A program made the translations under genes and the position numbers. A stretch of 63,637 nt of DNA, taken from assembly GCA_964418095.1 (NCBI GenBank), contig CAYQKM010000004.1, forward strand, positions 1 through 63,637, in the 5' to 3' direction. Below the pieces are notes generated by a model. The model did not search any database, had not been told where the DNA came from, and was given only the letters and a program-made list of their open reading frames with translations. Source of the DNA: Candidatus Woesearchaeota archaeon (GTDB lineage Archaea; Nanobdellota; Nanobdellia; Pacearchaeales; GW2011-AR1). This document shows positions 1 through 63,637 of this stretch, piece by piece; positions within the stretch are counted from its first letter, which is position 1; every line of letters starts with the position of its first letter.

Positions 1-1073
1 TGATCTCCTGTAACCAACAAGTTAAGTTGCTGTTTAGGTGAAGTACTCTTTAAGTATTTGAAAAGAGTTATATCAATATACTCAATCATTAATTTTTTTT
101 CAATAGGTTTATTATCATGTCCGGGCAAATCTGTTTCTTTTATGTGGATATACATGTAATCTGTTTTCTTAATGTTCTTTCTAATAATATTTATAGAATG
201 CTTACATGCCCTTCTAAGTCCTCTCCATAAATTTTCATATGCATCAATTCCAGTCAATTCAGGATAATCAAAACTAAAATTTTTCATTCCACATGCTTCA
301 GAGAATCCAATTTCCAAAGGCATATAATTTGAAGAAACCCATTTCTTATATTGTTTAAGCTTAGGTGGTTCAATGCCTGCCCCCCTAACAAACAAAAAAT
401 TTGCAGGCAATAATCCTCTTTTAACTCTGTCAATATTAACTGGGTGATCATTTAAAACATTAAATGCTTTTTCTAAAAATTCATTTACAAGATTTACAGT
501 ATACAAAGTATTCTCTTCATCATCCAAAGGCTTGCATTTAGTAATTTTATTTAAATGAAATGTTATACCATCTGTATATGTAGAATCATTTCCTGAAACA
601 TTATCAGAAAACCCTCCTCTAAAAACTAAAGCTGCTCTATGTTGAATAGTAGGTTTAAACACAAACTTACAGGGCATTTTTATTTTATTCAATTCCTTTG
701 CTAGCTGAGATGCCTCTTTATTTGTTAGAGTTCTACCCGCTCTCCTATCCAAGATATTTCCTTTCTCTAATGAATCTATTGTTCCAAAATTAACTCTAAA
801 TGCTAAATCTCCTCTTGTTAAATTTAATCCACTTCCTCTTGCTTCTAATTGTCCCCTCGTACTTGAAATAAGTTCATTTCCAAAAAGAGAAACTATTGCT
901 TCATCTGACTCAGGTATAAAACCAGGCTTAACAGTATAAACATATCCTAACTCCCCTCTTGAAGCTAAAAAATCTAAATTAGGGGTTTGGGCAGCTTCTA
1001 AAGGAGTCATGTCATTTAATGCATTATTAGGTAAATCTCCTAACCCATCAAGTATAATAAATATTCCTTTCAT
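1..1073 (-). CDS. apgM: 2,3-bisphosphoglycerate-independent phosphoglycerate mutase, archaeal ApgM type (N-terminal 357 codons; C-terminus beyond window start)
   Basis: It is absent from the ORF track because it runs off the window edge. Hand translation of the minus strand from the ATG (complement of 1071-1073) gives MKGIFIILDGLGDLPNNALNDMTPLEAAQTPNLDFLASRGELGYV...FVRGAGIEPPKLKQY...YIHIKETDLPGHDN...LLVTGDH. There is no stop down to base 1. These blocks are typical of archaeal iPGM. Confidence 0.75.
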   Translation of the reverse strand, partial: MKGIFIILDGLGDLPNNALNDMTPLEAAQTPNLDFLASRGELGYVYTVKPGFIPESDEAIVSLFGNELISSTRGQLEARGSGLNLTRGDLAFRVNFGTIDSLEKGNILDRRAGRTLTNKEASQLAKELNKIKMPCKFVFKPTIQHRAALVFRGGFSDNVSGNDSTYTDGITFHLNKITKCKPLDDEENTLYTVNLVNEFLEKAFNVLNDHPVNIDRVKRGLLPANFLFVRGAGIEPPKLKQYKKWVSSNYMPLEIGFSEACGMKNFSFDYPELTGIDAYENLWRGLRRACKHSINIIRKNIKKTDYMYIHIKETDLPGHDNKPIEKKLMIEYIDITLFKYLKSTSPKQQLNLLVTGD

Positions 1074-1184
1074 AGTTTATTTAAGCACCTTTTATTTATA
1101 AAAATTTAGATTATCTTGCTTTTGAAAATCTCATCTATTTATTCTAACCAAAACCTTAATAACTATTTATTTGCTTCTAAAAAG

Positions 1185-2390
1185 ATGTTTGGAAAACTAA
1201 AAGAAAAGCTAAAAAGTTGGACCCAGGGAATAATAAAAAAGACATCTGAAGAAGAAAATCTTCAAGAAATAGAAGAAAGTAAACCCCCAGAAAAGAAAAA
1301 GGAAGAAAAGAAGAAGAAATCTAAAAAGCCTCAAAAAGAAAAACAAGAAAAAGAAATAACGGAAAAAGAATCAGAAAATATTGAAGAAATAAAACCAATA
1401 GAAGAGCATAAGTATATTGAGCCAAAACAAAAAGAGTTTGATAAAGAAGAGCGGAAGATAAGTGAAAAAATACTTGAAGATATAAAAGTTGAAGAAAAAG
1501 AAAAGAAGGGATTCTTCAAAAAAATATTTTCTGGAATAAGCAAAGTTAAAATTTTAGAGGAAGAATTTAACGAATACTCTGAAGAACTAGAAATGATTTT
1601 ACTTGAAAATAATGTTGCATTAGAAGTTTCAGAAAAAATCATTAGGAAGCTAAAAGAAAAGATTGTGGAAAAAGAGTTCCTTAAAAAAGAAATAGAAGGA
1701 CAGATAAGAGAAACTCTTAAAGATATAATCTATGAAATACTAGTAAATCCTTTTGATTTAATTGAAAAAATAAAAGACAAAAAACTCCTAGAACATAAAC
1801 CCTACACAATATTATTTTGTGGAATAAATGGGACAGGGAAAACAACAACAATAGCAAAGATAGGAAGTCTATTAAAAGAAAAAAAACTATCCTGTGTCTT
1901 TGCTGCAGGAGATACTTTTAGAGCTGCTTCAATTGAACAACTAAAAAAACACGGTTCTAAACTAGGCATAAATGTTATCTCTCATGAGTATGGCTCAGAT
2001 CCAGCAGCAGTAGGATTTGATGCAATAAAATATGCTGAAAAAAATAAAATAGATGTTGTGCTAATAGATACTGCTGGAAGGATGCACACTGAAAAAAATC
2101 TAATGACTCAAATAGAGAAAATAGCAAGAGTATGCGACCCAGACACCAGTATTTTTATTGGAGAGAGCATAACTGGGAATGATATAGTCGAACAAATAAA
2201 ATCATTTAATAATTCAGTAAAAATAGATGGGATTATTTTAAGTAAAGCAGACATTGATGAAAAAGGCGGAACAGCTTTAAGTGTAGGATATATTACTAAA
2301 AAACCAATTCTCTACTTAGGAACAGGACAAGAATATAAAGACTTGGAAAAGTTTGATAAAAATAAGTTTGTAGATAGTTTAGAATTATAA
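1185..2390 (+). CDS. ftsY: signal recognition particle receptor FtsY
   Basis: This is ORF 1116..2390. The track start is TTG and the first ATG is at 1185 (MFGKLKEKLKSW). A Lys/Glu-rich A-domain is followed by an NG domain with GINGTGKTTT (G1), DTAGR (G3) and SKADID (G4). Confidence 0.9.
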   Translation: MFGKLKEKLKSWTQGIIKKTSEEENLQEIEESKPPEKKKEEKKKKSKKPQKEKQEKEITEKESENIEEIKPIEEHKYIEPKQKEFDKEERKISEKILEDIKVEEKEKKGFFKKIFSGISKVKILEEEFNEYSEELEMILLENNVALEVSEKIIRKLKEKIVEKEFLKKEIEGQIRETLKDIIYEILVNPFDLIEKIKDKKLLEHKPYTILFCGINGTGKTTTIAKIGSLLKEKKLSCVFAAGDTFRAASIEQLKKHGSKLGINVISHEYGSDPAAVGFDAIKYAEKNKIDVVLIDTAGRMHTEKNLMTQIEKIARVCDPDTSIFIGESITGNDIVEQIKSFNNSVKIDGIILSKADIDEKGGTALSVGYITKKPILYLGTGQEYKDLEKFDKNKFVDSLEL

Positions 2391-2405
2391 TTATCTAAAT
2401 GATTA

Positions 2406-2487
2406 CGCCAGTACCAGGAATCGAACCTAGAAATCCTTTAGGAAACACGCTCTCCAAGCGTACGGAGTACCATTGTCCCATACTGGC
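2406..2487 (-). tRNA. tRNA-Ser (anticodon GGA), class II with long variable arm
   Basis: This is a GC-rich island in AT-rich DNA. The minus strand reads GCCAGTA..TACGC-TTGGAGA-GCGTG with a long variable arm (TTCCTAAAGGA hairpin), T-arm CTAGG-TTCGATT-CCTGG and acceptor 3' strand TACTGGC plus discriminator G. CCA is not encoded. Confidence 0.85.
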
Positions 2488-2576
2488 CAGATTATTTAAC
2501 AACAAATATATTTTCTATTTAAAACAATATTTTTAATAACCCAAACTTTATTAACCTTTAACTTGCTAATTTTTCT

Positions 2577-3953
2577 ATGTTAGAAAAACTTGGAGAATCA
2601 CTAAGGAAAGCAAGAGATAAAATAGCTAATGCTTTGTTCTTAGATAAAAACCTGGTTGAGAGCATAGTAAGAGACTTACAAAGAGCACTAATAGAAGCAG
2701 ATGTAAATATACTTTTAGTAAAAGAAATCTCAGATAAAATAAAGAAAGCAGCATATGATGAAAGAATAAAGGAAATTGAAAAAAAAGAGCATATAATCAA
2801 ATTACTATATGATGAGCTAGCAGGCATTTTAGGAGAAAGCAAGCAATTAACCATAAACCCAAAATCTCAAAACAGAATAATGCTGCTGGGATTGTATGGA
2901 GCAGGAAAAACAACCACAATCGCAAAACTTGGAAACTGGTATGCAAAACGCAGCAAAAAAGTTGCATTAGTAGGATTAGATGTTCATAGACCTGCAGCAA
3001 AAGAACAGTTAATTCAGCTTGGCAAAAAAAACAACTTAAATGTCTTTGTGGATTTAGAAGAGACAAGTGCACTGAAAACATACAAGAAATTTGAAAAAAC
3101 TCTGAAAGATTATGAAATTATCCTGATAGATACAGCAGGAAGACACACTCTTGACAAAGAATTAATTTCAGAGATAAAAGAATTAAACAAATTAATAAAA
3201 CCAACAGAAACAATTTTAGTCATGCCTGCAGATATTGGACAGGCTGCAAAAAAGCAGGCTGAAGAATTTCAAAAAGCACTAAACATCTCAGGAGTAATAA
3301 TAACCCGTATGGATTCAACTGCAAAGGCAGGAGGGGCTTTAACTGCGTGCGCTGAGACAAATGCTCCCGTCTATTACATAACCACAGGAGAAAAAATAAA
3401 TGACATAGAAGAATTCCACTCAAAAAAATTCCTCTCAAGGCTTCTTGGCATGGGTGATTTGGAAGCCCTTATTGAAAAGATACGTTCTGTCACAGATGAA
3501 TCCCAGCAAGAAAAAATGCAAAAAAAACTAGAAGAAGGAAAACTTTCTCTAGAGGATGTAATTGAACAAGTAAAATCAATGAACCAAATAGGAGGGTTTG
3601 ATAAAATAAAAAACATGATTCCAGGTTTAGGAAGTGCAAAAATTCCTGAAAATATGCTTGAATCCCAACAAGAAAAAATTGCAAAGTGGGAACATATTAT
3701 CAAATCAATGACAAAAGAAGAAAGAGAAAATCCAGAATTATTTGAAAAACAAACCTCAAGAATAAGCAGGGTTGCTGAAGGAGCGGGTGTAAATAATAGT
3801 GATATTCGAGCTCTCCTAAAACAATATAAAATGCTTCAAGACATGATGAAAGGCGGACTTGAAAATATGGATATGTCCAAAGGACTCTCTCAAAAACAAA
3901 TACAAAAAATGATGAAGAAATTTGGAAAGAAAAAAATGATGAGATTTAAATAA
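2577..3953 (+). CDS. srp54: signal recognition particle protein SRP54
   Basis: 458 aa with MLEKLGESLRKA at the N-terminus. Motifs seen are GLYGAGKTTT, DTAGRH and TRMDSTAKAGGAL, plus a Met-rich M domain (MLQDMMKGG...MMKKFGKKKMM). Confidence 0.95.
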   Translation: MLEKLGESLRKARDKIANALFLDKNLVESIVRDLQRALIEADVNILLVKEISDKIKKAAYDERIKEIEKKEHIIKLLYDELAGILGESKQLTINPKSQNRIMLLGLYGAGKTTTIAKLGNWYAKRSKKVALVGLDVHRPAAKEQLIQLGKKNNLNVFVDLEETSALKTYKKFEKTLKDYEIILIDTAGRHTLDKELISEIKELNKLIKPTETILVMPADIGQAAKKQAEEFQKALNISGVIITRMDSTAKAGGALTACAETNAPVYYITTGEKINDIEEFHSKKFLSRLLGMGDLEALIEKIRSVTDESQQEKMQKKLEEGKLSLEDVIEQVKSMNQIGGFDKIKNMIPGLGSAKIPENMLESQQEKIAKWEHIIKSMTKEERENPELFEKQTSRISRVAEGAGVNNSDIRALLKQYKMLQDMMKGGLENMDMSKGLSQKQIQKMMKKFGKKKMMRFK

Positions 3954-3954
3954 A

Positions 3955-4356
3955 ATGAAAAAAACAAAATATATCTTATTAATAATAATATTTTCTCTAT
4001 CTCTTTTAGCCTCAGCAATATTAACTTTCATTCCTCCAGAAAAAGCATGTGGGGGAGTAGAAACAACCTGCTATGCTGTTCAAACTTCTCAATATGAAAA
4101 AACACTTGGAATGCACAATAGTATTTTAGGGTTAATTGCATTTTCAACACTCTTAGTGTTCTCACTATCTTATTTAAAAAACCCAAAAAAATACAAAAAA
4201 CAAATAATAATTTTAGGAATTTTAATAGGCTCAATATTTGCAATTTATTTTTTATATCTTCAATTTTTTGTAATTAATGCTATTTGTAAATATTGTATGA
4301 TTATAGACATAGGGGCTTTACTAAGTCTAATAATGGTTTTTACATTGAAAGGATAA
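3955..4356 (+). CDS. vitamin K epoxide reductase (VKOR)-family membrane thiol oxidoreductase
   Basis: 133 aa with about 4 TM segments. It has a loop Cys pair (ACGGVETTCYAVQTSQY) and a CxxC in the last TM (CKYC), which is the VKOR arrangement. It starts 2 nt after the srp54 stop. Confidence 0.65.
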   Translation: MKKTKYILLIIIFSLSLLASAILTFIPPEKACGGVETTCYAVQTSQYEKTLGMHNSILGLIAFSTLLVFSLSYLKNPKKYKKQIIILGILIGSIFAIYFLYLQFFVINAICKYCMIIDIGALLSLIMVFTLKG

Positions 4357-4367
4357 ATCTCAAAAAG

Positions 4368-5045
4368 TTACTCTCTCTTTAGTCTTCCTTCTAAAGATCC
4401 TTCTTTAGATTTTTTCACATTCAAAAACTTTGTAGAGAATTCTGACAAAACTTGCTTCCCTTCAATTTCCCTCGCAACAATTTCAATAGGATATGAAAAA
4501 TGAAAATCATCTCCTGGCTCAAACTTAACTGCTTCACTTAGATTAGCAGAGTAAATTGTCCTGTCCTCTTCATCTCTCCTTTTAACTCTAAGAGAGTATG
4601 AAACACCCATTAAGAAAAAATGAAGACTATCTCCATCTTTAAACTCCCCATTTTCAAATTTACCAAATAACTCTGGGAGAGTTTTATACTTCTCATTAAA
4701 ATGAGTGTTTTCTAAAGACTTCTTTATTTCTCGAGGTTTTCCTCTACATGCAGAGTAATCTGAAAAAATATATCCTGAACCTTTAGAATAATTAAAAGAC
4801 TCATTCTTAAATAAAAAATGCTTAGTTTCATTATAAGTGGTATCATCTACTTGGTTAAAATTCATTGAATAAAGTCCCAATAAAAAAGAAAAATCTATTT
4901 CTTTTTTAGATAAATTAAGAGAACTATTTGTAGATGGGAACCCTCCCCCCTCTGTTTTAATTCCATAACTCAATTTATCCTGAGGAAATGCAAGCACACT
5001 TGAAAAAAATAAAGCACTTGCAAGGAAAATTTCCTTAAACTTCAT
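4368..5045 (-). CDS. hypothetical secreted protein
   Basis: This is ORF 4368..5120. The internal ATG at 5045 gives a clean signal peptide (MKFKEIFLASALFFSSVLAFPQ). I recognised no family. Confidence 0.5.
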   Translation of the reverse strand: MKFKEIFLASALFFSSVLAFPQDKLSYGIKTEGGGFPSTNSSLNLSKKEIDFSFLLGLYSMNFNQVDDTTYNETKHFLFKNESFNYSKGSGYIFSDYSACRGKPREIKKSLENTHFNEKYKTLPELFGKFENGEFKDGDSLHFFLMGVSYSLRVKRRDEEDRTIYSANLSEAVKFEPGDDFHFSYPIEIVAREIEGKQVLSEFSTKFLNVKKSKEGSLEGRLKRE

Positions 5046-5137
5046 TAAAAAGAGATTAAAAAAGAGTATAAAAGCATTTATATTAAAGCATTTAACCAAA
5101 GAATAAAACTTAAAATGCAAAAAAACATTAATAATTC

Positions 5138-5758
5138 ATGAAATTAATACAGCAAGGTGCAGAAGCAAAAATATTCCTAGATAAAAAAAACAATCTAATA
5201 ATTAAAGATAGAATCTCTAAACATTATAGAATTCCAGAATTAGATAAAAAGATAATTAAGCAAAGAACAAAATCAGAAACTAAGCTTCTTGAAAAAGCAA
5301 ATAAAATAATTCCTTGTCCAAAGCCCTCTCATCCATTTAAAGAATTAAAAGAAAACAGCAAAATATCTATGGAGTATATAGAAGGAAAAAAATTATCTGA
5401 AAATTTAAATGAATTCTCTTTAAATAAACAAAAAAACATAATAGTAAAAGTAGGGACATCAATTTCAAAACTACACAAATCAGACATAATCCACGGGGAT
5501 TTAACTACAAGCAATATGATATTAAAAGACAATAAAGTATTTTTAGTTGACTTTGGATTAGGATATATTTCTAAAAAAATAGAAGATAAAGCGGTAGATA
5601 TTCATTTATTAAAACAGGCATTAGAAGCAAAGCACTTTAAAAATTGGAAAACCCTTTTTGAAGAATTCAAAAAGTCTTACTCTAAAAATAACCCTGAGTC
5701 AAAACAAGTGTTTGAGAGAGTTATTGCAGTTGAAAGAAGAGGAAGATATAAACACTAA
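5138..5758 (+). CDS. bud32: Kae1-associated kinase Bud32 (KEOPS subunit)
   Basis: 206 aa small RIO-like kinase. Motifs seen are GAEAKIF, the catalytic loop IIHGDLTTSNMIL, LVDFGLG, DKAVDIHLL and a C-terminal ERRGRY. Confidence 0.85.
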   Translation: MKLIQQGAEAKIFLDKKNNLIIKDRISKHYRIPELDKKIIKQRTKSETKLLEKANKIIPCPKPSHPFKELKENSKISMEYIEGKKLSENLNEFSLNKQKNIIVKVGTSISKLHKSDIIHGDLTTSNMILKDNKVFLVDFGLGYISKKIEDKAVDIHLLKQALEAKHFKNWKTLFEEFKKSYSKNNPESKQVFERVIAVERRGRYKH

Positions 5759-5812
5759 ACAATATAATCCAATAACCCAAATACTTTTAATAGAATTTAA
5801 ATCTAAATAAAT

Positions 5813-6664
5813 ATGAAGATAAGTAAATTAAGTAAAATTGTTTTTCCTGTATTAACAACACTCTCTGTCTCATTATTTAACAATTGCAATCAAAACCCAA
5901 TCATTTTTGATTGTTCTAAAGAAAAGCCAAAATCAGAAGTCTTATTAAAAAATAAAGACAAGGAGAAATCTGAATCATCTCCTCCAGAATTTGATTTAAA
6001 ATATTCTAAAAATGTAGAAGATAGCAGAGCCTATCTAAAAGAAGCTGTCAACTATAACCCTTTTTTACGAGATAGTGTCTACCTGCTAAAAAACATAAAC
6101 CAACTTACAAAAAGATTAGAACACTCATATGTTCAAGACACATTAGGAAATGACATATTCTATAGAACAGATGAATTAAATCTGGAACAGCTTCAAAGGA
6201 TTTACCTGATGATGAATTCTCTAAAAGAAAAATCATTTAGACAAGAAATAGGACAAAAGATAAAAGATGATGTAGAAGATCAATTTGCTGAGCACGGAGG
6301 CTTAGTTTTCCACAACAAAGGGAAGATTTATTTAAAGAGTATAGAGAGTTGTTTAATAAAAGACACTGCTTATAATACTTCTTATTGTTTTCCAACTGAA
6401 GCACATTTTATAGCTAATTTAGGAAAATTCCATATTCATGCTGAAGACTATACTGAACAAGAGTATGCTCATCCAAGCAATATTGACTTAACAATCTCCT
6501 ATTATGCCTCCAAAATGTTTAATGAAAGTAATGAATTTGTAATAACTTCACTAGAAAAAGGGAAATTCAATATAGACTATTATGGTGGAAATATGTTAAC
6601 TGGCCCCCTAACAAAGGTATTTGATTTAGGAAACTATTACTATGATACACTCAACTTAAAATAA
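5813..6664 (+). CDS. hypothetical secreted protein / possible lipoprotein
   Basis: It has a signal peptide ending in a Cys (TLSVSLFNNCNQN). The C-terminal half contains a His-rich block (FHIHAEDYTEQEYAHPSNID). I could not assign a family. Confidence 0.5.
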   Translation: MKISKLSKIVFPVLTTLSVSLFNNCNQNPIIFDCSKEKPKSEVLLKNKDKEKSESSPPEFDLKYSKNVEDSRAYLKEAVNYNPFLRDSVYLLKNINQLTKRLEHSYVQDTLGNDIFYRTDELNLEQLQRIYLMMNSLKEKSFRQEIGQKIKDDVEDQFAEHGGLVFHNKGKIYLKSIESCLIKDTAYNTSYCFPTEAHFIANLGKFHIHAEDYTEQEYAHPSNIDLTISYYASKMFNESNEFVITSLEKGKFNIDYYGGNMLTGPLTKVFDLGNYYYDTLNLK

Positions 6665-6665
6665 A

Positions 6666-6757
6666 TAGCCCTACCAGGATTCGAACCTGGGTCTCGGCCT
6701 CTCTTCGCTTATCTAAACTCCAAAGGGCCGCATACTTGACCACTGTACTATAGGGCT
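6666..6757 (-). tRNA. tRNA-Gln (anticodon TTG) with a ~19-nt intron at the canonical 37/38 position
   Basis: The minus strand reads AGCCCTA-TA-GTAC-AGTGGTCAA-GTAT-G-CGGCC-CTTTGG[AGTTTAGATAAGCGAAGAG]A-GGCCG-AGAC-CCAGG-TTCGAAT-CCTGG-TAGGGCT-A. All four stems pair once the bracketed segment (about 6701-6719) is removed. Confidence 0.75.
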
Positions 6758-6879
6758 TTACATTCTGAAAAACAAAAACAAGAACTATTTATAAAATTAC
6801 CTTATCTAAACACTCTTAAAAAGAATAATCTATTTAATGCAACAATAAGCTTTAAAAAACCACTTTACGAAATAGTAAG

Positions 6880-7230
6880 ATGGTTAAGGAAACAAAAGAT
6901 AAACAAGAAGAAAAAGCTGAAAAACCAAAAAAACTAACTAATGCAGAGTATGAAAAAAAAGTAATAGAGTTAGCAGATAAAGGACTTACTGCTGAAAAGA
7001 TAGGAGAAGAATTAAAAAGAAAAAATATCCATCCAAAAGAATACGATAAAAAAATCTCTAAAATACTAAAAGAAAAATATGTTAGTCCAGATTTAAAGAA
7101 TGCTGAAGAAAAGCTAGAAAAAATTGAAGAACATTTAAAAAATAATAAACAAGACAAGAGAGCAAAAAGAGAAAGAAGTAGAATCTTCTCAAGAATTAGA
7201 AAAATTAAGAAATATTTAAAGAAAATATAA
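6880..7230 (+). CDS. rps15: 30S ribosomal protein uS15 (S15P/S13e)
   Basis: 116 aa. LTAEKIGEELKRKNIHP matches the archaeal S15 N-domain, and the C-terminus (KDKRAKRERSRIFSRIRKIKKYLKK) matches the S15 helix. Confidence 0.85.
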   Translation: MVKETKDKQEEKAEKPKKLTNAEYEKKVIELADKGLTAEKIGEELKRKNIHPKEYDKKISKILKEKYVSPDLKNAEEKLEKIEEHLKNNKQDKRAKRERSRIFSRIRKIKKYLKKI

Positions 7231-7247
7231 GATTCTTTTAAAATAAA

Positions 7248-8585
7248 ATGAAAAAAGAGGAAAAGAGTTTACAAGAAGAAATTAAATTATTTGCTAAAGA
7301 ATTTATAGAAAAAACAAAGAATAAAGAGATTCAAATTATTAGCCACTTTGATACAGATGGAATAACCTCTGCAGCAATAATTATAAGTGCATTAAAAAAA
7401 CTTGATAAGAAGTTTTCAATGAGAATCTTGAAAAGTTTAGAAGAAAAAACAATAAAAAAACTCCCAAAAGACAAAATAATAATGTTCTTAGATTTAGGTT
7501 CAGGAAGTTTTGAACATATTAAAAAACACAACCTAAAAGAAGTATTCATAATAGATCATCACGAAGTAGGTAAAGACATTCCAGAAAATGTAAGAATAAT
7601 AAACCCTCATCTCTCAAACAAGGAAAAAATAAGCAGTTCTGGATTAACTTATCTTTTCTGCAAAGAAATACATCCTGAAGTTAAAGAATTATCTAAATTA
7701 GCAATACTAGGAATGATAGGAGATTGTCTTGAAAAAGAAATTGACTCACTAAATAATGGAATTCTTGAAGAAAGCGGAATTCAAAGAAAAAGAGGAATAT
7801 TAATTTATCCCTCAACACGTCCAGTAAATAGAGTTTTAGAATATTCTTCTAACCCCTATATTCCAGAAGTGACAGGAAATATGAGAGGAGTATTAGAATT
7901 GCTCAGAGAAACAGGAATAGTCCCTGAAAAAGGAAAATACAAGAGTATAATTGAACTTGATGAAAAAGAAATGAAAAATTTAACAACTGCAATATTACTT
8001 AGAAGTCCTAAAATAAAGGCAAAGGACTTAGTAGGAGATATATTCTTAATAAAAATGTTTAATAGATTAGAAGATGCGCGAGATATTAGCGCAATAGTTA
8101 ATGCTTGCTCCAGGTCAGGAAAACCCGAGTTAGCACTTCAATATTGTTTGGAAATACCTTCTGCAAAAAAGAATGCTGAATTAACTCAAATCAAATACAG
8201 GCAAAAAATAATCTCAGGATTAGATTTTGTACAAAAAACAGAAAAGATTTCTGGAAAAGGATTTGTAATAATCAATGCCCAAGACAATGTAAAAGATACA
8301 ATGATAGGAACAATAGCAAGCATAATTTCAAATTCATCAATATATGAAGAAGGAACAGTCATTGTAACAATGGCTTACTATGAAGATAAAATAAAAGTCT
8401 CAGCAAGGGATGTTGGAAGAAGAGGTAGAAATCTTAAAAATCTCTTAGAAAATGTAATCACCTCGGTAGGAGGAGAAGTTGGAGGACACGAACACGCTGC
8501 AGGATGCATTGTCCATAAAAAAAAGGAAATAGAATTCATTGAAATGTTAAGGAAAAATTTAGAAGTTGAGTTAGTAAATGCCTAA
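7248..8585 (+). CDS. RecJ-like DHH-family phosphoesterase (archaeal RecJ/GAN/Cdc45-like)
   Basis: 445 aa with the DHH motifs HFDTDGITSAAI, DLGSG, IIDHH and a C-terminal GGHEHAAG. Confidence 0.8.
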   Translation: MKKEEKSLQEEIKLFAKEFIEKTKNKEIQIISHFDTDGITSAAIIISALKKLDKKFSMRILKSLEEKTIKKLPKDKIIMFLDLGSGSFEHIKKHNLKEVFIIDHHEVGKDIPENVRIINPHLSNKEKISSSGLTYLFCKEIHPEVKELSKLAILGMIGDCLEKEIDSLNNGILEESGIQRKRGILIYPSTRPVNRVLEYSSNPYIPEVTGNMRGVLELLRETGIVPEKGKYKSIIELDEKEMKNLTTAILLRSPKIKAKDLVGDIFLIKMFNRLEDARDISAIVNACSRSGKPELALQYCLEIPSAKKNAELTQIKYRQKIISGLDFVQKTEKISGKGFVIINAQDNVKDTMIGTIASIISNSSIYEEGTVIVTMAYYEDKIKVSARDVGRRGRNLKNLLENVITSVGGEVGGHEHAAGCIVHKKKEIEFIEMLRKNLEVELVNA

Positions 8586-8637
8586 ATTTCTAACTCCCAA
8601 ACATAACCTTTAAAACCTCATTACTTCTTTAAAAAAT

Positions 8638-9342
8638 ATGTTAGAAGAAGGAGAATTAACACTTTGCACAGTAGATAGAATAGCTGGAACAGTTGTATTT
8701 GTAAAAGTAGAAGGTCAAGAAAAAGAAGGGAGTATAATTCTAAGTGAAATAGCTCCAGGAAGAATAAGAAATCTAAGAGAGCATGTTGTCCCAAAGAAAA
8801 AAATAGTTTGCAAAGTTCTAAAAAATAATGGAGAAACAACTATTCTCTCATTAAGAAGAGTAACTCAAAAAGAAAAAAAAGAAGTAATGGAAGAATACAA
8901 CAAAGAAAAAAGCTACATGAACATACTAAAAACAATACTAGGGGAAAAATCAGAAAAGATAATACAAGAAATTTTAAAACAAAAAAGAATTTACTCTTTC
9001 TTTGAAGAAGTAAAAACAAATCCTGTTCTTTTAGAGAAATTAGTTGGAAAAGAAAATTCTGAAAAAATACTAAACATCATCCTGGAAGAAAAGAAAAGAA
9101 AAATAATAATAAAGAAAACAATACACTTAAAAACATTAAATTCTGAAGGATTATATCAGATAAAGGAGATTTTAAGTGCTCCAAAAGGAATAAATGTAAA
9201 GTACACTACTGCAGGAAAATACTCCCTGATTTTAGAAGCAGAAGATGGGAAAAAGGGAGAACAAAGGATGAAAAATTTCCTAGAAGAAATAGAAAAAAAA
9301 TCAAAAAACTTAGGAGCAATACTTGAAATAAAAGAAAAATAA
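8638..9342 (+). CDS. eif2a: translation initiation factor aIF2 alpha subunit
   Basis: It has an N-terminal S1/OB domain (EEGELTLCTVDRIAGTVVFVKVEGQEKEGSIILSEIAPGRIRNLREHV...KVL...LSLRRVTQKEK). The length and the conserved neighbourhood with nop10 fit aIF2-alpha. Confidence 0.8.
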   Translation: MLEEGELTLCTVDRIAGTVVFVKVEGQEKEGSIILSEIAPGRIRNLREHVVPKKKIVCKVLKNNGETTILSLRRVTQKEKKEVMEEYNKEKSYMNILKTILGEKSEKIIQEILKQKRIYSFFEEVKTNPVLLEKLVGKENSEKILNIILEEKKRKIIIKKTIHLKTLNSEGLYQIKEILSAPKGINVKYTTAGKYSLILEAEDGKKGEQRMKNFLEEIEKKSKNLGAILEIKEK

Positions 9343-9344
9343 AA

Positions 9345-9734
9345 ATGACTGACAAATTCGATGTTAAAATAGTAGGAATACTTTTCAGCCCAAAAGCAAG
9401 GAAAATACTTATTGGAAGAAATAAAGGAGAAAAGCATTTAAGTTTTTTAGAAGGAGATTTGAAGCATAATGAAGAATTAGATGTTGGGTTAAAAAGAGTA
9501 ATAACAAAAAAAACAGGATATATTGCCCATAATTTAGGTGCAGTATATGCAAGAAATAAATTAGCTAAAAAAGACCAATTAGAATTATTTTTCTTATGTG
9601 AGGTTACAGAAGGCAAAGAAATGCCTGGGGAAAAGGTTGCTGAATTAATCTGGATAAACCCAAAAGATGTTGAAAAAGAATTAAAGAAAAAACTTCCTAC
9701 AAGGTTAAGAGAATATATTTTCGGATTAGGATGA
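9345..9734 (+). CDS. Nudix-fold protein with degenerate Nudix box
   Basis: GDLKHNEELDVGLKRVITKKTGY fits the Gx5Ex7R spacing of the Nudix box. However, REUxEE is replaced by RVITKK, so the catalytic Glu residues are missing. Confidence 0.5.
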   Translation: MTDKFDVKIVGILFSPKARKILIGRNKGEKHLSFLEGDLKHNEELDVGLKRVITKKTGYIAHNLGAVYARNKLAKKDQLELFFLCEVTEGKEMPGEKVAELIWINPKDVEKELKKKLPTRLREYIFGLG

Positions 9735-9904
9735 AATTAAAATTCTATATTGATTCTAAAGGAGAAAAAATTTACACTTTAAATGAAGAAATAAAAGGTA
9801 AAAAAACTAATGATGCTCACTACAAATTTGTAAAAGTAAAAAACGCACCTATTCAAAACAGCTTAAAATCCAAAAGAAAGGCTAACTTATATTCTAATTC
9901 TTAA
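9731..9904 (+). CDS. nop10: H/ACA RNP subunit Nop10-like (57 aa, lacks zinc-ribbon cysteines)
   Basis: It is below the ORF-track size cut-off. Hand translation gives MKLKFYIDSKGEKIYTLNEEIKGKKTNDAHYKFVKVKNAPIQNSLKSKRKANLYSNS. The YTL and AH blocks, the size and the position directly after aIF2-alpha fit Nop10. Its ATG overlaps the upstream stop (ATGA). Confidence 0.55.
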   Translation: MKLKFYIDSKGEKIYTLNEEIKGKKTNDAHYKFVKVKNAPIQNSLKSKRKANLYSNS

Positions 9905-9939
9905 TAATTTTTATAAAGCCCTCTTAACAGATAAGTTAT

Positions 9940-10233
9940 ATGGGAAAAATAGTGGTGTACATAAGAGAATATCCTAAAGAAAAGGATCAAGAATATTATG
10001 ACATCATTAAACAAATCAAGGAAAATTGCTTTGATGCAAGCAATGAGGAAAAAAGGTATTTTACTTTTGATGGAAAATTATTTGTAAAAATTTCTCCCAG
10101 TTTAACAACAAGCAACTATCATCAAATTAAAGATGCAAGGATAAGAATAGAGAAGGTTGGACCAAATAGAGAAATAGAATCAAAAATTGAAAAATTACTC
10201 TTAAAAAAAGGATTTAAAAGAGAAAATCTCTAA
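9940..10233 (+). CDS. hypothetical protein
   Basis: 97-aa ORF with coding-like composition. I recognised no family. Confidence 0.4.
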   Translation: MGKIVVYIREYPKEKDQEYYDIIKQIKENCFDASNEEKRYFTFDGKLFVKISPSLTTSNYHQIKDARIRIEKVGPNREIESKIEKLLLKKGFKRENL

Positions 10234-10240
10234 TCCAAGA

Positions 10241-11458
10241 TTAAAACAATTTAGATTGTTCAGACTCTTTAGCTAATTCCCCATATTTCCCATCATAACC
10301 TGGATTAACTTTAATTTTCCCTAATCTATTTTTTAAAATAAGTTCAACTAATTTTTTATTCTCTTGCAATTCACTAAGTAATTCTTCCTCAGGCACATTA
10401 AGAAGAATATTAAATTCAGTTCCAAACCTCTCAATTAAATTATTATAAATCCCCCAAGTCTTTTTGCTTTCGAGTGTTGAGTTAATACTAAATGCAACTA
10501 ACTCATGTAAAGGTAACAAAACATAATACTTTCTTTTATTTCTATTTTCCTCAATTATCTGATCTCTAATTTCAAAAACCCTGCTTGCAACCCCAATAGT
10601 TAAAGGCTTTTTACATACAGGGCAAATACCCTTTAGTATTTTAGTTTCTTCAGGAGAGCAAGAGAAATTACACTCCCTATGACCATCATAATGATAAATA
10701 CCATATCCAGGGTCAGTTTCAATTGTTCCCAAAATAGAATTGTCCCTTATAGAATTTGTAATATCTTGATAAGTGTCTGCTTTCTCAAAAATTGTTGCTT
10801 CTCTTCCTAATCTCCACGGCCAAAAACTATGTGAATCCGAAAAACTCACAATAGATTTATTATTTAATTCAGAAATATTCCAGTTCATTTCAGGAGTTGA
10901 ACTCATTCCAGTTTCAATTGCATGGATGATTTCAAATTGATTTCCAAAAGCTTCTTTTAAACTATCAAACCCAGACTTGCTTCCAAAAACTCCAAAATAA
11001 GGTGTCCAGATATGTGCAGGAATTACTTCTATATCTTCTGAAATATTAAGCATATCTTCAACAAACTTCTCGCAAGATATTTTAAAGATAGGTCTTCCAT
11101 CATAATCCCTTCTTCCTTTACTATCTAAATAAGAATTAATTTTATCTGCCACCTCAAAACTAGGAACAAGCAAAACTAAATGAATTCTTCTTCCTCTTCC
11201 TTGAGTATACATTAAACTAATTTCTCCTGTTAATAAAAATTTAAATCCACTTTTAGAATATAAAATGCCTTTCCTCTCCTCTAAATTGTCTTTTATTTCT
11301 TGAAGCCAAACAGGATGGGTAAAATCTCCTGTTCCAAGCAAGCCTATTCCCTTAACTCTTGCCCATTTTTCTAAATTTTCCAAAGTAATGTTTTTACTGC
11401 ATGCTCTTGAAAACCTTGAATGAATATGTAAATCAACAAAAACTCCCATCTTTTCCAT
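10241..11458 (-). CDS. PHP-domain nuclease, endonuclease Q (EndoQ)-like
   Basis: 405 aa with an N-terminal PHP motif (VDLHIHSRFSRACS...GTGDFTHP) and an internal Cys cluster (HRECNFSCSPEE...GICPVCKKPLTIGV). This matches the EndoQ architecture of a PHP domain plus a Zn finger. Confidence 0.65.
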   Translation of the reverse strand: MEKMGVFVDLHIHSRFSRACSKNITLENLEKWARVKGIGLLGTGDFTHPVWLQEIKDNLEERKGILYSKSGFKFLLTGEISLMYTQGRGRRIHLVLLVPSFEVADKINSYLDSKGRRDYDGRPIFKISCEKFVEDMLNISEDIEVIPAHIWTPYFGVFGSKSGFDSLKEAFGNQFEIIHAIETGMSSTPEMNWNISELNNKSIVSFSDSHSFWPWRLGREATIFEKADTYQDITNSIRDNSILGTIETDPGYGIYHYDGHRECNFSCSPEETKILKGICPVCKKPLTIGVASRVFEIRDQIIEENRNKRKYYVLLPLHELVAFSINSTLESKKTWGIYNNLIERFGTEFNILLNVPEEELLSELQENKKLVELILKNRLGKIKVNPGYDGKYGELAKESEQSKLF

Positions 11459-11508
11459 TATCCAAGTAAAAAATAAAACTTTTTAAACTATAGTATAAAA
11501 TTAAAATA

Positions 11509-11973
11509 ATGGATTCAGAGAAAAAAGAAGAAAGAGCACTAGTTTTAATAAAACCAGATGCAATGGCAAGAAGATTATCTGGAATAGTTATTTATGATTT
11601 AGACCACTTAAATTTAAAGATGATTGGGTTAAAGCTTGTGAGTGTTCAAAAACACTTAGCAGAAAGACACTATGAAATTCATAAAGAAAAACCATTTTAC
11701 AATGATTTATTAAAATATATAATGGGAGAATACCACAATATTAAATCCATTATTGCAATTGCATATGAAGGAGAAAACGCAATACAAAAGCTAAGAGAAT
11801 ATGCTGGAAAAACAAACCCAGATGATGCAGAGCCTTATAGTTTAAGAGGAAGATTTGGTAAAGTAAATTCTAAGACCCATAATTTAGATAATGTGATGCA
11901 CATTTCAGACTCTCCAGAAAATGGGGAAAAAGAAATTTCTATTTGGTTTTCTAATGAAGAGCTAGTTGAGTAG
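11509..11973 (+). CDS. ndk: nucleoside diphosphate kinase
   Basis: Motifs seen are ERALVLIKPDA and RHYEIHKEKPFY, and the active-site block NLDNVMHISDS retains the catalytic His. Confidence 0.9.
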   Translation: MDSEKKEERALVLIKPDAMARRLSGIVIYDLDHLNLKMIGLKLVSVQKHLAERHYEIHKEKPFYNDLLKYIMGEYHNIKSIIAIAYEGENAIQKLREYAGKTNPDDAEPYSLRGRFGKVNSKTHNLDNVMHISDSPENGEKEISIWFSNEELVE

Positions 11974-11994
11974 AAATTCTAATTTTTATCAAAA

Positions 11995-13026
11995 TTATTC
12001 TTTATCACTAATTCCACCAGCATTTACATAATACACACACTCATTGTCAGGCAAATTTGGACTATCAATAAGTTTTGCTACTCTACTCCCTTGTTTTCCT
12101 CTTCTTAAATATAATCTATAAGTTGAAGCATGCCCAACAATATTTCCACCTATTGCAGTTGTAGGATCCCCAAACATTTGTGCAGGATTTGCCATTACCT
12201 GATTTGTAACATAGACAGCTAAATTAGAAGTTTCAGCTAATTTCATTAAATCATGCAAATATCTATTTAATTTTTGTTGCCTATCCGCTAATTGTCCTCT
12301 TCCAGAAAACTCTGCTCTAAAATGAGCAGTCAATGAATCAATAATAAGAAGTTTTATTGGTTCTCCAGCTTTAATCATCTCAGTCACTTTCTCTAATAAA
12401 AGCATTTGGTGATCTGAATTAAATGCTCTTGCAACAAGAATATTTTTTAAGGCATTTTCTGGGTTTGCGCCCAATGCTTCAGAAATTTGTTTTATTCTTC
12501 CAGGCCTAAATGTTCCTTCTGTATCTATAAAAACACATTTGCCATTAGCACCCCCCTGCTCAACAGGCAATTGCACTCTTACTGCTAAAGTCAATCCCAA
12601 CTGAGTTTTTCCAGAACCATATGCTCCAAATGCTTCTGTAATTGCTCTGCTCTCAACTCCTCTTCCTCCCAAAAGTTCATCAAAATTTTTACTTCCTGTG
12701 GTAATATAAGCAACATTTGATCTTCTTTGAGCATACTCAACACCATCTTGAAATCCTAAATCTAGCAGCTCTCTTGCAGCCTGTATCGCTTTTCTTGCAA
12801 CAGCAGGGCTTACACCAGAAACATCTGAAATTGTCGCAGGACTAGAAACAGCCAAAGACATTAAGTCAAAAATCCCTGCACTCTCTAATTTAGCTGCAAC
12901 TGCAGGACCAACACCAGGCAAATCAATTAACCCAGGCTCTTTTTCTGTTTTTTTCTTAGTTTTCTTTTCTGTTTTCTCCTCTTTTTCTTCTATTTCTTCA
13001 TCAATATCTTCTTTTTTAACAGCCAT
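11995..13026 (-). CDS. radA: DNA repair and recombination protein RadA
   Basis: It has an N-terminal HhH (LPGVGPAVAAKLESAG), Walker A (GAYGSGKTQ) and Walker B (LLIIDS). The length of 343 aa also fits. Confidence 0.95.
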   Translation of the reverse strand: MAVKKEDIDEEIEEKEEKTEKKTKKKTEKEPGLIDLPGVGPAVAAKLESAGIFDLMSLAVSSPATISDVSGVSPAVARKAIQAARELLDLGFQDGVEYAQRRSNVAYITTGSKNFDELLGGRGVESRAITEAFGAYGSGKTQLGLTLAVRVQLPVEQGGANGKCVFIDTEGTFRPGRIKQISEALGANPENALKNILVARAFNSDHQMLLLEKVTEMIKAGEPIKLLIIDSLTAHFRAEFSGRGQLADRQQKLNRYLHDLMKLAETSNLAVYVTNQVMANPAQMFGDPTTAIGGNIVGHASTYRLYLRRGKQGSRVAKLIDSPNLPDNECVYYVNAGGISDKE

Positions 13027-13088
13027 ATCAACTCAAATTACAACCAGTTTATAAATATTGTTTGAATTACAAATATATATTCAGGATA

Positions 13089-14018
13089 TTAGTTCTTTTC
13101 CAATTTACTAATAAGTTCATCAAGATTAATTTCCTTAACTCCGTCAACAATAAATTCTTCATTGTTAAAAAAATTATTTTTCCTTACATTGCCTGAAAAT
13201 ATCATTTCCTTTCCTAAAAGCGCTTCCATCTGATAAGAAAGCCTCTCTGAATTTTCTAAATCTTTCAAGCCAATTAAAGATAAATTTTCATTAAATAAAA
13301 CAGCTCTAATTGTTTCTGTTCCATCATCTAAAACAATATTAATTAGTGCCCTCCTATCTGTGGAAACTCCTTGAGCTCTTTCTTCTTCAGTCAACTTTTT
13401 TCCTGTTTCCTTATTCACTTCAAAAAATTTAGGGTTAAATGCTTGAACAATAAATGCCCTTACTGACAATTGATCCCCTAATTTAAATTCAGAAATTGTT
13501 TTCTCTCTAGCTATTCTCTCTGTTTTAACTGCTTCAAGTTGTCTAGTGCTTTTTTTAAATTCAGAAAAGCTTCCCAAATGCATCTCACTCTCTCTCATAG
13601 ACCCATTAACTATCTCTATAACATCTCCTTCTACAATCTCTCCTTTCTCAACTAATGCAATATGATTTGTATCCCATAAAACAACTTTAATATTAGATGT
13701 CTCATCTGCTAAAATAAAATTAAGAACTTTTCCTTCTTCACCTTTTTGTGTTTTAAATGTTCTAACAGGAAAAAGTTTTATGATTTTTCCAAAAATGCTA
13801 ATCTTTCTCATCCCAGGTAAAAGCTCTTCTATCTTTAGTTTTTCATTCTCAAAATTTATTCCAAGCTCAGCAGCAACTATCTGTGCAGCACCTTCTTGAC
13901 TTATTAATCCAGAAAGTTTAGCCCTTTTAGCTTCAATCCTTCTTATTACATCCTCATTTGTAAGTCCAGAATGTTTTGCAATTTTTTCAACAACTCTTTC
14001 ATAATTTTGAAGCGCCAT
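13089..14018 (-). CDS. replication protein A-like ssDNA-binding protein (OB folds)
   Basis: The track start is TTG and the ATG is at 14018 (MALQNYERV). It has an N-terminal helical domain followed by OB-fold repeats (ISIFGKIIKLFPVRTF...KVLNFILADETSNIKVVLWD; LSVRAFIVQAF...IRAVLFNE). Confidence 0.7.
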   Translation of the reverse strand: MALQNYERVVEKIAKHSGLTNEDVIRRIEAKRAKLSGLISQEGAAQIVAAELGINFENEKLKIEELLPGMRKISIFGKIIKLFPVRTFKTQKGEEGKVLNFILADETSNIKVVLWDTNHIALVEKGEIVEGDVIEIVNGSMRESEMHLGSFSEFKKSTRQLEAVKTERIAREKTISEFKLGDQLSVRAFIVQAFNPKFFEVNKETGKKLTEEERAQGVSTDRRALINIVLDDGTETIRAVLFNENLSLIGLKDLENSERLSYQMEALLGKEMIFSGNVRKNNFFNNEEFIVDGVKEINLDELISKLEKN

Positions 14019-14115
14019 TAACAAAAAAAATCAAAGCATTTTATAAGTATTTTGATACTAAAAATAAAACAACAAACTTACAAATATTTATAAATCAAAC
14101 AAATTAAACTAAACT

Positions 14116-14388
14116 ATGGCTGGAATTAATGGAGCAAAATATAAACTGATGCCTGAATCAACAGAAACAGACCTAAAGGAAATAGAGGATGCTGCAAAGA
14201 AAATAGTTGAAAAATTCGGGGGAAATAACAAAGAATATGTTATTGAAAATATAGCATTCGGATTAAAAGCATTAATTGTATTTTTCTTTTATCCTGATGA
14301 TAAAAACATAGATGTCATGGAAGAACTACTCTCAAAAATACCAAATGTAGCTTCAGTTCAACTAGTTGACATGAGAAAAATTGCATAA
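14116..14388 (+). CDS. ef1b: elongation factor aEF-1 beta
   Basis: 90 aa reading KYKLMPESTETDLKEIE...IENIAFGLKALIV...VASVQLVDMRKI. This matches the aEF-1beta pattern. Confidence 0.85.
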   Translation: MAGINGAKYKLMPESTETDLKEIEDAAKKIVEKFGGNNKEYVIENIAFGLKALIVFFFYPDDKNIDVMEELLSKIPNVASVQLVDMRKIA

Positions 14389-14455
14389 ATAACTTATTTT
14401 ATTTTAAAGTTAAAAGATACTAAACACTTATTAACAAGGTTTTTCTTAAAAAATA

Positions 14456-15124
14456 ATGGATTTAGATAAGGAAAAAATATTGAATTTAAAAAATGAAATA
14501 ATTAAAAAAATTTCTTCCTCATTTCCAGAGGATAAAAAAGAGTATGCTATCAACAAAGTAAAAAATATGAGTGATTCTCAATTTATTGAATTTTTAAAAA
14601 ATAATAAATTAGGAGAAGTTATCCAAGAAGATTTAGATTCAGAGACATACTCTCAAGAAGAGCAAAACACTACTCCTTTCAGACTTATTGCAGAAAAAAA
14701 AATCCACTCCTATATTGTAGAAGAAAGTAAAACAGCTCTGGCTGTCCTTGAGATAAATCCAATATCTCCTGGACATATCTTAATCATTCCAAAAAAACCT
14801 ATTTTTAATCAAGAAAAAATTCCTAAGCAGATTGCGGATTTCACAGATAAAATATTTGAAAAAATAAAAAATAATCTAAAACCAAAAGAAATAATATTAG
14901 ACAAAGCCACTATGTTTAAAGAAATAATCATTAACTTAATTCCAATTTATGATAATGAAACTAAAAACTCTCCAAGAAAAAGTGCTTCAGAAGAAGAATT
15001 AAATAAAATTAAAGAGATTTTACAAGAAGAAATAAAACAACTTGACAAATCAAAAATTAAAGAGAAAGAAGAACAACCAATTAAAGAAAAACAATATTTT
15101 AAGCTACCTAAAAGAATCCCTTAA
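14456..15124 (+). CDS. HIT-like domain protein lacking the histidine triad
   Basis: The central block ALAVLEINPISPGHILIIPKKP is HIT-like. At the position of HxHxH the sequence reads IIINLIPIYD. Lys/Glu-rich extensions flank the domain. Confidence 0.45.
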   Translation: MDLDKEKILNLKNEIIKKISSSFPEDKKEYAINKVKNMSDSQFIEFLKNNKLGEVIQEDLDSETYSQEEQNTTPFRLIAEKKIHSYIVEESKTALAVLEINPISPGHILIIPKKPIFNQEKIPKQIADFTDKIFEKIKNNLKPKEIILDKATMFKEIIINLIPIYDNETKNSPRKSASEEELNKIKEILQEEIKQLDKSKIKEKEEQPIKEKQYFKLPKRIP

Positions 15125-15953
15125 TCCCTCCAAAGAAAAAATACGAAATTAAAAGGGCAGCATAACCTATTAAGAAAACGGGCCCAAAAGGAATTCCTTC
15201 TCTAATCTTTACTTTTCTATTCTGTTTTTTCAAAATAGATAACTCTTTTTTATCTAATCCTCCCCATTTTGATTCAATGGTTGTTTTTCCTACTCGAATA
15301 TCGTGATAAAGCCAATCTCCTTCTGTAAGAAATTTTGTTTCAATCTCTTTAATCATGCAAGATTCATCAATAGATTTTGCAGAAAAATAAATATAAGGAG
15401 AAATAAGAAGCAAGAGCGCCAAATAAAATAAAAGATTATTCATAAATGCTAAAAATAAAAGCACTATCCCCATAAAAGTAAGAATATAAAATATCTTTTT
15501 TCCTTTTCTCATCTGATTTAAAAATTCTTTGGAAAAATCTTTTCTATGTCTTACTGCTAAAACTACTCCAAATACTACTCCATAAATAGCTCCAGAAACC
15601 ATAAAAAATAAAAGGAATCCTAAAAAGAAGTACAGATTATCTAAAAAGGAATTAAATATTGGAAGTACTGTTCCTAATGCAATCATAAGTTTAGCATCCC
15701 CCCCTGCAAATATTTTTCCATAATAAAAGAGATTGCCTATTGCAAAAAAAGTTCCAAGCCCGATTAACCCTTGGTAAAAAAAGCTAAACCCATTATCTCC
15801 AAATAATGAAACAAAGAACCTAAATCCCAGTGCAAAAATAATAAGAGAAAAATTTAGCCAGTTAGCAATTTCTCTTTTTTTTAAGTCTTGAATAACTGCA
15901 AATGTAATCCAACATAAAGCCAGTACTATCAAAAACACCTCTCTCATTAACAT
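15108..15953 (-). CDS. A24-family prepilin/preflagellin peptidase (PibD/FlaK-like)
   Basis: It is polytopic, with the two catalytic Asp motifs AVIQDLKKREIANW and IFAGGDAKLMIALG. A soluble insert precedes the last TM (EGIPFGPVFLIG). It is the last gene of the pilus operon. Confidence 0.8.
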   Translation of the reverse strand: MLMREVFLIVLALCWITFAVIQDLKKREIANWLNFSLIIFALGFRFFVSLFGDNGFSFFYQGLIGLGTFFAIGNLFYYGKIFAGGDAKLMIALGTVLPIFNSFLDNLYFFLGFLLFFMVSGAIYGVVFGVVLAVRHRKDFSKEFLNQMRKGKKIFYILTFMGIVLLFLAFMNNLLFYLALLLLISPYIYFSAKSIDESCMIKEIETKFLTEGDWLYHDIRVGKTTIESKWGGLDKKELSILKKQNRKVKIREGIPFGPVFLIGYAALLISYFFFGGIKGFF

Positions 15954-16030
15954 ATAAGAAAATAGTAAATTTAATTTATAAATTTATAGAAAGAAGAATA
16001 ATCCAATAAAAGGAGATATTTGCTGAAAAA

Positions 16031-16144
16031 TTATTTACTTTCTCTTAATCTAAATTTTCCCCCTTTCTTATACGGGTGTTTTTTCTTTTCTTTACGTTTA
16101 TCTTTACCTTTATTTCTCTTTTCAGAACTAGCATAATTAGACAT
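16031..16144 (-). CDS. small very basic protein (37 aa), unassigned
   Basis: It is below the track cut-off. Hand translation gives MSNYASSEKRNKGKDKRKEKKKHPYKKGGKFRLRESK. It lies between the pilin genes and the peptidase on the same strand. Confidence 0.3.
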   Translation of the reverse strand: MSNYASSEKRNKGKDKRKEKKKHPYKKGGKFRLRESK

Positions 16145-16159
16145 ATTAGTAAAATAAAT

Positions 16160-16498
16160 TTAGTTAGGGCAAGTTATTGAGTGACAAGGTTCAATTCCAT
16201 AAGCTCTTGAAATGAATTCTGGTTTACTAGATAACTCGTTACAAGTAGCTTCAAACTTTTCATTTATACCATCTTTAACTTCTCTCTTAACAGTACAAAA
16301 GTCATATGTTACTCCTTTAGAGCAAGCAGTATTACAAGAAGTTGAAATTGTTTCTATATTATTTTTTCCTCCTAACCAAGGAAGCATTTTATCCCATCCG
16401 ATAATAAATCCAATAACTAAAATTACAAGTAAAAGAACGGCCATTACAATAAGAACAACAGCGTTAATACTCATCCCTTGACCTTTTTTGTTTATCAT
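16160..16498 (-). CDS. type IV pilin-like protein (class III signal peptide), Cys-rich
   Basis: The N-terminus is MINKKGQG|MSINAVVLIVMAVLLLVILVIGFII. The globular part contains 6 Cys. Confidence 0.65.
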   Translation of the reverse strand: MINKKGQGMSINAVVLIVMAVLLLVILVIGFIIGWDKMLPWLGGKNNIETISTSCNTACSKGVTYDFCTVKREVKDGINEKFEATCNELSSKPEFISRAYGIEPCHSITCPN

Positions 16499-16596
16499 CT
16501 TCTTTTTTTATATTTATTAATTTAATTACTCAATACTTCTTTAAAAATCTTTCTTTTAGCATTTTTCAATTAACAAATGATTATAAAAGGTAGGTG

Positions 16597-16932
16597 CTAA
16601 TCTGGAAGCCTATATTCCACAGAGAAAATAACTTTTTCCTCAATCCAATTAAATCCCCATTTAGGAGAAATCTTCTTAACTTTCCCAGATAAAGAAAGAT
16701 GGTCTAAATTATTCCTCTCAATTTGCTCATTTGCTTTCTCCATTAAATCTACTCCAACAAATGATTTATTTATTTTATTTATAGAGTAAATAAAGCTAAA
16801 CAATGCCAAAATACAAACCCCAAAAACTCCTACAATAAGAACAGTTAAAGGAATGTCTCCTCTCTTATCTCTAATCATGCTTCTATGATTCATCATAATT
16901 TTATTACCTATTTTACCCTTATTATTCATCAT
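16597..16932 (-). CDS. type IV pilin-like protein
   Basis: It contains ...MIRDKRG|DIPLTVLIVGVFGVCILALFSF. Several in-frame ATGs are present, and the true start may be the internal one at 16878. Confidence 0.55.
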   Translation of the reverse strand: MMNNKGKIGNKIMMNHRSMIRDKRGDIPLTVLIVGVFGVCILALFSFIYSINKINKSFVGVDLMEKANEQIERNNLDHLSLSGKVKKISPKWGFNWIEEKVIFSVEYRLPD

Positions 16933-17185
16933 ACTCTCCTTCTTTAGAAATCCAAAGAGTGATTATATTTCTATTTTCTGGATTAATAGAATAAGCTAAT
17001 TTAGTTTTAGTGTTAATCCAATCAACTTCTTTACTTGAATCAGATTGAGAGGTTGTTTTAAGAGATTTTACTTTTGATAAAGACGCAGAAATAAAAATAA
17101 AAGTAATTAAGATTGCCACTAAAACAATTGTAGCAATTATCCATGTTATTGTTTCTCCCACCTGTGCCTTTTTATTATTTAACAT
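16922..17185 (-). CDS. type IV pilin-like protein
   Basis: The N-terminus is MLNNKKA|QVGETITWIIATIVLVAILITFIF. It overlaps both neighbours by 11 nt. Confidence 0.6.
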   Translation of the reverse strand: MLNNKKAQVGETITWIIATIVLVAILITFIFISASLSKVKSLKTTSQSDSSKEVDWINTKTKLAYSINPENRNIITLWISKEGEYDE

Positions 17186-17765
17186 TTTTCTCAGACTTCC
17201 CTACTCCTCCTAAAACTTTTATTAGATATTGATTATTATCTTTGTCCACTGCATAAAATCTTCTCTCAGTGCATTTAGCTAATTTCAAATACTCTTTAGA
17301 CTTGCTTTTTTTAATATAACACTGACTCTCCCAATTAAGATTTCCATCATATAAAATTAACAAAGGACTCTCAACTTCCTCCACATCATAAATTTCTATT
17401 TTATAGAAGTATTGTGGAATGTTTTGTTCTTCATATTCCTCTTCCACATTAAAAGTGATTTTGCATAACTTAGTAAAATGATTGTTAAGCTCAGGGTCAA
17501 ATTGATTATCTAAAAAAAGGTCTTCATTAAGAATCCCATTTCTAGAAATGCAATCAGCAAGTTTCTGCACAAGGGTATCTGATTCTATTTCCCTTACATC
17601 TAATGGAGAAGAATAAAATAATAAGGCCATTGAAAATACTCCTCCTGCAACTAAAGTTAAAACAACAAACCAATAAATTGAAAGTAACTTATCTGTTCCT
17701 CTCTTATCTGCCAATAGTTTGGATTTTATTGCATAATTATAAAAAAATAATTTATTTGGATTCAT
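17175..17765 (-). CDS. type IV pilin-like protein
   Basis: It contains ...LLADKRG|TDKLLSIYWFVVLTLVAGGVFSMALLF. The pre-cleavage leader is longer than in the neighbouring pilin-like ORFs. Confidence 0.5.
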   Translation of the reverse strand: MNPNKLFFYNYAIKSKLLADKRGTDKLLSIYWFVVLTLVAGGVFSMALLFYSSPLDVREIESDTLVQKLADCISRNGILNEDLFLDNQFDPELNNHFTKLCKITFNVEEEYEEQNIPQYFYKIEIYDVEEVESPLLILYDGNLNWESQCYIKKSKSKEYLKLAKCTERRFYAVDKDNNQYLIKVLGGVGKSEKNVK

Positions 17766-17779
17766 TTTAAATAAAATTT

Positions 17780-18181
17780 TTAGCTCTTTTCATATACCAT
17801 AAATAAGTACATTCCAGTATATTCTCCATTTTCATCTTTAATTGCTTTTGAAAATACCTCAACATCATTAAAAAAAGCATAAGAGTATCCTCCTTTTTCA
17901 GTTAATTTAACTGTCACAATATTCTCTTGTATTCTCACAATTTCACTAAATTCAATATCTTTCGAGTCAGATATTTTCTTCCCTTTTTCTAAATCCATTT
18001 GTATTGCCATAACAGGTTTTGCAGAGTCAATAACCATTGAAATTTGTTTTGCATAAGTTTCCTCTAAAATGATTGCACCTTCTCCTTGTTTAAGTAAAAA
18101 TAAAACAAGTATTGAAATGAAAAGCAAGTTAAGAATTAAAAAAACAATATTCTCAACAAGAATTACCCCTCTTTTTTCCAT
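17780..18181 (-). CDS. type IV pilin-like protein (Glu at +5)
   Basis: The N-terminus is MEKRG|VILVENIVFLILNLLFISILVLFLL. Confidence 0.6.
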   Translation of the reverse strand: MEKRGVILVENIVFLILNLLFISILVLFLLKQGEGAIILEETYAKQISMVIDSAKPVMAIQMDLEKGKKISDSKDIEFSEIVRIQENIVTVKLTEKGGYSYAFFNDVEVFSKAIKDENGEYTGMYLFMVYEKS

Positions 18182-18235
18182 ACAAATATAATATTGAGTG
18201 AATTAATAAAAGTAACTAATCTAAAAATTAGAAAA

Positions 18236-19186
18236 TTAAATTTCTGTAATTATTTCATCACAATTAAGTGATCTAAATTCATAGGATGTTGCCTCTTGAA
18301 TTGTGGGTGCCATAAACTCATTATCTATCCCATCTCCAGGGATAACAATCGCACCAATTTTAGGGGATAGTAAATCTGATACTCTTGATACTGCTTCTCC
18401 ACCAACAACTGCTCCTCCTGCTTCACCTACAGCGACAACCATTGTAATTGGAAGTGCAGCCAAACCTCCAGTAGCAACAACTCCTATTGCCAAAATTCCC
18501 CCAACAAGTGCTCCTCCTAGATACCAGGTAAAATCATTCTTCTCGCTCGTAATTCCCATAACAATAAAGTAAGGTGTGCTAATTTTAATTTCTCCAAATG
18601 TAACTTCTGTTCCAGCTTGTTCTGACATTCCCCTTTTTAATCTTCCAAGTTCATTTGTTCCAAAAATATAAGAAGCGTATGTCTCTTCACTATCTGGCAT
18701 ATTTGTTTTAACAAGATAATCATAAAACTCATCCTGATTTATCTTTTCTCCAACCCCATTTAAATCTTTAACACTATCATCTAATAAAAATTGGGTACAT
18801 ATTGAACAATAATTCTTCTTTTTCCAAGTTGGGTCAACATAATTAATTCTTCCTTCACCAAACATCCACCAACAATCAGCCATCTCTGCTGCTAAAATAG
18901 AAAAAATTTCTTCTTTGCCTTTTACCTTCATTATTTTTGGGCTAGTCATTCTTTCACATGTTCCGTCACTAGTTAAACAAATATAACTCCTAGAACACTT
19001 AATTGGAATTGCTGCATCAGGAAGTTTTGTCCCTTTCATAACAATTGAATTATGACAAATATCTTTCTCAGATTCTTTTGAAAAATCAAGTCTAAAAAGT
19101 AAAAACAAAATAACAACAAAGCTAACTATCAGTATTACAAGTAAAACTATTTGTTGCGTAGTAATCTCTCCTTTTTTATTTTTCAA
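18236..19186 (-). CDS. large type IV pilin-like protein with Cys-rich domain and C-terminal Gly/Ala-rich hydrophobic segment
   Basis: The N-terminus is (TTG start) KNKKG|EITTQQIVLLVILIVSFVVILFLLF. It has multiple Cys, and the C-terminal region reads GGALVGGILAIGVVATGGLAALPITMVVAVGEAGGAVVGG. Confidence 0.6.
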   Translation of the reverse strand: MKNKKGEITTQQIVLLVILIVSFVVILFLLFRLDFSKESEKDICHNSIVMKGTKLPDAAIPIKCSRSYICLTSDGTCERMTSPKIMKVKGKEEIFSILAAEMADCWWMFGEGRINYVDPTWKKKNYCSICTQFLLDDSVKDLNGVGEKINQDEFYDYLVKTNMPDSEETYASYIFGTNELGRLKRGMSEQAGTEVTFGEIKISTPYFIVMGITSEKNDFTWYLGGALVGGILAIGVVATGGLAALPITMVVAVGEAGGAVVGGEAVSRVSDLLSPKIGAIVIPGDGIDNEFMAPTIQEATSYEFRSLNCDEIITEI

Positions 19187-19187
19187 T

Positions 19188-19289
19188 TTACGAAACCCCC
19201 ACTTTCTTAAGTAAAAAAATAACTCCAGTAACAGCTATAGCAAAAAAGATAATCCACATTAAATATTTTATTACTTCATCAAAACTCAT
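19188..19289 (-). CDS. small single-TM protein (33 aa)
   Basis: It is below the track cut-off. Hand translation gives MSFDEVIKYLMWIIFFAIAVTGVIFLLKKVGVS. It is packed between two pilin genes. Confidence 0.3.
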   Translation of the reverse strand: MSFDEVIKYLMWIIFFAIAVTGVIFLLKKVGVS

Positions 19290-19291
19290 TT

Positions 19292-19810
19292 TTATCTCCC
19301 AATAAAGAATCTTCCATCCTGTTTTGTAATTTCTATGAATAAAGGTATTTTCCCTCCTTCTATTTTCCAGTTGATTTCACTATCTAATAAACCTGGAATA
19401 ATTAAGCAAGCCCCTTTCTTATCGCATTTTTTAATTTGAGAATTAGAGCCTCCAATTAAAACAGGCTTACATAGACATATGCAATTTTGATTAAGGCAGG
19501 AATTCGGTTTTTCTTGTTTTGTAAAACCATATAAAAACCACCCCTTTGGTTCATATATTATCTTAACTTCAGTCTCTCCATCTGGTAAAAAAGAAATAAC
19601 TTTCTCAATGCTCGGCACTTCAGATTCAAATCCAACTAAAACTTCTTTAGCCTGATTTAATTTTTTATCTGCAATATGAGAATTATACAATGAAGATAAA
19701 AGGTAAACCAAAAAGATAATACAAATTAAGGCAATAATAATCTTCAATGTTTCTTCTGCTAAAAGAAATCCTTTTTTATCCTTGATTTTATTTTTATTGA
19801 CAAATTCCAT
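19292..19810 (-). CDS. type IV pilin-like protein (Glu at +5), Cys-rich
   Basis: The N-terminus is MEFVNKNKIKDKKG|FLLAEETLKIIIALICIIFLVYLL. It also has a CLNQNCICLC...KKCDKKGAC cluster. Confidence 0.6.
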   Translation of the reverse strand: MEFVNKNKIKDKKGFLLAEETLKIIIALICIIFLVYLLSSLYNSHIADKKLNQAKEVLVGFESEVPSIEKVISFLPDGETEVKIIYEPKGWFLYGFTKQEKPNSCLNQNCICLCKPVLIGGSNSQIKKCDKKGACLIIPGLLDSEINWKIEGGKIPLFIEITKQDGRFFIGR

Positions 19811-19849
19811 CTTATTTTATTTTAAGTTAAATTCAAAAATAAACCCATT

Positions 19850-20014
19850 TTAATATAATAAAGAAATAAATAGTTTACTTGTAGAGTTTGAGCCCATGTT
19901 TCTGAAAAAATCAAAAAAATTGTTACTAAAAAAATAATATGCTCCATAAGAAACTGCTGCAATAACTAAAACTCCAATTAAAATTTTAATTAAGTTTTCA
20001 ATAGTAAGTTCCAT
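19850..20014 (-). CDS. small membrane protein (54 aa)
   Basis: It is below the track cut-off. Hand translation gives MELTIENLIKILIGVLVIAAVSYGAYYFFSNNFFDFFRNMGSNSTSKLFISLLY. Its ATG shares 1 nt with the upstream stop (TAATG). Confidence 0.35.
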   Translation of the reverse strand: MELTIENLIKILIGVLVIAAVSYGAYYFFSNNFFDFFRNMGSNSTSKLFISLLY

Positions 20015-20172
20015 TAACTCCTCCTAAAAATATTTTTAATTTGATCAACTAAAGAAGTACCTTCACCTTTAAGAAAGAATACTGAAATCATAACAATTGT
20101 TAAAAGAACTAATGCGATTATTATCCAAGGGAGATATTCTGAGATTACCCCTTTTTTATTTACTCTTTTCAT
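20014..20172 (-). CDS. small type IV pilin-like protein (52 aa)
   Basis: It is below the track cut-off. Hand translation gives MKRVNKKG|VISEYLPWIIIALVLLTIVMISVFFLKGEGTSLVDQIKNIFRRS. Confidence 0.5.
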   Translation of the reverse strand: MKRVNKKGVISEYLPWIIIALVLLTIVMISVFFLKGEGTSLVDQIKNIFRRS

Positions 20173-20246
20173 AATTAATATAAAAAAACAGAGTTAATAA
20201 AATTTACCTAATAAAAGCTTAAATAAAAAATCAGTAAATTAAACTA

Positions 20247-22427
20247 TTATGTCAATCCTCCTATCACTATAATAGAAAGAACAAACAACGCTAATGAAGA
20301 AAAAAACGCTGTTAAGAAATAAAAGACAATTCCTTTTTTCAAATTTTGTCCAGTCTTATTTATTTTTTCCAGTTCATCCTCTCCTGAATCTACTGAAACT
20401 AAAGTTCCAGTTAAAATAAAAATTACTTCTATTAAATAAATCCCTATTGCTATCTGAAGAAAATAAGGGGGTATCATATATACAACATCAAACATCTCTA
20501 AGATGTTTGTTATTTGGCTAGACAATGATGAATCAACTCCAGCAGTGTCCATAAATGTTTGTAAAACATTAAGAATAGTTGTAATCATCAATGCTAACCC
20601 CACAACTATTCCAGATAAAAGAGGGGCTAAAAAAGTCATATTGCTCTTCATTTCAGAAAGAATCTCTGCTAAAATGTCTTTAAGGCGCTCTGTTATCTTC
20701 TGAATATTCTTAACATAATCTGAGATACTCATTAAACTAACTGCAGCTATTTGAAGTCCTTTTTTAGATGACTCCACAAGCACTTTCATGCTTGTTGCGA
20801 TTAAATCTGAAGGGTAAAATAAAATAACTCCTCGTCTAGAATCAAAAATAGCCTTTTCCACACTCATTCCCATTTGTCTAATATTATAATTAACTTTTCT
20901 GAAAAATTCTCCTGAGACAAGCCCTTTTGATGAATCTGCTATTTTTCCAAAAACAAGTTCAGGAGGAGTTCCATCTCCTAGCCTATTCCCTAATTGAAAT
21001 AAAGTATTATTAAATTCTTTCTCTAATTGATTTGTCTTTTTCCTATCATCAATAAGTGCTCTTGCTTTATCATTATAGGCTATTGAAAAGAATAATGCAA
21101 CCCCTAATGGAAAAAATAAACTTAAAAAAAGAGCTACTGCTCCAAATGGTCCAGACACTCCTCCATCTGATTTCTTAAAGTCAAAAAGCATAATCTGATC
21201 AGCCCCCTCAAAGAAATCTATTCCAAGCTCAGCTAAAGAATAATCTTTCTGCAATCCTAACAATTCAGGGAGAGGGGTGTATTGAAAGATAAGTGGAAGC
21301 AAACTCAAGACAATAAGAGGAAGGACAATTAAAAGCGCATAAACAAATGGAGCATTAGATTTATATTGTTTATATAACGGATTCTTTTCTAAAAAAGTTG
21401 TTTCTCCATGTCCACCTGGTCTTAAAGAAAGAATCTTATCTAACATAAAAAATGCTAAGAAAGGAATTATCAGAGTATAAAGCATAAAAACATGAGTCCA
21501 TTTTATCATTCCCTGAACCATTGCAGATGCTAAAGGAATTAATGCAATTCCAAGAATAGGCAACATAACTGCAAGCATATACACGTTTGTTAGAGGAGCC
21601 TTTACATTATGAGTAAATTTAAGCATCTTATCATAAACTCCATCTAAAACAACTTGAATTGATTTTTCAAGAATAGTTATTCTTCTAACTCTATCTGGCT
21701 CATATAAACTGCTTTCTATTAGATGAAATGCTTCTATAAATTCATTAGAATAATCTCTCCAAACTTCTAAATAATCATCTAGACTTTCTTTTATTGTTGA
21801 GAATTTTCCAACTTCAACATTATAAAATATTTTTTTAAAGTCTAATGAGAGAGGCTGGGGGAGATGTTCTGAAGCAAATGCAATTGCTTTTTCTAAATTA
21901 GGGGTATGCCTCATATAAACAACAACATATAGTATTGCTGGGACCATCTGCGAAGATGCTTTTAATCTCCATTTACTAGCATATCTAGAGGGATAATTAT
22001 TAAGATAATAAAATAAGAATAAAGAAAAAATTAAAACGAGTATAAAAAATAAAAGTGGAAAAGAAGTTCCTTCTTTACCTAAAAACATGTAAAGTAATGA
22101 GAAAATCAAGCCCAAGAAAAAAACACCTACAAATGCAACAACACTAAGAGTTATTGCTTGCCAGGGCTCAATATTCATATGAGATGTTTCAATATCTTTC
22201 TTAATTTTTGCTTCATCTTTTTTAGAAGGGGCAAGTTTTATAATATTCCCTAAAGTGTTACACCATCTTTCATAATTTGTAAGATTCTTTTTAGAATCTT
22301 CTTTAAATCTTAAGTAAGATCTACTATCTTTTGAAGGATATGATTCAGTAGTATTTATTTGTCCCTCTATTTTCTTACTATATTGGGCAAGAATTTCTTC
22401 AACACTCGGCTTTTTATTTGATGACAT
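20247..22427 (-). CDS. polytopic membrane platform protein of type IV pilus/archaellum-type systems (FlaJ/TadC/PilC-like)
   Basis: 726 aa with two clusters of TM helices separated by soluble domains. It lies immediately downstream of the secretion ATPase. The family call rests on architecture and context, not on motifs I can read by eye. Confidence 0.6.
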   Translation of the reverse strand: MSSNKKPSVEEILAQYSKKIEGQINTTESYPSKDSRSYLRFKEDSKKNLTNYERWCNTLGNIIKLAPSKKDEAKIKKDIETSHMNIEPWQAITLSVVAFVGVFFLGLIFSLLYMFLGKEGTSFPLLFFILVLIFSLFLFYYLNNYPSRYASKWRLKASSQMVPAILYVVVYMRHTPNLEKAIAFASEHLPQPLSLDFKKIFYNVEVGKFSTIKESLDDYLEVWRDYSNEFIEAFHLIESSLYEPDRVRRITILEKSIQVVLDGVYDKMLKFTHNVKAPLTNVYMLAVMLPILGIALIPLASAMVQGMIKWTHVFMLYTLIIPFLAFFMLDKILSLRPGGHGETTFLEKNPLYKQYKSNAPFVYALLIVLPLIVLSLLPLIFQYTPLPELLGLQKDYSLAELGIDFFEGADQIMLFDFKKSDGGVSGPFGAVALFLSLFFPLGVALFFSIAYNDKARALIDDRKKTNQLEKEFNNTLFQLGNRLGDGTPPELVFGKIADSSKGLVSGEFFRKVNYNIRQMGMSVEKAIFDSRRGVILFYPSDLIATSMKVLVESSKKGLQIAAVSLMSISDYVKNIQKITERLKDILAEILSEMKSNMTFLAPLLSGIVVGLALMITTILNVLQTFMDTAGVDSSLSSQITNILEMFDVVYMIPPYFLQIAIGIYLIEVIFILTGTLVSVDSGEDELEKINKTGQNLKKGIVFYFLTAFFSSLALFVLSIIVIGGLT

Positions 22428-22535
22428 ACTCTCCTCTTTATTTTAATTTCACTAATCAAAAAGAATTAATAAACCTTTGGAGAAATGAATAAAAAAATCT
22501 TATAACCCTAAAAGATAAAAAATTATAATTTTAAA

Positions 22536-24824
22536 TTAAAGAGATTTTTTTCTAACTTCACTATTCAGCCACTCTTGCCATTTTGGAAAAACTCTCTCAC
22601 TTAAAGGCAATCCTGTTTCTTGAATAATTTCATCTGAAATTTTATGGAACATATGGTTAGAAAGAGTATTAAACCCAGATTCTAGTAAATTTAAATTTTT
22701 AGCCTTCTTAGCTGTTTCAACAAGTTCTTTTTTCATTTTAGCTCTCAAAAGAATATTATCATAAACAGCATCCCAATTTCCTGCCCACCCCTTAACATTT
22801 GATGCAACGTCTTTTATAATCTCACTATCCCCATTAATTAAATCCTCTGTTGGCTCAATCTCATCTTTCTCAATATTATATTTCATTAAATCCACAAACC
22901 CTTTTTCTAGGAGAGGATCTTTAACCCAGTGCTTTCTTACCTCTGATAATTGAATCATTCTTTTCCACGAATGCATTCCATCTGGAGATTTAATTGGGTT
23001 ACAAACAATTACTGAATCTGTTGCTTTAAAGCTAGTAATAGGGACTCCTAAATCATTAACAACCCTATCAAAAACCCCATAAGGTGATGCACCATGAATT
23101 GTTCCTGCAACCACATTTGCAAGTGCACCAACTCTCATAGCCTCATAAAGAGCTTTAGCCTCAACACTTCTTACTTCTCCAATTATTAAACAGCTATCTC
23201 CTAATCTCAAACTCGTTCTTATTCCATCGTCTGCAGAAACCTCTGTAGTTGTCTTTAATAGGGCAGAACGAACTTTCATTCTCAATATATCGTATCCTAA
23301 TTTCCTAAGTGAATCTACAGGCAATTCCAAAGAGTCTTCAATAACAATTATTCTATGTTTTGGGATAATCTCAAGCATTAAACTCCCTAAAAGAGATGTC
23401 TTTCCTGAGCTTCTTGTTCCTGCAACTAACATTGTTCTGGCACCATCTATTAAGAAACTTAAAACACCTGCAGAAAAAGGGTTAATCATTTTATTATTAA
23501 TAAAAAGCGGGAGTGTCCATGGACTTTCTCTATGCCTTCTCAAAGAATAAGCTAATCCATCACAAGATAAAGGAGGTTGCACAATAGAAATTCTTGCTCT
23601 TAAGTTTCCAATCTCTAATTGTGTATCCAATATAGGGTTTGCCTCATCTAAAGGTCTTCCAGAAATCATTCTAAACTTTGCAGCCCACGAGTCTGCATCT
23701 TCTTGACTCGGAAGAATATTTGTTACACACTCATCATATTCTTGGTGTCTCACAAAAATAGGTGTTTGAGGGATAGGGGCATTTAATGAAATATCTTGTA
23801 AATTTTTATCTTGGAGAAGAACTTCTATTACTCCAAACCCAATTGTGTGTCTTACTAAAATAGCAGATAACATATTAAGTGAAGAATAATCTAAACTTAA
23901 TCCCTTTGATTGTGCTAAATCTCTAATTAAGTCCTTAGAAATATTCATAAAAACATGTCTTATTCTGTCTGTATCAGTAAACTCCTCTGCTTTAGGTTGG
24001 TGCTCTATTAAGACACTTCTAGCTAAATTTAAAATCATATTTTGATCTTCTGTTAAAGAATTTTCTGGAGGAACAATATGGTAGATTAATTTTGCCTCAT
24101 CTTTCTTCTTTAAAATAGTCACAAAAGACTCATCATAATCTCCATCAGATATTTTATATTGTGAAACTATTTCAGCATTATGAGGCAGGTCTGAAACCAA
24201 TCTAGTAAATGTAAAATTAGCAATTATATCTGGAATAAAAAGTTTATTATAGATTGTCCTATCTCCCCTCATATACTCTTGTGAGAATGGTTGAAATGCC
24301 TGAATTAAACTAGTTTTAGACATCATATCCATAATCTTCTCTACAAGTGAAAGGTAATTTTGTTGATCTAACTTCAAAACCCCTGTAAATTTCTCTAAAA
24401 GAATTTTTGCCTCTAATAAAATTTTCCTTAGTTGAAAGTATGCTGCAATAGGGTCTTTTTTAAGAAGATACAAAAAAGAAAAAATCTCATTATATCTTTT
24501 AGTAAAAAAATTGAAATTAGAAGTTGCAAGTTTTTCTTGGCTTAATATTTTTTCTTGTCTAATTAAAAAAATATAAAGATGCCCAATTTCTAAAAGATGT
24601 CTGGTTTCCTTAAGATCATAATTATAATTTTTTTGTTGAACAAAAACAAATCTAGAAACACTCGGGTTTTCAATTAAAGAATCTACTGTTCTTTCCATAA
24701 CTTCAGGGTGATCTGCTAAACTTGGAACATATGGTGCCCCAAGATAGTTAATATATAATACATCTTCTCCCCCTTCTCTTTTCACCTCTGAAGAATAAAG
24801 TGATTCTCCCTTTTCAAATTGCAT
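22536..24824 (-). CDS. type II/IV secretion-system ATPase (FlaI/PilB/VirB11 superfamily) with long N-terminal extension
   Basis: 762 aa with Walker A (LVAGTRSSGKTSLLG), an Asp box/Walker B (HRIIVIEDSLEL), IIGEVRSVEAKALYEAMRVG and a His box (GTIHGASP). Confidence 0.9.
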   Translation of the reverse strand: MQFEKGESLYSSEVKREGGEDVLYINYLGAPYVPSLADHPEVMERTVDSLIENPSVSRFVFVQQKNYNYDLKETRHLLEIGHLYIFLIRQEKILSQEKLATSNFNFFTKRYNEIFSFLYLLKKDPIAAYFQLRKILLEAKILLEKFTGVLKLDQQNYLSLVEKIMDMMSKTSLIQAFQPFSQEYMRGDRTIYNKLFIPDIIANFTFTRLVSDLPHNAEIVSQYKISDGDYDESFVTILKKKDEAKLIYHIVPPENSLTEDQNMILNLARSVLIEHQPKAEEFTDTDRIRHVFMNISKDLIRDLAQSKGLSLDYSSLNMLSAILVRHTIGFGVIEVLLQDKNLQDISLNAPIPQTPIFVRHQEYDECVTNILPSQEDADSWAAKFRMISGRPLDEANPILDTQLEIGNLRARISIVQPPLSCDGLAYSLRRHRESPWTLPLFINNKMINPFSAGVLSFLIDGARTMLVAGTRSSGKTSLLGSLMLEIIPKHRIIVIEDSLELPVDSLRKLGYDILRMKVRSALLKTTTEVSADDGIRTSLRLGDSCLIIGEVRSVEAKALYEAMRVGALANVVAGTIHGASPYGVFDRVVNDLGVPITSFKATDSVIVCNPIKSPDGMHSWKRMIQLSEVRKHWVKDPLLEKGFVDLMKYNIEKDEIEPTEDLINGDSEIIKDVASNVKGWAGNWDAVYDNILLRAKMKKELVETAKKAKNLNLLESGFNTLSNHMFHKISDEIIQETGLPLSERVFPKWQEWLNSEVRKKSL

Positions 24825-24901
24825 AATTCAAAAAATAGTTTATACTTTAAAATATTTTGTATAATCCAAACAAATTTAAACTATCTTTGTTTTTATTCTA
24901 T

Positions 24902-25246
24902 ATGGCTGAAGAGGGTTATGAAAATCAATATTTTACAGAAATAATTACTAAAGTAAGAGATTTGGAAGATAAACAAAGAATAATAAAAGATAGAGTTTTA
25001 CTAATAGGACAAAATTTAATAGATGTAAAAGAAGAAATGCAAACAATTTTTTTGGGAATTAAAAGAGAAATAGAGATTTTAAAAAGAGAAACTGAGAGAT
25101 TAAAGTCATTTTTTGAAAGTGCGTCCTCGGAGTTTTCAAGATTTGCAAAAAAAGAAGAACTAGAAATACTTTCTAAACAAGCTAAAATGTTTCAGCCACT
25201 AGAGTTTGTGACAAGGGCGGAATTAGAAAAATTAAAAAATAATTAA
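24902..25246 (+). CDS. coiled-coil protein, function unknown
   Basis: This is ORF 24857..25246. The first ATG is at 24902 (MAEEGYENQYF). Heptad-like Lys/Glu/Leu pattern throughout. It is divergent from the pilus ATPase. Confidence 0.5.
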   Translation: MAEEGYENQYFTEIITKVRDLEDKQRIIKDRVLLIGQNLIDVKEEMQTIFLGIKREIEILKRETERLKSFFESASSEFSRFAKKEELEILSKQAKMFQPLEFVTRAELEKLKNN

Positions 25247-25260
25247 CACTTAAAGGAAAA

Positions 25261-26037
25261 ATGGGTATTTTGGAAGATATAACTGCTATGAGAGGACAAG
25301 GAATGGATGACAGGGCAATAATTCAAAACCTAAATGAAAATGGATACCCTCCAAGATCAATTGAGAGCGCATTTAATCAATTAAAGATAAAGGATGCTGT
25401 TTCGGCAGAATATTCTGGAGGAGAAAATATGGAGCCTTCAATAATGAAAAATGAGCACATGTTTCCTATTGCACCTCCTCCTCAAAAAACCTCTCCAGTA
25501 TACACTCCTAAAACTCAAGAAATAAACCATAACCCTGAAGAAGAATTTTACTCCCCTCAGCAAATGCCACAGCCTAATGAATTAAACCCAAATCCAGGAT
25601 ACGCGATAGAATACGGGCAAGAGCAATATTATGAACCAGCACAATACCCTCCACAATATTCTGGACAAGAACAATACCTCTCTCAAGAAACTTACTCTGA
25701 ACAACAAATGCAAGGAGAATATGCTGATAATGTTATTGAAGTTGCAGAACAAGTTTTCATTGAAAAAATAAAGAAACCGCAAAAACAAATTGATATTCTT
25801 AATGAATTCGCAACACTTGCAGAGGCAAAAATTTCAGATGACCATGAAAGAATAAAGAGAATAGAATCAATGATCGACAAATTACAAATAGCAATATTAG
25901 AGAAAATAGGCTCTTATGGAAGAGATGTTTCTTCAATAAAAAATGAGATGGGAATGATGAGAGAATCATTTGAAAAAATAGTTCCAAAACTACATGAAGA
26001 TTTTGGAGAGAAAAAACCCTTAAAAGGGAAAAAATAA
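25261..26037 (+). CDS. hypothetical protein: small N-terminal helical domain, Pro/Gln/Tyr-rich linker, C-terminal coiled coil
   Basis: The N-terminal domain reads MDDRAIIQNLNENGYPPRSIESAFNQL. The low-complexity linker reads PQQMPQPNELNPNPGYAIEYGQEQYYEPAQYPPQYSGQEQY. The C-terminus has heptad repeats. Confidence 0.5.
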   Translation: MGILEDITAMRGQGMDDRAIIQNLNENGYPPRSIESAFNQLKIKDAVSAEYSGGENMEPSIMKNEHMFPIAPPPQKTSPVYTPKTQEINHNPEEEFYSPQQMPQPNELNPNPGYAIEYGQEQYYEPAQYPPQYSGQEQYLSQETYSEQQMQGEYADNVIEVAEQVFIEKIKKPQKQIDILNEFATLAEAKISDDHERIKRIESMIDKLQIAILEKIGSYGRDVSSIKNEMGMMRESFEKIVPKLHEDFGEKKPLKGKK

Positions 26038-26099
26038 GTTAAATAAAAAAACAAAATAAGCAAAATTTTCTAAATTTATTAAATTAAAGAGTTTCTAAA

Positions 26100-26624
26100 T
26101 TATTTATATGATTTATACACGGTTGTGATAGGAGGCTCTCCAAGTTTAGGTTTGTTTCCACTAGAAAGCATCCAAACAACAAGTCCAATTGCAACAGCTA
26201 CAATAATTACATTGGTAAGATTTGCTCCAAAAAAGTTAAGTGAAACACCCTGGAATAATCCAATATTCCTTAAAGGTCCCCAAACAATAATAACTAACAT
26301 AATAACCATTAATAAAAATAAAACCCACTTCAAAGATTTATTATCAAAGTCAAAGAAAAATCCTCCAATAATAATTATTACTAAAACAATTGCTAAACCT
26401 ATTCCTAATCTAGGGAAAATATCAGCAAAGAAATAAGACATTATATTAAACTGCAATGCCATTAATGCAACTGCTAAAGAGATAATAGCATTCACTGCTT
26501 TATTATTCTGAAAAATCTTAACAAACGACAAAACAGAATAAACAATTGCAAACACTAAAAGAAATGGCAACAAATACTCAAATGCTCCCATTGCTTCCAA
26601 TTGTCCCATAAAGTTTCCTGCCAT
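26100..26624 (-). CDS. multi-pass membrane protein (paralog A)
   Basis: 174 aa with about 5 TM segments. It shares YLLPFLLVFAIVYSVL...NAIISL...LKW blocks with the adjacent ORF 26660..27175. Confidence 0.55.
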   Translation of the reverse strand: MAGNFMGQLEAMGAFEYLLPFLLVFAIVYSVLSFVKIFQNNKAVNAIISLAVALMALQFNIMSYFFADIFPRLGIGLAIVLVIIIIGGFFFDFDNKSLKWVLFLLMVIMLVIIVWGPLRNIGLFQGVSLNFFGANLTNVIIVAVAIGLVVWMLSSGNKPKLGEPPITTVYKSYK

Positions 26625-26659
26625 TTTAATTTATATATTTCCTCATTTAAATATGTTCC

Positions 26660-27175
26660 TTAGCTGCTTTTTTTGCCTGTAGCCAACATCACTGCCAAAG
26701 CTACAACAACTAAAACTATGAAAATAACATTATTCCAAAATTTACTACTCCAGGTAGAGTTAAATAAGCTGTCAAAAAACCCAGAGGTGTTTATTCCTGC
26801 TGCCCAAAGAACAGCAAAAAATACAGCTATTAAAATAAAAATCCCAATTGTCCATTTTAATCCTTTTGGAGCTTCCTTAAATATATTCAAACCTTCTCCG
26901 CCCATAATAAATCCCCATAATACCAAGACTACAAAAATTACTACCAATCCAATTGCTAAAAAAAGCATCAGATTTGAAGCCATTTGTTTGGGGAATACTG
27001 CAGTAACAAAGATAAAGCTAATTACAAATGAAATCAAAGCATTAATCTGTGTTTTTCTCTCTCCAAATACCTTAGATTTTTCAAGAACTGCAAAAAGGAT
27101 AAAGAAAATTAATAAAAAAGGATATACAAAGTTAATTAAGATTGGACTATGCAATAAAGTTACTTCTTCTGCCAT
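26660..27175 (-). CDS. multi-pass membrane protein (paralog B)
   Basis: 171 aa with FVYPFLLIFFILFAVL...NALISF...LKW blocks. It is a tandem paralog of 26100..26624. Confidence 0.55.
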   Translation of the reverse strand: MAEEVTLLHSPILINFVYPFLLIFFILFAVLEKSKVFGERKTQINALISFVISFIFVTAVFPKQMASNLMLFLAIGLVVIFVVLVLWGFIMGGEGLNIFKEAPKGLKWTIGIFILIAVFFAVLWAAGINTSGFFDSLFNSTWSSKFWNNVIFIVLVVVALAVMLATGKKSS

Positions 27176-27194
27176 TACCTCTTTTTAACTCCTT

Positions 27195-27464
27195 TTAATC
27201 TATAACTTCTTCAAACCCTGTATCTTGGCTTGGCAAAGCTGATTTACTTATTATGAAAACATCACTAATAGATCTAACAAATTGATGAGGTATAATTACT
27301 CCTCTTGCTCCACCCATTAGAGAAAGAACATTTCCTCCAACTCTTATTCTCCATCCATCAATTCTATTTTCAAAAAGATTCGCTTCTTCAACTTCTCCGA
27401 AAAACTCGCCTGAATCAGTAAATACTCTTTTACCTAAAACCTCTGAAATTTTTTTAATTTTCAT
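27195..27464 (-). CDS. PRC-barrel domain protein
   Basis: 89 aa reading VLGKRVFTDSGEFFGEVEEANLFENRIDGWRIRVGG...VIIPHQFV. This is a typical PRC-barrel pattern. Confidence 0.7.
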   Translation of the reverse strand: MKIKKISEVLGKRVFTDSGEFFGEVEEANLFENRIDGWRIRVGGNVLSLMGGARGVIIPHQFVRSISDVFIISKSALPSQDTGFEEVID

Positions 27465-27579
27465 AATAAAAAGTACAATAGTTTATTTAAATACTTTTCC
27501 ATATTCCATAAAATATTTACGAAAATACAGTAAAATCAAGATACATAAAGTTTATAAAAAAAAATATACTATAAAACTC

Positions 27580-28233
27580 ATGGCAAAAGGAAAAGAAATT
27601 TCAATTATTGTGATTGTCTCAATAATAACTGCATTTGCAATTGCCTTAAGCCCTTCATTCTCCTTAAACTTAAAATTTTTCTTAATGGCTCTCCTAAGTG
27701 TGTTCCTAATATTATGTATAAACGTGCTCACAAAAAAAGCAACAGCATACTTTTTAGAATCTGAAATAGAGATAAAGCTATGGGAAATAAGAAGATATGG
27801 ATTTAAAACAAGTGATAAACTAAAAAATGCATTTCCATTAGGGATCTTTCTTCCTTTAATCTCAAAAATATTCTTTTTTGCTTTAAATGGATTTGTTTGG
27901 ATGAGCTCTATTGTATTTGATGTAAAAGCAAAGGCGTATCGTGCTGCAAAAAGACATGGAATCTACTCTTTTTCAGAAATGACTGAAGAGCATATTGGAA
28001 GAATAGCTGCAATCGGAATAGTCGTTAATCTTATTCTTGCATTTATATTCTACATTATAGGGGGAGAGTTTGGGATAATTTTTGCTAAACTAAATATCTG
28101 GTTTGTATTCTTCAATATGATACCTATTTCTGATTTAGATGGAAATAAAATCTTTTTTGGAAATTTAGTTGTTTGGAGCTTCCTTGCTGTAGTAACTTTA
28201 ATTGGATTAGGCTACACATTCTTACTAACTTAA
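27580..28233 (+). CDS. polytopic membrane protein with M50 (site-2 protease)-like C-terminal motif, no clear HExxH
   Basis: FFNMIPISDLDGNKIF resembles the NxxPxxxLDG motif of M50 peptidases. No HExxH is visible; the nearest match is EEHIG. Confidence 0.4.
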   Translation: MAKGKEISIIVIVSIITAFAIALSPSFSLNLKFFLMALLSVFLILCINVLTKKATAYFLESEIEIKLWEIRRYGFKTSDKLKNAFPLGIFLPLISKIFFFALNGFVWMSSIVFDVKAKAYRAAKRHGIYSFSEMTEEHIGRIAAIGIVVNLILAFIFYIIGGEFGIIFAKLNIWFVFFNMIPISDLDGNKIFFGNLVVWSFLAVVTLIGLGYTFLLT

Positions 28234-28336
28234 AAAATTTAAGAAAATAAGAACAATCTAAGATGGTATTTTAAAACTAATTCAATTTAAAAAGTAAAAG
28301 AGTAATTTATAAAAATAATTAAGTTCGAAAAATAAA

Positions 28337-29896
28337 ATGGAATATTTAAAAAACATTTCTCCAAGAAAATATCAAAGAGAGATATTTGAAACTTGCAAAG
28401 AAAAAAATTGCTTAGTTGTCCTTCCAACAGGATTAGGAAAAACACTAATTGCATTAATGTTAACAATTGAAAGAATGAAGAGTTTTCCAGGTGAAAGAGT
28501 GTTATTCCTTGCTCCCACCAGGCCATTAGCAGAGCAACACTTAAAATATTTTAAAAAAAATCTTCCAGAACTGTTTGGAGATATACAATTATTTACTGGA
28601 ACAGTCAATGCAGAAAATAGAAAAAAGATCTGGCAAACAGCAGATATAATCTTTTCCACACCCCAATGCATTGCAAATGATTTAAAAAAAGGACTATACA
28701 ATCTAAAAGAGGTTTGCCTACTTATAGAAGATGAAGCACACAGGTGCATAAAAAATTATGATTATAAATATATTGCAGAAAAATACAAAGAGCAGTCACA
28801 ACATCCAAGAATAATAGGACTAACTGCTTCTCCTGGAAGTGAAAAATCTAAAATAAAAGAAATTTGTAAAAACCTTTCAATAGAAGAAGTTGAGTTAAGA
28901 ACAAGGGAAAGCTCAGATGTTAAGCAACACTTACAAGAATTAGAATTTGAAAAAAGACTAGTAGATTTCCCAGCAGAGTTCCAAGAAATTAAACATGTGT
29001 TATTAAAATTATTTGATGAATACATTTCAGAATTAAGATCACGAAAAGTTCTCTTTGGCCCTGCTTCTAAAACAGAATTAATAAATTTACAGAAGAAAAT
29101 ATCCAGTACAATAAGTTCTAACTATAAAAATTTTAATTATATGATGGGGGCAAGTGCATGTGCACAAGCAATAAAACTACAGCATGCATTAGAATTGCTA
29201 GAAACACAAACACTAGAAGGATTTTACAAATACCTTCAAGGATTATTTAATCAAGCTGTAAAAAAACAAAGTAGAGGAGTGGTTAAATTAGTTTCAAAAC
29301 CAGAATTTAATTTCATTTATTCTCAAACAAATGAATTGCTTGCAAAAAATATTGAACATCCTAAAATCCAAGAACTAATGAACATTTTAGAAAAAGAAAA
29401 ACAAGAAAATGAAAACCTAAAAATGATTATATTTACACAGTTTAGAGAAACAGCTACAAACATCTCCAAAAAAATAAATAAAATAAAAGGCATAAAGTCA
29501 AAAATATTTATTGGACAAGCAAAAAAAGAAGATTCTGGAGGGTTAAACCAAAAACAGCAAAAGAAGATAATTGAGGAATTTTCTGAGGGAAAAATAAATG
29601 TTTTATGTGCAACATGTATTGCTGAAGAAGGGTTAGATATTCCAGAAGTGAATATTGTAGTCTTTTATGAGCCAATACCCTCTGCAATAAGGACAATACA
29701 AAGAACAGGGAGAACAGCAAGGTTAATGAAAGGAAAATTAATTATGCTCATTACAAGAAAAACAAGAGACGAATCTTTTTTTTATGTTGCAAAATCAAGG
29801 GAGAAAAAAATGAAATCTGCAATAGAAAGTATCAAAGAAGATTTAAATAAAGGAGATGGAATCTACTCAATTAAAGGAGAGTATCAAAAAAGCTAG
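28337..29896 (+). CDS. hef: Hef-type SF2 helicase (helicase part only)
   Basis: Motifs seen are PRKYQREI, motif I (LPTGLGKT), motif II (EDEAHRC), SASPG and motif VI (QRTGRTAR), with an inserted helical domain between the RecA lobes. Confidence 0.85.
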   Translation: MEYLKNISPRKYQREIFETCKEKNCLVVLPTGLGKTLIALMLTIERMKSFPGERVLFLAPTRPLAEQHLKYFKKNLPELFGDIQLFTGTVNAENRKKIWQTADIIFSTPQCIANDLKKGLYNLKEVCLLIEDEAHRCIKNYDYKYIAEKYKEQSQHPRIIGLTASPGSEKSKIKEICKNLSIEEVELRTRESSDVKQHLQELEFEKRLVDFPAEFQEIKHVLLKLFDEYISELRSRKVLFGPASKTELINLQKKISSTISSNYKNFNYMMGASACAQAIKLQHALELLETQTLEGFYKYLQGLFNQAVKKQSRGVVKLVSKPEFNFIYSQTNELLAKNIEHPKIQELMNILEKEKQENENLKMIIFTQFRETATNISKKINKIKGIKSKIFIGQAKKEDSGGLNQKQQKKIIEEFSEGKINVLCATCIAEEGLDIPEVNIVVFYEPIPSAIRTIQRTGRTARLMKGKLIMLITRKTRDESFFYVAKSREKKMKSAIESIKEDLNKGDGIYSIKGEYQKS

Positions 29897-29897
29897 A

Positions 29898-30614
29898 ATG
29901 AAAACAATTAATTCGCCTGTATTTTTAAATATCTTTACTAAAAAAGAATCTACTAAGAAAAATAAAAAAAGCAGCAAAGATAAAAACACAAAAGAGATTA
30001 TCCAAATTGACTATAGAGAAAAAAATTCTTTAGTTGCATCTTACATAATGAAAGAAGGATTAGAAATAGAATTCAAGGAATTGAAAGTAGGAGACTATAT
30101 TGTAAAAGACACAGTAATAGAAAGGAAAACAGTTTCTGATTTTGTTTCATCAATGATAAACCAGAGATTACTAAATCAAATCGAAGAACTGAAACAATAT
30201 AAAAATAAATTAATAATAATTGAAGGGGTTTCTGAAAGAGAGCTTTATTCTGAAGAAGACTCTAGTGTAAATTCAAATGCAATAAGAGGATTTTTACTAT
30301 CAATAGTGCTAAAACATAAAATACCTTTAATACTCTCAAAGAATGCAGAAGACACAGCAAAATTTATCTCTGTATTATATAAAAAAAGAGAAAAGGGGTT
30401 AAAACTAAATGCAAAAAAGAAAATACTAAACAGGGATGAGCAATTACAATTTATTATAGAAGGGTTCCCAGGAGTTGGCCCAAAAAAATCAAGAGCATTA
30501 TTAGAAAAATTTGGCTCAATCCAAAATATTATTCTGGCTCCTACAGATGAATTAGAAAAAATTCTTGGCTCTAAAGGTCGGCAAATACGAGAAATTATTG
30601 AAAGAAAATACTAA
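29898..30614 (+). CDS. ERCC4/XPF-type nuclease with C-terminal HhH2 (Hef nuclease part)
   Basis: It has the ERCC4 signature (VGDYIVKDTVIERKTVSDFVSS) and an HhH2 (GFPGVGPKKSRALLEKFGS). An alternative ATG at 29856 would overlap the helicase ORF by 41 nt. Confidence 0.8.
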   Translation: MKTINSPVFLNIFTKKESTKKNKKSSKDKNTKEIIQIDYREKNSLVASYIMKEGLEIEFKELKVGDYIVKDTVIERKTVSDFVSSMINQRLLNQIEELKQYKNKLIIIEGVSERELYSEEDSSVNSNAIRGFLLSIVLKHKIPLILSKNAEDTAKFISVLYKKREKGLKLNAKKKILNRDEQLQFIIEGFPGVGPKKSRALLEKFGSIQNIILAPTDELEKILGSKGRQIREIIERKY

Positions 30615-30663
30615 AATAAATTACACAAACTTAAAGATAAATTACAGCTTTATTTTAATGCTT

Positions 30664-31185
30664 TTACTTTAATAGGTATTCCTCTAATACAAAATAATTT
30701 GGGCCTTCTTTTTTTAATTTAGATTCCATCAAATAAAACCTATCTACAATAAAAAACAATTTAGAGTACTTTATTGAATGCAATTCATCTAAAAACAATT
30801 TTTTGTTTTTTAATTGCTTTACTCTTGCTATTGTTAAATGTGCTGTAAATTTTCTTTCCTTCCCAAACATTCCATTCAATGCTTTATCTACTTCTTTTTG
30901 AAGATTTTCGCAATTGGAAAGGTTTATCCAAATAATTCCATTCTTAGGGTTATCAAAAAAACCAATCTCACCTAGAATAACATCAAATTTAGAAAAATCA
31001 ATTTGACTTAACTGAGATTTAATTTTCTCAATATCCACAGAAGAAACACTTCCTAAAAACTTTAAAGTTAAGTGGATATTTTTAAGTTCAGTTTTCTTTC
31101 CAACAAAGTTTGGAAGAGAATCCTGTATTTCTTTAATTTTTACTAAAATTTTAGGGGGAACCTTAATAGAAACAAATAATCTCAT
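30664..31185 (-). CDS. thpR: RNA 2',3'-cyclic phosphodiesterase (2H family, LigT/ThpR)
   Basis: It carries the two HxTx motifs HLTLKFLG and HLTIARV, about 80 aa apart. Confidence 0.8.
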   Translation of the reverse strand: MRLFVSIKVPPKILVKIKEIQDSLPNFVGKKTELKNIHLTLKFLGSVSSVDIEKIKSQLSQIDFSKFDVILGEIGFFDNPKNGIIWINLSNCENLQKEVDKALNGMFGKERKFTAHLTIARVKQLKNKKLFLDELHSIKYSKLFFIVDRFYLMESKLKKEGPNYFVLEEYLLK

Positions 31186-31218
31186 TTTAAAATATAAATC
31201 CCATTTTAATTTATAACC

Positions 31219-32034
31219 TTAAATCAATTCAGCAAGTATCTTTGCTCCAATCCCAATTGTTAATTTATCTCTATCTTTTAAATGGTTTATTTCTACTATA
31301 TCTATTGCCCTAAGTTTTTTTATTTTATTTATTCTCTGGATTAAATAAAGAATCTGTCTGCTTGATAATCCCCCTATTTCTGGACACTCTACTCCTGGAG
31401 CAAAAACCGGATCAAGGACACTAATATCAATAGACAAATACAACTCCTTTTGACTTGAAAAATCCATAATAACCTCACAAATTTCCTCAATGTTTTCTAT
31501 AAGGAAATTCAAAGAAATTTTATTTAATTTATTCTTTTTTAAAAATTCTTCTTCTTCATTATTCTGATTTCTAACTCCAACAAGAAGAATATTTTCAGGA
31601 GGAAATCCCTCTTCAACTAATTTCTTCAACCAATTGCGGTTAGTTGGAAAAATCAAATTCTTTTTATCAGAAGAATTACAGTCTGCACGAGAATCAAAAA
31701 TAATTAGGCAAGGTTTTTTGTTTTCCTCTTTGACATGTTCTAAAAAAGATTTGCAAAGAGAATATGAAATAGAGTGGTCTCCTCCTAAAAATACGACTTT
31801 TGGTTTAGAAAAATAAATCTCTAAAGAGTTTTTATATATCAAATCATTAGTTAATTTAAGATTTGAATTATCCAAATGTATTTCTTCTAAATCTAACATT
31901 TTAGTATTAAGGGGGTTTCCAATCTCATTAGAGTAAACTCTCTCCTTTAGAAATTTCAAAATTTCATTTCCAGATTTCTCGCATCCTTTAGTATCAACAC
32001 TTCCATTTACTCCTGGGACTTTAACAACAAACAT
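31219..32034 (-). CDS. arginase/agmatinase-family ureohydrolase with atypical metal motif
   Basis: The track start is TTG and the ATG is at 32034. Motifs seen are GGDHSISY, SIDISVLDPVFAPG and DIVEIN. The DAHxD block reads FDSRAD, so the His is replaced by Arg. Confidence 0.65.
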   Translation of the reverse strand: MFVVKVPGVNGSVDTKGCEKSGNEILKFLKERVYSNEIGNPLNTKMLDLEEIHLDNSNLKLTNDLIYKNSLEIYFSKPKVVFLGGDHSISYSLCKSFLEHVKEENKKPCLIIFDSRADCNSSDKKNLIFPTNRNWLKKLVEEGFPPENILLVGVRNQNNEEEEFLKKNKLNKISLNFLIENIEEICEVIMDFSSQKELYLSIDISVLDPVFAPGVECPEIGGLSSRQILYLIQRINKIKKLRAIDIVEINHLKDRDKLTIGIGAKILAELI

Positions 32035-32076
32035 CAAGATAAAACGAAAGTTCTCTTTTTAAGATTATTGTGAGAA

Positions 32077-33282
32077 CTACTTGGGAACAAGTGCAAAAAA
32101 GCTATATTTCTGTATTGCCCTTTTTGCTAAATCTTTAACATCTTCTAATTTAACATTCAAAATCTCTTTCTCAAAATTATAAATATTTTTTGCGTTTTCA
32201 AAAATCTCATAGGATAAAAGGTTAACCATCTGTTCTTGTGAGCCCTCTCTAGAAATCTGGTAATTGCTAATTAACCGTTCCTTAATCTGGATTAATTCTT
32301 TTTCTCCAAGGGATTTTGAAACCTTATTAAACTCTTCTAAAATTAATTTTTTTACTTTCATAACATTCTCCTTCATTGTTCCAACATAAATTAAGTTATA
32401 TGCAAAATTTCTATTTGTATTAGAATCTCCTCTAACAGAATAAGCCAAATTTCTTTTTTCTCGTATTTCTGCAAATAATCTAGAAGACATCCCTCCTGCT
32501 AAAATTGCATTTAAAACAATTGCAGAATAAACTTTTTTATCTGTTGCTTTTGGAACATGATATGCAAAAATTAAGTTTGCCTGATCAATTCCAGTCCTTT
32601 TTTCTATTCTAACTCCATTTTTTAGACTAAATTTCTCAACATTTATTTTAGATTTAGAATTGTCAAAGTTTTCCTCAGCAAACTTAACTAATGTGTTAAA
32701 ATCTGCATCCCCTACAACACACAAGATAAGATTATTTGTAGTATATACTTCCTTATATTTTTTAATAATTTTTTCTCTTGAAATAGAATTCATTGTTTCA
32801 AATGTCCCTGCTAAATTTATTCCCATTGTCCCCCTATACAAAAGTTTTTGTATCTCGTCTAAAGAATACATTCTAGGATTATCTTTATACATTTTTATTT
32901 CCTCAAAAATAACTTTCCTCTCTTTTTCTAACTCCTCTTTATCAAACAAGGGATTTTTTATCATGTCAGATAAAACATCTAATGCAATACCCAAATGCTT
33001 TGAAGGCATTTTGCACCAATATGCTGTTATCTCTTCTGAAGTAAATCCATTTAAATCCCCCCCTCTTTTTTCTATTTCTTCTGCTATCTGTTTAGCATTT
33101 CTTGTTGGAGTTCCTTTATATAACATGTGCTCAATAAAATGAGATATTCCTTTTTCATTTGGCTTTTCATTAACTCCCCCATTTCTAACAGCAAATGCAA
33201 CACTAACTATAGGCAAATCTCTTTTTTCTAAAATAACAGTCATTCCGTTTTTAAGGACTTTTCTATAAAAATTTGTTTTCAT
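32077..33282 (-). CDS. M16-family (pitrilysin/insulinase-like) zinc peptidase
   Basis: It has the inverted zinc motif HxxEH in GISHFIEHMLYKGT. The length of about 400 aa fits a single M16 subunit. Confidence 0.85.
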   Translation of the reverse strand: MKTNFYRKVLKNGMTVILEKRDLPIVSVAFAVRNGGVNEKPNEKGISHFIEHMLYKGTPTRNAKQIAEEIEKRGGDLNGFTSEEITAYWCKMPSKHLGIALDVLSDMIKNPLFDKEELEKERKVIFEEIKMYKDNPRMYSLDEIQKLLYRGTMGINLAGTFETMNSISREKIIKKYKEVYTTNNLILCVVGDADFNTLVKFAEENFDNSKSKINVEKFSLKNGVRIEKRTGIDQANLIFAYHVPKATDKKVYSAIVLNAILAGGMSSRLFAEIREKRNLAYSVRGDSNTNRNFAYNLIYVGTMKENVMKVKKLILEEFNKVSKSLGEKELIQIKERLISNYQISREGSQEQMVNLLSYEIFENAKNIYNFEKEILNVKLEDVKDLAKRAIQKYSFFALVPK

Positions 33283-33346
33283 AATGTAAAAAAGAAAAGA
33301 GGCTATTTAAACTTAAACTTTTATATAAAGAAGTTAAATAATTTAA

Positions 33347-34162
33347 TTACAAGTTTTTGAATTTGAGATATCTTTCATTACCTATTTCAAAATCATCAAT
33401 TAATTCAAAGTTCTCTTTAATGAATTCAACTATCCATCTTCTAGTTACTCTAAATTTTTCTCTTTTAGCCAAGCTTCTAGTTGCAAAACTAACTACAATA
33501 AAATCAGCCAGGGGTGCTAATTCTTTAATAAGAGTTTTAGAGTAATTATCTTGAAGCATTTCTAATGAGTCAATAACTTTAAACAAGAATAAGAATTTTT
33601 TTGTCTTTTCTTTATTAAAGCCATTATTTAATATCAATTTTCTAATATTCTCTAGATTAAATAAGCTTTCATGTATCACCTTTCCTTCAAACCCGTTTTT
33701 ATCAAAATAATAATTAGTTAAACTAACCAATTGATTCATTCCCTCAACTCCAAAATAATTCACTTTCTGTGGAAAGTATTTGTAACTAAATCCATTTATC
33801 CCTGCACCCAAATCAAAAACAAGAGTTTTTGAGTCAAATTTATTTTTTGTACTGCTCTTTTTAATAGAATTTGTTTCTTGAAAAATCCTCTTATAAACTT
33901 CAGGATAATGCCTCAACCTCTCCCTTGTTGAAATGTGTTTATTTAATATCCACTCAGAATTCTTATTTCTAATATTTAGCAATTTTCTGCTCGTAAAAAC
34001 ACTAAAAACTTTTCTAAGCAAATCTCTAGTTAATTTAATTTTTTCTTCATCTAAATAAGAAGGTTTATCAAATTTATTAAGAGCTATTTCAATGTCTCTT
34101 TTTTTCAATTGAGAAAAGTCTTTTTTAAGTATTATTTTTTCAATTAATTCTTCTTTATTCAT
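33347..34162 (-). CDS. SAM-dependent methyltransferase resembling the FmrO/ArmA/Rmt 16S rRNA (G1405-N7) methyltransferase family
   Basis: 271 aa. Blocks seen are KHISTRERL (the family H-x-S-T-x-ER block), SAM motif I (LVFDLGAGINGFSY), FLFLFKVIDSLE, FIVVSFATRSLAKREKF and a C-terminal IGNERYL. From memory they are colinear with ArmA (IHSSTNER, ILDFGCGFNPLAL, VVFLLKMLPVL, FVISFPIKSLSGKEKG, IGNELVY). Confidence 0.55.
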   Translation of the reverse strand: MNKEELIEKIILKKDFSQLKKRDIEIALNKFDKPSYLDEEKIKLTRDLLRKVFSVFTSRKLLNIRNKNSEWILNKHISTRERLRHYPEVYKRIFQETNSIKKSSTKNKFDSKTLVFDLGAGINGFSYKYFPQKVNYFGVEGMNQLVSLTNYYFDKNGFEGKVIHESLFNLENIRKLILNNGFNKEKTKKFLFLFKVIDSLEMLQDNYSKTLIKELAPLADFIVVSFATRSLAKREKFRVTRRWIVEFIKENFELIDDFEIGNERYLKFKNL

Positions 34163-34195
34163 AAATTATTTAAGCTTATTTCCCTTAAAAAACAT

Positions 34196-35104
34196 ATGGT
34201 AGTCAATGCACATCCAGATTATATTGCAGCAGAAAAAGAATATTTTAAAGCTGTTTCAATTGAAGAGAAAATTGAAAAATTAAAAAAAATGATTTCTTTT
34301 GCCCCAGGACATAAGGGAGGGGAAAATTTAAGGGCCCACTTAAAGATAAGATTAAAAAAACTCTTAGATGAAAAAGAAAGAATAAAAAAAATTGGAAAGT
34401 CCTCTAAAGTCGGAATAAAAAAAGAAGATTTGCAAGCAGTAATTATTGGAAAAACAAACTCCGGAAAATCCTCTCTATTAAATCAATTAACAAATGCAAA
34501 GGTAGAAACCTCTCAAAATCATTTTTTAACAACCTCTCCAAAAATAGGAACAATGCACTACCAAGGAGCAAATGTTCAGATTATAGAAAATCCTGCAATA
34601 AATTCTGAATATTATGATAAAGGAATAACAAATACTGCAGACACATTAATAATTATTATAAATTCAATAAAAGACTTAGAAGAAATAGATAGAATTATCA
34701 CAGGAATAGTAAAAAATAAGATAATCGTATTAAATAAATCAGATACTCTTAATCAAGAAGAGAAAAGGAAGATTTCTTCAACACTCCAATCTAAAAAGTA
34801 TAATTTTGTTTTATTTTCTTCTTTAACTAAAGAAGGAAAAGAGACATTAAAAGAAAAAATATTTTCCTCATTTAATAAAATAAGAGTGTATACTAAAGAA
34901 CCGGGAAGAGAAAAATCAAAAAATCCAATAATTTTTGATCCTGGAGCAACAACAAGAGATGTTGCAGAAAAAATATTTACTGGCTTTTCAGAGAAAATTA
35001 AAGAAACCAAAATATGGGGACCTTCAAGTAAATTTCCTGGACAAGTTGTTGGGCTTAATCACAAACTAAAGGATTTAGACATTGTAGAGTTTAAAACAAG
35101 ATAA
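34196..35104 (+). CDS. DRG/Obg-family GTP-binding protein with C-terminal TGS domain
   Basis: It has G1 (IIGKTNSGKSSLLN), LNKSD (G4) and a TGS-like C-terminus (IRVYTKEPG...PIIFDPGATTRDVAEKI...FPGQVVGLNHKLKDLDIVEF). Confidence 0.8.
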   Translation: MVVNAHPDYIAAEKEYFKAVSIEEKIEKLKKMISFAPGHKGGENLRAHLKIRLKKLLDEKERIKKIGKSSKVGIKKEDLQAVIIGKTNSGKSSLLNQLTNAKVETSQNHFLTTSPKIGTMHYQGANVQIIENPAINSEYYDKGITNTADTLIIIINSIKDLEEIDRIITGIVKNKIIVLNKSDTLNQEEKRKISSTLQSKKYNFVLFSSLTKEGKETLKEKIFSSFNKIRVYTKEPGREKSKNPIIFDPGATTRDVAEKIFTGFSEKIKETKIWGPSSKFPGQVVGLNHKLKDLDIVEFKTR

Positions 35105-35203
35105 GATAATTATACAAAGCTTCTTAAAAATTATAAAATAACCATTAAAAAAACTATTTTAAACTCCTTAAATTTTTAAAAACATTCAAAAGATTAGAAA
35201 ACA

Positions 35204-36397
35204 ATGCTCATTGAGATAATTCTTTCTACAATTCTCGGGGTTCTCATAGGGACACTCACTGGAATAATTCCTGGGATTCATATGAACCTTGTCGGAGCAT
35301 TTCTTGTTACACTCTCTGCATCCACATTAAAAAACATCCCCTCAATATATCTTGTAATTTTTATTGTTGCTCTGGCAATTACTCACACCTTCATTGATTT
35401 TATTCCAAGTGTGTTTCTTGGATGCCCAGACACAGACACTGAACTTTCTATTCTCCCAGGGCATGAAATGCTAAAAAAAGGAAAAGGATACGAAGCAATA
35501 ATGAGGACAGCCTACGGAGGAATAGGAGCTGTAATAACTCTAATTGTTTTAGCTTTCCCACTCTCATTCTTATTATCTAAGACTTATCCAATAATCCAAA
35601 AAATAATTCCTTACATCTTAATAGCAGTTTGTATTCTTATGGTTCTCTTAGAAAGAAATAAATTCCAAGCAATTTTAGTATTGATTCTAACAGGAGTTTT
35701 AGGAACAACTGTTTTAAATTTAACCTTAAAAGAACCCTTGCTTCCTCTCCTAAGTGGATTATTTGGAAGTTCAATGCTCTTATTAAGTATAAAACAAAAA
35801 ACAAAAATACCTCCTCAAAAATTAACATTTGAAAAAATAAAATTTAAAAAAATATTAAAATCTCTTTCTGGAGTAATTGTTGCTTCTCCTTTATGCGGTT
35901 TTCTTCCGGGGTTAGGAGGAGGACAAGCAGCTGTAATTGCAAATCAAATCTCAAGAACAAATGAAAGAGATTTTCTCATACTTTTAGGAGCAGTTAACAC
36001 TCTTGTTATGGGACTCTCATTTGTTTCTCTATATAGCATTTCAAGAAAAAGAACAGGCGCAGCAGTAGCAATACAGGCATTATTGGGAGAAATAAACACC
36101 AACTCAATTATTCTGATACTTTTTGTTTGTTTAATCTCAGGAATACTTTCATTTTTCTTATTAAAAAAAATCTCCCTTATCTTCTTAAAGAACATTGTAA
36201 AAATAAATTATAATCAATTGTCCAAATACATCTTAATCTTCTTATCTATACTAATCTTAATCATCTCAGGGATATTAGGGTTTATTGTTTTTATAATTTC
36301 AACAGCAGCGGGGTTTTATTGCATTCAACTTAAAGTTAAAAAAACACAAATGATGGGTTGCTTACTCATACCCACAATTTTACTATATTTACTCTAG
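35204..36397 (+). CDS. polytopic membrane protein, TctA/DUF112-like transporter subunit
   Basis: 397 aa with at least 10 TM segments. Gly/Pro motifs (GIIPGIHMNLVGAFL and FLPGLGGGQAAVIA) are as in the TctA family. The call is from memory of the family pattern only. Confidence 0.45.
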   Translation: MLIEIILSTILGVLIGTLTGIIPGIHMNLVGAFLVTLSASTLKNIPSIYLVIFIVALAITHTFIDFIPSVFLGCPDTDTELSILPGHEMLKKGKGYEAIMRTAYGGIGAVITLIVLAFPLSFLLSKTYPIIQKIIPYILIAVCILMVLLERNKFQAILVLILTGVLGTTVLNLTLKEPLLPLLSGLFGSSMLLLSIKQKTKIPPQKLTFEKIKFKKILKSLSGVIVASPLCGFLPGLGGGQAAVIANQISRTNERDFLILLGAVNTLVMGLSFVSLYSISRKRTGAAVAIQALLGEINTNSIILILFVCLISGILSFFLLKKISLIFLKNIVKINYNQLSKYILIFLSILILIISGILGFIVFIISTAAGFYCIQLKVKKTQMMGCLLIPTILLYLL

Positions 36398-36412
36398 ACA
36401 ATTAGATATCAA

Positions 36413-39400
36413 CTAAATCCATTTCCCAATACTTTCTTGTTTTTCTAATTCTTTTCCAAAAATACTTTCAACATACCTTTTAACCAATTCTAAATTTTGT
36501 TGTATATATTTTGAAAGATTATATTTCTTAGATAACTCTAATGCAGGCTCAAGATATTTTTTTATTCCTCCTTCGTGGATTGTAAAAATAAGTTTTCCTT
36601 TACAAAACGGACAAACTCCATTTAAAGGAACTCTCCTAATTATCTCATTACATGCAACGCACCTAAATTCTTGCATAGAGAATTTTCTGAGATTACCCCT
36701 CATATCTCTAATAAAATGTCTATCTATAATAAGTCTAGCAGTATCGGGTGTATCAACAGCCCTAATTTTTTCAACCAGCCCCATCTGATGATTAACTTTA
36801 TCTTTCATAGTTAACAATTTTTTATATGAAGAGCATAAAACTCCTTCATTAAAATTATCTGTATCATGTGTAAATCCTGCACCAATAAAAGGATATTCAC
36901 CCCTCTTCAAAATTTCTCTTACAGTATTTATTTTGATTTCAGAGGAATGAGCTCCTCTCTCAGCTGTAATATAAAGTTCCAAAGGATAATTCATTAAAAA
37001 TTCAAAGTCAAGAATCTGATCATCTACTTCTCCCGCATCTATTTTTGCATTTAAAACTAAAGGTGCATCTTGAGTGCCTCCCCTATGACTTGGTAAAAAC
37101 TCTCTTGAAAAATTAAGCAACACATCTCCTAACAACATCACTGCTGCTTCATCACCATCACAATCCCTTCTAACAGCTGCGTGCATATAAGGACTAGCAA
37201 ATAATCCTTGAGTATTTGAAAAACCCACAAATCTACAAATAACTCCTGCACAATTATGAGGAGCCATGCAAACTCCTAACTTGCCAATTAAATCTTCTTT
37301 TTTCTGGAGATTATACATTTTTTCTAAACCATAAATTTTTTCCAACTCTTCATCTACAAATTGAGAAACTCTGAAAAAAACATCCTCTGCTTTTTCATCC
37401 AAAGAGTCAAAAGAACTTGGAAGAATAATATCGTGAGGCATTAATTCTAAAATCTGGTCTTCATTTTCTAATTTTTTTCCATAAACATCTTTATCATAGC
37501 CCATTTCATGGAGTTTTTCTATACTCACATGAGCCTCTTTAGGTTTAAAACAGATTAAAGGCAACTCTGTTGCATCAAACCTAATTGTCCCATCTTTATT
37601 TACTTGCAAATTATATTTTGCTCTCAAAATTCCTTTTGGAAGATATTCAATTGCATGATTAGCAGAAGAGGTTCCCCTAACACCCTTAACTAAAAGAGGG
37701 TATTCGTTTTTTGGAATATTTAATTTATTTAATGCGTGTTCATAATAGAAATTAATATCAATTGGTTTATTGTAATAATTCATACCCTTTTTAGAGGAAA
37801 TTTCACTAGTTGGGGCAAGTAATTTCTCTTTAGTGTCCAAAAAGTAATACATTGGTTTAGTTTTAATTTCACAATCTTCGCACACAGAGTAGATTGTTTC
37901 CTTTTTACATGATTCACAATAATAAATTGGAAAACTTCCCCAAACTTTCCCTTCTTTACATGCTGCCTGAATACTCCTCAGCCTCCCTCCCTCCTTTCCC
38001 ACAGGAAACAACACATTTGGGCTTCCAATTAATTTTCTCAATTTAGCTTTTTCAGGTCTTCCCATACGAGCCCCAATAAACTCACCAGATTTATCTTTTA
38101 TAACATACTTAGAAAAAGAATTAATAATTTCTAAAACCGATTTATCTGGATTAGAATTATAAAAATCAATCAAATTTTTAAAATTTAATTTATCAGAATC
38201 TCTCTTCTCTGAATCAACTCCCAAATTCAGTAAAAGGGCCCGAGTATTTTCTTCTGTTAAAACAACATTTTCAATTGTAACCTGATGTTCTATTCCTAAA
38301 AGTTCTAATGCTCTTTTTCCTAAAGAAAATTTTTCTCTTTCTAATTTATTATATGGAAAAATTAATTTCTTATCAAATTTAGAACTCTCTATCCAACCAA
38401 GTAAATCTAAAAGACTCTCCCTTGAGATTTCTTTCCAGTAAAAAATATATTTTGGATGTAAAGGTATTGAATACTTTTCGCTAAACTCTATTGCATTATC
38501 TAATGAAATTAAAAGGGGATTAATTGAAGCTAAAGAAGCATCATTCTTAACTAATTCTAAATGCCACCACTCTTCAACATATCCTGGTTTAACAAGATTA
38601 GCATTTCTATTTGCTAAATCACTAAAAGGAAAAAGAATATCTCCTAAATAAATTATTTCCTCTATATCACCATACAATGCTTTAACCTCTTCCATAGAAT
38701 TAAGTTTTTTTACGCTTCCATTAAAGGTTTTAACAATTGGACCATCAATTGAATCACATACAGTAACAGCACATCCTTTAGTGGGTTTTTCTATTTTTAA
38801 TTGGGTTCCAATTGCAATAAATTCATCTGTTACTGCCATTGTAGCTGGATGTAATGAAGCTGCACTAAACCCAGACACTCTTCCTCTACCATACCTAAAT
38901 CTAAATCCTCCTGACTTAGAAGGATAACCAAAAATAGGTCTTCCAGCAACTAAATCTTTAATGTATGTTGGAGTTCCATCTGCTTTACCTTTATCTCTCT
39001 TCTCGTGTAATTTAACATACTCTTCTAAAAAATCAAATCCACTAGAAACAATTCCATTCTTTTTTGCCCTATTCAATAATCTGAACCCTTTAGCCGCTTT
39101 CTGTGCAAGCCCCTCTCCAATAATCAAGCACACCCCACTTCTCAAATAATTTGTGTCTACTCTATCTAAATTCTTGTAATTTGGAACTTCAAGATTTTCA
39201 GATGCATCTCCTGCAATTTGTATTGGAAGATTTTCAGCTAAAAAAAGAGCCTCTTGCTCTGTGGGCATATACTGAAGATTAGTAATTCTATCGTGGAAGT
39301 GTTCTAATTCTGCATAAATTCTCTTTATTTCGTCTTGGGTGGGGTCATATTTTGCAAATCCAAATATTTCTCTTAAATAATCAATAACAATTAATATAAC

Positions 39401-39877
39401 GCAACTCGCAGTTGTCCCTGCACTCCTTATTGGTCCAGAAAAACTTGCTTCAATATACTCTTTCCCCTCTCGCGTATTTCTTATTTTTAATCCAGTAAAT
39501 CCTTCTATCGGGCTAGAAACAACACCTAATGTGGTGTATGCAAATGCAATTCTTATTCCAGCATCCATAGATTGTAATAAATTATCAAACTTGCAGAATT
39601 TTTGTTTAGCTACTTCTTCAGCAATTTTAAATAAAATAGTTGGATCTAATTTCCCATATTCTTTTTCTAATTCTAATATCCTCTCTACAATTTTTGATTC
39701 TTTCATCTGAGGATAAATTGTTGAGATTAACCCCACAACTTTTTCAGCCATACTCATAGCCAAAGGAATTTCAACCTCTTCAACAGGGTCATATCCTTTA
39801 GAACGAGCTAAATTTGCAACAGAATAAACCTTATCCACTTCCTGTTTCAAATTTTCAAAATATATCTTTGTGTCCAT
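36413..39877 (-). CDS. polC: DNA polymerase II (PolD) large subunit DP2
   Basis: 1154 aa. It has the N-terminal Y-x-x-L pattern, the hallmark ARMGRPEKAK and the Cys clusters CESCKKETIYSVCEDC and CVACNEIIRRVPLNGVCPFCKG. No intein-sized insertion is present. Confidence 0.95.
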   Translation of the reverse strand: MDTKIYFENLKQEVDKVYSVANLARSKGYDPVEEVEIPLAMSMAEKVVGLISTIYPQMKESKIVERILELEKEYGKLDPTILFKIAEEVAKQKFCKFDNLLQSMDAGIRIAFAYTTLGVVSSPIEGFTGLKIRNTREGKEYIEASFSGPIRSAGTTASCVILIVIDYLREIFGFAKYDPTQDEIKRIYAELEHFHDRITNLQYMPTEQEALFLAENLPIQIAGDASENLEVPNYKNLDRVDTNYLRSGVCLIIGEGLAQKAAKGFRLLNRAKKNGIVSSGFDFLEEYVKLHEKRDKGKADGTPTYIKDLVAGRPIFGYPSKSGGFRFRYGRGRVSGFSAASLHPATMAVTDEFIAIGTQLKIEKPTKGCAVTVCDSIDGPIVKTFNGSVKKLNSMEEVKALYGDIEEIIYLGDILFPFSDLANRNANLVKPGYVEEWWHLELVKNDASLASINPLLISLDNAIEFSEKYSIPLHPKYIFYWKEISRESLLDLLGWIESSKFDKKLIFPYNKLEREKFSLGKRALELLGIEHQVTIENVVLTEENTRALLLNLGVDSEKRDSDKLNFKNLIDFYNSNPDKSVLEIINSFSKYVIKDKSGEFIGARMGRPEKAKLRKLIGSPNVLFPVGKEGGRLRSIQAACKEGKVWGSFPIYYCESCKKETIYSVCEDCEIKTKPMYYFLDTKEKLLAPTSEISSKKGMNYYNKPIDINFYYEHALNKLNIPKNEYPLLVKGVRGTSSANHAIEYLPKGILRAKYNLQVNKDGTIRFDATELPLICFKPKEAHVSIEKLHEMGYDKDVYGKKLENEDQILELMPHDIILPSSFDSLDEKAEDVFFRVSQFVDEELEKIYGLEKMYNLQKKEDLIGKLGVCMAPHNCAGVICRFVGFSNTQGLFASPYMHAAVRRDCDGDEAAVMLLGDVLLNFSREFLPSHRGGTQDAPLVLNAKIDAGEVDDQILDFEFLMNYPLELYITAERGAHSSEIKINTVREILKRGEYPFIGAGFTHDTDNFNEGVLCSSYKKLLTMKDKVNHQMGLVEKIRAVDTPDTARLIIDRHFIRDMRGNLRKFSMQEFRCVACNEIIRRVPLNGVCPFCKGKLIFTIHEGGIKKYLEPALELSKKYNLSKYIQQNLELVKRYVESIFGKELEKQESIGKWI

Positions 39878-39948
39878 TCTAATTTGGAATAATTCTTACT
39901 TTCTTAACCCCCTTTTTTTCTTTTTCAAGATTAATAAGATATTTATTT

Positions 39949-41667
39949 TCATTTTTCATTACTCTCCTCTTTACTATCTTCAAAATCTAAAATTTTAACT
40001 TTCCTAGATTTTAAATTAAAAATAGGAACTTTACAATGATCAGGAATATTCCCAAATTTCTCTTGATAGGGGGTCATCTCTTCCCAACAAGAGACAGAAA
40101 CAACAAGAATATTATTATAATAGGTTACACCGCATTTATGTGTGTGTGCAGAAACAAAAATATCTGGTATCTCCCTTATTAAAAGACCATCTTTTTCAGA
40201 AGGAAAATATTGTGTTGATGAATGTGTTGGTGCTAAATGTCTATTCTTAAGCAAGTATTTCATTATTTCCTCAGGACAATTCATTGCCTTTTTTTGAATA
40301 AGAGAAGGAATATTGTTTGCATAGTATGGGTAAGAAAAACCATGATAAGTTAAGACATTAAATCCTAAAAAATCCTCTTGCTTACCTAAGTTAACATAAC
40401 AGGGATTGGGAGTAATAAAAGCATTTTCCATTTCATATAATGGCCAAGAGTATTTTTGATCTAAAATAGGCTGAGGTTCCATTAATCTTACTCCATCATG
40501 GTTTCCTGGTGAAATAATTATTTTTATATCTTTTCTAATCTTGCTTAATAATTCCGCTAATCCAAAAAATTGTTCTTCCAAATCAGAGATTTCTAAATCT
40601 TTTTCTTGATTAGGATAATTTCCTATTCCAGTAATAACATCTCCTACTAAAAAAAGATACTTTATTTTACTGGATTCTTTTCTATCTCCAATGCCTCCAT
40701 TTAGAAACTCAATAAATTTAATAAAATTCTTTTTCATAAAACGTTTACTTCCATAATGCAAATCTCCAATAAATGCAACAGATTCATCTATCTTTGAAAA
40801 TTTTCTTTCTTGTAAAACAGAGTCAGGATAGATAATCTCATCTGCAAAAAATCGTTCTTCATTCCCAGACCCTTTAAATCCCAAAATAGAATCTAGAGCT
40901 ACGTTTTCTGCTTTTTCATATAATTCTTTTTTGTCTTTACTAACAATTATTTTTATTTTTCCTGTAAAATCTTCAATTTCAAAAATAATATTTCTGTTTT
41001 TAGTAAATGATTTACTAGACACTATTCCAATAAGGGAGATTTTATGTTTATTTCCAAAAATCTTTCCAATAGAAATAGGATTATCTAATTCTGAACGAGA
41101 TTGCAATATACCTCTCATCTCTGTAAACCTGCTTCTAAAATAATTAACAAAATCTTGAACTTCCAATTTTTTATTTACTATTGGGAAAGATGATAAAACT
41201 TCTACATTCCCAAAAGTTTTAGAAGGAGTGTAAGGAGATGTAGGAGAATGAGATATAGAGTCGTTTTTAATAGGGTTATTATTTTGATAAGAAACATCTT
41301 TTTTAGAAATGTTTTTTTTGGGAATATTTAAATCATTCATATTTTTATAAATATTAGAATCGTTTGAATTCTCTTTAGAGGATAGTTTTTCTCTAGATAT
41401 TTCTATACTTAATCCAAGTTTAATTTTAAGCCCTTCTAGCTCTTCTTGTGTTTGTTTGGGTAAATCATAAAAAAATTCATTTAACTTATCTTTATTTTCA
41501 TAAAAAACATTCTTAGTGATAATATTTTTTTGAGTATAACTCCTTATTTTTCCAATGAACAATTTAACAGAATCCAAATCTTTAGTTTCTCCAAAGAGAC
41601 TTAATACTTCTTTGTCAACTAATAAACCATTCTCTAAACAAAACCTTAAAAGTTGCTTTGGATCCAT
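39949..41667 (-). CDS. polB: DNA polymerase II (PolD) small subunit DP1
   Basis: It carries calcineurin-like phosphoesterase motifs (FIGDLHYGS, LVGDVITGIG, SPGNHDG, YHGF, SAHTHK) after an OB-fold region. It is adjacent to DP2. Confidence 0.9.
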   Translation of the reverse strand: MDPKQLLRFCLENGLLVDKEVLSLFGETKDLDSVKLFIGKIRSYTQKNIITKNVFYENKDKLNEFFYDLPKQTQEELEGLKIKLGLSIEISREKLSSKENSNDSNIYKNMNDLNIPKKNISKKDVSYQNNNPIKNDSISHSPTSPYTPSKTFGNVEVLSSFPIVNKKLEVQDFVNYFRSRFTEMRGILQSRSELDNPISIGKIFGNKHKISLIGIVSSKSFTKNRNIIFEIEDFTGKIKIIVSKDKKELYEKAENVALDSILGFKGSGNEERFFADEIIYPDSVLQERKFSKIDESVAFIGDLHYGSKRFMKKNFIKFIEFLNGGIGDRKESSKIKYLFLVGDVITGIGNYPNQEKDLEISDLEEQFFGLAELLSKIRKDIKIIISPGNHDGVRLMEPQPILDQKYSWPLYEMENAFITPNPCYVNLGKQEDFLGFNVLTYHGFSYPYYANNIPSLIQKKAMNCPEEIMKYLLKNRHLAPTHSSTQYFPSEKDGLLIREIPDIFVSAHTHKCGVTYYNNILVVSVSCWEEMTPYQEKFGNIPDHCKVPIFNLKSRKVKILDFEDSKEESNEK

Positions 41668-41681
41668 TTTTAAATATAAAT

Positions 41682-42896
<1,215 letters not shown>

Positions 42897-42960
42897 TTTA
42901 AATTACTTTTATAATCAAACACATTTTAATTTGATTTCATATATTTTAATTTAATTTATG

Positions 42961-42988
42961 CCTCACACGTGCATTTCCTATGGAAAAC
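42961..42988 (-). promoter_or_regulatory. origin recognition box ORB-1 (dyad TTTCC-TAT-GGAAA plus distal CCTCAC/G-string)
   Basis: The plus strand reads CCTCACACGTGCATTTCCTATGGAAAAC. The dyad faces the AT-rich block. A weaker ORB-like dyad (TTTCTCGTTGAGGAAAA) lies at 43003-43019. Confidence 0.7.
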
Positions 42989-43060
42989 AGGCATTTGTTT
43001 TATTTCTCGTTGAGGAAAATTAAATTGTTATATAAATGATTATAATCACTAACAAAGAAG

Positions 43061-43086
43061 AACACCTATACTTCCTATGGAGAAAG
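43061..43086 (-). promoter_or_regulatory. origin recognition box ORB-2 (mini-ORB)
   Basis: AACACCTATACTTCCTATGGAGAAAG repeats the TTCCTATGGA core of ORB-1 in the same orientation. Confidence 0.6.
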
Positions 43087-43361
43087 AATTTATAAATTAA
43101 ATATAGATTGTACAATATATATTATAAAATATATAATTTATAAAATATATTATTATTGGTATTGATATTATTGTTTATATCTTTATTATTATTCTTATTA
43201 ACATTATTCTTATTATTATTCTTATTCTTATTGTATTTATTATTATTTCGTCTTTATTTTTCTTATTCTTATTTAAAAAATAGTCATTCCTATATATTAT
43301 ATAATATATAATTTTATAATATAAATAAATAAATAAAATTTTCAAATTTTTGTTTATAAAC
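43087..43361. other. duplex unwinding element (DUE) of oriC
   Basis: About 275 bp almost entirely A/T, made of short ATTATT/CTTATT and TATAAAATATA repeats and bracketed by inverted ORBs. The only ORF here (43175..43378) encodes low-complexity I/Y/N/K text. Confidence 0.7.
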
Positions 43362-43389
43362 GTTTCCATAAGAAACAAAGGGGTGAGGG
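43362..43389 (+). promoter_or_regulatory. origin recognition box ORB-3 (inverted relative to ORB-1/2)
   Basis: GTTTCCATAAGAAACAAAGGGGTGAGGG is a dyad followed by an AAAGGGGT G-string, as in canonical archaeal ORBs. Its reverse complement (CCCTCACCCCTTTGTTTCTTATGGAAAC) aligns with ORB-1. Confidence 0.75.
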
Positions 43390-43460
43390 CAATATCTTTT
43401 TTTAGAACAATTATAATGGGATAGAGAAAAGTTTATAAATTGTTTTCTTTTATCTCTTTC

Positions 43461-43721
43461 ATGCAAAGAGAAAAAAGCCCATTCAATGCTTTATTAGGAA
43501 AGATGATCGTAACAAAAGAAGGTAAAAGATTAGGATTTGTTAAAGATATTACATTTGAAACAAAATCTGGAGAACTAATAGGAATTGTAATAAAAGATGT
43601 AACACCCTATACAAGGAATCTAAATCTAGAGAAATCCTCCTCAGGAGAATTCTTAATTCCATATAGTTCAATAATAGCTATTGGAGATTTCATGATTGTT
43701 TCTGAAGAAGATTTAATCTAA
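43461..43721 (+). CDS. PRC-barrel domain protein
   Basis: The track start is TTG (43440) and the first ATG is at 43461. LLGKMIVTKEGKRLGFVKDITFETKSGELIGIVIKD...LIPYSSIIAIGDFMIV matches the PRC-barrel pattern. Confidence 0.7.
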   Translation: MQREKSPFNALLGKMIVTKEGKRLGFVKDITFETKSGELIGIVIKDVTPYTRNLNLEKSSSGEFLIPYSSIIAIGDFMIVSEEDLI

Positions 43722-43820
43722 TTCAATTTAATTTTAAAATAATTTAAATTATTTTTATTTCTAATTATTCACATTATTTATAATAAGAATCTTTAAAAAT
43801 AGAGAAATGTATTTGGTTTT

Positions 43821-44267
43821 ATGAAATTATTAAGTTTTAAATTTACTAAATTAAATGCAGAGAGAAAGTCAGATAATTTAAACAATTCTAAGTTAGATAC
43901 AAAACTACTTATTAAAGAAATAGAAGAAGTTCCCCTAACTAATAATACCCAACAAGAAACAGAAAATTCCCCTACATCTGAAAAATTATTAAGAATTAAA
44001 TTTGATTATATAATTAGTTATGGAGAAGATATTGGTTCTATTGAAACAGGCGGAAGCTTAATTATCTCACTTTCACAGGGTTTATTTAAGGAAGTTTTAA
44101 GCTCTTGGAAAGAAAAGAAGATGCCAGAAGATTTTAAATTAACAATTTTTAATTTTATTTTCAAGAAAGCAGGATTAAAAGCAATATGTTTAGAAGATCA
44201 AGTGGGGTTGCCTCCACATATACCTTTGCCTTCTCTTAAAATTCAAGACCCTTCTAAAAAAGAATAA
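43821..44267 (+). CDS. hypothetical protein
   Basis: 148-aa ORF with coding-like composition. I recognised no family. Confidence 0.45.
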   Translation: MKLLSFKFTKLNAERKSDNLNNSKLDTKLLIKEIEEVPLTNNTQQETENSPTSEKLLRIKFDYIISYGEDIGSIETGGSLIISLSQGLFKEVLSSWKEKKMPEDFKLTIFNFIFKKAGLKAICLEDQVGLPPHIPLPSLKIQDPSKKE

Positions 44268-44337
44268 TTCTAAGAGAGTCTTAATAATCCCTATAAGATT
44301 TAGTTAATTTTAAAAGAGAATTGCCCTTTACTATTAA

Positions 44338-44610
44338 ATGAGGATTTCAAACGAAAAAAGAGAAAAGATATCTGAACAAATCTTAGCTTATTTATTCACA
44401 ACAAATCCCAAACCCCTATTTACATCACATATTGCAAAAGAAATAGCAAGAGATGAAGAGTTCACAAAAAAAATTTTAATCGAATTAAAAAAAAAGGAGT
44501 TAGTTTCTGAAATAACTAAAAATCCTTCTGGACAAGATTATATTAAGAGAAGTAGATGGAAGCTTAGTGAAAAAGCATACATTATATATAAACAGAAACA
44601 ATCCAATTAA
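44338..44610 (+). CDS. small winged-helix DNA-binding protein
   Basis: 90 aa. ILAYLFTTNPKPLFTSHIAKEIARDEEFTKKILIELKKKELVSEI...RWKLSEKAY looks like an HTH followed by a wing. Confidence 0.5.
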   Translation: MRISNEKREKISEQILAYLFTTNPKPLFTSHIAKEIARDEEFTKKILIELKKKELVSEITKNPSGQDYIKRSRWKLSEKAYIIYKQKQSN

Positions 44611-44662
44611 ATATACTTTAATTTATCTTAATCTTTTTATACTTAATATTATTTCAAATTTT

Positions 44663-45637
44663 ATGGAACCAGTAAAAGAGGCATTTCATAAAGTAAAGCA
44701 AGACATGAACACATTAAAGGAAGAATTAGATTCATTAAAAAATGAATTATCTGGCACAAGAGAACAGCTAATTGAGATGTGTGAGATACTTAAAACAATC
44801 GTTAAGAATCAAACCCCCCAACTCCCCCAACCCAACCAAGTTAATAACACCCAGCTACTAAAAAAAAACAGGTTAGAAAATTCTCTGGATAGCAGTTCTC
44901 CCATATATATTTCCCAAGAGAGGGTTTATTCTCCTTCCCAAAGACAAGCCCAACACACTGATTTCATTCCAAATCAATTAGAAAATCAATTAGAAAAATC
45001 TGCCATTTACCCCCCAAATCATCATCAAAATTATCATATTCCACAAGATTCATTAAATCCAACACTCCAACACATAATTCCAACACATAACCAACAATCT
45101 CTTACAACTCCAACACATAATTTTCCTTACAGCCCCTATAAAGCCCAAAATTCCATACTTTCCACAGGAAACGGAGGGGTTCCAACAGACAGACAGACAG
45201 ACAGACAGACAGACCAACAGACAAATAAAAGTTCGTATAATCTTGGAAATATCCCCTTAAATGAAAAGAGATATTTAAATAACAATTTCTCTAATCCACA
45301 AGATTCAATTCAAAATGCTACCTTAATATTAGATTCATTAGATACACTCAAAAAAGAAATTAGATTGAAATTTAAGAGGCTAACAGAGCAAGAGTTCTTA
45401 GTCTTTTCTATAATCTATCAGTTCTCAGAAACAAAAGGATCTACAACCTATAATGATATCTCTTTAAAGATAGGTTTAACTGAAAGCTCAATTAGAGATT
45501 ATGTTGGAAGATTGATAAAAAAAGGGATTCCCGTCGAGAAAACAAAGATAAATAACAAATCTATTGCACTTTCTATTTCTCCAAATTTAAAGAAAATAGC
45601 TTCATTAGAGACTATTTTTCAATTAAGGGCATTATAA
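44663..45637 (+). CDS. coiled-coil / low-complexity / C-terminal winged-helix protein (family member 1)
   Basis: The track ORF starts at 44567, but the plausible ATG is at 44663 (MEPVKEAFHKVKQDMNTLKEELDSLKNEL). The middle is Pro/Gln/His/Thr-rich with TDRQTDRQTDQQT. The C-terminal wHTH reads LTEQEFLVFSIIYQF...YNDISLKIGLTESSIRDYVGRLIKKGIPVE. Confidence 0.6.
   Translation: MEPVKEAFHKVKQDMNTLKEELDSLKNELSGTREQLIEMCEILKTIVKNQTPQLPQPNQVNNTQLLKKNRLENSLDSSSPIYISQERVYSPSQRQAQHTDFIPNQLENQLEKSAIYPPNHHQNYHIPQDSLNPTLQHIIPTHNQQSLTTPTHNFPYSPYKAQNSILSTGNGGVPTDRQTDRQTDQQTNKSSYNLGNIPLNEKRYLNNNFSNPQDSIQNATLILDSLDTLKKEIRLKFKRLTEQEFLVFSIIYQFSETKGSTTYNDISLKIGLTESSIRDYVGRLIKKGIPVEKTKINNKSIALSISPNLKKIASLETIFQLRAL
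45185..45214 (+). repeat. perfect tetranucleotide microsatellite (ACAG)7 + AC inside CDS 44663..45637
   Basis: Counted base by base from 45185 there are seven ACAG units and then AC. In the gene frame the tract reads TDRQTDRQTD. Confidence 0.95.
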
Positions 45638-45644
45638 TAACGCC

Positions 45645-45662
45645 TATTCGGTATACCGAATA
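45645..45662. promoter_or_regulatory. perfect 18-bp palindrome TATTCGGTATACCGAATA (terminator hairpin or protein-binding site)
   Basis: It lies 8 nt after the stop of 44663..45637, at the start of a 300-bp pyrimidine-rich convergent spacer. Confidence 0.5.
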
Positions 45663-45939
45663 TATATATCTATCTCTTTATTTAATTATTTCACCTAGAA
45701 ATAACCCTCATTTTTGGATTCCCCCCAATGTTTTTTACTCCTTTTTCACACCTTTTTCTTGATTTTGTCTCTTTTTTATTCCATTTCCTCCTTTTTCTCT
45801 TCTTTTTGCTTTATTTTCTTTAATTTACCTCATTTTTCCTTAATTTGCTCTCACTTTCGTACTTCAGCATATATTTTCCTGAAGTTTTTTACTAAATTTT
45901 ATTAAATTAACTCTCACTTTTTGTATTTTGGCCTCTTTT

Positions 45940-46563
45940 TTACTCATTTTTTCTTTGATTCTTCCCCTTTTTTTGTTTTCCAACCCTCACTTTTGACTTT
46001 TTTAGTATTTTTTCCTTCATTTCCTCCGAAATAAACACTCTTTTTCTGCCATTCTTCTCAATACTCTCTTCTATCAAATCCTCACTTTTAGATTTTATTG
46101 CATTTATTTGGCCTCTTATTGTACTCTTCTCCTTCCCCAAGACCGCTGCAAGATCATCATAACTTAGCTTCATATCAGAATTTAATAGAATCCATAGTAT
46201 TGCTCTTTCTGTTACTGAAAATTGCTCTAAATTCGGTGTTTGAACACCTGTTTGAACACCTGTTTGAACAGCATAAACAGCTGTTTGTTTGTCAGGCAAC
46301 AGGCTGTTTGTTTTAAACAGCTGTTTGGGTTTTAATTGATTCATAATTGAAAGGACATTTTTCATTCCATCTATTTCATTTTTTATCGACGATAAACTCT
46401 CTTTTATCTGATCTATTTCTCCTTTTTGTATATTTCTTTCAGACTCAAGGTGTTTAATCCATCCTGTTAAAGAAGCAACATCTTTTTTTACAGAGTCAAA
46501 TCCTATTTTTGTCTCCTCTTTTATCTTCTTACTCTCTTTTTTCCAAGAAAACCAACCAAACAT
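45940..46563 (-). CDS. coiled-coil / tandem-repeat / C-terminal winged-helix protein (family member 2)
   Basis: It has the same architecture as 44663..45637. The coiled coil reads FDSVKKDVASLTGWIKHLE...IDQIKESLSSIKNEIDGMKN. It then has VQTGVQTGVQT, a wHTH (FSVTERAILWILLNSDMKLSYDDLAAVLGKEKSTIRGQINAIKSK) and a basic tail. Confidence 0.6.
   Translation of the reverse strand: MFGWFSWKKESKKIKEETKIGFDSVKKDVASLTGWIKHLESERNIQKGEIDQIKESLSSIKNEIDGMKNVLSIMNQLKPKQLFKTNSLLPDKQTAVYAVQTGVQTGVQTPNLEQFSVTERAILWILLNSDMKLSYDDLAAVLGKEKSTIRGQINAIKSKSEDLIEESIEKNGRKRVFISEEMKEKILKKSKVRVGKQKKGKNQRKNE
46235..46270. repeat. 12-bp tandem repeat x3 (GGTGTTTGAACA / CCTGTTTGAACA x2) inside CDS 45940..46563
   Basis: It is in frame (12 nt per unit) and encodes VQTGVQTGVQT on the minus strand. 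Each unit contains the TGTT..AACA dyad. Confidence 0.9.
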
Positions 46564-46723
46564 AATATCTATTGAGAAATATACTTTAAAAATGTTTTGC
46601 TTTTGTCGAGGTTAAACAAGAGATTATCTCCCTTATTTTGTCAAAATTAAACCTCCTATTTTAGACATAAATTTTCCTTCATTTTTCACAAAAAACAAGC
46701 TGTTTTTAATATTTTTATTAGAC

Positions 46724-46783
46724 AAACAGGCTGTTTAAACAGCAACAAACAGCAACAAACACCCCCCAACAGCTTCCAACACT
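46724..46783 (+). repeat. ~60-bp direct repeat, copy 1 (contains AAACAGGCTGTTT palindrome plus AAACAGCAACAAACACCCCCCAACAGCTTCCAACACT)
   Basis: The 37-bp core at 46747-46783 is identical to 46895-46931. The flanks match apart from two 1-nt indels. Confidence 0.85.
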
Positions 46784-46873
46784 CATAAACAGCTGTTTAA
46801 ACACCCGTAAACAGCAACAAACACCCTTCTATTCATATTTATTTTAATTTATTTCTCCGTCGATAAATGCCTC

Positions 46874-46931
46874 AAACAGCCGTTTAAACAGCATAAACAG
46901 CAACAAACACCCCCCAACAGCTTCCAACACT
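46874..46931 (+). repeat. ~60-bp direct repeat, copy 2
   Basis: The sequence is AAACAGCCGTTTAAACAGCATAAACAGCAACAAACACCCCCCAACAGCTTCCAACACT. It lies 150 bp downstream of copy 1. Confidence 0.85.
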
Positions 46932-47003
46932 CCAACACACATCCCACACATTTTAGCATATTCCAACACATATCCAACACATAATTCTAATAAGCACCAA
47001 AAA

Positions 47004-47059
47004 TATTCAATATAACTTACTTAACCTAAGTGCAAATAACTCTTGAAAATAAAAACTCT
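47004..47059 (+). repeat. 56-bp direct repeat, copy A
   Basis: TATTCAATATAACTTACTTAACCTAAGTGCAAATAACTCTTGAAAATAAAAACTCT is repeated at 47532-47587 with 2 mismatches. A 15-bp fragment (TAACCTAAGTGCAAA) also occurs at 47357-47371. Confidence 0.85.
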
Positions 47060-47531
47060 TTTTTTTCACTAAAATAAATTTTTTTTCTACACCTCAACCC
47101 CTCTCATCTAGCAACCCCTTCAAGTATTTCTCAGACAATTTTTTCCAAAAATTTCTCTTTAAGACTCTTTTAAACCCCTGTTTTAAATCACTGCCTTTTC
47201 ATCTCTTTTTTATTTTATTTCCTCCTTTATTTCACATACCCTCTTTTTACTAATTTTAATATCTTGACCAGCCATTTAACACCTCCAAAGATTCAGAACA
47301 TTATCCAACACATAACTCAAGCCCCAATAATCTTTAAAAAAGACAAACAACAAAGGTAACCTAAGTGCAAAAAGCCAGGGAAAAATTAAGATATTGCTTT
47401 GGATTTTTTCAAAAACCAAGCAAATTCCCTCCTTCCACAAACTCCTTTTCAGACTAACTCTATATATCTTGATTCATTATTAAAAAATACCCTCTCTAAA
47501 AACCCCTTTAAATACAAATGAAAACTAAAGG

Positions 47532-47587
47532 TATTCAATATAACTTACTTAACCTAAGTGCAAATAATTCTTAAAAATAAAAACTCT
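47532..47587 (+). repeat. 56-bp direct repeat, copy B
   Basis: The sequence is TATTCAATATAACTTACTTAACCTAAGTGCAAATAATTCTTAAAAATAAAAACTCT. Confidence 0.85.
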
Positions 47588-47854
47588 CTTTTAAAATTTA
47601 AAACCACTTCTATTGCTCCAGATTCAATTAACAAAATAAAGAAAATAAATTAAGAGATTCAGGACAAATCATCAAATTTACTCAAATTACCCAAAAATTA
47701 AAGAAATAATCAAAAAACACCCTAAAACTTCGCACAATATATCTTGTACGAACCTCAAAAATGCACTGTTTTAAGCGATTTTAAGAGGTTTTTTCAATAT
47801 AATAGGTATATTTACTAAGAAAAGTGATTTGTAATTTTTTTGGATTTTTTAGTT

Positions 47855-50800
47855 TCAATATCCATTAATAATATCATATATTTTTTTTCGGTCTTTTTCA
47901 GGAAGCCTTTTATAAATCTTTTTTATATCCTTATAGAGTCTCATTATTGTTTCTCTATCCCACCTGCTTTTAGCTTCTTGATACTCCTCCACTAGCCCAT
48001 AAATATCTTTTTTATCTATCTTAATTAGGACATCATTTATCTCCTTATAAAAATAATTTCTTGTTTTGTAAGGCAAGACAGGATAAATTTCCTTTATTTT
48101 ATAGTATTTTGCTCTTGCCCCCTCAATGTCTTTTTCTTTTAGTGATTTGTTTATTTCTTTAATTAAGTCAATCACTCTTGCCACATTAGGCTCTTTTTTC
48201 CAACCCCTCATTTTGAACTTTTTGAAAACAATTGGGGCAATTGTAAAAAGCACAACCAAAAACATAAATAAGATTACAATATAAATTGTTAAACCACCAG
48301 AAAGCCCCCCAAGCACAAAATATCCTGTAACTCTTGTTTTAATATTAGTTAAGTCATCTTCAAACAACATTGTTTCAGTATCTTCAATGTCTTTTAACTT
48401 TACAGATTCAGATATATAATAAATTATTTCATTGTTTTTAATGTCTTCTTGCTCTATTTCAAACAGATTTCCCTTTCCTTTTCTTTCACTATCTGTAATA
48501 AACACTATATTTTCTTTATTTTTAAAAAGGCTTTCTGGAATAAATTCCAGGATACTTCCACGAGAGTTTTCTCCAATTTTAACTTTCTTTGTAACTAATA
48601 TGAATTTTTGAGTTCCATTAGCATATTCTATCTCAACTTCCATGGCTTCTGAAGAAACAGATATATCATTTTGCATCTTTTTATTTATCTCCACCGATTT
48701 TCTTAAAGAAGCTCCTTTCAAGATCGTGTTTGTAGATGAAAAATACTCTTCAATTATCTGCTTAAAATCCCCACTTATACTGTTTTTAACATATTCGTAG
48801 TCTTTATTTACTTTGACATTTAATGGAATTTTTGTTCTTATAGATTCAAGCTCATTCAAATAATCTTCTGTTTTCTTTTTTCTCAAGCTTTCGCTACCAA
48901 CATACTTATAATTCTCTTGAAAAAAGTTTTGTATATCTAAAAGCCTTTTTTTATAGTATTTAGTTTCTTCTAAAATATTAAGTTTTTCCAAAACCTCTTT
49001 TTCCTTTAAACTATAATTTGAAGTTAGAACCTTATCTGCAAGCTCTTTTAACTTATCTACTTCTTCTTTAGAATCATAATATAAATCAGAGTTATTTGTA
49101 ACATTATTTAAAATAACCTGAAATATTGAAGCATTTAAATACTCGTTAGAGGAGTTATCAAAACACTCTACTTCCCAAAGGTAAATACCCTCTTCAAAAT
49201 CTGTTAGCATAACTACAACATTTTTATTATTTTGAACTGAATCATTGTTCGCTACAGATTTATCTTTAGAAGTTAGAGGAAATACTAAATTAGATTTGTT
49301 CCATGTGCAGTGAGTTAATGACGAGCATCCATTATATATTCTAAGTGAACAGTTTTTAATTTTAACATCATCACTGGCCCTGTATGTGAAATTTATTGAA
49401 TTTACATAAATTATTTGTTTTGAATAGGGTTTTAAGAGGGTAATGTCTGGGGCACTTTTATCTTTATTTGTTTGTCCAGTTACATTTAACTCACTTTGCT
49501 CAATTACATTTAATCCATTTTTTTGAATAATAAAATTCTCCCCCCCCATAATCATATTCAACTTAAGAGTATAATTGCCTTCTTGAGTATATTTTCTTGT
49601 AAATATCTTGTTAAATTGCAATGTGTTAATATCCAAATAAGTAATATTTGAATTTCCATCCCCATAATCTAAAATAACATGGGTTATATTCTTAAAAGGA
49701 GAGGTTATATTAGCAGTAACCTTAACAGAACCATCTTTTTTAATAGATGTTGCATTTAGACTCAGGTTTGCACTTGCAACAGAGAAATTAGTTAGTAGAG
49801 TATAATTTGGAGCAGGCTCATCAAATATTATCTTTAAGGCATAGTTTCCATCTCCCTTTAAGATAGATTCATTCATTATAAAAGATGCAGAGTTTGCATA
49901 ATTTCTACTGTAGATTATATTGTTCTCTCCTTTGATTATTTGAACAGAAAAATTTGAAGGGGCACTTGAATTAATTATTATTGTTTCACTGTTTAGTATT
50001 TTATTTTGGGTTAAATCTAAAAAATATAACTTTCCTTCTTTAAGAGAAGAGTTAAAAGTTTCATTTATTGAAAATGAGCCCAAACTTGCATTTGTCACAG
50101 ACTTATTCGAGGGATCTAAACATACTACCCCCCAATCATAATCTCCATTGGGCAAGTTTAAATTATAACTCTCATTTGAATTGAAAATTTCTTCAAAATT
50201 TTCTCCTATGCCTCCAACTTGAAGATTACAAATAAATTCTTTTGAATAATTCACGCTTATATTAAATAAAATGGGGTTTCTTACATTTCCAATAGGACCA
50301 GAAACATTCAAGAGTAAACTCTCTTCTTCAGAACCCTCTTCTTCAGAATTATTTATATTATTTAATTCTATAACTACCCTAAATATCTGCTCACTTAGGT
50401 GGGGAACAATCCACGAAACTTTCTCAATTAATCCATTGTCGTCTTCATCATAATACTCAACACCATATTCATCGAATAAAGTGATATCTATTCCTTCCTG
50501 ATTTTCCCAATAGATTCTTATATCTTTCTTTTCAGATTCTTGAGTTAAATCAATGTAAATTCGTAATTCTTTTTCAAAATGCTCTTCACTTGAAATAATC
50601 ACCTCTTTTTCAAATTCATTCTTTTTTATATCTTGTATTGGTTTCAAATTTTCACTAAGAAATTTCCAATCTTCTTCAATACAGTTTATAACTTCTACCT
50701 TCTTTTCCCCATTAGGAGAGTGAGAATATAATAAACAGTAATCTGTGCCCAAATTAATTTCTGGATTTTCTTCTTTTTCTTCAGTGTTTTCTGAATCTTT

Positions 50801-51115
50801 TTGGGAATTTTCTTTAGAAATATCTGACAAATTAATATACTCAAATTTTTCATTAGAAAAGCTCTCGTTTTTTGAATCGTCTGATTCAAATTTATCTTCG
50901 GAATCGCCTATCTCAATTTCATTTTCAAGCTCTCCACTATCTTCAGAGTATTCTCCCGTAGGTGGAGAGGCAGGATTATCTTCGACATTCTCTGGATTAT
51001 TACTCACACCATTTGAGTCATCAGGAGGGGAGGAATTTACCTGGGGTGCAATTAAAATTATAAATAAAATTGCTAAGAAAAAGATGAATAATGTGTTTAA
51101 AAATCTCTTATTCAT
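47855..51115 (-). CDS. giant surface protein: signal peptide, acidic linker, Ig/PKD-like repeats, C-terminal TM anchor, 122-aa cytoplasmic tail with duplicated tail motif
   Basis: 1086 aa. The signal peptide is MNKRFLNTLFIFFLAILFIILIAPQVNS. A PKD-like block reads VILDYGDGNSNITY...YTQEGNYTLKL. There are dozens of N-x-S/T sequons. The TM reads GLTIYIVILFMFLVVLFTIAPIVF. The tail (47855-48223) contains ...ARAKYYKIKEIYPVLPYKTRNYFY... and ...MRLYKDIKKIYKRLPEKDRKKIY... Confidence 0.7.
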   Translation of the reverse strand: MNKRFLNTLFIFFLAILFIILIAPQVNSSPPDDSNGVSNNPENVEDNPASPPTGEYSEDSGELENEIEIGDSEDKFESDDSKNESFSNEKFEYINLSDISKENSQKDSENTEEKEENPEINLGTDYCLLYSHSPNGEKKVEVINCIEEDWKFLSENLKPIQDIKKNEFEKEVIISSEEHFEKELRIYIDLTQESEKKDIRIYWENQEGIDITLFDEYGVEYYDEDDNGLIEKVSWIVPHLSEQIFRVVIELNNINNSEEEGSEEESLLLNVSGPIGNVRNPILFNISVNYSKEFICNLQVGGIGENFEEIFNSNESYNLNLPNGDYDWGVVCLDPSNKSVTNASLGSFSINETFNSSLKEGKLYFLDLTQNKILNSETIIINSSAPSNFSVQIIKGENNIIYSRNYANSASFIMNESILKGDGNYALKIIFDEPAPNYTLLTNFSVASANLSLNATSIKKDGSVKVTANITSPFKNITHVILDYGDGNSNITYLDINTLQFNKIFTRKYTQEGNYTLKLNMIMGGENFIIQKNGLNVIEQSELNVTGQTNKDKSAPDITLLKPYSKQIIYVNSINFTYRASDDVKIKNCSLRIYNGCSSLTHCTWNKSNLVFPLTSKDKSVANNDSVQNNKNVVVMLTDFEEGIYLWEVECFDNSSNEYLNASIFQVILNNVTNNSDLYYDSKEEVDKLKELADKVLTSNYSLKEKEVLEKLNILEETKYYKKRLLDIQNFFQENYKYVGSESLRKKKTEDYLNELESIRTKIPLNVKVNKDYEYVKNSISGDFKQIIEEYFSSTNTILKGASLRKSVEINKKMQNDISVSSEAMEVEIEYANGTQKFILVTKKVKIGENSRGSILEFIPESLFKNKENIVFITDSERKGKGNLFEIEQEDIKNNEIIYYISESVKLKDIEDTETMLFEDDLTNIKTRVTGYFVLGGLSGGLTIYIVILFMFLVVLFTIAPIVFKKFKMRGWKKEPNVARVIDLIKEINKSLKEKDIEGARAKYYKIKEIYPVLPYKTRNYFYKEINDVLIKIDKKDIYGLVEEYQEAKSRWDRETIMRLYKDIKKIYKRLPEKDRKKIYDIINGY

Positions 51116-51314
51116 TTTGCTTACCCCGCTTAGATTTACTAACCAAATATCCCTCGTTATACAACCAGAGAGTTATTATCTTTCCAACAACATCTTGCTC
51201 ATTATTTCCAATAACTCCAATCAGTTTTCTTATCGCTTCTTTTTGGTTTAAAGGTATTGTCCCTTTAACTGTAGAGCTTTTATGTTTGGCATCATTTAAG
51301 TCCTTTTTAGGCAT
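51108..51314 (-). CDS. small ribbon-helix-helix (CopG/Arc-like) DNA-binding protein
   Basis: The track ORF extends to 51395, but the plausible ATG is at 51314. MPKKDLNDAKHKSSTVKGTIPLNQKEAIRKLIGVIGNNEQDVVGKIITLWLYNEGYL fits a beta-strand plus two helices. Its stop overlaps the start of the giant gene by 8 nt (ATGAATAA). Confidence 0.5.
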   Translation of the reverse strand: MPKKDLNDAKHKSSTVKGTIPLNQKEAIRKLIGVIGNNEQDVVGKIITLWLYNEGYLVSKSKRGKQNE

Positions 51315-51427
51315 TATATAATAATAATAAAGTACTTTATAAAGGTTTTTATTTTCTTGTGTTTTTTTAAGAAGATTTAAATAAATAGGTTGCAATCTTC
51401 ATATAGGGAGAGGATTAAAAAAAGCAC

Positions 51428-53437
51428 GTGAAAATCTTGTTTTTATCAAAGAGAGAAAATTTTTTATTGTTTTTTTTATTTGTAATTTTAATTTTTTTAA
51501 GATTTACTTCTGCTGAAGTTGGAACTACCTTGGAGATTATTAATGCCCCCCCATATTTAATCAAAGATATACCAGATCAAAGTTGGCCAGAAAATGAGAG
51601 CTTAATTGATGCATTTGATTTAGATGAATATTTTGGAGACCAAGAGGGAACCCCCCTTACATATTATAATTCTTCAGTTTCCGGAATCTATGTTGAAATA
51701 AACCCCATAACCCACACTGTTTCATTTTACCCTGCTCCAGGATTTTCAGGAAAAAGAGAGGTTACATTTTATGCTTCAGATTCAAAATACGATTCTCCAA
51801 GTAATGTTGTAACACTTTCTGTAGGACTAGATAAAGAGCCGCCGAAATGGTTTTTTCCAGGTATAGATAAAGAAGTCATTTATCAAAGCGATCTGGTAAC
51901 ATTCACAACAAATTGGACAGATGATAGAAATCTTAAAGAGTTTATTTTTTCAATAAATCAGGGAGCAGGATGGGAAAATTATTCTTCCACTTTCTTCTCA
52001 GGAAAAGAAAATATTTCATCATCAAAAATACAGATTAGAGCTCCTGCATTTAATATTGTTTATTGGAGATATTATGCATCAGATAGTTCTGGAAACATAA
52101 ACGTTACTGATATACAAAGCTTTACAGTTTCTCTTAAAGAAACTGGTGAAGGGCCTGGAAGCGGGAGTAATAATAAGACTTCAGGGGGATTATCTAACCT
52201 TTTTCAGAATGTAGATGTTTCAAAAGCAAGAAAAATAGAAGATTTCCAAATTAACATCTATGAACTTAGAGTTCAATTAAAGCAAGGAGAATCTAAAACG
52301 AGGTTATTAAAAATAACTAACACTGGACTTGAAGAGATTTTTATTAATCTCTCATCTCCTAAGCTACAAGATTTTGTAGTTTTCAGTTCATCCTCTTTTT
52401 CTCTCCCTTCAGGAAAATCAAAGGAGATTGCTTTAGATTTCCACGCTAAAGACAGAACAATCCCCGGACAATATTTTGGATATATTACTCTTAGCTCTCG
52501 CAATGTAAGTAAGTCCATTCCAACAGTGCTGGATATTCAAGGGATAAATTTAGAATTTGATGTAACTTTAAATATTTCAGAAGAATATAAGATAGTTAAG
52601 CCTGGAAAAGAAATCAAAGTAAACATGACTTTGAAAAATTTAAAAGACCTTAAAGACACAAAAATATCTCTTTACTATGCAATAAAAGATTATTTCGGGA
52701 CAGTTTATAACTTTTCAGAAGAAGATGCAACCCTTTTTTCCACACTTTCTCTGGAGAGAACATTACTTGTTCCAGAGGGAACACCCAAGGGAAAATATTT
52801 AGTCTATGTAAGAGCCTCAGATGATAAAAATATTGCAATAGACTCTGTAGAATTTGAAGTAGGAACAAAATTTAGTTTTTCTTCATTTATAAAAATAGGC
52901 TCAATATCTCTTTTAATTACAATCTTTGCTTTATTTTTAGCTATCTTAATGGTTAAGCGTAGAAAGGATAAAGAAAAAGAAAGAATCTTAGAATTATACA
53001 TTTTATTAAATAAATTAAAATCTTTAATAAAACAAAATAAAGAAGACGAAGCTTTAGATCTTTTCATAAAGATAAAAAAAATGTATCGGGAACCCCTCCC
53101 AAAAGATATATTTGATGATAAAGAAAAATTAAAAAAAGAAATATCTCTTTTATATGACAGTTTTTTAAAAGACAAAAATATATCTGAATTAAATAAAAAT
53201 GTCTCAAAAAATTTAGTTGCTCAACACCCACCTGCAAATAAAAACGAGAAACCTTTCTCAGATAAATCTCTTGAATTTTTACAAGAACAAAGAAAAAAAG
53301 GACTAACAGACTCCCAAATAAAAAAATTTCTTTTAAATAAAGGGTTTTCAGAGGAAGAAGTTGGAAAAATATTTAACTCCTTAAACAATAAATCAAATAT
53401 AAACAACCAGGTTAAAAAAAGAGACAAAAAAATTTAA
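51428..53437 (+). CDS. large surface protein: signal peptide, Ig-like domains, TM anchor, cytoplasmic tail with tail motif and KG[LF][ST]xx[EQ][IV] helical repeats
   Basis: 669 aa. It apparently starts at GTG, has no in-frame ATG in the signal peptide, and has GGGAGAGGA 16 nt upstream. The signal peptide is KILFLSKRENFLLFFLFVILIFLRFTSA. The TM reads ISLLITIFALFLAILMV. The tail (52955-53437) contains EDEALDLFIKIKKMYREPLPKD and KKGLTDSQIKKFLLNKGFSEEEVGKIFNSL. Confidence 0.65.
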   Translation: MKILFLSKRENFLLFFLFVILIFLRFTSAEVGTTLEIINAPPYLIKDIPDQSWPENESLIDAFDLDEYFGDQEGTPLTYYNSSVSGIYVEINPITHTVSFYPAPGFSGKREVTFYASDSKYDSPSNVVTLSVGLDKEPPKWFFPGIDKEVIYQSDLVTFTTNWTDDRNLKEFIFSINQGAGWENYSSTFFSGKENISSSKIQIRAPAFNIVYWRYYASDSSGNINVTDIQSFTVSLKETGEGPGSGSNNKTSGGLSNLFQNVDVSKARKIEDFQINIYELRVQLKQGESKTRLLKITNTGLEEIFINLSSPKLQDFVVFSSSSFSLPSGKSKEIALDFHAKDRTIPGQYFGYITLSSRNVSKSIPTVLDIQGINLEFDVTLNISEEYKIVKPGKEIKVNMTLKNLKDLKDTKISLYYAIKDYFGTVYNFSEEDATLFSTLSLERTLLVPEGTPKGKYLVYVRASDDKNIAIDSVEFEVGTKFSFSSFIKIGSISLLITIFALFLAILMVKRRKDKEKERILELYILLNKLKSLIKQNKEDEALDLFIKIKKMYREPLPKDIFDDKEKLKKEISLLYDSFLKDKNISELNKNVSKNLVAQHPPANKNEKPFSDKSLEFLQEQRKKGLTDSQIKKFLLNKGFSEEEVGKIFNSLNNKSNINNQVKKRDKKI

Positions 53438-53438
53438 A

Positions 53439-55793
53439 ATGAAAATTCTAAAAAAGTACTTTTTTGTTATTTGCATTTTCTCGCTTATGCTGAGTTTTTC
53501 CTTAATTGTGAGCGCTTCAGAGAATTCTGCATTTGGAGATGAAATAAAAAAAGAGTATTATTCTATTTCAAGAGACAAAATTGACAGAGTTGTGGCTCTT
53601 GGAACATTATTCCAGGATTTTATAACTATTGAAAATTTTAACACAAGATCTCTTTTTGTAAGCTTTTCAGTTTCAGGAGCAGCAGCCAACTTTATAGAAT
53701 TTGATTACTCGGGAATAGAGATTCTTCCTGGAGAGAGTTCTTCTTTTTATTTTTACATTAAAGGGGAAGAGGAAGGGTCATATATCGGAGAGTTCTCTTT
53801 ATCTGGAGGGGCCACAGAAAAAATTCCAGTTACAATAAAAATTATTAATTCTGATTTAAACCCAATATTTTTTATAGACACCGAACCTTTTAAGAAAACA
53901 TTTAATTTAAATGAAGATTTGAAATTTAAAATTTATCTTAATAAACTAAAATCTGGACCAGCAGAAAATTTAACAATCTCTTATTATTTAAACAATACTA
54001 AAAACGAATCATTTTTTTTAGGAGAAGAATCATTTAACTTTACAAACTCATTTTACTTAGTTAGAAAATTTAAAATACCTCAAGAAGCGGATAAAGGAGA
54101 TTATATTTTGCAAACAACAGCTACTTATTCAGGAGACTCAATTTTTTCTTTAAGTCGGTTTATAATAAAGAAACCTTTTTTTAAGATTCTCTTATTTGGA
54201 TTTTTACCTCTTTGGGCATTATTTTTAGGATTGGGGACAATTTTGTTATTCTTGCTAATATTCTTTTTAATAAGGAGAAAAATTAAATTATCAAAAAAAT
54301 ACAGAATGGAGCTTGATACAAAAAAGCTTCCTACTCCCAGTAAAGAGGTCTTGGTTTTAGGAAAAATTGCCGAGACTAAAATAAAAGCTTGCTTAGAACC
54401 TGAAAAATTGAAGATACACACAATTGTCGCTGGAGCTACTGGTGGAGGAAAAAGTATTGCTGCTCAAGTAATAGTAGAAGAAGCTCTTCTAAAAAATGTT
54501 GCAGTAATTGTTTTTGATCCAACAGCACAGTGGTCAGGTATGCTTAGAAAATGCGAAGACAAAAAAATGATTTCCTATTACCCTAATTTTGGATTAAAAC
54601 CTACAGATGCAAGGGCTTTCTTTGGGAATATAAGACAGATATCTCATGCCAGAGAAATTATTGATGTGAATAAGTTTATTCAGCCAGGACAAATACAGAT
54701 ATTTGCGTTAAATAAATTAGATCCAAATGATATGGATATTTTTGTTGCGAGTGTTATAAGGCAAATATTTAAGTCTGACCCAAAAGAAACCCCTGATTTA
54801 AAAGTTCTTTTAGTTTTTGATGAGGTTCACAGGTTACTTTCAAAATTTGGAGGTAGCGGAGAAGGATTTTTACAAATAGAAAGAGCATGCAGGGAGTTCA
54901 GAAAATGGGGAATTGGAGTTATGTTGGTCTCTCAGGTATTAAGTGACTTCGTTGGAGAGATAAAAGCAAACATTAACACTGAAATACAAATGAGGACAAG
55001 GGACGAAGGAGATTTAAAAAGAATAAACACGAAATATGGAGAAGAATTTTTGCAATCACTTGTTAAGGCATCAGTAGGGGTGGGAATGTTTGTAAATACT
55101 GCATACAACAAAGGTAGACCGTATTTCATAAACTTTAGACCCATCCTTCACAACACACGAAGACTTTCAGACGAGGAGTTAGAAAAGTACAATAAATATA
55201 ATGATATAATTGATGACTTTGAAAATCAAATAAATCAGCTTGAAACAGAAAAAGTAGACATATTTGATTTGAAGATGGAATTAAAACTGATTAAGGATAA
55301 GCTAATGACAGGAAACTTTTCAGTTGTGGATATTTATATCGAAGGCATAGCACCAAGATTGCAAAAACAATGGGAAAAAATAGGAAAGAAGCCAAAAAAA
55401 GTGGAGAAAAAATTACTAGACGAATCTGAATTAAAAAAATCATTAGAAGAAGCAAAAAAAGCAAGAGAAATTTTTGAAAAAGAAGAACAAAAGAAACAAA
55501 AAAAAGAAGAGAAAAAAACAGAAGCAGAAAATATTGGTACAAAAATACTTAAGCCTTTAACTTTTGATAATGGGATAATGATATCCACACTTAAAGAATT
55601 AAAAGATACTCTTCCAGGCATAGATAAAGAAATATTTTTGCTTCATGTGAATGAAAATAAGAATGATATCTCCAAGTGGGCAGCGCAGGTTTCAGCAGAT
55701 TTATCTAAAAAAATAGCAGCTGAAAGCGAAAAGTCAAAAATTGTTCTGATATTGGATCAATTTTTAAAAGAAGCAAGCACTAAAAAATCTTAA
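53439..55793 (+). CDS. membrane-anchored HerA/FtsK-like P-loop ATPase (DUF87-type) with N-terminal signal peptide and extracellular Ig-like domain
   Basis: 784 aa. The signal peptide is MKILKKYFFVICIFSLMLSFSLIVSA. The ectodomain is about 215 aa (SFSVSGAAANFIEFDYSGIEILPGESSSFYFYIKGEEEGSYIGEFSL). The TM spans about aa 246-278 (nt about 54174-54272). The HerA-type core has Walker A (HTIVAGATGGGKSIAAQVI...VIVFDPTAQW), Walker B (LLVFDEVHRLL) and REFRKWGIGVMLVSQVLSDF...INTEIQMRTRD. A Lys/Glu coiled coil follows, then a C-terminal LTFDNGIMISTLKELKDTLPGIDKEIFLLHVNENKNDISKWAAQV domain. Confidence 0.75.
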   Translation: MKILKKYFFVICIFSLMLSFSLIVSASENSAFGDEIKKEYYSISRDKIDRVVALGTLFQDFITIENFNTRSLFVSFSVSGAAANFIEFDYSGIEILPGESSSFYFYIKGEEEGSYIGEFSLSGGATEKIPVTIKIINSDLNPIFFIDTEPFKKTFNLNEDLKFKIYLNKLKSGPAENLTISYYLNNTKNESFFLGEESFNFTNSFYLVRKFKIPQEADKGDYILQTTATYSGDSIFSLSRFIIKKPFFKILLFGFLPLWALFLGLGTILLFLLIFFLIRRKIKLSKKYRMELDTKKLPTPSKEVLVLGKIAETKIKACLEPEKLKIHTIVAGATGGGKSIAAQVIVEEALLKNVAVIVFDPTAQWSGMLRKCEDKKMISYYPNFGLKPTDARAFFGNIRQISHAREIIDVNKFIQPGQIQIFALNKLDPNDMDIFVASVIRQIFKSDPKETPDLKVLLVFDEVHRLLSKFGGSGEGFLQIERACREFRKWGIGVMLVSQVLSDFVGEIKANINTEIQMRTRDEGDLKRINTKYGEEFLQSLVKASVGVGMFVNTAYNKGRPYFINFRPILHNTRRLSDEELEKYNKYNDIIDDFENQINQLETEKVDIFDLKMELKLIKDKLMTGNFSVVDIYIEGIAPRLQKQWEKIGKKPKKVEKKLLDESELKKSLEEAKKAREIFEKEEQKKQKKEEKKTEAENIGTKILKPLTFDNGIMISTLKELKDTLPGIDKEIFLLHVNENKNDISKWAAQVSADLSKKIAAESEKSKIVLILDQFLKEASTKKS

Positions 55794-57664
55794 TTCAAAT
55801 CATAATACAAATAAACTTTTTCACTTTCTGTTAAGTAATACTCTCTTAATCTAGAAGGAATTTTTATTTCATAATCATAAATTCCATATGCTCCTTCAGA
55901 AACCCTATTTACTTCTGTTACAAAAATTACATCTTCCTTATCTGTTTCATCAAATTCGTTATTCCCCCCATCATCAGATGAATCCCATAAAATACCTGTC
56001 ACGAAGCTAGAGCCCTCAGTAGATTCTATTACCGGGACATTTTTTATTTCTCTTTGATATATCACCATATCTTTAGTATTTTTTGGGATTTGGGAATTTG
56101 AAAATAGTTTTGAGATAGAGTCTTCAAAATCATCCATTTTTAAAAGATTATCTATCTCTAAAAAGTCATTTGAACTCTCTTCTCCTAATTTAGATCTTCC
56201 TATTGATTCCAACATCATCCAATTAATATCGCTTTCAGAGTCTGTTATAAAGATGTGCCCTTCAATTTTACTCTCATTATACCATTTTTTCATATCTATT
56301 TCTTCCCCGCCTATTATTTTGTCTAATGTAATGTTTCCATAAATTTCTTGCCAAGCATTTACTGAAATTTCTTTATTTCCTTTATTATTTAGCTTATTTT
56401 TTTCAGATATTAATTCGGTATAATCAACAATAACAAATATCTTGCTTTTTCCAATTTTAGCATGCCAAGGAATTTTAATAGATAGATTGGAAATAGCACT
56501 CATATTTACAACAACATTTCCTATCTCTTCTCCGGAATTTTCAGGATCTTCCTCAAAAAAAGATATTAAGATGTTTTCTGCTGACAAACATCCATCATTT
56601 TTAATAAACACACTTAAATTAACTTCTTCACCTTCTAGAGGGTTAGGATTGTCTAGTGAAATATCTTCCCCCCTTATAGATAATTCTGCAAAATTGGGGT
56701 AAGCATAGAGGGGTGTCGAATAAACATTATTTATATTACCCGCATTATCTTCAGCAATACAATTAAATAACCAGTCTCCTGTTTCATTTAAAATTATATC
56801 CGAATAATACTCTCTGCTCGTAATTTCCAAAGAAGCATAATTTATTATTTCACCTGAAGGGGAAATAGATTGGATTGTCACCTTATTTATTCCAGAAAAA
56901 GAATCATACGCTTTACAGACTGCCCCCACACTATCTATTTCTTCACAAGAATGGGTGATGTTTAAATGGATAGATTCAATTATTGGTTCAGATAAATCAA
57001 TCCCAAAACTATTGTTTACACTAGAGAATTTTGGTATCTTTAGAGAATCTACCACCTGGCAGGAATATTTATAGAAACCCTCTGTTAATGTTTTTGTAAA
57101 TGTTTTAAATCTTTCTCCGAATAAAACCTCTTTTGTTTCATTTAATTCCCACACTCCGCTCCAGTTTCCATAAATGCTTACTTCTTCTAAGTTTTCATCT
57201 AAATCCTTTAAAGAACAATTAAATTCTATTACATTATAATTTAGGAATGAACTGTCTTGAGGAAAAACCAACGAAACTTCAGGAGGAGAGTTTAAAGTTA
57301 TTCTCTCAACAACACTCTCACTATTAAAACTAACACTTACATTTGTCTCTTTAGAGACATATCCGTCTCCATTATCAATTATTTTCAATGTTAATATGTC
57401 TCCTGTTATGCAAGGAGGGTTAAGCAGCTCACAATCTATACTATAATTATTTTCTTGATTAGAATTTCCAAATATCCCAATAATATCACTAAGGTGGTCA
57501 TCTTCCCCATTATAAAAGTTCCAAAGCATAATCGTGTGGTTATCTGCAGGTGTAGAATCCAATGCATTTTCCACACTCCCTATGATATAGTGTGATGCAG
57601 AAACATTTCCTATTAAGAATAAGATTAGAGTAATAATTGCCCCAAATATGTAATTCTTTTTCAT
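55790..57664 (-). CDS. secreted protein with conserved N-terminal HYI-G-VENA domain (paralog 1)
   Basis: 624 aa. The signal peptide is MKKNYIFGAIITLILFLIGNVSAS, followed by HYIIGSVENALDSTPADNHTIMLWN...SDIIG..GNS...YSIDCELL..C...LTLKIIDNG..YVS.E...ITLNSPP. There is no C-terminal TM. Its stop overlaps the convergent ATPase stop (TTAA at 55790-55793). Confidence 0.65.
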   Translation of the reverse strand: MKKNYIFGAIITLILFLIGNVSASHYIIGSVENALDSTPADNHTIMLWNFYNGEDDHLSDIIGIFGNSNQENNYSIDCELLNPPCITGDILTLKIIDNGDGYVSKETNVSVSFNSESVVERITLNSPPEVSLVFPQDSSFLNYNVIEFNCSLKDLDENLEEVSIYGNWSGVWELNETKEVLFGERFKTFTKTLTEGFYKYSCQVVDSLKIPKFSSVNNSFGIDLSEPIIESIHLNITHSCEEIDSVGAVCKAYDSFSGINKVTIQSISPSGEIINYASLEITSREYYSDIILNETGDWLFNCIAEDNAGNINNVYSTPLYAYPNFAELSIRGEDISLDNPNPLEGEEVNLSVFIKNDGCLSAENILISFFEEDPENSGEEIGNVVVNMSAISNLSIKIPWHAKIGKSKIFVIVDYTELISEKNKLNNKGNKEISVNAWQEIYGNITLDKIIGGEEIDMKKWYNESKIEGHIFITDSESDINWMMLESIGRSKLGEESSNDFLEIDNLLKMDDFEDSISKLFSNSQIPKNTKDMVIYQREIKNVPVIESTEGSSFVTGILWDSSDDGGNNEFDETDKEDVIFVTEVNRVSEGAYGIYDYEIKIPSRLREYYLTESEKVYLYYDLN

Positions 57665-57668
57665 TTTT

Positions 57669-59693
57669 TCATCCTCTTTCTTTTACACTTGCTATAACTA
57701 TTTTTTTTTCTTTATTATTAAGTGTTTTGTATCTTTCTTTTGCATTATTATATAGATTTAAAGCCTCTTCCTCTTTCCCCTCATTTAAAAGATGCTTAGA
57801 TTTTTTTATGTCTTCTATGATTGTTATAACATGTTTTAAGTAAGGCTCTCTTTTTATTTTTAAAAAATAGATTACAAGTATTAAAGCAAAGAACCCTAAA
57901 ATAATTATGCCCCCCGGCCCTTTACCCCCTAATTCAAATATAAAGTTCCCAGTTATTTTTGATGCCCCTTCATCATTTCTTATTTTTATTGGGACAATTA
58001 ATATTTCCTCTGCAGAAGATGCTGTAATCTCTTTGCTGAAATAATACACTATTTTTTTGGTGCCTGAATTGAATGATAAAACTGGGTCGTCCTTTACAAT
58101 TGTATAATCTAAGTTCATCATTTTAATTCCAGAAGCTTTTTCTGAAATCTCTTTTGGAACAACCAGGATAAATTTTAATTCATCATCTTTTTCTAAGCTG
58201 GAACTAATCTCTTCTTTTAACAAACTAATAGTTTTCTTTGTACCATCAAGGTAAAGTATATTCAAAATAGAAATTTTTCCAGTTATAATAATCTTTTTCT
58301 CGCTTATTATCTTTAATATTTCATTCAGCTCTTTTTCATTATTAGATTCTGAATTAGAGTAATATTCTAGAAGAGCTATTTGCAGGTTCTTTTCGTTTAA
58401 TTCCCTGCTTATTTCTTTTTCTTCTTTAATAATAATATCCTCTGGTATTTTTTTCTTAACTATATTTATTCTGAGATTCATAGAGTCCAGCTTTTTGTTT
58501 AATTCTTCTAAACTTAAATCCTGAGATTTATAACTTTCTACATCTCTTTTAATAGAGTTTAATTCAGCTAAAGAATCTTCTATTTCTTTATCTAATTTAA
58601 TTTCACTAAATATTTCCCTTTTTCTATCTCCCCCATACCCAATAAGATAAGATATCTCCTCAACATTTGCTATTATTGTATTTATTTCAGATATTTGGTT
58701 TTCTACTTTTCCTATTAAGCTGGGATTAAGTCCTTTTACTTGAGATGAGTTTGTAATTAAAGCGGTAGCATAAACTTCTTTTGAAAGGTCTCCAATGTTT
58801 CCCGCATCATCTATTCCTGCAACTCTATAATAATATGTTTTCCCTTTTTCAACATCATTATCATAAAAGTAATCCTTTGAAGATGATTTGTAAAAATCAG
58901 TATATTCTATTCTCGGATTTTCAGATCTATACACATAAAATTCATTAAGACTTTCTTCAGAAAACCAACTTAATTTTATTTGTCCTTGATATCCAACAGC
59001 ATCAACTATATTTATTGTAGAGGGTTTTAAACTATCTACAATAAAAGAATTGTCCCCTATAATTTTAGTTCCTTCCTCCCCTGTCAAATCTTTTGCTTTA
59101 AACCTAAATGAGCACACACTCTCTCCAACAGATGCAGGGATAATTAAATTTCCTTCCCATACACTTCCCTTTCCTGTTAAAGAAATCGGTTTATACACTA
59201 TCTCATCAAAGCTATATTCTAATACTGGAGTTTCTAAACTTGTCTTGGAAGTTATTAAGCTTATTTTATATTTCCCTTCTTTGAGCGGGGGTTCTTTAGA
59301 TAATTTTATTTTAGCATAAATAGGAATACTTATCCCAAATCCAACTTCTAATTCAGAATTAGAATCTTCTCCGCATCGAATATAGTATTTGTGAAACCCT
59401 TCTTCTAAGTTTTCTATATACACCTCATGGATTAACCCATACTCTCCATCAAAATTTTTTAGAAGTGAACTTTCTGTTCTATACTCACACCTTGTCTCTT
59501 CTAAGGTGTTTATCCTCAACACAACAGAGTCTGTTTTGTATATCTTATTAGATATAATAGAACCTCCTTCGGAAGTATATTCTGCAGTTATTATTGAAGC
59601 AGACGCAGCAGAAACCTCCACAATAATTAAAGATGTAACTATTAATCCTAGAATCACCAACATTAAATTTTTATTTTTTCTATTTAATATCAT
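57669..59693 (-). CDS. large surface protein with FN3-like domain, coiled-coil stalk, TM anchor and cytoplasmic tail motif
   Basis: 674 aa. The signal peptide is MILNRKNKNLMLVILGLIVTSLIIVEVSAAS. The FN3-like block reads IKLSWFSEESLNEFYVYRSEN...KGKTYYYRVAGIDDAGNIG. The TM reads GIIILGFFALILVIYFL. The tail (57669-57860) contains EEEALNLYNNAKERYKTLNNKEKK. Confidence 0.65.
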   Translation of the reverse strand: MILNRKNKNLMLVILGLIVTSLIIVEVSAASASIITAEYTSEGGSIISNKIYKTDSVVLRINTLEETRCEYRTESSLLKNFDGEYGLIHEVYIENLEEGFHKYYIRCGEDSNSELEVGFGISIPIYAKIKLSKEPPLKEGKYKISLITSKTSLETPVLEYSFDEIVYKPISLTGKGSVWEGNLIIPASVGESVCSFRFKAKDLTGEEGTKIIGDNSFIVDSLKPSTINIVDAVGYQGQIKLSWFSEESLNEFYVYRSENPRIEYTDFYKSSSKDYFYDNDVEKGKTYYYRVAGIDDAGNIGDLSKEVYATALITNSSQVKGLNPSLIGKVENQISEINTIIANVEEISYLIGYGGDRKREIFSEIKLDKEIEDSLAELNSIKRDVESYKSQDLSLEELNKKLDSMNLRINIVKKKIPEDIIIKEEKEISRELNEKNLQIALLEYYSNSESNNEKELNEILKIISEKKIIITGKISILNILYLDGTKKTISLLKEEISSSLEKDDELKFILVVPKEISEKASGIKMMNLDYTIVKDDPVLSFNSGTKKIVYYFSKEITASSAEEILIVPIKIRNDEGASKITGNFIFELGGKGPGGIIILGFFALILVIYFLKIKREPYLKHVITIIEDIKKSKHLLNEGKEEEALNLYNNAKERYKTLNNKEKKIVIASVKERG

Positions 59694-60879
59694 GCTTTTT
59701 ACCTCTGGATTTTTCTCTTTTTATTTTGTATGCAAGATATGCGATTAAGATAATCAAGATAATATAAATCAAATAGATTTTTATTTTGTCCCATTTAATA
59801 CCAGTACCCTCTACATTAATTACTGCGCTTTTCTCAAAGGTTCTCTTACTATCATAAAATACTGCCCCGTTAACAATATATTTTCCCTCACTTTTTGGAG
59901 TAAAATAAAACTTAAAAGTTTCTTTTCCCCCAACATTAACTAAACTTCCTTCACTTTCAAGTATCTGCATTATTTTACTTCCAAGAGTTATTGCTCCTTT
60001 AAACCTAGCATTCACTGTTTTCTCCCCGACATTTTCAAATGTTGCTTCAATCAAAACAGTGTCTCCTACTTTTATTCTTGGAGGAGCGATAATGCTTAGG
60101 AGAGTTCCTTGAGATTTTAATGCGCCTTCTTCTAAAATATCAAATGTTAAAGTCTCAGATGCATAACACTCTACAGAAGTTACTTCTGCCCAATACTGTC
60201 CAATTTCAAGCCCAGAGGAACTTACAGGAATAATTATCTCTTTTTCTGTAGTTGGGATAATCATTTCTTCTGAAAATTCAACTTGTTTTACAATACCTAT
60301 CCTATCTCTATCCCAAATATCAATTTTAACAGTAGGATACAACCTAATGTTTCCCTGATTAAGTACATTTAATTTGAATAAAATATCTTCTCCTTTTTCA
60401 ACAGATTCAACTTTAAATCCCCCTGCTCTACATAAAGAATATTCCACATCTGTTACTCCCACTTCTAAATATAAATCCAATGCAGCATTTACTATTCCAG
60501 TAGCTTGCCCCTCTGCTCCTTTGAGTTTATTTTCTGTTGTAACTCTTATGAATCCAGAATAATTTCCATTAGGCATATCTAAGGGGGGTTGCACAGATAT
60601 TTTCAAATAATATGGACTTGCCTTGGATATTTCAAATTCTTTTTTTTCAAATGAAATCCACTCTGCAATATCTCCGCGGACATCTAAAATTACATTTATT
60701 GGTTCTTCTGTATCTACTGTTATTGTTACTGTTCTCTCAGAATACCCTCCCCTTAATACATCTTTAAAATAAATATTTGCAGGACTTACTCCTATATTTG
60801 CAGAAGAAATAAATGTCATAAACAAAGGTAAAACTAGTAAAATCATTCCAAATTTTAATTTATTCAACTGTTTATTCAT
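59680..60879 (-). CDS. surface protein with tandem Ig-like (PapD/NEW3-like) domains and C-terminal TM anchor
   Basis: The track ORF extends to 60897. The ATG at 60879 follows the upstream stop directly and gives the signal peptide MNKQLNKLKFGMILLVLPLFMTFISSANIG. Ig-like blocks read VSPANIYFKDVLRGGYSERTVTI...IAEWISFEKKEFEI...NGNYSGFIRV. The C-terminal TM reads IYLIYIILIILIAYLAY. Confidence 0.6.
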   Translation of the reverse strand: MNKQLNKLKFGMILLVLPLFMTFISSANIGVSPANIYFKDVLRGGYSERTVTITVDTEEPINVILDVRGDIAEWISFEKKEFEISKASPYYLKISVQPPLDMPNGNYSGFIRVTTENKLKGAEGQATGIVNAALDLYLEVGVTDVEYSLCRAGGFKVESVEKGEDILFKLNVLNQGNIRLYPTVKIDIWDRDRIGIVKQVEFSEEMIIPTTEKEIIIPVSSSGLEIGQYWAEVTSVECYASETLTFDILEEGALKSQGTLLSIIAPPRIKVGDTVLIEATFENVGEKTVNARFKGAITLGSKIMQILESEGSLVNVGGKETFKFYFTPKSEGKYIVNGAVFYDSKRTFEKSAVINVEGTGIKWDKIKIYLIYIILIILIAYLAYKIKREKSRGKKHDIK

Positions 60880-60880
60880 T

Positions 60881-62080
60881 TTAATTCTCCGGTGCATTTA
60901 CAGCACCAAAAACAATATTACCTTGACAGCTTCCGGATATATAATTCGGAACACGTATTCTCCAATAGGTTCCTTTCACAGCCTCATCTTGATTTTCACT
61001 CTTTCTATAATCTAAATTGAATGTTTCTATTTTCGGAGATGAGGTTAGATTAATATATTTTGATTCAAATTCCTCTAAGCTTATTTCTCCTCCATTTGAT
61101 TTTGTAAGATTAAATCGTTCGTACGTTACGGGGATGTTATTTGTCTCTTCTCCACTGACACAAGTCATAGCGTATCCATCCTCTTCTTGAGAACCATATC
61201 CACTTAACGACAAATTAATTTTAATATTTCCATAATTTGTAATATTTATTCTACTCTCTTTAGTAATCTCTTTGCCTTCTTCAATCTCAAAATGAATTAT
61301 AGAATCAACACCTAATGCTAAAAGAGGGTTTATAAAAGAAGTGTCACCTTTTTTAGAAACTATTGAAAAATTATCCTGAACAGAGATGGTACAATTCCAA
61401 AACTCAGAATTAGCATAATACCAGACATAGAATGCGCAGGTTATTTTCGCTTCATTTTGGGTTCCATAAGAATAGTTTATTTCACAGCTATCATTTGTAT
61501 AATGGAGATTATTATCATTAAAGTCTTCGAAATATGAATTAACACTATCAAAGAATACAGCACTTGCATTTGTCAAAGAAAATTCTCCATCATATTCTGT
61601 AGCGATTGCAGTACATTTAATCTCTTTAGTCGCGGCAGGGATTAAATCTATTTCCTTCTCCGGAAAAGGGAGATCATCTTCAATATGTATGCTCGTAATA
61701 TTTGGGGGAGAATTAAGAGTTATATTTTCCACAATATCATACCCATATCCACCAACAAGAACGCTTTTTTCTCCAGAAATATAATTGTTCCCATTATTAA
61801 CCACTTTCAATGTAAGTGTATTTGTAACATTGCATCCGCTTTTTAACATCTCACAATCAATCATATATATCCCACTTGCTTTGGAATTTCCTTCAGGCCC
61901 AATTATATCACTTACATTTTCTATTGCACCAATTTCAGTGTTCCAAAGAACTATAGAAAGTCCATTAGGACTAGTGCCATCTTTAGCATTTTCAACATAT
62001 CCTACAATATAGTGAGCAGCAGAGCACATTTGAATTACAAATATTATCCCAATTATACTTAGCAAAAACATTTTTTTCAT
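60881..62080 (-). CDS. secreted protein with conserved N-terminal HYI-G-VENA domain (paralog 2)
   Basis: 399 aa. The signal peptide is MKKMFLLSIIGIIFVIQMCSAA, followed by HYIVGYVENAKDGTSPNGLSIVLWN...SDIIGPEGNS...YMIDCEMLKSGC...LTLKVVNNGNNYISGE...ITLNSPP. It is colinear with the first ~125 aa of 55790..57664. Confidence 0.65.
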   Translation of the reverse strand: MKKMFLLSIIGIIFVIQMCSAAHYIVGYVENAKDGTSPNGLSIVLWNTEIGAIENVSDIIGPEGNSKASGIYMIDCEMLKSGCNVTNTLTLKVVNNGNNYISGEKSVLVGGYGYDIVENITLNSPPNITSIHIEDDLPFPEKEIDLIPAATKEIKCTAIATEYDGEFSLTNASAVFFDSVNSYFEDFNDNNLHYTNDSCEINYSYGTQNEAKITCAFYVWYYANSEFWNCTISVQDNFSIVSKKGDTSFINPLLALGVDSIIHFEIEEGKEITKESRINITNYGNIKINLSLSGYGSQEEDGYAMTCVSGEETNNIPVTYERFNLTKSNGGEISLEEFESKYINLTSSPKIETFNLDYRKSENQDEAVKGTYWRIRVPNYISGSCQGNIVFGAVNAPEN

Positions 62081-62406
62081 ATTAAATCTAAAATGACCTC
62101 CCTTTTTGAGACTACTTCATATGTTCTGTTTGGAAGCATTACAAAATTTTCTCCTATGCCTCCAAATACATTTACATATCCTTTTTCTTCTCCATTTTCA
62201 GTGCAACTTATAGTAGATATCTCAGGAAATAAATTAACTAAATCTTTAACATAGATTGGATTAAAATCAGCACTTGTATTTAGAAAAGTTTTCCCTTCAT
62301 TAAGTACGATTCCCTCCCCTAAATCAATTTCTTCAGCAAAAAGAATATCTACTGTACCCAAGAAGATGCCAATGAAAAATACTGCAAACAAAATTTTCTT
62401 ATTCAT
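62077..62406 (-). CDS. small secreted protein
   Basis: The track start is TTG (62424) and the ATG is at 62406. The signal peptide is MNKKILFAVFFIGIFLGTVDILFA. It overlaps the downstream gene by 4 nt (ATGA). Confidence 0.5.
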   Translation of the reverse strand: MNKKILFAVFFIGIFLGTVDILFAEEIDLGEGIVLNEGKTFLNTSADFNPIYVKDLVNLFPEISTISCTENGEEKGYVNVFGGIGENFVMLPNRTYEVVSKREVILDLI

Positions 62407-62563
62407 TTTTGTCCTCCGTAACAATTATTTTTTTGTTAATAGGATCAAATTTCAAAATTATTTTTGAGCCTTCTTTTAGATTTAGAGTATCTACAATTGC
62501 CTTGGGTATTTTTATCCTATGACCTTTTTGTATTTTATTATCTTTAAATGTAATCTCTACCAT
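62399..62563 (-). CDS. AbrB/SpoVT-like (swapped-hairpin barrel) small DNA-binding protein
   Basis: It is below the track cut-off. Hand translation gives MVEITFKDNKIQKGHRIKIPKAIVDTLNLKEGSKIILKFDPINKKIIVTEDKNE. The R-I-x-I-P-K-x-I...L-x-L-x-x-G pattern is AbrB-like. Its stop overlaps the next gene's start by 8 nt (ATGAATAA). Confidence 0.55.
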   Translation of the reverse strand: MVEITFKDNKIQKGHRIKIPKAIVDTLNLKEGSKIILKFDPINKKIIVTEDKNE

Positions 62564-62704
62564 ATACTTTTAAAAGGGTATATAAATTCCTTACTTAACC
62601 TCTTTTGATACTAATACGATACTTTTAAAAGTATTTAAATCTTATCTTTATGAAGGGATTTACATTATAACAATATATAAAAATATTAAACGAGGCGTAA
62701 TAGA

Positions 62705-63637
62705 ATGAAAAAGGGGCTAATTAGAGTAGGAGCGATAGGATTTTTACTTTTAATAATATCTGGGATTGTCTTTTTTTCAGTTTTCTCTTCAGCGTATTCT
62801 GATAAAGAGAATTCTCAAAAAGAGAGAGTTCAATTTTCTTTTGAAGAGAATCAAACATTTGTTCTTGATTCATTTGTTTCATTTAATTTTGAAAATCTTG
62901 GAGATTATAAGCTTTTTATTACTTCTCCCAATGGAGAAAGAACATCTCATCTTTCATCAAATAATTTCTTTTTATTTCATGTATTAGAAGAAGGAGAATA
63001 TTCATTAATAGTTGACAGAGGGAATAAAAGAAACTCTTATCATTTCTTTGTTACATCTAAAAATCATGGGAAACAAGTAAATAAAGAAAAAAATTGTAAA
63101 CCTGGAAAGTCAGGTAAAAAATGTAATCCATATAATCCAAACGAACCAGACAATTCAACTGAACTTAAAGAACCAGAAGACACTGAGCAAGAAATTCCAA
63201 TAGTAAATCCAGAAGATCCTGTTCAGGAAAAAGCAGAAATAAATAAGCCTGTAGAATGGACCAAAACAATTTCAGAAGAAAATTTAACCAACCTAATAGA
63301 AATTCCCGCTGTGATTAACTTAACATTAAAAGACGAAACAGGAGAAGCAATTAATTATACATTAGTAAATATTGAGGGTAAAAACTACCTTAACCTAACA
63401 GAATCTCTCCAAGGAAATATTTCTGGAGAAGTCAAGATAGAATATATTACAGAGGCTCCAAAAGTAGAGGAAACAATAATTTCCGAAACAATTAAAGAAG
63501 TTGTAATTTCTTCATCAAAAGATCTTAACTACAAAGATGTGCTTTCTTATACATACTTGCCAAGAGAAATATCTTCAAAATCTTTAATCAAGATTTATTG
63601 GAAAGAAAATAATACTTATCTTGACTTTAATGCTTCA
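62705..63637 (+). CDS. secreted/anchored surface protein (N-terminal 311 codons; continues beyond window end)
   Basis: It is absent from the track because it has no stop inside the window. Hand translation from the ATG at 62705 gives MKKGLIRVGAIGFLLLIISGIVFFSVFSSAYSDKENSQKERVQFSFEENQTF...KNCKPGKSGKKCNPYNPNEP...NLTLKDETGEAINYTLVNIEGKNYLNLTES.... The frame is open to base 63637. It is divergent from the AbrB-led operon. Confidence 0.6.
   Translation, partial: MKKGLIRVGAIGFLLLIISGIVFFSVFSSAYSDKENSQKERVQFSFEENQTFVLDSFVSFNFENLGDYKLFITSPNGERTSHLSSNNFFLFHVLEEGEYSLIVDRGNKRNSYHFFVTSKNHGKQVNKEKNCKPGKSGKKCNPYNPNEPDNSTELKEPEDTEQEIPIVNPEDPVQEKAEINKPVEWTKTISEENLTNLIEIPAVINLTLKDETGEAINYTLVNIEGKNYLNLTESLQGNISGEVKIEYITEAPKVEETIISETIKEVVISSSKDLNYKDVLSYTYLPREISSKSLIKIYWKENNTYLDFNAS

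Follow-up and report, generated by a model that had tools for sequence, protein, structure and literature searches.

A conserved, previously undescribed cell-envelope gene system of DPANN-type archaea centered on a membrane-embedded HerA-clade ATPase

What does a HerA-clade ATPase do when it is itself an integral membrane protein encoded among genes for large surface proteins? The question is raised by a gene island at the end of a 63,637-nt stretch of archaeal DNA (hereafter the window). The initial annotation had singled out the island as a candidate for the apparatus by which a putative episymbiont attaches to its host cell and moves DNA or protein across the contact. We found that the gene set is a conserved cell-envelope system of DPANN-type archaea, of which no published description was found in the literature searched.

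Organization of the island

Rederivation from the sequence reproduced the previously described open reading frames (ORFs), junctions, N-terminal hydrophobic segments, C-terminal anchors, and tail motif (Table 1). The genes fall into four units, namely, the 68-aa gene with g1086 (i), g669 with the ATPase (ii), the six genes from the 54-aa gene to g624 (iii), and g311 (iv). The g669 and ATPase genes are 1 nt apart, the successive junctions of unit iii are overlaps or gaps of 8, 4, 1, 14, and 4 nt, and the stop codons of the ATPase and g624 overlap (TTAA, 55790-55793), all as claimed earlier. The start of g311 had been placed at 62703 and is corrected to 62705; its product is at least 311 aa long. 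Hydropathy analysis bore out that every large protein has an N-terminal hydrophobic segment and that g1086, g669, g674, and g399b have a single C-terminal transmembrane (TM) segment.

The island is the first half of a chromosomal supercluster conserved in Woese/Pacearchaeota-type Nanoarchaeota. In close relatives, it extends >20 kb beyond the window end, up to a second, longer ATPase paralogue. The neighborhood is a housekeeping one, with Orc1/Cdc6, PolD, and a probable origin of 24% GC within a few kb, and PolD is also found at the locus of one distant relative. By hydropathy, no polytopic channel protein is encoded in the window's island; two families with several TM segments, a SpoIIM-like one with 7 and another with 9, are confined to the extended cluster in relatives. 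Searches with Pfam, NCBIfam, PHROGs, and PADLOC agree with the initial annotation that the island lacks a pilin, secretin, sortase, or known secretion marker, and they likewise retrieved no nuclease, relaxase, or DNA-binding substrate-handling gene.

Table 1. Features of the island (window coordinates, nt)
Feature	Position	Strand	Residues	Basis or remark
g1086, 1086-aa type-I anchored surface glycoprotein	47855..51115	-		ORF, hydropathy, AF2
g1086 tail motif, copy 2	47900-47947	-	1057-1072	
g1086 tail motif, copy 1	48071..48121	-	999-1015	GARAKYYKIKEIYPVLP
68-aa small basic protein	51108..51314	-		Fold unconfirmed; overlaps g1086 start by 8 nt
Divergent region, units i/ii	51315..51427	.		Putative promoter
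g669, 669-aa type-I anchored glycoprotein	51428..53437	+		GTG start; ORF, hydropathy, hhalign
g669 membrane-proximal two-Ig module	52232-52873	+	269-482	Homologous to ATPase ectodomain
g669 tail motif	53051-53101	+		
784-aa membrane-embedded HerA-clade ATPase	53439..55793	+		P-loop; Pfam, AF2, Foldseek
ATPase hydrophobic N-terminal helix	53445-53510	+	3-24	
ATPase two Ig-like ectodomains	53547-54179	+	37-247	
ATPase TM	54210-54293	+	258-285	Hydropathy among bases
ATPase RecA-like core	54351-55136	+	305-566	
ATPase Walker A	54432-54455	+		GATGGGKS
ATPase Walker B	54807-54830	+		LLVFDEVH
ATPase long helices		+	578-693	
ATPase DUF5752-like C-terminal module	55557-55679	+	707-747	Matches family f29 (BLASTP, 6e-8)
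g624, 624-aa secreted unanchored glycoprotein	55790..57664	-		ORF, hydropathy, Pfam
g674, 674-aa anchored protein	57669..59693	-		ORF, hydropathy
g674 tail motif	57717-57764	-		
g399b, 399-aa anchored protein	59680..60879	-		ORF, hydropathy; 405 aa with start at 60897
g399a, 399-aa secreted glycoprotein	60881..62080	-		ORF, hydropathy
g109, 109-aa small secreted protein	62077..62406	-		ORF, hydropathy; conserved in 14 loci
54-aa AbrB/SpoVT-type DNA-binding protein	62399..62563	-		Leads unit iii; Pfam, TIGR01439
Divergent region, units iii/iv	62564..62704	.		Putative operator/promoter
g311, 5' part (311 aa) of secreted glycoprotein	62705..63637	+		Open at window end

The membrane-embedded HerA-clade ATPase

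The earlier call of a transmembrane HerA-like ATPase was upheld by profile searches, in which residues 306-599 matched DUF87 (42.5 bits) and HerA_C (34 bits), both past the Pfam cut-off, and by hydropathy, which shows a TM at residues 260-278. Foldseek searches with the AF2 monomer model (pLDDT 80) matched the core to HerA (4d2i) and to defence HerAs and the ectodomain to RbmA/ASH-type Ig pairs; a PDB sequence search returned HerAs only. In 22 homologues, the Walker motifs show no variation. The top curated-family match is CedD, a membrane-anchored DNA-import ATPase of the HerA clade (PMC11868833).

Among species-representative genomes, we confirmed 483 loci with this ATPase in Woese/Pacearchaeota-type Nanoarchaeota, and the family comprises 389 cluster representatives at E<=1e-30. 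The ectodomain and TM are kept in all 71 complete homologues examined, which belong to three paralogue types, and the spacer between the TM and Walker A is fixed at 53-66 aa in every one of them; the worry voiced in the initial annotation that the protein might be a misfusion, with its TM or ectodomain missing in orthologues, is thereby removed. Of 150 family representatives, 121 have the two-Ig module immediately ahead of the TM. In other lineages (Woesearchaeota/Nanoarchaeota), the same TM and ATPase form the C terminus of giant proteins of up to 6253 aa; the ectodomains of the homologues range from 230 to about 5500 aa. Genomes carry two or three paralogues, every one with its own set of surface partners. 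The ATPase core is 65-85% identical both between and within paralogue groups versus 30-56% for the partners, a difference to be expected if a motor acting on a universal substrate is coupled to surface components that evolve fast.

The superfamily membership, very highly conserved core, and membrane anchor of this motor, together with its location a few kb from the replication genes and probable origin and the recurrence of PolD beside it in a distant relative, would suit an FtsK analogue, i.e., a DNA pump for chromosome segregation or division with the surface proteins as loosely associated neighbors. However, the FtsK_SpoIIIE profile stayed below the Pfam threshold and no gamma/KOPS-type domain was found with Pfam. 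The extracellular domains are conserved parts of the protein across their whole size range, that of the window ATPase is homologous to the ectodomains of its neighbors, and the several paralogues per genome have distinct surface partners. We therefore regard this explanation as improbable.

Another option is a HerA-based anti-virus system comparable to Sir2-HerA, DUF4297-HerA, or MADS, or else the remains of a DNA-pumping module from a conjugative element or virus. It draws on partial PADLOC matches to the HerA and mad8 models (best, 9e-17), on PHROGs matches to phrog_7035 (unknown function; 5e-15) and a terminase family (7e-9), and on the two small antitoxin-like putative DNA-binding genes. 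Yet Pfam, NCBIfam, PHROGs, and PADLOC retrieved neither an effector (Sir2, nuclease, or DUF4297) nor integrase, relaxase, or capsid genes; 50,697 phage records held no match, and plasmids gave only DUF87 matches of 25% identity. Moreover, the partners are all extracellular proteins, and many species share both the chromosomal position and the order of the genes. Gene context thus largely refutes a defence or mobile-element origin, which we hold to be highly improbable.

Anchored and secreted partner proteins

The largest partner, g1086, begins with a signal-like segment and a disordered acidic region (18-124), followed by about six beta-sandwich domains (126-667), a helical bundle (683-762), an alpha/beta domain (766-918), the TM (940-972), and a five-helix cytoplasmic tail (973-1086). 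Its AF2 model (pLDDT 75) matched generic Ig-string proteins in Foldseek, among them the Haloferax volcanii S-layer protein (7ptp); the TM-scores to S-layer proteins are low. In g669, Ig/cadherin-like domains precede the two-Ig module, a TM at about 488-510, and a 160-aa cytoplasmic tail. Profile comparison of this module with ATPase residues 37-247 gave an hhalign probability of 99.3% (E 6.5e-21), and the Ig-like ectodomain of g399b, which has a short, basic tail, is also related to that of the ATPase (92%, E 5.6e-7), in line with the proposal that the ATPase carries an ectodomain of its neighbors' type. Finally, g674 is made up of beta-sandwich/FN3-like domains and a long helical region, with a TM at about 595-613 and a tail of 61 aa. 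Its TM and tail share 31% identity with the corresponding parts of g669, and in distant loci it matches the same ORFs that g1086 does.

The tail motif ascribed earlier to three anchored proteins is indeed common to g1086 (in two copies), g669, and g674. A regular expression for it run over 882 ORFs from 77 loci matched 51 proteins, all but two of them (49) in the families of these three.

Of the unanchored proteins, g624 contains a CARDB domain (residues 334-428, above the Pfam cut-off), and its N-terminal domain of ~135 aa is shared with g399a (44% identity; BLASTP, 1.4e-28). In distant genomes, g624 and the AbrB-like gene form a pair located upstream of the long ATPase paralogue. The g311 family has a median length of about 650 aa. 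The dense N-glycosylation sequons noted earlier hold up for g1086 (33 observed versus 14.8 expected), g669, g624, g399a, and g311, in which the observed count was reached in 0-8 of 500 shuffles. The same shuffle test found no enrichment in g674 and g399b, which are poor in sequons, or in the ATPase ectodomain.

These features bring in the most serious alternative, that the system builds and anchors the cell's own S-layer-type coat, with SlaB-like anchors beneath unanchored canopy glycoproteins. The ATPase would then organize, insert, turn over, or tension the anchors via their tails, with no polymer moved and no host role. The architecture of g1086 (signal, beta-sandwich, helical stalk, C-terminal TM) is that of archaeal S-layer anchors, an S-layer protein is among its structural matches, and archaeal S-layer glycoproteins typically show strong sequon enrichment. 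The absence of channel and substrate-handling genes from the island points the same way. On the other hand, the TM-scores to S-layer proteins are generic to Ig strings, and paralogous ATPases with their own partner sets and giant fusions are hard to square with simple coat anchoring. HerA/FtsK-type rings characteristically thread polymers, and we know of no S-layer that needs a dedicated cytoplasmic ring ATPase. The explanation is rather unlikely on balance; it stays live because the cluster is core, near-universal in the lineage, and situated near PolD, Orc1, and the probable origin and because its anchors look S-layer-like.

Conservation of gene order

The whole island is collinear in nine relatives, and the block consisting of g1086, the small gene, g669, and the ATPase keeps its synteny in relatives whose ATPase is as little as 54% identical. 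Members of the g1086 family lie <=2 genes from the ATPase in 39 of 45 cases and those of the g669 family directly upstream of it in 35 of 36, counts that are biased by the collection of loci around ATPase genes. The two reverse look-ups from g1086 homologues, which alone are unbiased, both recovered the block. Unit iii genes adjoin a paralogous ATPase in four loci (L038, L043, L053, and L055). The genes are thus not scattered in relatives, as had been considered possible, and form the co-conserved set around a transmembrane HerA-type ATPase that the initial annotation envisaged.

It had also been considered that ordinary adhesin genes might by chance adjoin an unrelated or misannotated fused ATPase. 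The generic nature of Ig-like domains is all that speaks for this. The ATPase is no chance insertion because its two-Ig module is shared with g669 and g399b and because covalent giant fusions exist; synteny in both directions, the architecture kept throughout the complete homologues, and the tail motif and promoter box common to the units likewise refute chance adjacency, which is scarcely credible.

Proposed function of the system

These genes very probably make one functional envelope system. As the best overall explanation, we tentatively favor a motor complex that spans the envelope and either moves a polymer or acts on the tails of its partners. The engine would be a ring of HerA-clade ATPases, hexamerized under the membrane with the motor about 50 residues below it. 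The membrane part would comprise 6-12 ATPase TM helices together with those of the partners. Since g669 has the ATPase-type two-Ig module and a TM, it probably packs beside the protomers. The Ig stalks may form an external collar or fibre, and the unanchored g624, g399a, g109, and g311 would make up the outer part of the complex. The short helical tail motif of g1086, g669, and g674 is a likely handle for the motor or its C-terminal extension, at which the tails might dock.

ATP hydrolysis would power either the passage of a polymer through the ring and the membrane or mechanical work on the partner tails. That the system is a polymer translocon is possible; the likeliest polymer would be DNA, by analogy with every membrane-anchored FtsK/HerA-superfamily motor that, to our knowledge, has been characterized, and DNA as the actual substrate is a doubtful proposition. 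Should the source organism be an episymbiont, the complex might serve in host attachment and in transfer of DNA or protein across the contact. The system is a concrete candidate for the means by which these archaea manage cell-cell contact. Against this, the near-universal occurrence of the cluster and its housekeeping location accord with a basic envelope role no less well than with a host-directed one.

Small putative regulators and a shared box in the putative promoter regions

Together with a shared box in the putative promoter regions, two small putative DNA-binding proteins may coregulate the units of this proposed system. The 54-aa protein was rightly called AbrB-like, matching MazE_antitoxin (26.3 bits versus a Pfam cut-off of 24.7) and TIGR01439 (1.4e-5); its gene is found in 19 loci, with 51-96% identity, always adjoining g109 or g624. 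The "RHH" label given to the 68-aa protein found no support, with no profile match in Pfam or NCBIfam or by hhalign, nor an hhalign match to f32, the small-protein family leading the third ATPase type. The protein is small, basic, and conserved; its gene immediately precedes g1086 in 29 loci (51-91% identity).

Between units i and ii, the box TACTTTATAAAG lies at 51333-51344, 19 nt upstream of the 68-aa gene, in a region that also has an A/T-rich TATA-like stretch and a Shine-Dalgarno-like GGAGAGG before the g669 GTG. Between units iii and iv, the box TACTTTTAAAAG occurs in two copies, at 62565-62576 and, as a palindrome, at 62620-62633. These three sites, against 0.46 expected, are the only ones in the whole window. 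The position of the TACTTTATAAAG box is the same in L001-L011, and the box upstream of the AbrB-like gene is kept in close relatives and in eight distant ones.

Domain architecture and affinities of the island ATPase

We consider it very probable that the genes of the island constitute one envelope system, organized around a membrane-embedded, surface-exposed HerA-type ring motor and its anchored partners. The motor, a 784-aa ATPase, belongs to the HerA clade of the FtsK-HerA superfamily: Pfam searches recovered DUF87 (42.5 bits; cut-off 23.2) and HerA_C (34 bits; cut-off 22), and the GATGGGKS motif, the DE motif, and several arginines are invariant among 22 homologues. An AF2 model of the monomer (mean pLDDT, 80) resolves the parts listed in the table. 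Foldseek comparisons of the core gave S. solfataricus HerA and defence HerAs as the best matches, those of the ectodomain gave paired Ig/FnIII/ASH-type domains, and a sequence search of the PDB returned HerAs only (~1e-8). The best curated NCBIfam family is CedD (5.4e-11), at ~42 bits (41.9 for NF053655, the CedB/CedD equivalog) against an equivalog cut-off of 600. The protein falls below the thresholds of the FtsK, TrwB, VirB4, and TraD profiles of Pfam and NCBIfam, which, together with the lack of a HAS barrel and of NurA, makes it a separate branch within the HerA clade.

Two hydrophobic segments are present in the ATPase, the first with a candidate VSA/SE cleavage site. This first helix may be retained, a reading favored by the 50-70-aa cytoplasmic extension that giant relatives bear before TM1; in several of them, the start is a 'K.Y..R.G..YGPYYY' extension, which implies that both termini of the giant proteins are cytoplasmic.

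Features of the window, parts of the ATPase, and related loci of other genomes (L-numbers, fetched loci; P-numbers, giant homologues; f-numbers, ORF families clustered from the loci)
Feature	Position	Details
tRNA-Ser(GGA)	2406-2487 (-)	ARAGORN
tRNA match	6666-6757 (-)	Rfam
T2SSE-type ATPase and 726-aa predicted membrane protein	22536-24824 and 20247-22427 (-)	
PolD DP2	36413-39877	
PolD DP1	39949-41667	
Orc1/Cdc6	41682-42896	
Probable replication origin	42900-43800	24% GC
Winged-helix/HTH protein	44567-45637 (+)	repeat at 45185-45227
Winged-helix/HTH protein	45940-46563 (-)	207 aa
Stretch without ORF of >=60 aa	46564-47854	1.3 kb
82-nt direct repeat	46983-47064 and 47511-47592	87% identical
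TAACCTAAGTGCAAA, exact copies	47022, 47357, 47550 (+)	
68-aa protein	51108-51314	
ATPase	53439-55793 (+)	784 aa
g674	57669-59693	
g399b	59680-60879	
54-aa AbrB-like protein	62399-62563	
Last gene of the window (g311)	start 62705	
Housekeeping genes in window		FtsY, SRP54, RadA, RPA
ATPase N-terminal helix	residues 3-24	AF2
ATPase beta-sandwich domains	residues 41-136 and 144-244	AF2
ATPase TM helix	residues 258-285	AF2
ATPase RecA-like core	residues 305-566	AF2; Walker A at 332
ATPase long helices	residues 578-693	AF2
ATPase small C-terminal module	after helices 578-693	AF2
Arrangement 1 (window type)		<g1086 <small gene >g669 >ATPase (~790 aa)
Arrangement 2		<f7 <f8 >ATPase (1120-1300 aa) >f19/f24 >f5 >f3 >f13 (ArsR) >f3 >f16 (9 TM) >f25 >g311-like
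Arrangement 3		>small gene >g1086-like >ATPase (~1300 aa) >f22 (DUF5752) >f5
Second ATPase paralogue	L044:8609-11998	also L036, L042, L051, L056
Giant fusion P0221		6253 aa; thousands of ectodomain residues
Giant fusion P0256		5743 aa; thousands of ectodomain residues
Giant fusion P0206	L077:10001-24589	4862 aa; thousands of ectodomain residues

Conservation, gene neighborhoods, and giant fusions

Homologues of the ATPase with 52-82% identity over the full length are plentiful in Woesearchaeota, Pacearchaeota, and Nanoarchaeia MAGs. Scanning one genome per species yielded 483 confirmed loci, and 1.84 billion cluster representatives, searched exhaustively, yielded 389 matches at E<=1e-30. Among the best 76 loci, all 71 complete copies begin with a hydrophobic N terminus, continue with an ectodomain of ~230, 570, or 650 aa and then the TM, and place Walker A 53-66 residues beyond it, which disposes of the possibility, raised in the initial annotation, that the ATPase is a misfused gene whose TM or ectodomain is absent from orthologs. 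Between paralogue groups, the motor cores retain 65-85% identity, against just 30-56% for the partner proteins. One quarter of the top 150 matches exceed 2500 aa, with a maximum of 6253 aa, and in these giant homologues, of which the named ones come from Woesearchaeota or Nanoarchaeota, the two-Ig module, TM, and ATPase form the C terminus behind a giant ectodomain. The gene for the 4862-aa giant stands isolated in a housekeeping neighborhood, where only a conserved gene for a 297-aa coiled-coil protein follows it.

In nine relatives, the entire island is collinear with that of the window. Clustering of ORFs across the fetched loci revealed three recurrent gene arrangements, and in the window's own clade the second of these lies ~22 kb past the window end (L006 with L044 and L008 with L056). 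The genes led by the AbrB-like gene are co-directional and upstream of a long ATPase in four loci (L038, L043, L053, and L055), and in eight more distantly related genomes, the pair of the AbrB-like gene and g624 (a 624-aa unanchored protein) lies a few kb from the short ATPase. The gene for g669, a 669-aa anchored protein, is directly upstream of an ATPase in 35 of 36 cases, a count biased by the fetching of loci around ATPases; we therefore ran the reverse search, starting from two homologues (~31% identity) of g1086, the 1086-aa anchored protein. Both lie beside a small gene, a divergent gene of 666-699 aa, and a DUF87 ATPase of 791-856 aa. That an unrelated ATPase was inserted by chance among ordinary surface genes is refuted by the homologue architecture, the giant fusions, and the collinearity, and we regard mere adjacency as scarcely credible.

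The second ATPase paralogue, of ~1120-1300 aa, has a 650-aa ectodomain with CarboxypepD_reg-type domains. Its conserved partners comprise coiled-coil cytoplasmic proteins (f5 and f8), a small Cys-rich protein (f7), a secreted protein in several copies (f3), an ArsR-type regulator (f13), a 9-TM protein (f16), and, in other genomes, a SpoIIM-like 7-TM protein (f12). Searches with tblastn detected none of the families of this second cluster (f3, f5, f6, f7, f8, f12, f13, f16, f17, and others) in the window, and that half of the system therefore lies outside it.

Clues to physical coupling between the ATPase and the surface proteins

BLASTP among the island proteins detected just the N-terminal domain common to g624 and g399a (an unanchored 399-aa protein) and the TM and tail common to g669 and the anchored 674-aa g674; being blind to kinship of the ectodomains, it had to be supplemented by profile-profile comparison. 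By hhalign, the ATPase ectodomain (residues 37-247) has a homologue in the two-Ig module that g669 carries next to the membrane (residues 269-482; 99.3%, E 6.5e-21) and also matches g399b, an anchored 399-aa protein (92%), and the same comparison gave no homology to g674, g624, or g1086. On the cytoplasmic side, g1086, g669, and g674 have in common a tail motif, [DE]EA..L[YF]..[IA]K..Y..LP.K, ~50 residues past the TM, which a scan of 882 ORFs found to be essentially restricted to these three families. The C-terminal module of the ATPase matches in BLASTP a DUF5752-like module for which arrangement 3 has its own downstream gene. The cytoplasmic tails and the C-terminal parts of the ATPase match no Pfam family. 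A conceptual parallel to the tail motif might be drawn with EccC/EssC of type VII secretion systems, membrane-embedded FtsK-like ATPases that read short helical signals of their clients; missing here are the ATPase domains that they have in a tandem of three, their FHA or DUF domains, and their soluble clients of the WXG100 type.

Comparison with known membrane-anchored motors

CedB and CedD of the Ced DNA-import system of the crenarchaeal Sulfolobales (PMC11868833) are, like the ATPase of the window, archaeal HerA-clade P-loop ATPases with an N-terminal TM tether, and we count it as a further likeness that they partner membrane proteins during cell-cell contact. The island ATPase possesses this N-terminal membrane anchor. 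However, CedB/CedD have a cytoplasmic VirB4-like N-terminal domain and no ectodomain, whereas the island ATPase has two Ig-like ectodomains, its relatives have ectodomains reaching ~5500 aa, and only ~50 residues separate the TM from Walker A; neither the AF2 model nor the comparison of homologue architectures reveals a CedB/CedD-style cytoplasmic domain. Pfam and hydropathy analysis of the island proteins, each of which has at most two hydrophobic segments, revealed neither a CedA-type polytopic channel nor a CedA1 pilin.

If the first helix is retained, the topology would recall that of VirD4/TrwB, with a cytoplasmic N terminus, TM1, an extracytoplasmic loop, TM2, and a cytoplasmic hexameric FtsK/HerA-superfamily motor. 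In VirD4/TrwB, however, the loop consists of a few residues, as opposed to a folded ectodomain of 230-5500 aa in this family, and their all-alpha domain is missing from the ATPase. Profiles of type IV coupling proteins score below threshold (TrwB_AAD_bind, 15.8 bits against 20.5, P-loop region only, Pfam; SXT_TraD, 19 bits against 366, NCBIfam), and Pfam and NCBIfam searches of the island revealed no relaxase, VirB4, or other T4SS genes.

The HerA of the HerA-NurA complex for DNA end resection (PDB 4d2i and 9x1l) is nearest to the core in both solved fold and sequence, but its N-terminal HAS beta-barrel is missing, replaced in position by the TM helix with the ectodomain; in the AF2 model, no more than two short strands separate the TM helix from Walker A. 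No NurA gene was detected among the island proteins with Pfam or NCBIfam, and the HerA equivalogs score far below their cut-offs (NF040937, 31 bits against 800; NF040819, 28 bits against 970). On these three grounds, the ATPase is not HerA proper.

FtsK/SpoIIIE and Streptomyces TraB are likewise membrane-anchored ring motors of the superfamily, which pump DNA across or at membranes. An FtsK-like role in division might be considered on this likeness, but the 4-TM and gamma domains of FtsK/SpoIIIE are both missing, FtsK_SpoIIIE scores 15.1 bits against 24 (Pfam), and all profile and fold searches place the ATPase in the HerA clade, not that of FtsK; we regard such a role as improbable. We rate the system as an extension of the known class of membrane-anchored FtsK/HerA-superfamily motors.

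Surface proteins of the island and the S-layer alternative

From 47855 to the window end, the ORFs, overlaps, and overlapping TTAA stop codons of the initial annotation proved exact, except for the start of the last gene. Hydropathy analysis found an N-terminal hydrophobic segment in all large island proteins and a single C-terminal TM helix in the 1086-, 669-, 674-, and 399-aa (g399b) anchored proteins. The density in N-x-S/T sequons described for the island proteins holds for g1086, g669, g624, g399a, and g311 (the divergently encoded protein), with 2-2.5x enrichment, but not for g674 and g399b, which have a cytoplasmic-like 0.2-0.3 sequons per 100 aa against 2.3-3.6 in their operon neighbors. 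Both may be components that are shielded, lie close to the membrane, or go unglycosylated.

In the AF2 model of g1086, a disordered, acidic tip is followed by some six beta-sandwiches, a stalk of helices, an alpha/beta domain, the TM, and a cytoplasmic bundle of five helices; Foldseek retrieved only generic Ig strings with TM-scores of ~0.1, one of them an archaeal S-layer protein, and gave no functional lead. The plan of signal peptide, beta-sandwiches, helical stalk, and C-terminal TM is common to g1086, g674, SlaB-type anchors, and multi-Ig S-layer glycoproteins such as H. volcanii csg (PDB 7ptp), and g1086 is heavy in N-glycosylation sequons. Such features give substance to the main rival reading, a role in organizing the S layer or envelope. 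Yet neither g1086 nor g674 has a sequence-family match to SlaB-type or S-layer glycoproteins, and we know of no S-layer protein with conserved 60-160-aa tails bearing a common motif and with linkage to an ATPase. What links the anchored proteins to S-layer proteins or stalked anchors is an architectural resemblance, as judged from models, and we give the rival a rather low probability.

Possible functions and their significance

Within the envelope system that we favor, the motor would either thread a polymer across the membrane or work mechanically on the tails of its partners. Threading is what we tentatively rank likeliest, since it is the activity of all characterized membrane-anchored motors of the superfamily (FtsK/SpoIIIE, TraB, VirD4/TrwB, and CedB/CedD); by the same analogy, DNA would be the best candidate for the polymer, although at a rather low overall probability. 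Against a translocon stand the absence of a polytopic channel gene from the window, the lack of substrate-processing genes, and the core, housekeeping-like distribution of the cluster. The host attachment and cross-cell transfer proposed in the initial annotation are compatible with the system as putative roles. There is a fair chance, although well short of even, that we are dealing with a new class of archaeal trans-envelope machine, in which a HerA-type ring motor and partners with the tail motif form a contact organelle for uptake of DNA or nucleotides or for exchange of macromolecules with other cells. The ring motor itself would then be the membrane-spanning, surface-exposed core, with 5000-aa extracellular fibres in the extreme case, and the machine would be specific to Woesearchaeota/Pacearchaeota-type Nanoarchaeota, which are ultra-small archaea.

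We also considered an origin in defence or mobile elements. In the anti-phage systems Sir2-HerA, DUF4297-HerA, and MADS, HerA is encoded beside an effector (Sir2, the DUF4297 nuclease, or mad genes). PADLOC matches come from the ATPase alone (partial HerA/mad8), the other island proteins giving none and no effector being found in the island, and a mobile or viral origin is opposed by the lack of phage matches and by plasmid DUF87 matches (haloarchaeal/enterobacterial) of only 25% identity. We deem this origin very improbable and, as with the FtsK-like role and chance adjacency, count it among the weak or refuted rivals.

Public annotations of the homologues read merely 'DUF87 domain-containing' or 'hypothetical', and the literature that we covered, including DPANN genomics, archaeal 'dark matter', and Nanobdellota cryo-ET, does not describe the system, an absence that is no proof given the thin coverage of subscription journals. 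DPANN archaea make up a large part of archaeal diversity and are regarded as living off other cells. The proteins of the Nanobdellota attachment organelle are explicitly stated to be unknown (Johnson et al. 2024), and a contact organelle of the proposed kind would lend molecular identity to DPANN cell-cell bridges or attachment structures, whose proteins are likewise unknown (PMC11420986). The gene set is defined, lineage-wide, and highly conserved, comprising a clear engine, defined partners, a motif that may serve in docking, and a common regulatory box. The architecture is unusual whatever the function: the P-loop ring ATPase forms one covalent chain with Ig-like ectodomains that can reach thousands of residues, and this widens the known repertoire of FtsK/HerA motors. 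A conduit for DNA or protein would add a new type to prokaryotic transport systems, and an organizer of the S layer would be the first driven by ATP.

Regulatory elements and genomic surroundings

Only three copies of the box TACTTTWWAAAG exist in the window, each of them in one of the two divergent promoter regions of the island (0.46 expected; none of 100 shuffles attained three). Close relatives have it at the same positions upstream of both the gene for the 68-aa protein and the AbrB-like gene, and eight distant relatives have it upstream of the AbrB-like gene. This placement supports the co-regulated, regulator-led units of the initial annotation, and we infer that the 68-aa and AbrB-like proteins bind the box. 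The ribbon-helix-helix (RHH) identity given to the 68-aa protein did not survive: no Pfam or NCBIfam match appeared even at E<=1, lenient sub-sequence scans included, a beta-alpha-alpha pattern is readable by eye alone, and hhalign found no match to the small-protein family f32, itself devoid of an RHH match. The 54-aa protein is of the AbrB/SpoVT type by PF04014 (26.3 bits against 24.7), with TIGR01439 slightly under its cut-off (24.7 bits against 28.3; NCBIfam).

Rfam and ARAGORN detected no RNA gene within or beside the island. The ORF-less stretch between an HTH gene and the stop codon of g1086 contains an 82-nt direct repeat and three exact copies of TAACCTAAGTGCAAA (0.24 expected; none of 100 shuffles reached three). 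In nine relatives, the syntenic spot has one to four copies of this 15-mer. Eighteen nucleotides of the element are invariant, its flanks are not conserved, and synonymous variation is absent, all of which points to constraint at the nucleotide level; the element might act as an operator or belong to a small RNA.

The window consists of archaeal chromosomal DNA with ~30% GC. A segment of AT-rich repeats and palindromes adjoining Orc1/Cdc6 and PolD is probably a replication origin; the island begins ~4 kb from it, and in a distant relative (L078) a PolD/TctA neighborhood likewise lies beside the cluster. The T2SSE-type (type IV filament) ATPase and adjacent membrane protein point to a separate pilus- or archaellum-type system ~25 kb from the island. 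The tools disagree on tRNA genes: the sole tRNA in ARAGORN is the tRNA-Ser(GGA), and the sole match in Rfam at the gathering threshold is 92 nt long and maybe intron-containing. Two winged-helix/HTH proteins encoded between the candidate origin and the island both contain internal short tandem repeats (ACAGACAG... in one and VQTG in the other) and are kept at the same place in relatives (families f21 and f20).

Follow-up and report, generated by a model that had tools for sequence, protein, structure and literature searches.

Why should three different surface proteins, encoded close together in one archaeal genome, carry the same motif in the tail behind their membrane anchor? The question is raised by a stretch of 63,637 nt from Candidatus Woesearchaeota archaeon, a tiny DPANN archaeon (GCA_964418095.1 CAYQKM010000004.1:1-63637), hereafter called the window. 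The original prediction had described four copies of a helix hairpin of about 45 aa after the single C-terminal transmembrane (TM) helices of three proteins, said to be giant and otherwise unrelated. All four quoted peptides were found exactly where it had placed them, two in P1 and one each in P2 and P5, starting 11-20 residues past the TM helix, and no fifth copy was found in the window. With only 1086, 669 and 674 aa, respectively, the proteins are not giants.

P1 (47855..51115, minus strand, 1086 aa) comprises a signal peptide, a PKD/Ig-like ectodomain with a weak PKD_4 match, a stalk (aa 685-935), one TM helix and a two-copy tail. The hydrophobic stretch containing its TM helix (48224..48322, minus strand; aa 932-964, read from the sequence) is followed by KKFKMRGWKK, then by copy 1, or P1a (48038..48184, minus strand; aa 978-1026), and copy 2, or P1b (47867..48004, minus strand; aa 1038-1083), both copies being identified by the exact peptide, shuffle tests and independent profiles. 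P5 (57669..59693, minus strand, 674 aa) consists of a signal peptide, an Fn3-like ectodomain, a stalk (aa 335-590), a TM helix (57861..57914, minus strand; aa 594-611, read from the sequence, with a helix also predicted there by AF2) followed by KIKRE, and a tail with one copy (57684..57839, minus strand; aa 619-670). P2 (51428..53437, plus strand, 669 aa) has a signal peptide, an Ig-like ectodomain and a TM helix (52883..52954, plus strand; aa 486-509, read from the sequence) followed by KRRKDKEKER. Its single copy (52985..53143, plus strand; aa 520-572) is a variant carrying a 4-residue insertion (the 'EPLPKDIF' insertion), and this variant is conserved in P2 orthologues. A weak Pex14_N-like helical segment in the distal tail of P2 (53261..53383, plus strand, about aa 612-652; Pfam E 0.057) lies outside the shared motif and is retained in the closest relatives only. 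In all three proteins, a signal-like hydrophobic segment thus opens the chain, a single TM helix lies towards the C-terminus, and a stretch rich in Lys and Arg separates this helix from the motif, a type-I topology from which the tails are predicted to be cytoplasmic. P1 and P5 proved to be related outside the tail as well, since the segment next to the membrane in the P5 family is matched by aa 685-935 of P1 (E 2e-8), giving a common stalk of about 250-255 aa; P2 has the motif but no such stalk.

The consensus is very Lys/Glu-rich, and the tails could merely be Lys/Glu/Ile-rich amphipathic helices that look alike. Pairwise Smith-Waterman scores of the motif copies were compared with 2000 shuffles, giving z values of 5.2 for P1a-P1b, 5.5 for P1b-P5, 6.3 for P2-P5 and 3.4 for P1a-P5; the P1a-P2 and P1b-P2 pairs were not significant, as a compositional resemblance would allow. 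With HMMs built by leaving out one protein at a time, every left-out copy outscored at least 998 of 1000 shuffles. Profiles made from one family only also detected the others among the 453 six-frame ORFs: the P5-family profile found both P1 copies (iE 3e-6 and 8e-7) and, weakly, P2 (iE 0.011, next background 0.16), the P1-type profile found P5 (8e-5) and the P2-type profile found P5 (4e-4). By these independent profiles P1a, P1b and P5 carry the new tail-domain signature, A-x-x-[LI]-Y-x-x-[ILV]-x-x-x-Y-x-x-L-[SNP]-x-K-(0-4)-[ED]-[KR]-x-x-[VI]-[YF], placed 10-35 residues after a single C-terminal TM helix (alignments A2 and A8), and P2 carries it as a variant. Their sequences strongly support membership of P1a, P1b and P5, and moderately support that P2 is a divergent form. 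The motif is absent from the neighbouring ATPase P3 and from 120 ATPase homologues, whose Lys/Glu-rich tails score nothing. A merely compositional similarity, which had been named as the outcome that would overturn the prediction, is extremely unlikely despite one clear false positive in the database search (P0113): it is already refuted by the shuffles, the cross-detection and the ATPase tails, together with the invariant columns, the position after the TM helix and the confident AF2 folds given below.

Conservation of the tail was followed in 110 P5 homologues, where the motif was kept in 104 of the 104 complete sequences, down to 25% identity. With a mean identity of 0.40, the motif is nearly as well conserved as the ectodomain (0.43-0.51), whereas the linker after the TM helix varies freely (0.15). 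This supports the earlier claim of a conserved cytosolic element on exported proteins, one that is under selection. Over 109 copies the tyrosines Y26 (100) and Y33 (108), L36 (105) and K/R45 (105) are near-invariant, and A22 is found in 73. Most of the conserved positions are core residues with heptad-like spacing (Y26, I29, Y33, L36), which speak for conservation of the fold but not of a binding surface.

How far does this element extend beyond the locus? A profile search of 1.84 billion proteins returned 785 cluster representatives at E<=1e-3, 67 of them at E<=1e-10, and no Pfam or NCBIfam model covers the domain. Whether the motif always stands C-terminal to a TM helix, as the original prediction had asked of a profile scan, depends on the set considered. 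The six-frame ORFs of 76 related loci (672 kb-equivalents) gave 62 matches, all but one of which lie directly after a TM helix (61 of 62). Among the database matches outside the retrieved P5 homologues, the first copy follows a TM helix at a distance of 11-72 residues (median 25) in half (72 of 144), and the copies extend to the C-terminus. Carriers devoid of a TM helix also exist and make up about a quarter of the best database matches, with 3-6 copies each. Indiscriminate occurrence in cytosolic proteins, which had been said to speak against the prediction, is therefore partly borne out as to cytosolic occurrence, but these TM-less carriers form defined families and not an indiscriminate scatter: class B (A6) has 3-4 copies, and in class C a winged helix precedes 4-6 copies that are each about 73 aa long. 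The HMM missed P2-type copies and a weak copy in L068, so that absences of the motif are soft.

The recurrence of stalk, TM helix and tail together in at least 34 representative matches, as in P1 and P5, might mean that these proteins and many other carriers descend from one such cassette by duplication. The tail would then have no specific partner and a structural role only, as a folded basic cap that keeps the TM helix in its orientation and hinders its extraction. The basic residues flanking the helix and the coincidence of conserved with core positions would fit. Such a cassette does not account for P2, which has the motif and no stalk, nor for the TM-less carriers; a mere cap would not need the near-invariant E44-K45 or the conserved K39 and A22, and P6 and the ATPase, which both lack it, are held in this membrane all the same. 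We regard inheritance without a partner as improbable.

AF2 predicts a compact unit of three helices over about 50-57 aa, where a helix hairpin of about 45 aa had been proposed. The P5 model has a pLDDT of 85.9 overall and above 90 within the motif, all three helices included; the two-copy tail of P1 reaches a pLDDT of 92.9 and a pTM of 0.81. In P1 the helices span aa 976-993, 997-1013 and 1016 onward, and the last of these is one long predicted helix (aa 1016-1050) that joins copies 1 and 2. Compact antiparallel three-helix units are also found in TPR and MIT modules, and the 'G-x-x-E-E-A-x-x-L-Y' signature of the motif is typical of TPR/MIT helix packing. Foldseek placed VPS4 MIT domains, a TPR-like protein and Tom20 at the top for the single-copy P5 model, and TPR domains led the list for the two-copy P1 model; these matches are non-significant (E >=1.4 and >=0.34, respectively; TMq at most about 0.5). 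MIT domains (PF04212) matched weakly (E 1.4-6, TM 0.44-0.51), and neither the motif copies nor the window tails had a Pfam MIT match. Pfam TPR_6 touched 14 of 92 copies (best E 0.03), none of the 92 reached a TPR threshold (PF00515, PF13174 and related), and the TPR unit of 34 residues differs from a repeat of 50-57 aa (73 aa in class C); the motif was rejected as a TPR repeat on unit length and the lack of a threshold-level match. In the AF2 model, as in spectrin-like repeats, successive units are joined by a continuous helix. For the P1 model, Foldseek lists SbsC, an S-layer protein, among its top matches (non-significant, E 0.36-0.7) and SbsC_spectrin-like (PF22360) touches 5 of 92 copies, but spectrin repeats (about 100-110 aa) are roughly twice as long as the motif unit, and SbsC is extracellular whereas the motif is cytoplasmic. 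Archaeosortase signals (PGF-CTERM and related) likewise lie at the C-terminus of secreted archaeal surface proteins and combine a TM helix with basic residues; they bear a signature tripeptide before the TM helix and end a few residues after it. A sorting signal of this type was rejected for P1, P2 and P5, which lack a PGF/PEF-type signature and have conserved, predictedly folded tails reaching 60-160 aa past the TM helix.

At the sequence level, the best relative found was the J-domain (DnaJ/Hsp40, PF00226), helices III-IV. Membrane-anchored J and J-like domains are known, for example DjlA and Pam18/Pam16, and the tail might be a degenerate J-like domain that recruits an Hsp70-type chaperone to the membrane or regulates it there. 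The motif profile hit about 25 distinct J-domain chains among PDB sequences (best E 2.7e-4), while the reversed-sequence control reached E 0.47 at best and did not point consistently to any family. The pattern fitting helices III-IV is A-x-x-[YF]-x-x-I-x-x-x-Y-x-x-L-S-x-x-[ED]-K-[KR]-x-x-Y, the J-domain signature tested being F-x-x-I-x-x-A-Y-x-x-L-x-D-x-x-K-R-x-x-Y-D, and in both folds a third helix comes after an antiparallel helical hairpin. The signal exceeds the null; it covers profile positions 14-43 only, that is 30 residues, and could be due to convergence. Pfam DnaJ was matched by 9 of 92 copies (best E 2.9e-4), none reaching its threshold, and by none of the window tails alone. Unlike a J-domain, the motif has neither helix I nor an HPD loop: the tripeptide is absent upstream of it in every protein examined, the loop consensus being [KE]-G-K, and the turn between the first and second helices is tight (3 residues). 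No J-domain appears in the Foldseek top 50 for the motif models and no DnaJ-like gene in 1.3 Mb of related loci. Membership of the J-domain family was rejected on the missing HPD, the sub-threshold Pfam scores and the fold search, and a chaperone-recruiting role is very unlikely. The closest relatives are thus only weak, J-domains by sequence and TPR, MIT and spectrin-like bundles by shape only.

Which partner might the tails have? The original prediction pointed to the adjacent HerA-like ATPase, P3 (53439..55793, plus strand, 784 aa), which has a signal-like N-terminus, an Ig-like ectodomain, a TM helix and a P-loop domain with Walker A GATGGGKS at aa 332-339. It matches DUF87 (1e-10, 42.5 bits, cut-off 23.2) and HerA_C (1.7e-8, 34.0 bits, cut-off 22) in Pfam and HerA helicases in the PDB (E 4e-6), and has 871 homologues. 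It falls far below all NCBIfam equivalog cut-offs, including those of CedD and HerA, and is thus assigned to the HerA/FtsK superfamily only. Beyond the P-loop core it carries a C-terminal extension that is highly conserved, and the ectodomains of P2 and P3 are related (aa 293-464 versus aa 61-229, BLASTP E 1e-4). A single nucleotide separates the stop codon of P2 from the start codon of the ATPase gene, and in about 39 loci the ATPase gene is directly adjoined by one of P2 type. P1, P2, the ATPase and P5 are neighbours in dozens of Pace/Woesearchaeota genomes. The order P1 (minus), P2 (plus), ATPase (plus), P5 (minus) recurs at near-constant distances where the ATPases are 54-82% identical, although these are related MAGs and phylogenetically non-independent. 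In a more distant genome a P1-type carrier immediately precedes an ATPase with 44% identity to P3. Detectable carriers are missing from most paralogous ATPase loci, no ATPase was found within 10 kb of the carriers in L002 and L081, and in another locus (L079) carriers lie beside a MoxR/vWA system. It is gene order only that suggests a link between motif and ATPase.

Other members of the cluster are P4 (55790..57664, minus strand, 624 aa), a secreted CARDB-domain protein without TM anchor or motif, and the syntenic P6, P7 and P8 (59680..62424, minus strand; synteny with L001). P6 (405 aa) is Ig-like with a TM helix and a short basic tail devoid of the motif; P7 (399 aa) and P8 (115 aa) are secreted. 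A small ORF (51108..51395, minus strand; 95 aa from TTG, 68 aa from ATG at 51314) overlaps the start of P1 by 8 nt. It has no Pfam family, is conserved upstream of P1-like genes (48-84% identity, 29 loci, tblastn) and is a candidate cytoplasmic regulator or partner.

The tails could also bind each other or soluble multi-repeat proteins, forming a self-associating scaffold of short spectrin-like rods under the membrane that clusters or spaces the surface proteins, with the ATPase not being the receptor. Copies in tandem, from 1 to 6, the continuous helix between them, the TM-less classes B and C and the conservation of mostly core residues would all agree with such rods. So would the finding in L079 that a soluble 3-copy protein has as its neighbour a TM protein in whose tail the N-domain of the soluble one is combined with a single copy. 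Neither the window nor any of the 76 ATPase loci, however, yielded a soluble repeat protein, and a scaffold does not explain why P1, P2 and P5 are so closely and conservedly linked to the ATPase. We consider it unlikely, yet credible. The explanation that we propose is that the motif is an independently folding three-helix domain that would serve for protein-protein docking or assembly at the cytoplasmic side of the membrane, and through which the tails of P1, P2 and P5 would hold their anchored ends in one envelope complex with the co-encoded HerA/FtsK-type ATPase. Contact might be direct, via the conserved non-catalytic C-terminal extension of the ATPase, or indirect, via other repeat carriers. 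A parallel in function would be the TPR-like C-terminal domain of the hub protein FimV (TIGR03504), a short helical element with which a single-pass envelope protein recruits, on its cytoplasmic side, partners of a surface machine. FimV belongs to another domain of life and has another repeat, and P1, P2 and P5 have no NCBIfam match at E<=0.01. A role in protein-protein interaction appears reasonably probable; for the docking explanation as a whole, envelope complex, binding and partner included, we find the chances about evenly balanced, and the ATPase itself is a tentative candidate for the direct partner.

Taken together, these results make it highly probable that the motif is a real, conserved and folded cytoplasmic domain. 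It represents a domain family that is new but of a familiar type, absent from current domain libraries and widespread in Pace/Woesearchaeota-type DPANN archaea. Its typical carrier has a signal peptide, an Ig/PKD/Fn3 ectodomain, often a stalk, and one TM helix, then a basic linker of 10-35 residues and one or two copies running to the C-terminus. These tails probably tie the surface proteins to a partner inside the cell.

Three surface proteins of the envelope gene cluster, P1 (47855-51115, minus strand), P2 (51428-53437, plus strand) and P5 (57669-59693, minus strand), display the same layout: the N-terminus is hydrophobic, the large body is Ig/PKD/Fn3-like, and a single C-terminal TM helix is followed by a Lys/Arg-rich stretch and then by a tail motif of about 50-57 residues. 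Two copies of the motif are present in P1 (P1a and P1b), one in P2 and one in P5. The three proteins are predicted to adopt a type-I topology (signal peptide, ectodomain, one C-terminal TM helix) with the tail inside the cell; the term "giant", which the original prediction had applied to them, was not borne out for any of the three. P3 (53439-55793, plus strand), a membrane-anchored ATPase with DUF87 and HerA_C matches in Pfam, is encoded next to P2, and the other members of the cluster are P4 (55790-57664, minus strand) and P6, P7 and P8 (59680-62424, minus strand). P4 and P7 (60881-62080, minus strand) are both secreted without a TM anchor and have in common an N-terminal domain of 137 aa (44% identity, E 2e-29). 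A small ORF (51108-51395, minus strand), encoding 95 aa from a TTG or 68 aa from an ATG at 51314, overlaps the start of P1 by 8 nt. In 29 related loci it was recovered immediately ahead of P1-like genes (48-84% identity), better kept than P1 itself, and it matched no Pfam family; in L083-L085, which are P1-type loci at a greater distance, a 50-aa RHH_1 protein and an ORF of 90-94 aa form the pair upstream.

The four motif peptides were found exactly at the predicted positions, and their likeness goes beyond composition. Using Smith-Waterman local alignment scored against 2000 shuffles, the pairs P1a-P1b, P1b-P5 and P2-P5 reached z values of 5.2-6.3 and P1a-P5 reached 3.4; the P1a-P2 and P1b-P2 alignments did not rise above the shuffles. 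When HMMs were built with one protein left out, each omitted copy scored above at least 998 of 1000 shuffles. For cross-detection, three profiles, each derived from the homologues of one protein, were used to search the complete set of 453 six-frame ORFs in the window. The P5-family profile detected both P1 copies (iE 3e-6 and 8e-7) and, weakly, P2 (0.011 vs a best background of 0.16), and P5 was itself detected by the P1-type profile (8e-5) and by the P2-type profile (4e-4). No further copies were found in the other ORFs of the window. The alternative of a compositional artefact is thus refuted by the shuffles and by cross-detection. Since the profiles cross-detect, the tails of P1 and P5 are firmly related; the P2 motif is a variant, linked chiefly via P5.

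The tail is not the only region common to P1 and P5. P1 residues 685-935 aligned with juxtamembrane positions 337-589 of the P5-family profile (E 2e-8), so that the description of the carriers as "otherwise unrelated" does not apply to this pair. At least 34 other carriers, of 600-1560 aa and differing in their N-terminal parts, have the same region, a stalk of about 255 aa, ahead of their TM helix. P1 and P5 have in common a stalk-TM-tail cassette. For such carriers the tail could be read as a structural cap that came along with the cassette and has no partner, which we consider improbable; the stalk is absent from P2. The membrane-proximal part of the P2 ectodomain (aa 293-464) resembles the ectodomain of the ATPase P3 (aa 61-229, BLASTP E 1e-4). 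The distal P2 tail (aa ~612-652; 53261-53383, plus strand) includes the segment FLQEQRKKGLTDSQIKKFLLNKGFSEEEV, which is weakly Pex14_N-like (Pfam E 0.057) and was found only in the closest relatives (L003-L006), its place being taken elsewhere by Lys/Glu/Pro-rich low complexity.

Among the P5 homologues (n = 110, down to 25% identity), all 104 non-truncated sequences carry the motif directly after the TM helix, at least 10 of them in two copies. Mean identity to the window P5 was 0.40 in the motif, 0.43-0.51 in the ectodomain and 0.15 in the eight residues between the TM helix and the motif; conservation of the motif is close to that of the ectodomain, unlike that of these eight residues. Alignment of 109 distinct copies gave the columns A22 (73 copies), Y26 (100), Y33 (108), L36 (105), K39 (77), E44 (74) and K/R45 (105), the pattern also including [LI]25, [ILV]29, [SNP]37, [VI]48 and Y49 and then a further amphipathic stretch.

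An exhaustive search of 1.84 billion cluster representatives with a 92-copy profile (A2) returned 785 matches at E<=1e-3, including 67 at E<=1e-10. Sorting was performed on 150 listed proteins, six of which were already among the P5 homologues, and the 144 remaining ones were classified. Placement behind a TM helix, as a tail, was observed in 72 of these 144, with a gap of 11-72 residues (median 25) between TM helix and motif; the presence of two copies in 70 of the 72 reflects a bias of additive scoring. It did not extend to 37 others, which are TM-less multi-copy proteins in defined families. A further 29 matches are short and lack a TM helix; they probably represent C-terminal fragments encoded on short contigs. 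Four have other architectures and two are false positives. The TM-less proteins include class B (~340-460 aa), with an N-terminal domain of about 150 aa and 3-4 motif copies, and class C (~700-860 aa), with an N-terminal winged helix, 4-6 repeats of ~73 aa containing an 'LPxGF' insertion that resembles the one of P2, and then true TPRs. Such repeat carriers might form a self-associating scaffold, a reading that we regard as rather unlikely.

Pfam and NCBIfam scans of the tails, the whole proteins and the class representatives yielded no model covering the motif. A word-indexed search with the four-copy alignment, a method insensitive at 50 aa, recovered two C-terminal P1-like fragments alone, and a metagenome scan for class B loci with a 2-sequence alignment recovered nothing. 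Neither motif nor cluster was found described in the literature searched, which included work on archaeal 'dark matter' and membrane systems. The motif belongs to no described family. It is a new domain family of a familiar kind, namely a small helical interaction module in the tails of single-pass envelope proteins.

The AF2 model of the P5 TM-plus-tail region, based on 57 homologues, had a pLDDT of 85.9 overall and above 90 across the motif, and consists of the TM helix and helices at model residues 29-49, 53-68 and 72-85. For the two-copy P1 tail, modelled with 28 P1-type relatives (pLDDT 92.9, pTM 0.81), five helices were predicted, the third helix of copy 1 being continuous with the first of copy 2 (aa 1016-1050). 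Foldseek searches of the PDB with both models gave nothing significant; the best analogues were VPS4 MIT domains, TPR-like proteins and Tom20 for the single copy (E at least 1.4), and TPR domains, the spectrin-like part of the S-layer protein SbsC and 14-3-3 for the two copies (E at least 0.34). The motif profile matched about 25 distinct J-domain chains of the PDB over helices III-IV (best E 2.7e-4), and a reversed-sequence control profile reached a best E of 0.47 with no consistent family. In Pfam, DnaJ was touched by 9 and TPR_6 by 14 of 92 copies, none of them reaching the threshold. From these fold and sequence comparisons, the motif is a small helical domain of TPR/MIT/J-like type, which may be a distant relative of the J-domain helical core. 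A J-like chaperone link is very unlikely; the HPD is absent from all motif copies, and no true J-domain was found in the carriers or in 1.3 Mb of related loci. Taken together, sequences and models show that many DPANN surface proteins carry, at their cytoplasmic ends, a real, conserved domain that is predicted to be folded.

Conservation of the ATPase P3 far exceeds that of the surface proteins, with 871 homologues at E<=1e-10, the best 120 of which are at least 52% identical. P3 has a signal-like N-terminus, an extracellular Ig-like domain, a TM helix and, beyond the P-loop core, a conserved C-terminal extension; in some homologues the ectodomain is much larger (1100-1270 aa with CarboxypepD_reg). 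HMM searches found no motif among the 120 homologues. A conserved helical extension, LKLIKDKLMTGNFSVVDIY, had been suspected to be a motif copy within the ATPase and was ruled out (nothing by HMM, hhalign probability 0.6%). Stand-alone homologues of P3 aa 705-754 (~55551-55700) were observed in L083 (11999-12130 and 12593-12742), close to a related ATPase, as ORFs of 102 and 157 aa, one of them faintly flagged as DUF5752, which suggests that the C-terminal end of P3 is a separable module.

Gene context was scanned in one genome per GTDB species, giving 76 loci. Where the ATPase is orthologous (54-82% identity), the gene order of the window recurs. A P1-type gene carrying two motif copies is found on the opposite strand, ~2.2-2.6 kb upstream; a P2-type gene adjoins the start of the ATPase gene, and ~1.9 kb downstream there is a P5-type gene. 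Carriers were detected in 48 of the 76 loci when the P2-type profile was included, a P2-type gene being directly upstream of the ATPase in about 39, and 61 of 62 matches of the general profile fall directly after a TM helix. In a more distant genome, a P1-type carrier immediately precedes an ATPase 44% identical to P3. The gene cluster joining the three carriers to a membrane HerA/FtsK-type ATPase is conserved. Paralogous ATPase loci mostly had no detected carrier, with at least one weak copy missed by the HMM. In several relatives (L038/L003, L044/L009, L046/L008, L058/L010) a second, paralogous ATPase lies ~20 kb from the first on the same contigs, with a ~680-aa ectodomain, small pilin-like neighbours and no detected carriers. 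The L068 paralogue (1298 aa) ends in genuine TPR repeats, and a weak motif copy, which escaped the HMM, forms the end of the 1074-aa TM protein encoded upstream.

The catalytic ring of the ATPase and its conserved C-terminal extension lie on the membrane side that also holds the tails. Direct binding of the tails by the ATPase, the candidate originally put forward, is possible but doubtful, and contact might instead run through other repeat carriers. Comparison of the ATPase C-terminal domain with the motif-bearing neighbours across loci showed no clean pattern on inspection. An exclusive link is disfavoured by the motif-free ATPase homologues and the paralogous loci, and no ATPase was seen within 10 kb of a distant P5 homologue and of a 1560-aa P1-type protein. 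Another ATPase is found in L079. The operon there (2147-14001) begins with the gene for a 920-aa TM protein that has a class B-like N-domain and one motif copy in its cytoplasmic tail; next come genes for a 1598-aa Ig/PKD surface protein, a soluble class B protein with three copies, a MoxR AAA+ ATPase, a DUF58/vWA protein and a BatA/vWA protein. The MoxR/vWA/Ig-protein 'putative secretion system' of PMC5898192 resembles this class B locus, not the window cluster.

The remainder of the window (G+C ~29%) was read for its setting. MAGs yielding homologues of its proteins are labelled Pacearchaeota, Woesearchaeota, Nanoarchaeia or Nanobdellota, which places the source among the DPANN archaea. Translations at 36.4-42.9 kb identified consecutive archaeal replication genes on the minus strand, encoding the large (DP2, 36413-39877) and small (DP1, 39949-41667) subunits of PolD and Orc1/Cdc6 (41682-42896). 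An AT-rich tract with ATT/CTT repeats (43149-43273), located beside orc1 in this replication region (36413-43300), may be a replication origin. The pilus-like locus (20247-24824, minus strand), comprising a 762-aa type II/IV secretion-family ATPase (T2SSE, 22536-24824) and an adjoining 726-aa membrane protein (20247-22427), contains no motif copies; in L082, a class C repeat protein is encoded upstream of a T2SSE gene. Two tRNAs were found on the minus strand, a tRNA-Ser(GGA) (2406-2487) given by ARAGORN and not in the Rfam gathering list, and a 92-nt tRNA (6666-6757), probably intron-containing since Rfam finds it and ARAGORN misses it. Two proteins (44567-45637, plus strand; 45940-46563, minus strand) each have an N-terminal coiled coil and a C-terminal winged helix (HTH_24 7.6e-5; HTH_11 9e-4), separated by a Gln/Thr-rich low-complexity middle (QTDRQTDRQT or QTGVQTGVQT). 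The following 1.3 kb (46564-47854) has no ORF and no Rfam match and contains direct repeats, with AAACAGCAACAAACACCCCCCAACAGCTTCCAACAC present two to three times and a ~82-nt unit twice, the core of which, TAACCTAAGTGCAAA, occurs three times. Fragments of these repeats are also found inside both ORFs, and the stretch might represent a degenerate paralogue or have a regulatory role.

The motif probably acts as a protein-protein docking or assembly module. In the most economical reading, the P1, P2 and P5 tails would hold these proteins in one envelope assembly with the ATPase. More broadly, a previously unrecognised, DPANN-specific family of three-helix units of a mini spectrin/J-like type might build a sub-membrane adaptor layer. 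In it, soluble multi-repeat proteins would interlock with the tails of many different adhesin-like surface proteins, linking the cell surface to cytoplasmic ATPase machines, a membrane HerA/FtsK-type one here and MoxR elsewhere. Such a layer would be part of an apparatus organising or powering the contact surface of ultra-small, probably host-dependent archaea; as a whole, this picture is highly speculative.

Pace- and Woesearchaeota are abundant, uncultured and ultra-small, and most of their envelope biology is unknown. Should the motif prove to be no more than a structural cap, it would simply add an ordinary new domain of unknown function. A domain common to the cytoplasmic ends of many surface proteins would be a rare handle on how envelope complexes are assembled, clustered or energised, especially where it is kept beside a highly conserved membrane ATPase that has an ectodomain of its own. 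The A2 and A8 (the second family-defining alignment) profile, with the P2-type variant, can flag type-I surface proteins, together with their topology, in genomes where nearly all proteins are 'hypothetical', and the motif could be used as a small soluble bait for interaction studies. It may thus offer a tractable entry point to the envelope biology of uncultured DPANN archaea.

Follow-up and report, generated by a model that had tools for sequence, protein, structure and literature searches.

The gene analyzed in this work is located in a 63,637-nucleotide stretch of DNA from a Candidatus Woesearchaeota archaeon (contig CAYQKM010000004.1), referred to here as the window. An ATG codon opens a 784-aa ORF at exactly 53439..55793 (+), and the predicted product of the whole gene is a type-I membrane protein bearing a HerA-type ATPase on the cytoplasmic side, which we read as a short member of the SPEARE family. 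The N terminus (residues 1 to 28; 53439..53522, +) resembles a signal peptide: hydropathy analysis revealed a hydrophobic segment at residues 3 to 28, preceded by MKILKK and followed by SAS|E, where cleavage would be expected, and 91 of 104 homologues likewise start with a hydrophobic segment. Residues ~35 to 244 (53541..54170, +) are predicted to be extracellular. In an AlphaFold2 model of the protein (mean pLDDT, 82.9), this region forms two Ig-like beta-sandwich domains (residues ~35 to 136 and 144 to 244), for which Foldseek retrieved RbmA, hydin/CFAP, and WxLIP Ig-like folds. Four N-glycosylation sequons fall within residues 177 to 200. Besides these two domains, no laminin-G or other adhesion domain and no beta-propeller or toxin-like region was detected with Pfam, relaxed thresholds included.

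The ectodomain leads into a membrane anchor (residues 245 to 285; 54171..54293, +), in which hydropathy, the model, and the homologues indicate a juxtamembrane motif (KPFF..LFG), a single transmembrane (TM) helix, and the flank RRKIKLSKK. A previous inspection of the letters and their ORFs (the sequence-only reading) had assigned a TM region of ~33 residues here. The anchor stands, but its length does not: the strong hydrophobic stretch at residues 245 to 285, which is followed by the positively charged RRKIKLSKKYR, is better read as a conserved juxtamembrane motif, KPF(F/W)...LFG, preceding a TM of ~20 residues, and charged residues separate the motif from the TM in the SPEARE homologue. The hydropathy profile with its positive-inside flank, the TM helix of the model (residues 258 to 285), and the retention of the TM in homologues all support the prediction of a single-pass protein with its N terminus outside and its C terminus inside. 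Thus, the signal peptide, Ig-like ectodomain, and TM anchor of the sequence-only reading are all predicted again by hydropathy and the AlphaFold2 model.

The cytoplasmic part begins with a RecA-like ATPase domain of the HerA clade (residues 300 to 572; 54336..55154, +; core modeled at residues 300 to 570). All motifs originally quoted for the ORF are present, including the Walker A AGATGGGKS with K338 (residues 331 to 339; 54429-54455, +), the Walker B VLLVFDEVH with D461 and E462 (residues 456 to 464; 54804-54830, +), and QMRTRD (residues 517 to 522). Between the last two lies REFRKWGIGVMLVSQ (residues 485 to 499), which contains the putative arginine finger R488 (54900-54902, +) and the sensor VSQ (residues 497 to 499). 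The Pfam models of the DUF87/HerA central domain (E = 1e-10; 42.5 bits, cut-off of 23.2) and of HerA_C (E = 1.7e-8; 34 bits, cut-off of 22) both matched, and PDB sequence searches with the single sequence and with a profile retrieved HerA-family entries only, except for two marginal unrelated matches (E ≥ 0.005). The best Foldseek matches were the HerA structures 8xav, 9x1l, and 4d2i (E about 1e-11), and PADLOC HerA models matched down to E = 9.3e-17. K338, E462, and R488 are invariant in 49 homologues and align with K154, E356, and R381 of Sulfolobus HerA, all of which are essential in that enzyme (PMC4351679); the alternative of a core lacking an arginine finger is thereby answered. These data support the assignment of the domain, proposed from the start as a HerA-type P-loop ATPase, to the HerA clade, with a catalytic set that appears intact.

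Known HerA proteins (HerA-NurA, Sir2-HerA, and DUF4297-HerA) share with the 784-aa protein the DUF87/HerA_C RecA-like core, the Walker A lysine, the Walker B glutamate, and the arginine finger acting in trans, and they constitute its best PDB sequence and fold matches. They differ in what surrounds the core. HerA carries an N-terminal HAS-barrel, whereas the profile alignment of our protein to 4d2i begins only at chain residue 117, corresponding to residue ~295 and right after the TM; an ectodomain and a TM stand in place of the barrel, and the residues preceding the TM are Ig-like in the model and in Foldseek searches. In addition, the profile alignment shows a helical-bundle insertion shortened to ~50 residues versus ~120 in HerA; in the canonical enzyme, this bundle makes up the entrance for DNA (PMC11514289). 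The recognition of the motor as a HerA-clade member devoid of a HAS-barrel is new in this work. Finally, HerA works with a nuclease or Sir2 partner, whereas the 784-aa protein is predicted to be membrane anchored and has no such partner: the nine neighboring proteins gave no match to NurA, Sir2, DUF4297, or any other nuclease family.

Since Pfam, PADLOC, and NCBIfam all returned HerA models, one could argue that the gene encodes an ordinary cytosolic HerA of NurA-linked repair or antiphage defense, with an N-terminal part arising from misannotation or misassembly. However, the matches fall far below the equivalog cut-offs (e.g., 31 versus 800 bits), and the missing HAS-barrel and nuclease, Sir2, or DUF4297 partners speak against it as well. 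Membership of a defense system was considered and rejected; only generic HerA models matched in PADLOC. More decisively, each of the 104 close homologues in which Walker A is recognizable has an ectodomain and a TM located ~50 residues upstream of this motif, and both ectodomain and TM are found in 109 of 123 distant representatives selected by the same feature. The fusion of ectodomain, TM, and ATPase, as seen in these sequences, is real and conserved, so that a cytosolic HerA or an artifact is in effect refuted, and we regard it as highly improbable. The same applies to a chimera of two genes, which had been raised as an alternative, since more than 100 homologues from independent assemblies show the same architecture.

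The database search for the same domain fusion yielded 474 relatives in GTDB species genomes. Seventy-six loci were kept, with titles almost all of Woesearchaeota, Pacearchaeota, or Nanoarchaeota, and the cytoplasmic cassette was found in at least 369 clusters at 50% identity, from Woesearchaeota, Pacearchaeota, Nanohaloarchaeota, and Hadarchaeales MAGs. Screening for an acidic composition, as a sign of probable halophily, pointed to one named Nanohaloarchaeota protein. The cassette is constant, whereas the ectodomains range from ~50 to >5,600 aa; it is located at the end of proteins of up to 6,253 aa, and one cluster member reaches 7,818 aa. Among homologues, the ATPase shows at least 73% identity and the helical domain that follows it at least 65%, and the ectodomain is the fastest-evolving part, with a median identity of 35% versus 77% for the ATPase. 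A variable ectodomain combined with a conserved ATPase and helical domain is the pattern expected when the outer region is exposed and the motor is under constraint.

The helical domain (residues 573 to 650; 55155..55388, +; RLSDEELEKY...MELKLIKDKLMTGNFSVVDIYIEG) is conserved and common to SPEARE proteins. It is followed by a poorly conserved Lys/Glu-rich long helix or linker (residues 651 to 700; 55389..55538, +) and by a small alpha/beta C-terminal domain (residues 701 to 784; 55539..55790, +; LTFDNG...HVN..KNDI..W). In the AlphaFold2 model, helices span residues 578 to 695 and the small domain spans residues 705 to 780, in agreement with the Lys/Glu-rich segment and C-terminal domain originally described downstream of the ATPase. 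The C-terminal domain is missing in some homologues and is also found as a stand-alone cytoplasmic protein adjoining paralogous genes. As a single sequence it gave no Pfam match, the PDB profile search yielded nothing below E = 0.3, and the best Foldseek hit of a high-confidence model of the domain (pLDDT, 92.7) against the PDB had an E value of 2.9, i.e., no fold match; the profile and Foldseek comparisons suggested at the outset thus assigned the core to HerA and left the C-terminal domain with no PDB counterpart. An HMM of the domain picked up the stand-alone neighbors of paralogous genes, and those neighbors reach the Pfam threshold of DUF5752 (PF19027). The ...HVN..KNDFA.WI motif is common to DUF5752 and the C-terminal domain, although the domain of the 784-aa protein alone stays below Pfam significance. 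We therefore call it DUF5752-like, a relationship newly recognized here by way of the stand-alone proteins. An HMM of the preceding helical domain gave no match to these stand-alone DUF5752-like proteins, and that equivalence was dropped.

A fast-evolving ectodomain of such variable length on a constant cytoplasmic cassette, together with an optional DUF5752-like domain that also occurs as a separate cytoplasmic protein, could be taken to describe a receptor or adhesin of the cell surface, with the ATPase serving as a nucleotide-dependent switch for inside-out or outside-in signaling or for clustering and with no processive translocation. Against this, the complete catalytic set, including the arginine finger acting in trans, is invariant, as would be expected of a ring that hydrolyzes ATP cooperatively in the manner of translocases, and no signaling output domain was detected. 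We give such a switch little probability.

The sequence-only reading knew of no described motor fused to an Ig-like domain. This claim proved to be wrong: the architecture has been known since 2019 as that of the SPEARE proteins, published by Hamm et al. (2019; PMC6642349) and given a new interpretation by Reva et al. (2023; PMC10266531). BLASTP aligned the 784-aa protein with the C-terminal part of NAR1_1133 of Ca. Nanohaloarchaeum antarcticus, the sequence of which was taken from the supplementary information of Hamm et al. 2019 (PMC6642349), at 42% identity over 446 aa (E = 8e-119). The aligned region comprises the last Ig domain, the TM, and the whole intracellular part. Identity with the Nanohaloarchaeota protein P0263 is 39% over 543 aa, and the ectodomain is homologous to membrane-proximal domains of the nanohaloarchaeal homologues. 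SPEARE proteins (NAR1_1133; Ca. Nanopetramus SG9; SVXNc_0300 and BNXNv_0298) likewise possess a Sec-type N terminus, an Ig-like or adhesion ectodomain, a single TM, and a cytoplasmic DUF87/P-loop ATPase followed by a helical (coiled-coil) domain in the same order; in the giants, repeated Ig domains were described, along with a TM, an ATPase in the cytosol, and a coiled coil (PMC10266531). Even the same spurious weak match to ResIII is shared (SI Table S2 in PMC6642349); in our protein, this P-loop match stays below the threshold (E = 1.1e-3; 19.3 bits versus a cut-off of 22.5).

There are differences, too. The giants measure ~3,300 to 9,400 aa versus 784 aa here, where the ectodomain is cut down to two Ig-like domains; for SPEARE proteins, one or more laminin-G domains were described in addition to adhesion domains of other types (PMC6642349). 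Length is no strict criterion, since the authors themselves listed versions of 655 and 717 aa, along with relatives in Woesearchaeota (PMC6642349). The SPEARE sequence stops right after the helical domain, whereas our protein adds the Lys/Glu-rich helix and the DUF5752-like domain. As for the activities in the SPEARE name, Pfam detected no protease or endonuclease domain in the 784-aa protein, and the protease/endonuclease reading of the giants was likewise not supported by Reva et al. (PMC10266531). Their role is disputed, with a restriction enzyme, an invasion tool, and a secretion "straw" all having been proposed (PMC6642349, PMC10266531). Literature searches combining DPANN with HerA or DUF87, and DUF87 with Pacearchaeota, returned nothing relevant, and the archaeal "dark matter" papers make no mention of a SPEARE-type ATPase family. 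We conclude with high confidence that the 784-aa protein is a short SPEARE-family member of the DPANN archaea, encoded by a Woesearchaeota/Pacearchaeota-type genome. As a short relative of the giants already described, it does not represent a new kind of protein.

The neighborhood of the gene is populated by secreted and surface proteins. Immediately upstream, ending 1 nt before the ATPase start codon, lies a gene for a 669-aa partner (51428..53437, +) with a signal peptide, extra N-terminal domains, a double-Ig module, a TM, and a cytoplasmic tail containing a helical-hairpin module; tblastn matched it in 54 of 81 loci, mostly immediately upstream of the ATPase gene. A small cytoplasmic protein (51108..51314, −; 68 aa from an internal ATG) heads the divergent operon and is conserved in 32 of the 81 loci at 47 to 83% identity. 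It has no Pfam match, and from its sequence pattern we guess that it might be a ribbon-helix-helix-type regulator. The divergent partner of 1086 aa (47855..51115, −; 55/81 loci) consists of a signal peptide, an acidic low-complexity region, a large ectodomain, a TM, and a tail with two helical-hairpin modules. On the other side, a convergent gene for a secreted 624-aa protein with a CARDB domain (55790..57664, −; 42/81 loci) is the last of a minus-strand operon. This operon also codes for a 674-aa surface protein with a signal peptide, an ectodomain, a coiled coil, a TM, and, on its short tail, a helical-hairpin module (57669..59693, −), and for three secreted or anchored proteins (405, 399, and 115 aa; 59680..62424, −) with signal-peptide-like N termini and, on the 405-aa protein, a C-terminal TM. 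It is headed by a gene for a 54-aa AbrB/MazE-like protein (62399..62563, −; Pfam MazE_antitoxin, E = 7.3e-6, 26.3 bits, cut-off of 24.7), and a 52-aa ORF occupies the same position in loci L001 and L002. The context is chromosomal: Orc1/Cdc6 and PolD are also encoded within the window, and PolD lies near the cluster in locus L003 as well.

The genes for the 1086-aa, 68-aa, and 669-aa proteins and the ATPase are kept together down to ~30% partner identity, which points to a functional link. The 405/399/115-aa module also adjoins paralogous ATPase genes in other arrangements, immediately upstream in loci L043, L048, and L058 and downstream in L060. This conserved cluster of predicted single-pass surface proteins around the ATPase gene is new in this study. 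The ectodomain had been thought to resemble the neighboring surface proteins in general, which was only partly borne out by hhalign: it is homologous to residues 269 to 492 of the 669-aa protein (probability of 99.2%, E = 1.9e-19, 220 columns), the similarity to the 405-aa protein is weak, and homology to the 1086-, 674-, 624-, and 399-aa neighbors was not supported. The double-Ig module common to the 669-aa partner and the motor protein suggests mixed assemblies. Inside the cell, the 669-, 1086-, and 674-aa proteins have in common a tail module of ~50 aa (hhalign probability of 80 to 97%; 97.3% for the 674-aa versus the 1086-aa tail). The post-ATPase helical domain was considered as a further copy of these tails and rejected (hhalign probability below 1%).

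Three single-pass partners with a common tail module, co-conserved with the ATPase across paralogues in a cluster that has no channel protein, would also fit an assembly or turnover motor, in which the ring engages the 669-, 1086-, and 674-aa tails to insert, polymerize, tension, or extract these proteins and moves no cargo across the membrane, much as VirB4 handles pilin. However, conservation of the tails does not clearly exceed that of the ectodomains, and the giant SPEARE-type members bear the motor on the adhesin itself. We consider such a role improbable.

VirB4/TraC, VirD4/TraD/TrwB, FtsK/SpoIIIE, and Ced motors belong to the same superfamily, are linked to membranes, and move DNA or protein across envelopes. 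The Ced, VirB4, VirD4, and FtsK motors bear TM hairpins at the N terminus, or else multi-pass domains, and are not known to carry a large exposed domain. CedD is the best NCBIfam match of the 784-aa protein (E = 5.4e-11; 41.9 bits versus a cut-off of 600), and the likeness to the motors of Ced and conjugation is only an analogy. Ced and other membrane FtsK-HerA motors work with polytopic channel proteins, CedA in the case of Ced, whereas no multi-pass membrane protein of the CedA, VirB6, or ComEC type is encoded in the conserved cluster. With one TM helix per protomer in addition, a DNA-conducting pore is not evident. The missing HAS-barrel, the shortened insertion, and the lack of a nearby nuclease or second VirB4-type ATPase also speak against the transfer motor that we favor below.

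A secretion "straw" was proposed by Reva et al. for the giant nanohaloarchaeal homologues (PMC10266531), and our protein could, by extension, be a T4SS-like secretion ATPase of the VirB4/TraG type that pushes effectors through the ectodomain into a host cell. All neighbors are secreted or surface proteins, and weak sub-threshold matches to AAA_10 (E = 1.1e-3; 18.5 versus 27.5 bits), TrwB_AAD_bind (E = 6.5e-3; 15.8 versus 20.5 bits), TraC (E = 1.5e-5; 23 bits versus a cut-off of 567), and TraD (E = 3.8e-4, far below its cut-off as well) were observed. Nevertheless, sequence and fold side with HerA and not with VirB4/VirD4, and T4SS ATPases are absent from the PDB sequence matches and from the Foldseek top 50. 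The protein has no CagE_TrbE_VirB or T4SS-DNA_transf domain. Whereas a VirB4-like ATPase lies near nanohaloarchaeal SPEARE loci (PMC10266531), no second HerA- or VirB4-like ATPase is encoded within the window, and no other T4SS or conjugation component was found in the cluster, which comprises only single-pass or secreted proteins and small regulators. Moreover, two Ig domains (~8 nm) are too short on their own to reach into another cell. A T4SS-like secretion ATPase is thus unlikely.

We favor a short SPEARE-family member working as a membrane-anchored ring motor, which we hold to be the best explanation overall and, by a modest measure, a probable one. Building on the observed domains, topology signals, catalytic residues, SPEARE homology, and cluster conservation, we infer the oligomeric state, partner contacts, substrate, and direction as follows. 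By analogy with other FtsK-HerA ATPases, the protein would form a ring, probably a hexamer, under the membrane, so that six TM helices and six double-Ig stalks would come together in a bundle. The co-operonic 669-aa protein could plausibly associate with it laterally, since both carry the same double-Ig module and a TM, and the other single-pass partners with the common tail module could be recruited to complete a complex at the surface. Where cells touch, ATP hydrolysis would then power the passage of a polymer through the membrane of the symbiont itself, DNA by family precedent or otherwise protein; alternatively, the motor may load or extract partner proteins. A hexameric membrane motor for transfer at cell contacts is our best guess, and the mechanism as a whole is put forward tentatively, as appreciable but less than probable. 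In a bolder and rather doubtful extension, the double-Ig module, TM, HerA motor, and helical domain would represent the minimal SPEARE core, which together with its partners would make up an unrecognized, DPANN-wide, ATP-driven trans-envelope apparatus, the giants being elaborations of it.

If true, archaea would possess an uptake or secretion system of a new type, powered by a HerA-clade motor working with no polytopic channel, by which the host-dependent species would trade DNA or protein with the cells of their hosts. SPEARE-type proteins rank among the foremost candidates for the means by which DPANN archaea adhere to their hosts and exploit them, and their size (3,000 to 9,400 aa) makes them hard to study. 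With nothing but the conserved core retained, and with a partner cluster whose core is found again in many related genomes, the 784-aa homologue offers a tractable member of the family for expression, ATPase and DNA-binding assays, and structure determination.

The ATPase gene opens with an ATG and occupies 53439..55793 (+), exactly as the sequence-only reading had placed it, and its 784-aa product carries all the motifs quoted there: Walker A (AGATGGGKS, residues 331-339), Walker B (VLLVFDEVH, residues 456-464), REFRKWGIGVMLVSQ (residues 485-499), and QMRTRD (residues 517-522). Kyte-Doolittle analysis revealed an N-terminal hydrophobic segment (residues 3-28), preceded by MKILKK and followed by SAS|E, and a second one (residues 245-285) that leads into RRKIKLSKKYR, a positive-inside signature. 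Four N-x-S/T sequons are grouped at residues 177-200, within the predicted outside part. An AlphaFold2 model, for which 49 homologues were used as input (mean pLDDT, 82.9), comprises two beta-sandwich domains (residues ~35-136 and 144-244), a transmembrane (TM) helix (258-285), a RecA-like core (300-570), a conserved helical region (578-648), a long K/E-rich helix (662-695), and a compact alpha/beta domain (705-780). When this model was compared with the PDB using Foldseek, the core resembled HerA structures (8xav, 9x1l, 4d2i, and others; E ~1e-11) and the N-terminal part tandem Ig-like folds (e.g., RbmA, hydin/CFAP, and WxLIP). The proposed layout of signal peptide, Ig-like ectodomain, TM, and ATPase was borne out by hydropathy, model, and Foldseek, and prediction supports the topology well.

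Pfam, PDB sequence searches, and Foldseek all point to HerA, so the original call of a HerA-type ATPase was correct. Two Pfam families exceeded their gathering scores: DUF87, the HerA central domain, at E = 1e-10, and HerA_C, at E = 1.7e-8. The other P-loop matches, ResIII, AAA_10, DEAD, and TrwB, were all subthreshold. Single-sequence and profile searches of the PDB returned HerA-family entries only, except for two marginal unrelated ones at E >= 0.005. The top NCBIfam match was CedD, the DNA-translocating ATPase of the Ced system, at 41.9 bits; none of the equivalog cutoffs (CedD, 600; HerA, 800-970; TraC, 567) was approached. The catalytic apparatus is intact and of the ring-translocase type: K338, E462, and R488, invariant among 49 homologues, align with K154, E356, and the trans-acting R381 of Sulfolobus HerA, where either K154R or R381K eliminates ATPase activity and mutants of each of the three residues are unable to sustain the essential in vivo function (PMC4351679). 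On sequence comparison, the motor is a member of the HerA clade; it departs from canonical HerA in two respects. The alignment with Sulfolobus HerA (4d2i) starts only at residue 117 of the chain, just past the TM of the 784-aa protein, indicating that the HAS-barrel is missing; and Walker A is separated from the next conserved block by ~50 residues versus ~120 in 4d2i, the helical-bundle insertion being much reduced.

A search of 5.8 billion proteins yielded 871 matches, the best 120 of which showed 52-85% identity, most with >90% query coverage; the named ones among these 120 came from Woesearchaeota, Pacearchaeota, Nanoarchaeota, or Nanobdellota metagenome-assembled genomes (MAGs) and were merely called "DUF87 domain-containing" or similar. 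A strong TM lies ~50 residues before Walker A in all 104 homologues with a recognizable Walker A, and an N-terminal hydrophobic segment is also present in 91 of them. Since the fusion recurs in 104/104, the open reading frame (ORF) is not a chimera of two genes, an artifact that the sequence-only reading had raised. Conservation of the fusion in homologues also effectively excludes a cytosolic or defence HerA whose N-terminus is an artifact. Conservation along the protein is strongly asymmetric, with median identities of 77% for the ATPase (minimum, 73%), 74% for the helical domain, 35% for the ectodomain, and 17% for the signal peptide. When GTDB was scanned with one genome for each species, 474 relatives came to light, often as two paralogues 10-25 kb apart. 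The titles of the 76 loci kept are nearly all Woesearchaeota, Pacearchaeota, Nanoarchaeota, or plain "archaeon," the exceptions being one MAG labelled Diapherotrites and two "uncultured Methanosarcinales." Many genomes hold a second, longer paralogue (~1,120-1,270 aa; e.g., L003 19621-22376, L031 1797-5390, L048 8609-12292, and proteins P0089 and P0102), whose ~650-aa ectodomain has CarboxypepD_reg repeats and which sits <=10-25 kb from the short form. The window stops at 63637, and this genome may hold such a copy beyond it.

The architecture has precedents. Hamm et al. (2019; PMC6642349) described the SPEARE proteins of Nanohaloarchaeota as lying mostly outside the cytoplasm, with a TM close to the C-terminus and an intracellular region that is their most conserved part and was annotated as a type III restriction enzyme. 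Their SI lists a P-loop and ResIII directly after the TM (DUF87 too for one Nanopetramus SPEARE) and includes 655- and 717-aa versions, the latter with TM 323-345 and a P-loop region at 374-616; SPEARE-like sequences were also noted in Woesearchaeota, Aenigmarchaeota, Micrarchaeota, and Altiarchaeales. Reva et al. (2023; PMC10266531) reanalyzed homologues of 8,880 and 9,409 aa as signal peptide, ~75 Ig-like domains, TM, cytosolic "VirB4/TraG-like ATPase," and coiled coil, and proposed a T4SS-like "straw" injecting effectors; for the present protein, we consider T4SS-like effector secretion unlikely. The last 476 residues of the Ca. Nanohaloarchaeum antarcticus SPEARE, as printed in the SI of PMC6642349, aligned with the 784-aa protein at 42% identity over 446 residues (window protein 210-641; E = 8e-119). 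Common blocks were DPTAQWSG, DEVHRLL.KFGGSG.G..Q.ER..REFRKWG, KPYF..FRP.LH...RLSDE.LEKY, and the helical domain. P0263, a Nanohaloarchaeota protein, aligned from residue 111 to 635 (39% identity; E = 1e-119), taking in the last part of the first Ig-like domain and the entire second. By these alignments, the 784-aa protein is a new member of the SPEARE family, and an unusually small one, and the earlier statement that no such fusion had been described therefore fails.

The cytoplasmic cassette (residues 286-651) was then compared by exhaustive phmmer search with 1.84 billion cluster representatives, giving 369 clusters at E < 1e-30. It is C-terminal in proteins of up to 6,253 aa, with a single TM just ahead of Walker A in 109 of 123 cassette proteins; therefore, the constant unit is TM, HerA-type ATPase, and helical domain, to which ectodomains of ~50 to >5,600 residues are joined. 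Among the named members are a Woesearchaeota protein of 4,862 aa, the Nanohaloarchaeota protein P0263, and cluster mates of P0238 labelled Hadesarchaea/Hadarchaeales; the P0238 cluster also has a JGI member of 7,818 aa. The SPEARE sequence stops right after the helical domain, whereas the K/E helix and C-terminal domain are extras of the window protein's clade and are absent from some homologues. The C-terminal domain (pLDDT, 92.7) has no fold match in the PDB and no direct match in Pfam. Searches with its HMM uncovered stand-alone cytoplasmic proteins of ~170-420 aa just downstream of paralogous ATPase genes at 13 related loci (L031, L044, L054, L065, L066, L070, L071, L073, L075, L077, L079, L080, and L081; e.g., L071 12826-14052 and L080 12783-13637). 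One of four tested passes Pfam DUF5752 (E = 2.1e-7; 30.9 bits versus a cutoff of 23), and the other three match it below threshold. In these proteins, a DUF5752-like domain, present once or twice, is followed by a low-complexity linker and then by a helical C-terminus that is conserved (F.EFSDEELEKF...DL.LR...KI.YY); the one at L066 5937-7196 is fused to CBS domains.

The window is chromosomal, carrying Orc1/Cdc6, PolD DP1 and DP2, and SRP54 at 29.6% GC. A 1.3-kb stretch at 46564-47855, ~4 kb from Orc1/Cdc6, lacks any ORF of >= 60 aa, is strongly G-poor on the + strand, and has no Rfam match at gathering score. It contains two copies of AAACAGCAACAAACACCCCCCAACAGCTTCCAACACTC, palindromes of the GCTGTTTAAACAGC type, and a direct repeat of 82 nt, whose copies at 46983-47064 and 47511-47592 are 87% identical and whose core, TAACCTAAGTGCAAATAA, is present three times; the equivalent region in L001, a related locus, contains small ORFs. 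This stretch could be a regulatory region, an origin-like region, or a decayed element. ARAGORN reported a tRNA-Ser(GGA) at 2406-2487, and Rfam one tRNA elsewhere, at 6666-6757 (-), which ARAGORN missed and which may be an archaeal tRNA that is atypical or has an intron. A separate surface-filament system lies ~30 kb from the ATPase cluster, at 20247-24824 (-), where a 762-aa T2SSE/type IV pilus-type ATPase (Pfam E = 2.5e-14) adjoins a 726-aa protein that matches DUF2207_C weakly.

Within that cluster, the ATPase gene is tightly linked to single-pass surface proteins and starts 1 nt past the stop of the 669-aa gene. Divergent genes for a conserved 68-aa protein and a 1086-aa protein lie upstream, and a convergent operon encoding a 54-aa AbrB/MazE-like protein and proteins of 115, 399, 405, 674, and 624 aa, in that order, lies downstream. 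Every large protein has a signal-peptide-like N-terminus, and the 1086-, 669-, 674-, and 405-aa proteins have one C-terminal TM each. As judged by tblastn in 81 related loci, matches to the 1086-, 669-, and 68-aa proteins occur in 55, 54, and 32, respectively, in the same arrangement in most matching loci even at partner identities down to ~30%. Elsewhere, the secreted-protein module adjoins the ATPase gene in other orientations; paralogous ATPase genes, too, have it directly upstream (L043, L048, and L058) or, in one case, downstream (L060). Of the suspected likeness of the ectodomain to the neighbouring surface proteins, that to the 669-aa protein was confirmed: residues 37-260 match its double-Ig module (residues 269-492; hhalign probability, 99.2%; E = 1.9e-19). 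In their cytoplasmic tails, the 1086-, 669-, and 674-aa proteins have a ~50-aa helical-hairpin module in common (hhalign probability, 80-97%). At its very end, the tail of the 669-aa protein (51428-53437) has a short helical motif, LTDSQIKKFLLNKGFSEEEVGKIFNSL, that faintly resembles Pex14_N (E = 0.055); it is found in the four closest orthologues examined and is missing in the next three, more distant ones. A frame-2 ORF at 63050-63637 (+) with a signal-peptide-like start (MKKGLIRVGAIGFLLLIISGIVFFS...) runs past the right end of the window, is probably another surface protein, and matches the position of a >1,100-aa gene after the cluster in L001.

We tentatively propose that the motor forms a ring, probably a hexamer, beneath the membrane, which would gather six TM helices and six short stalks. 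Like Ig modules would hold it to the 669-aa protein, and the tails of other partners would hold it to them. ATP hydrolysis would then move a polymer, DNA by family precedent or otherwise protein, across the membrane at cell-cell contacts. Any channel model is however faced with a single TM per protomer, a cluster devoid of a polytopic membrane protein, and canonical HerA DNA-entry elements that are missing or much reduced. That the motor instead assembles or extracts the partner proteins themselves, which along with T4SS-like effector secretion is the nearest competing reading, seems improbable.

Taken together, the affinity of the cassette to HerA rather than VirB4 and its breadth, across several archaeal lineages and with ectodomains that reach thousands of residues, are useful refinements of the SPEARE picture. 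With a minimal 784-aa form and conserved partners at hand, the question of SPEARE function becomes more tractable.
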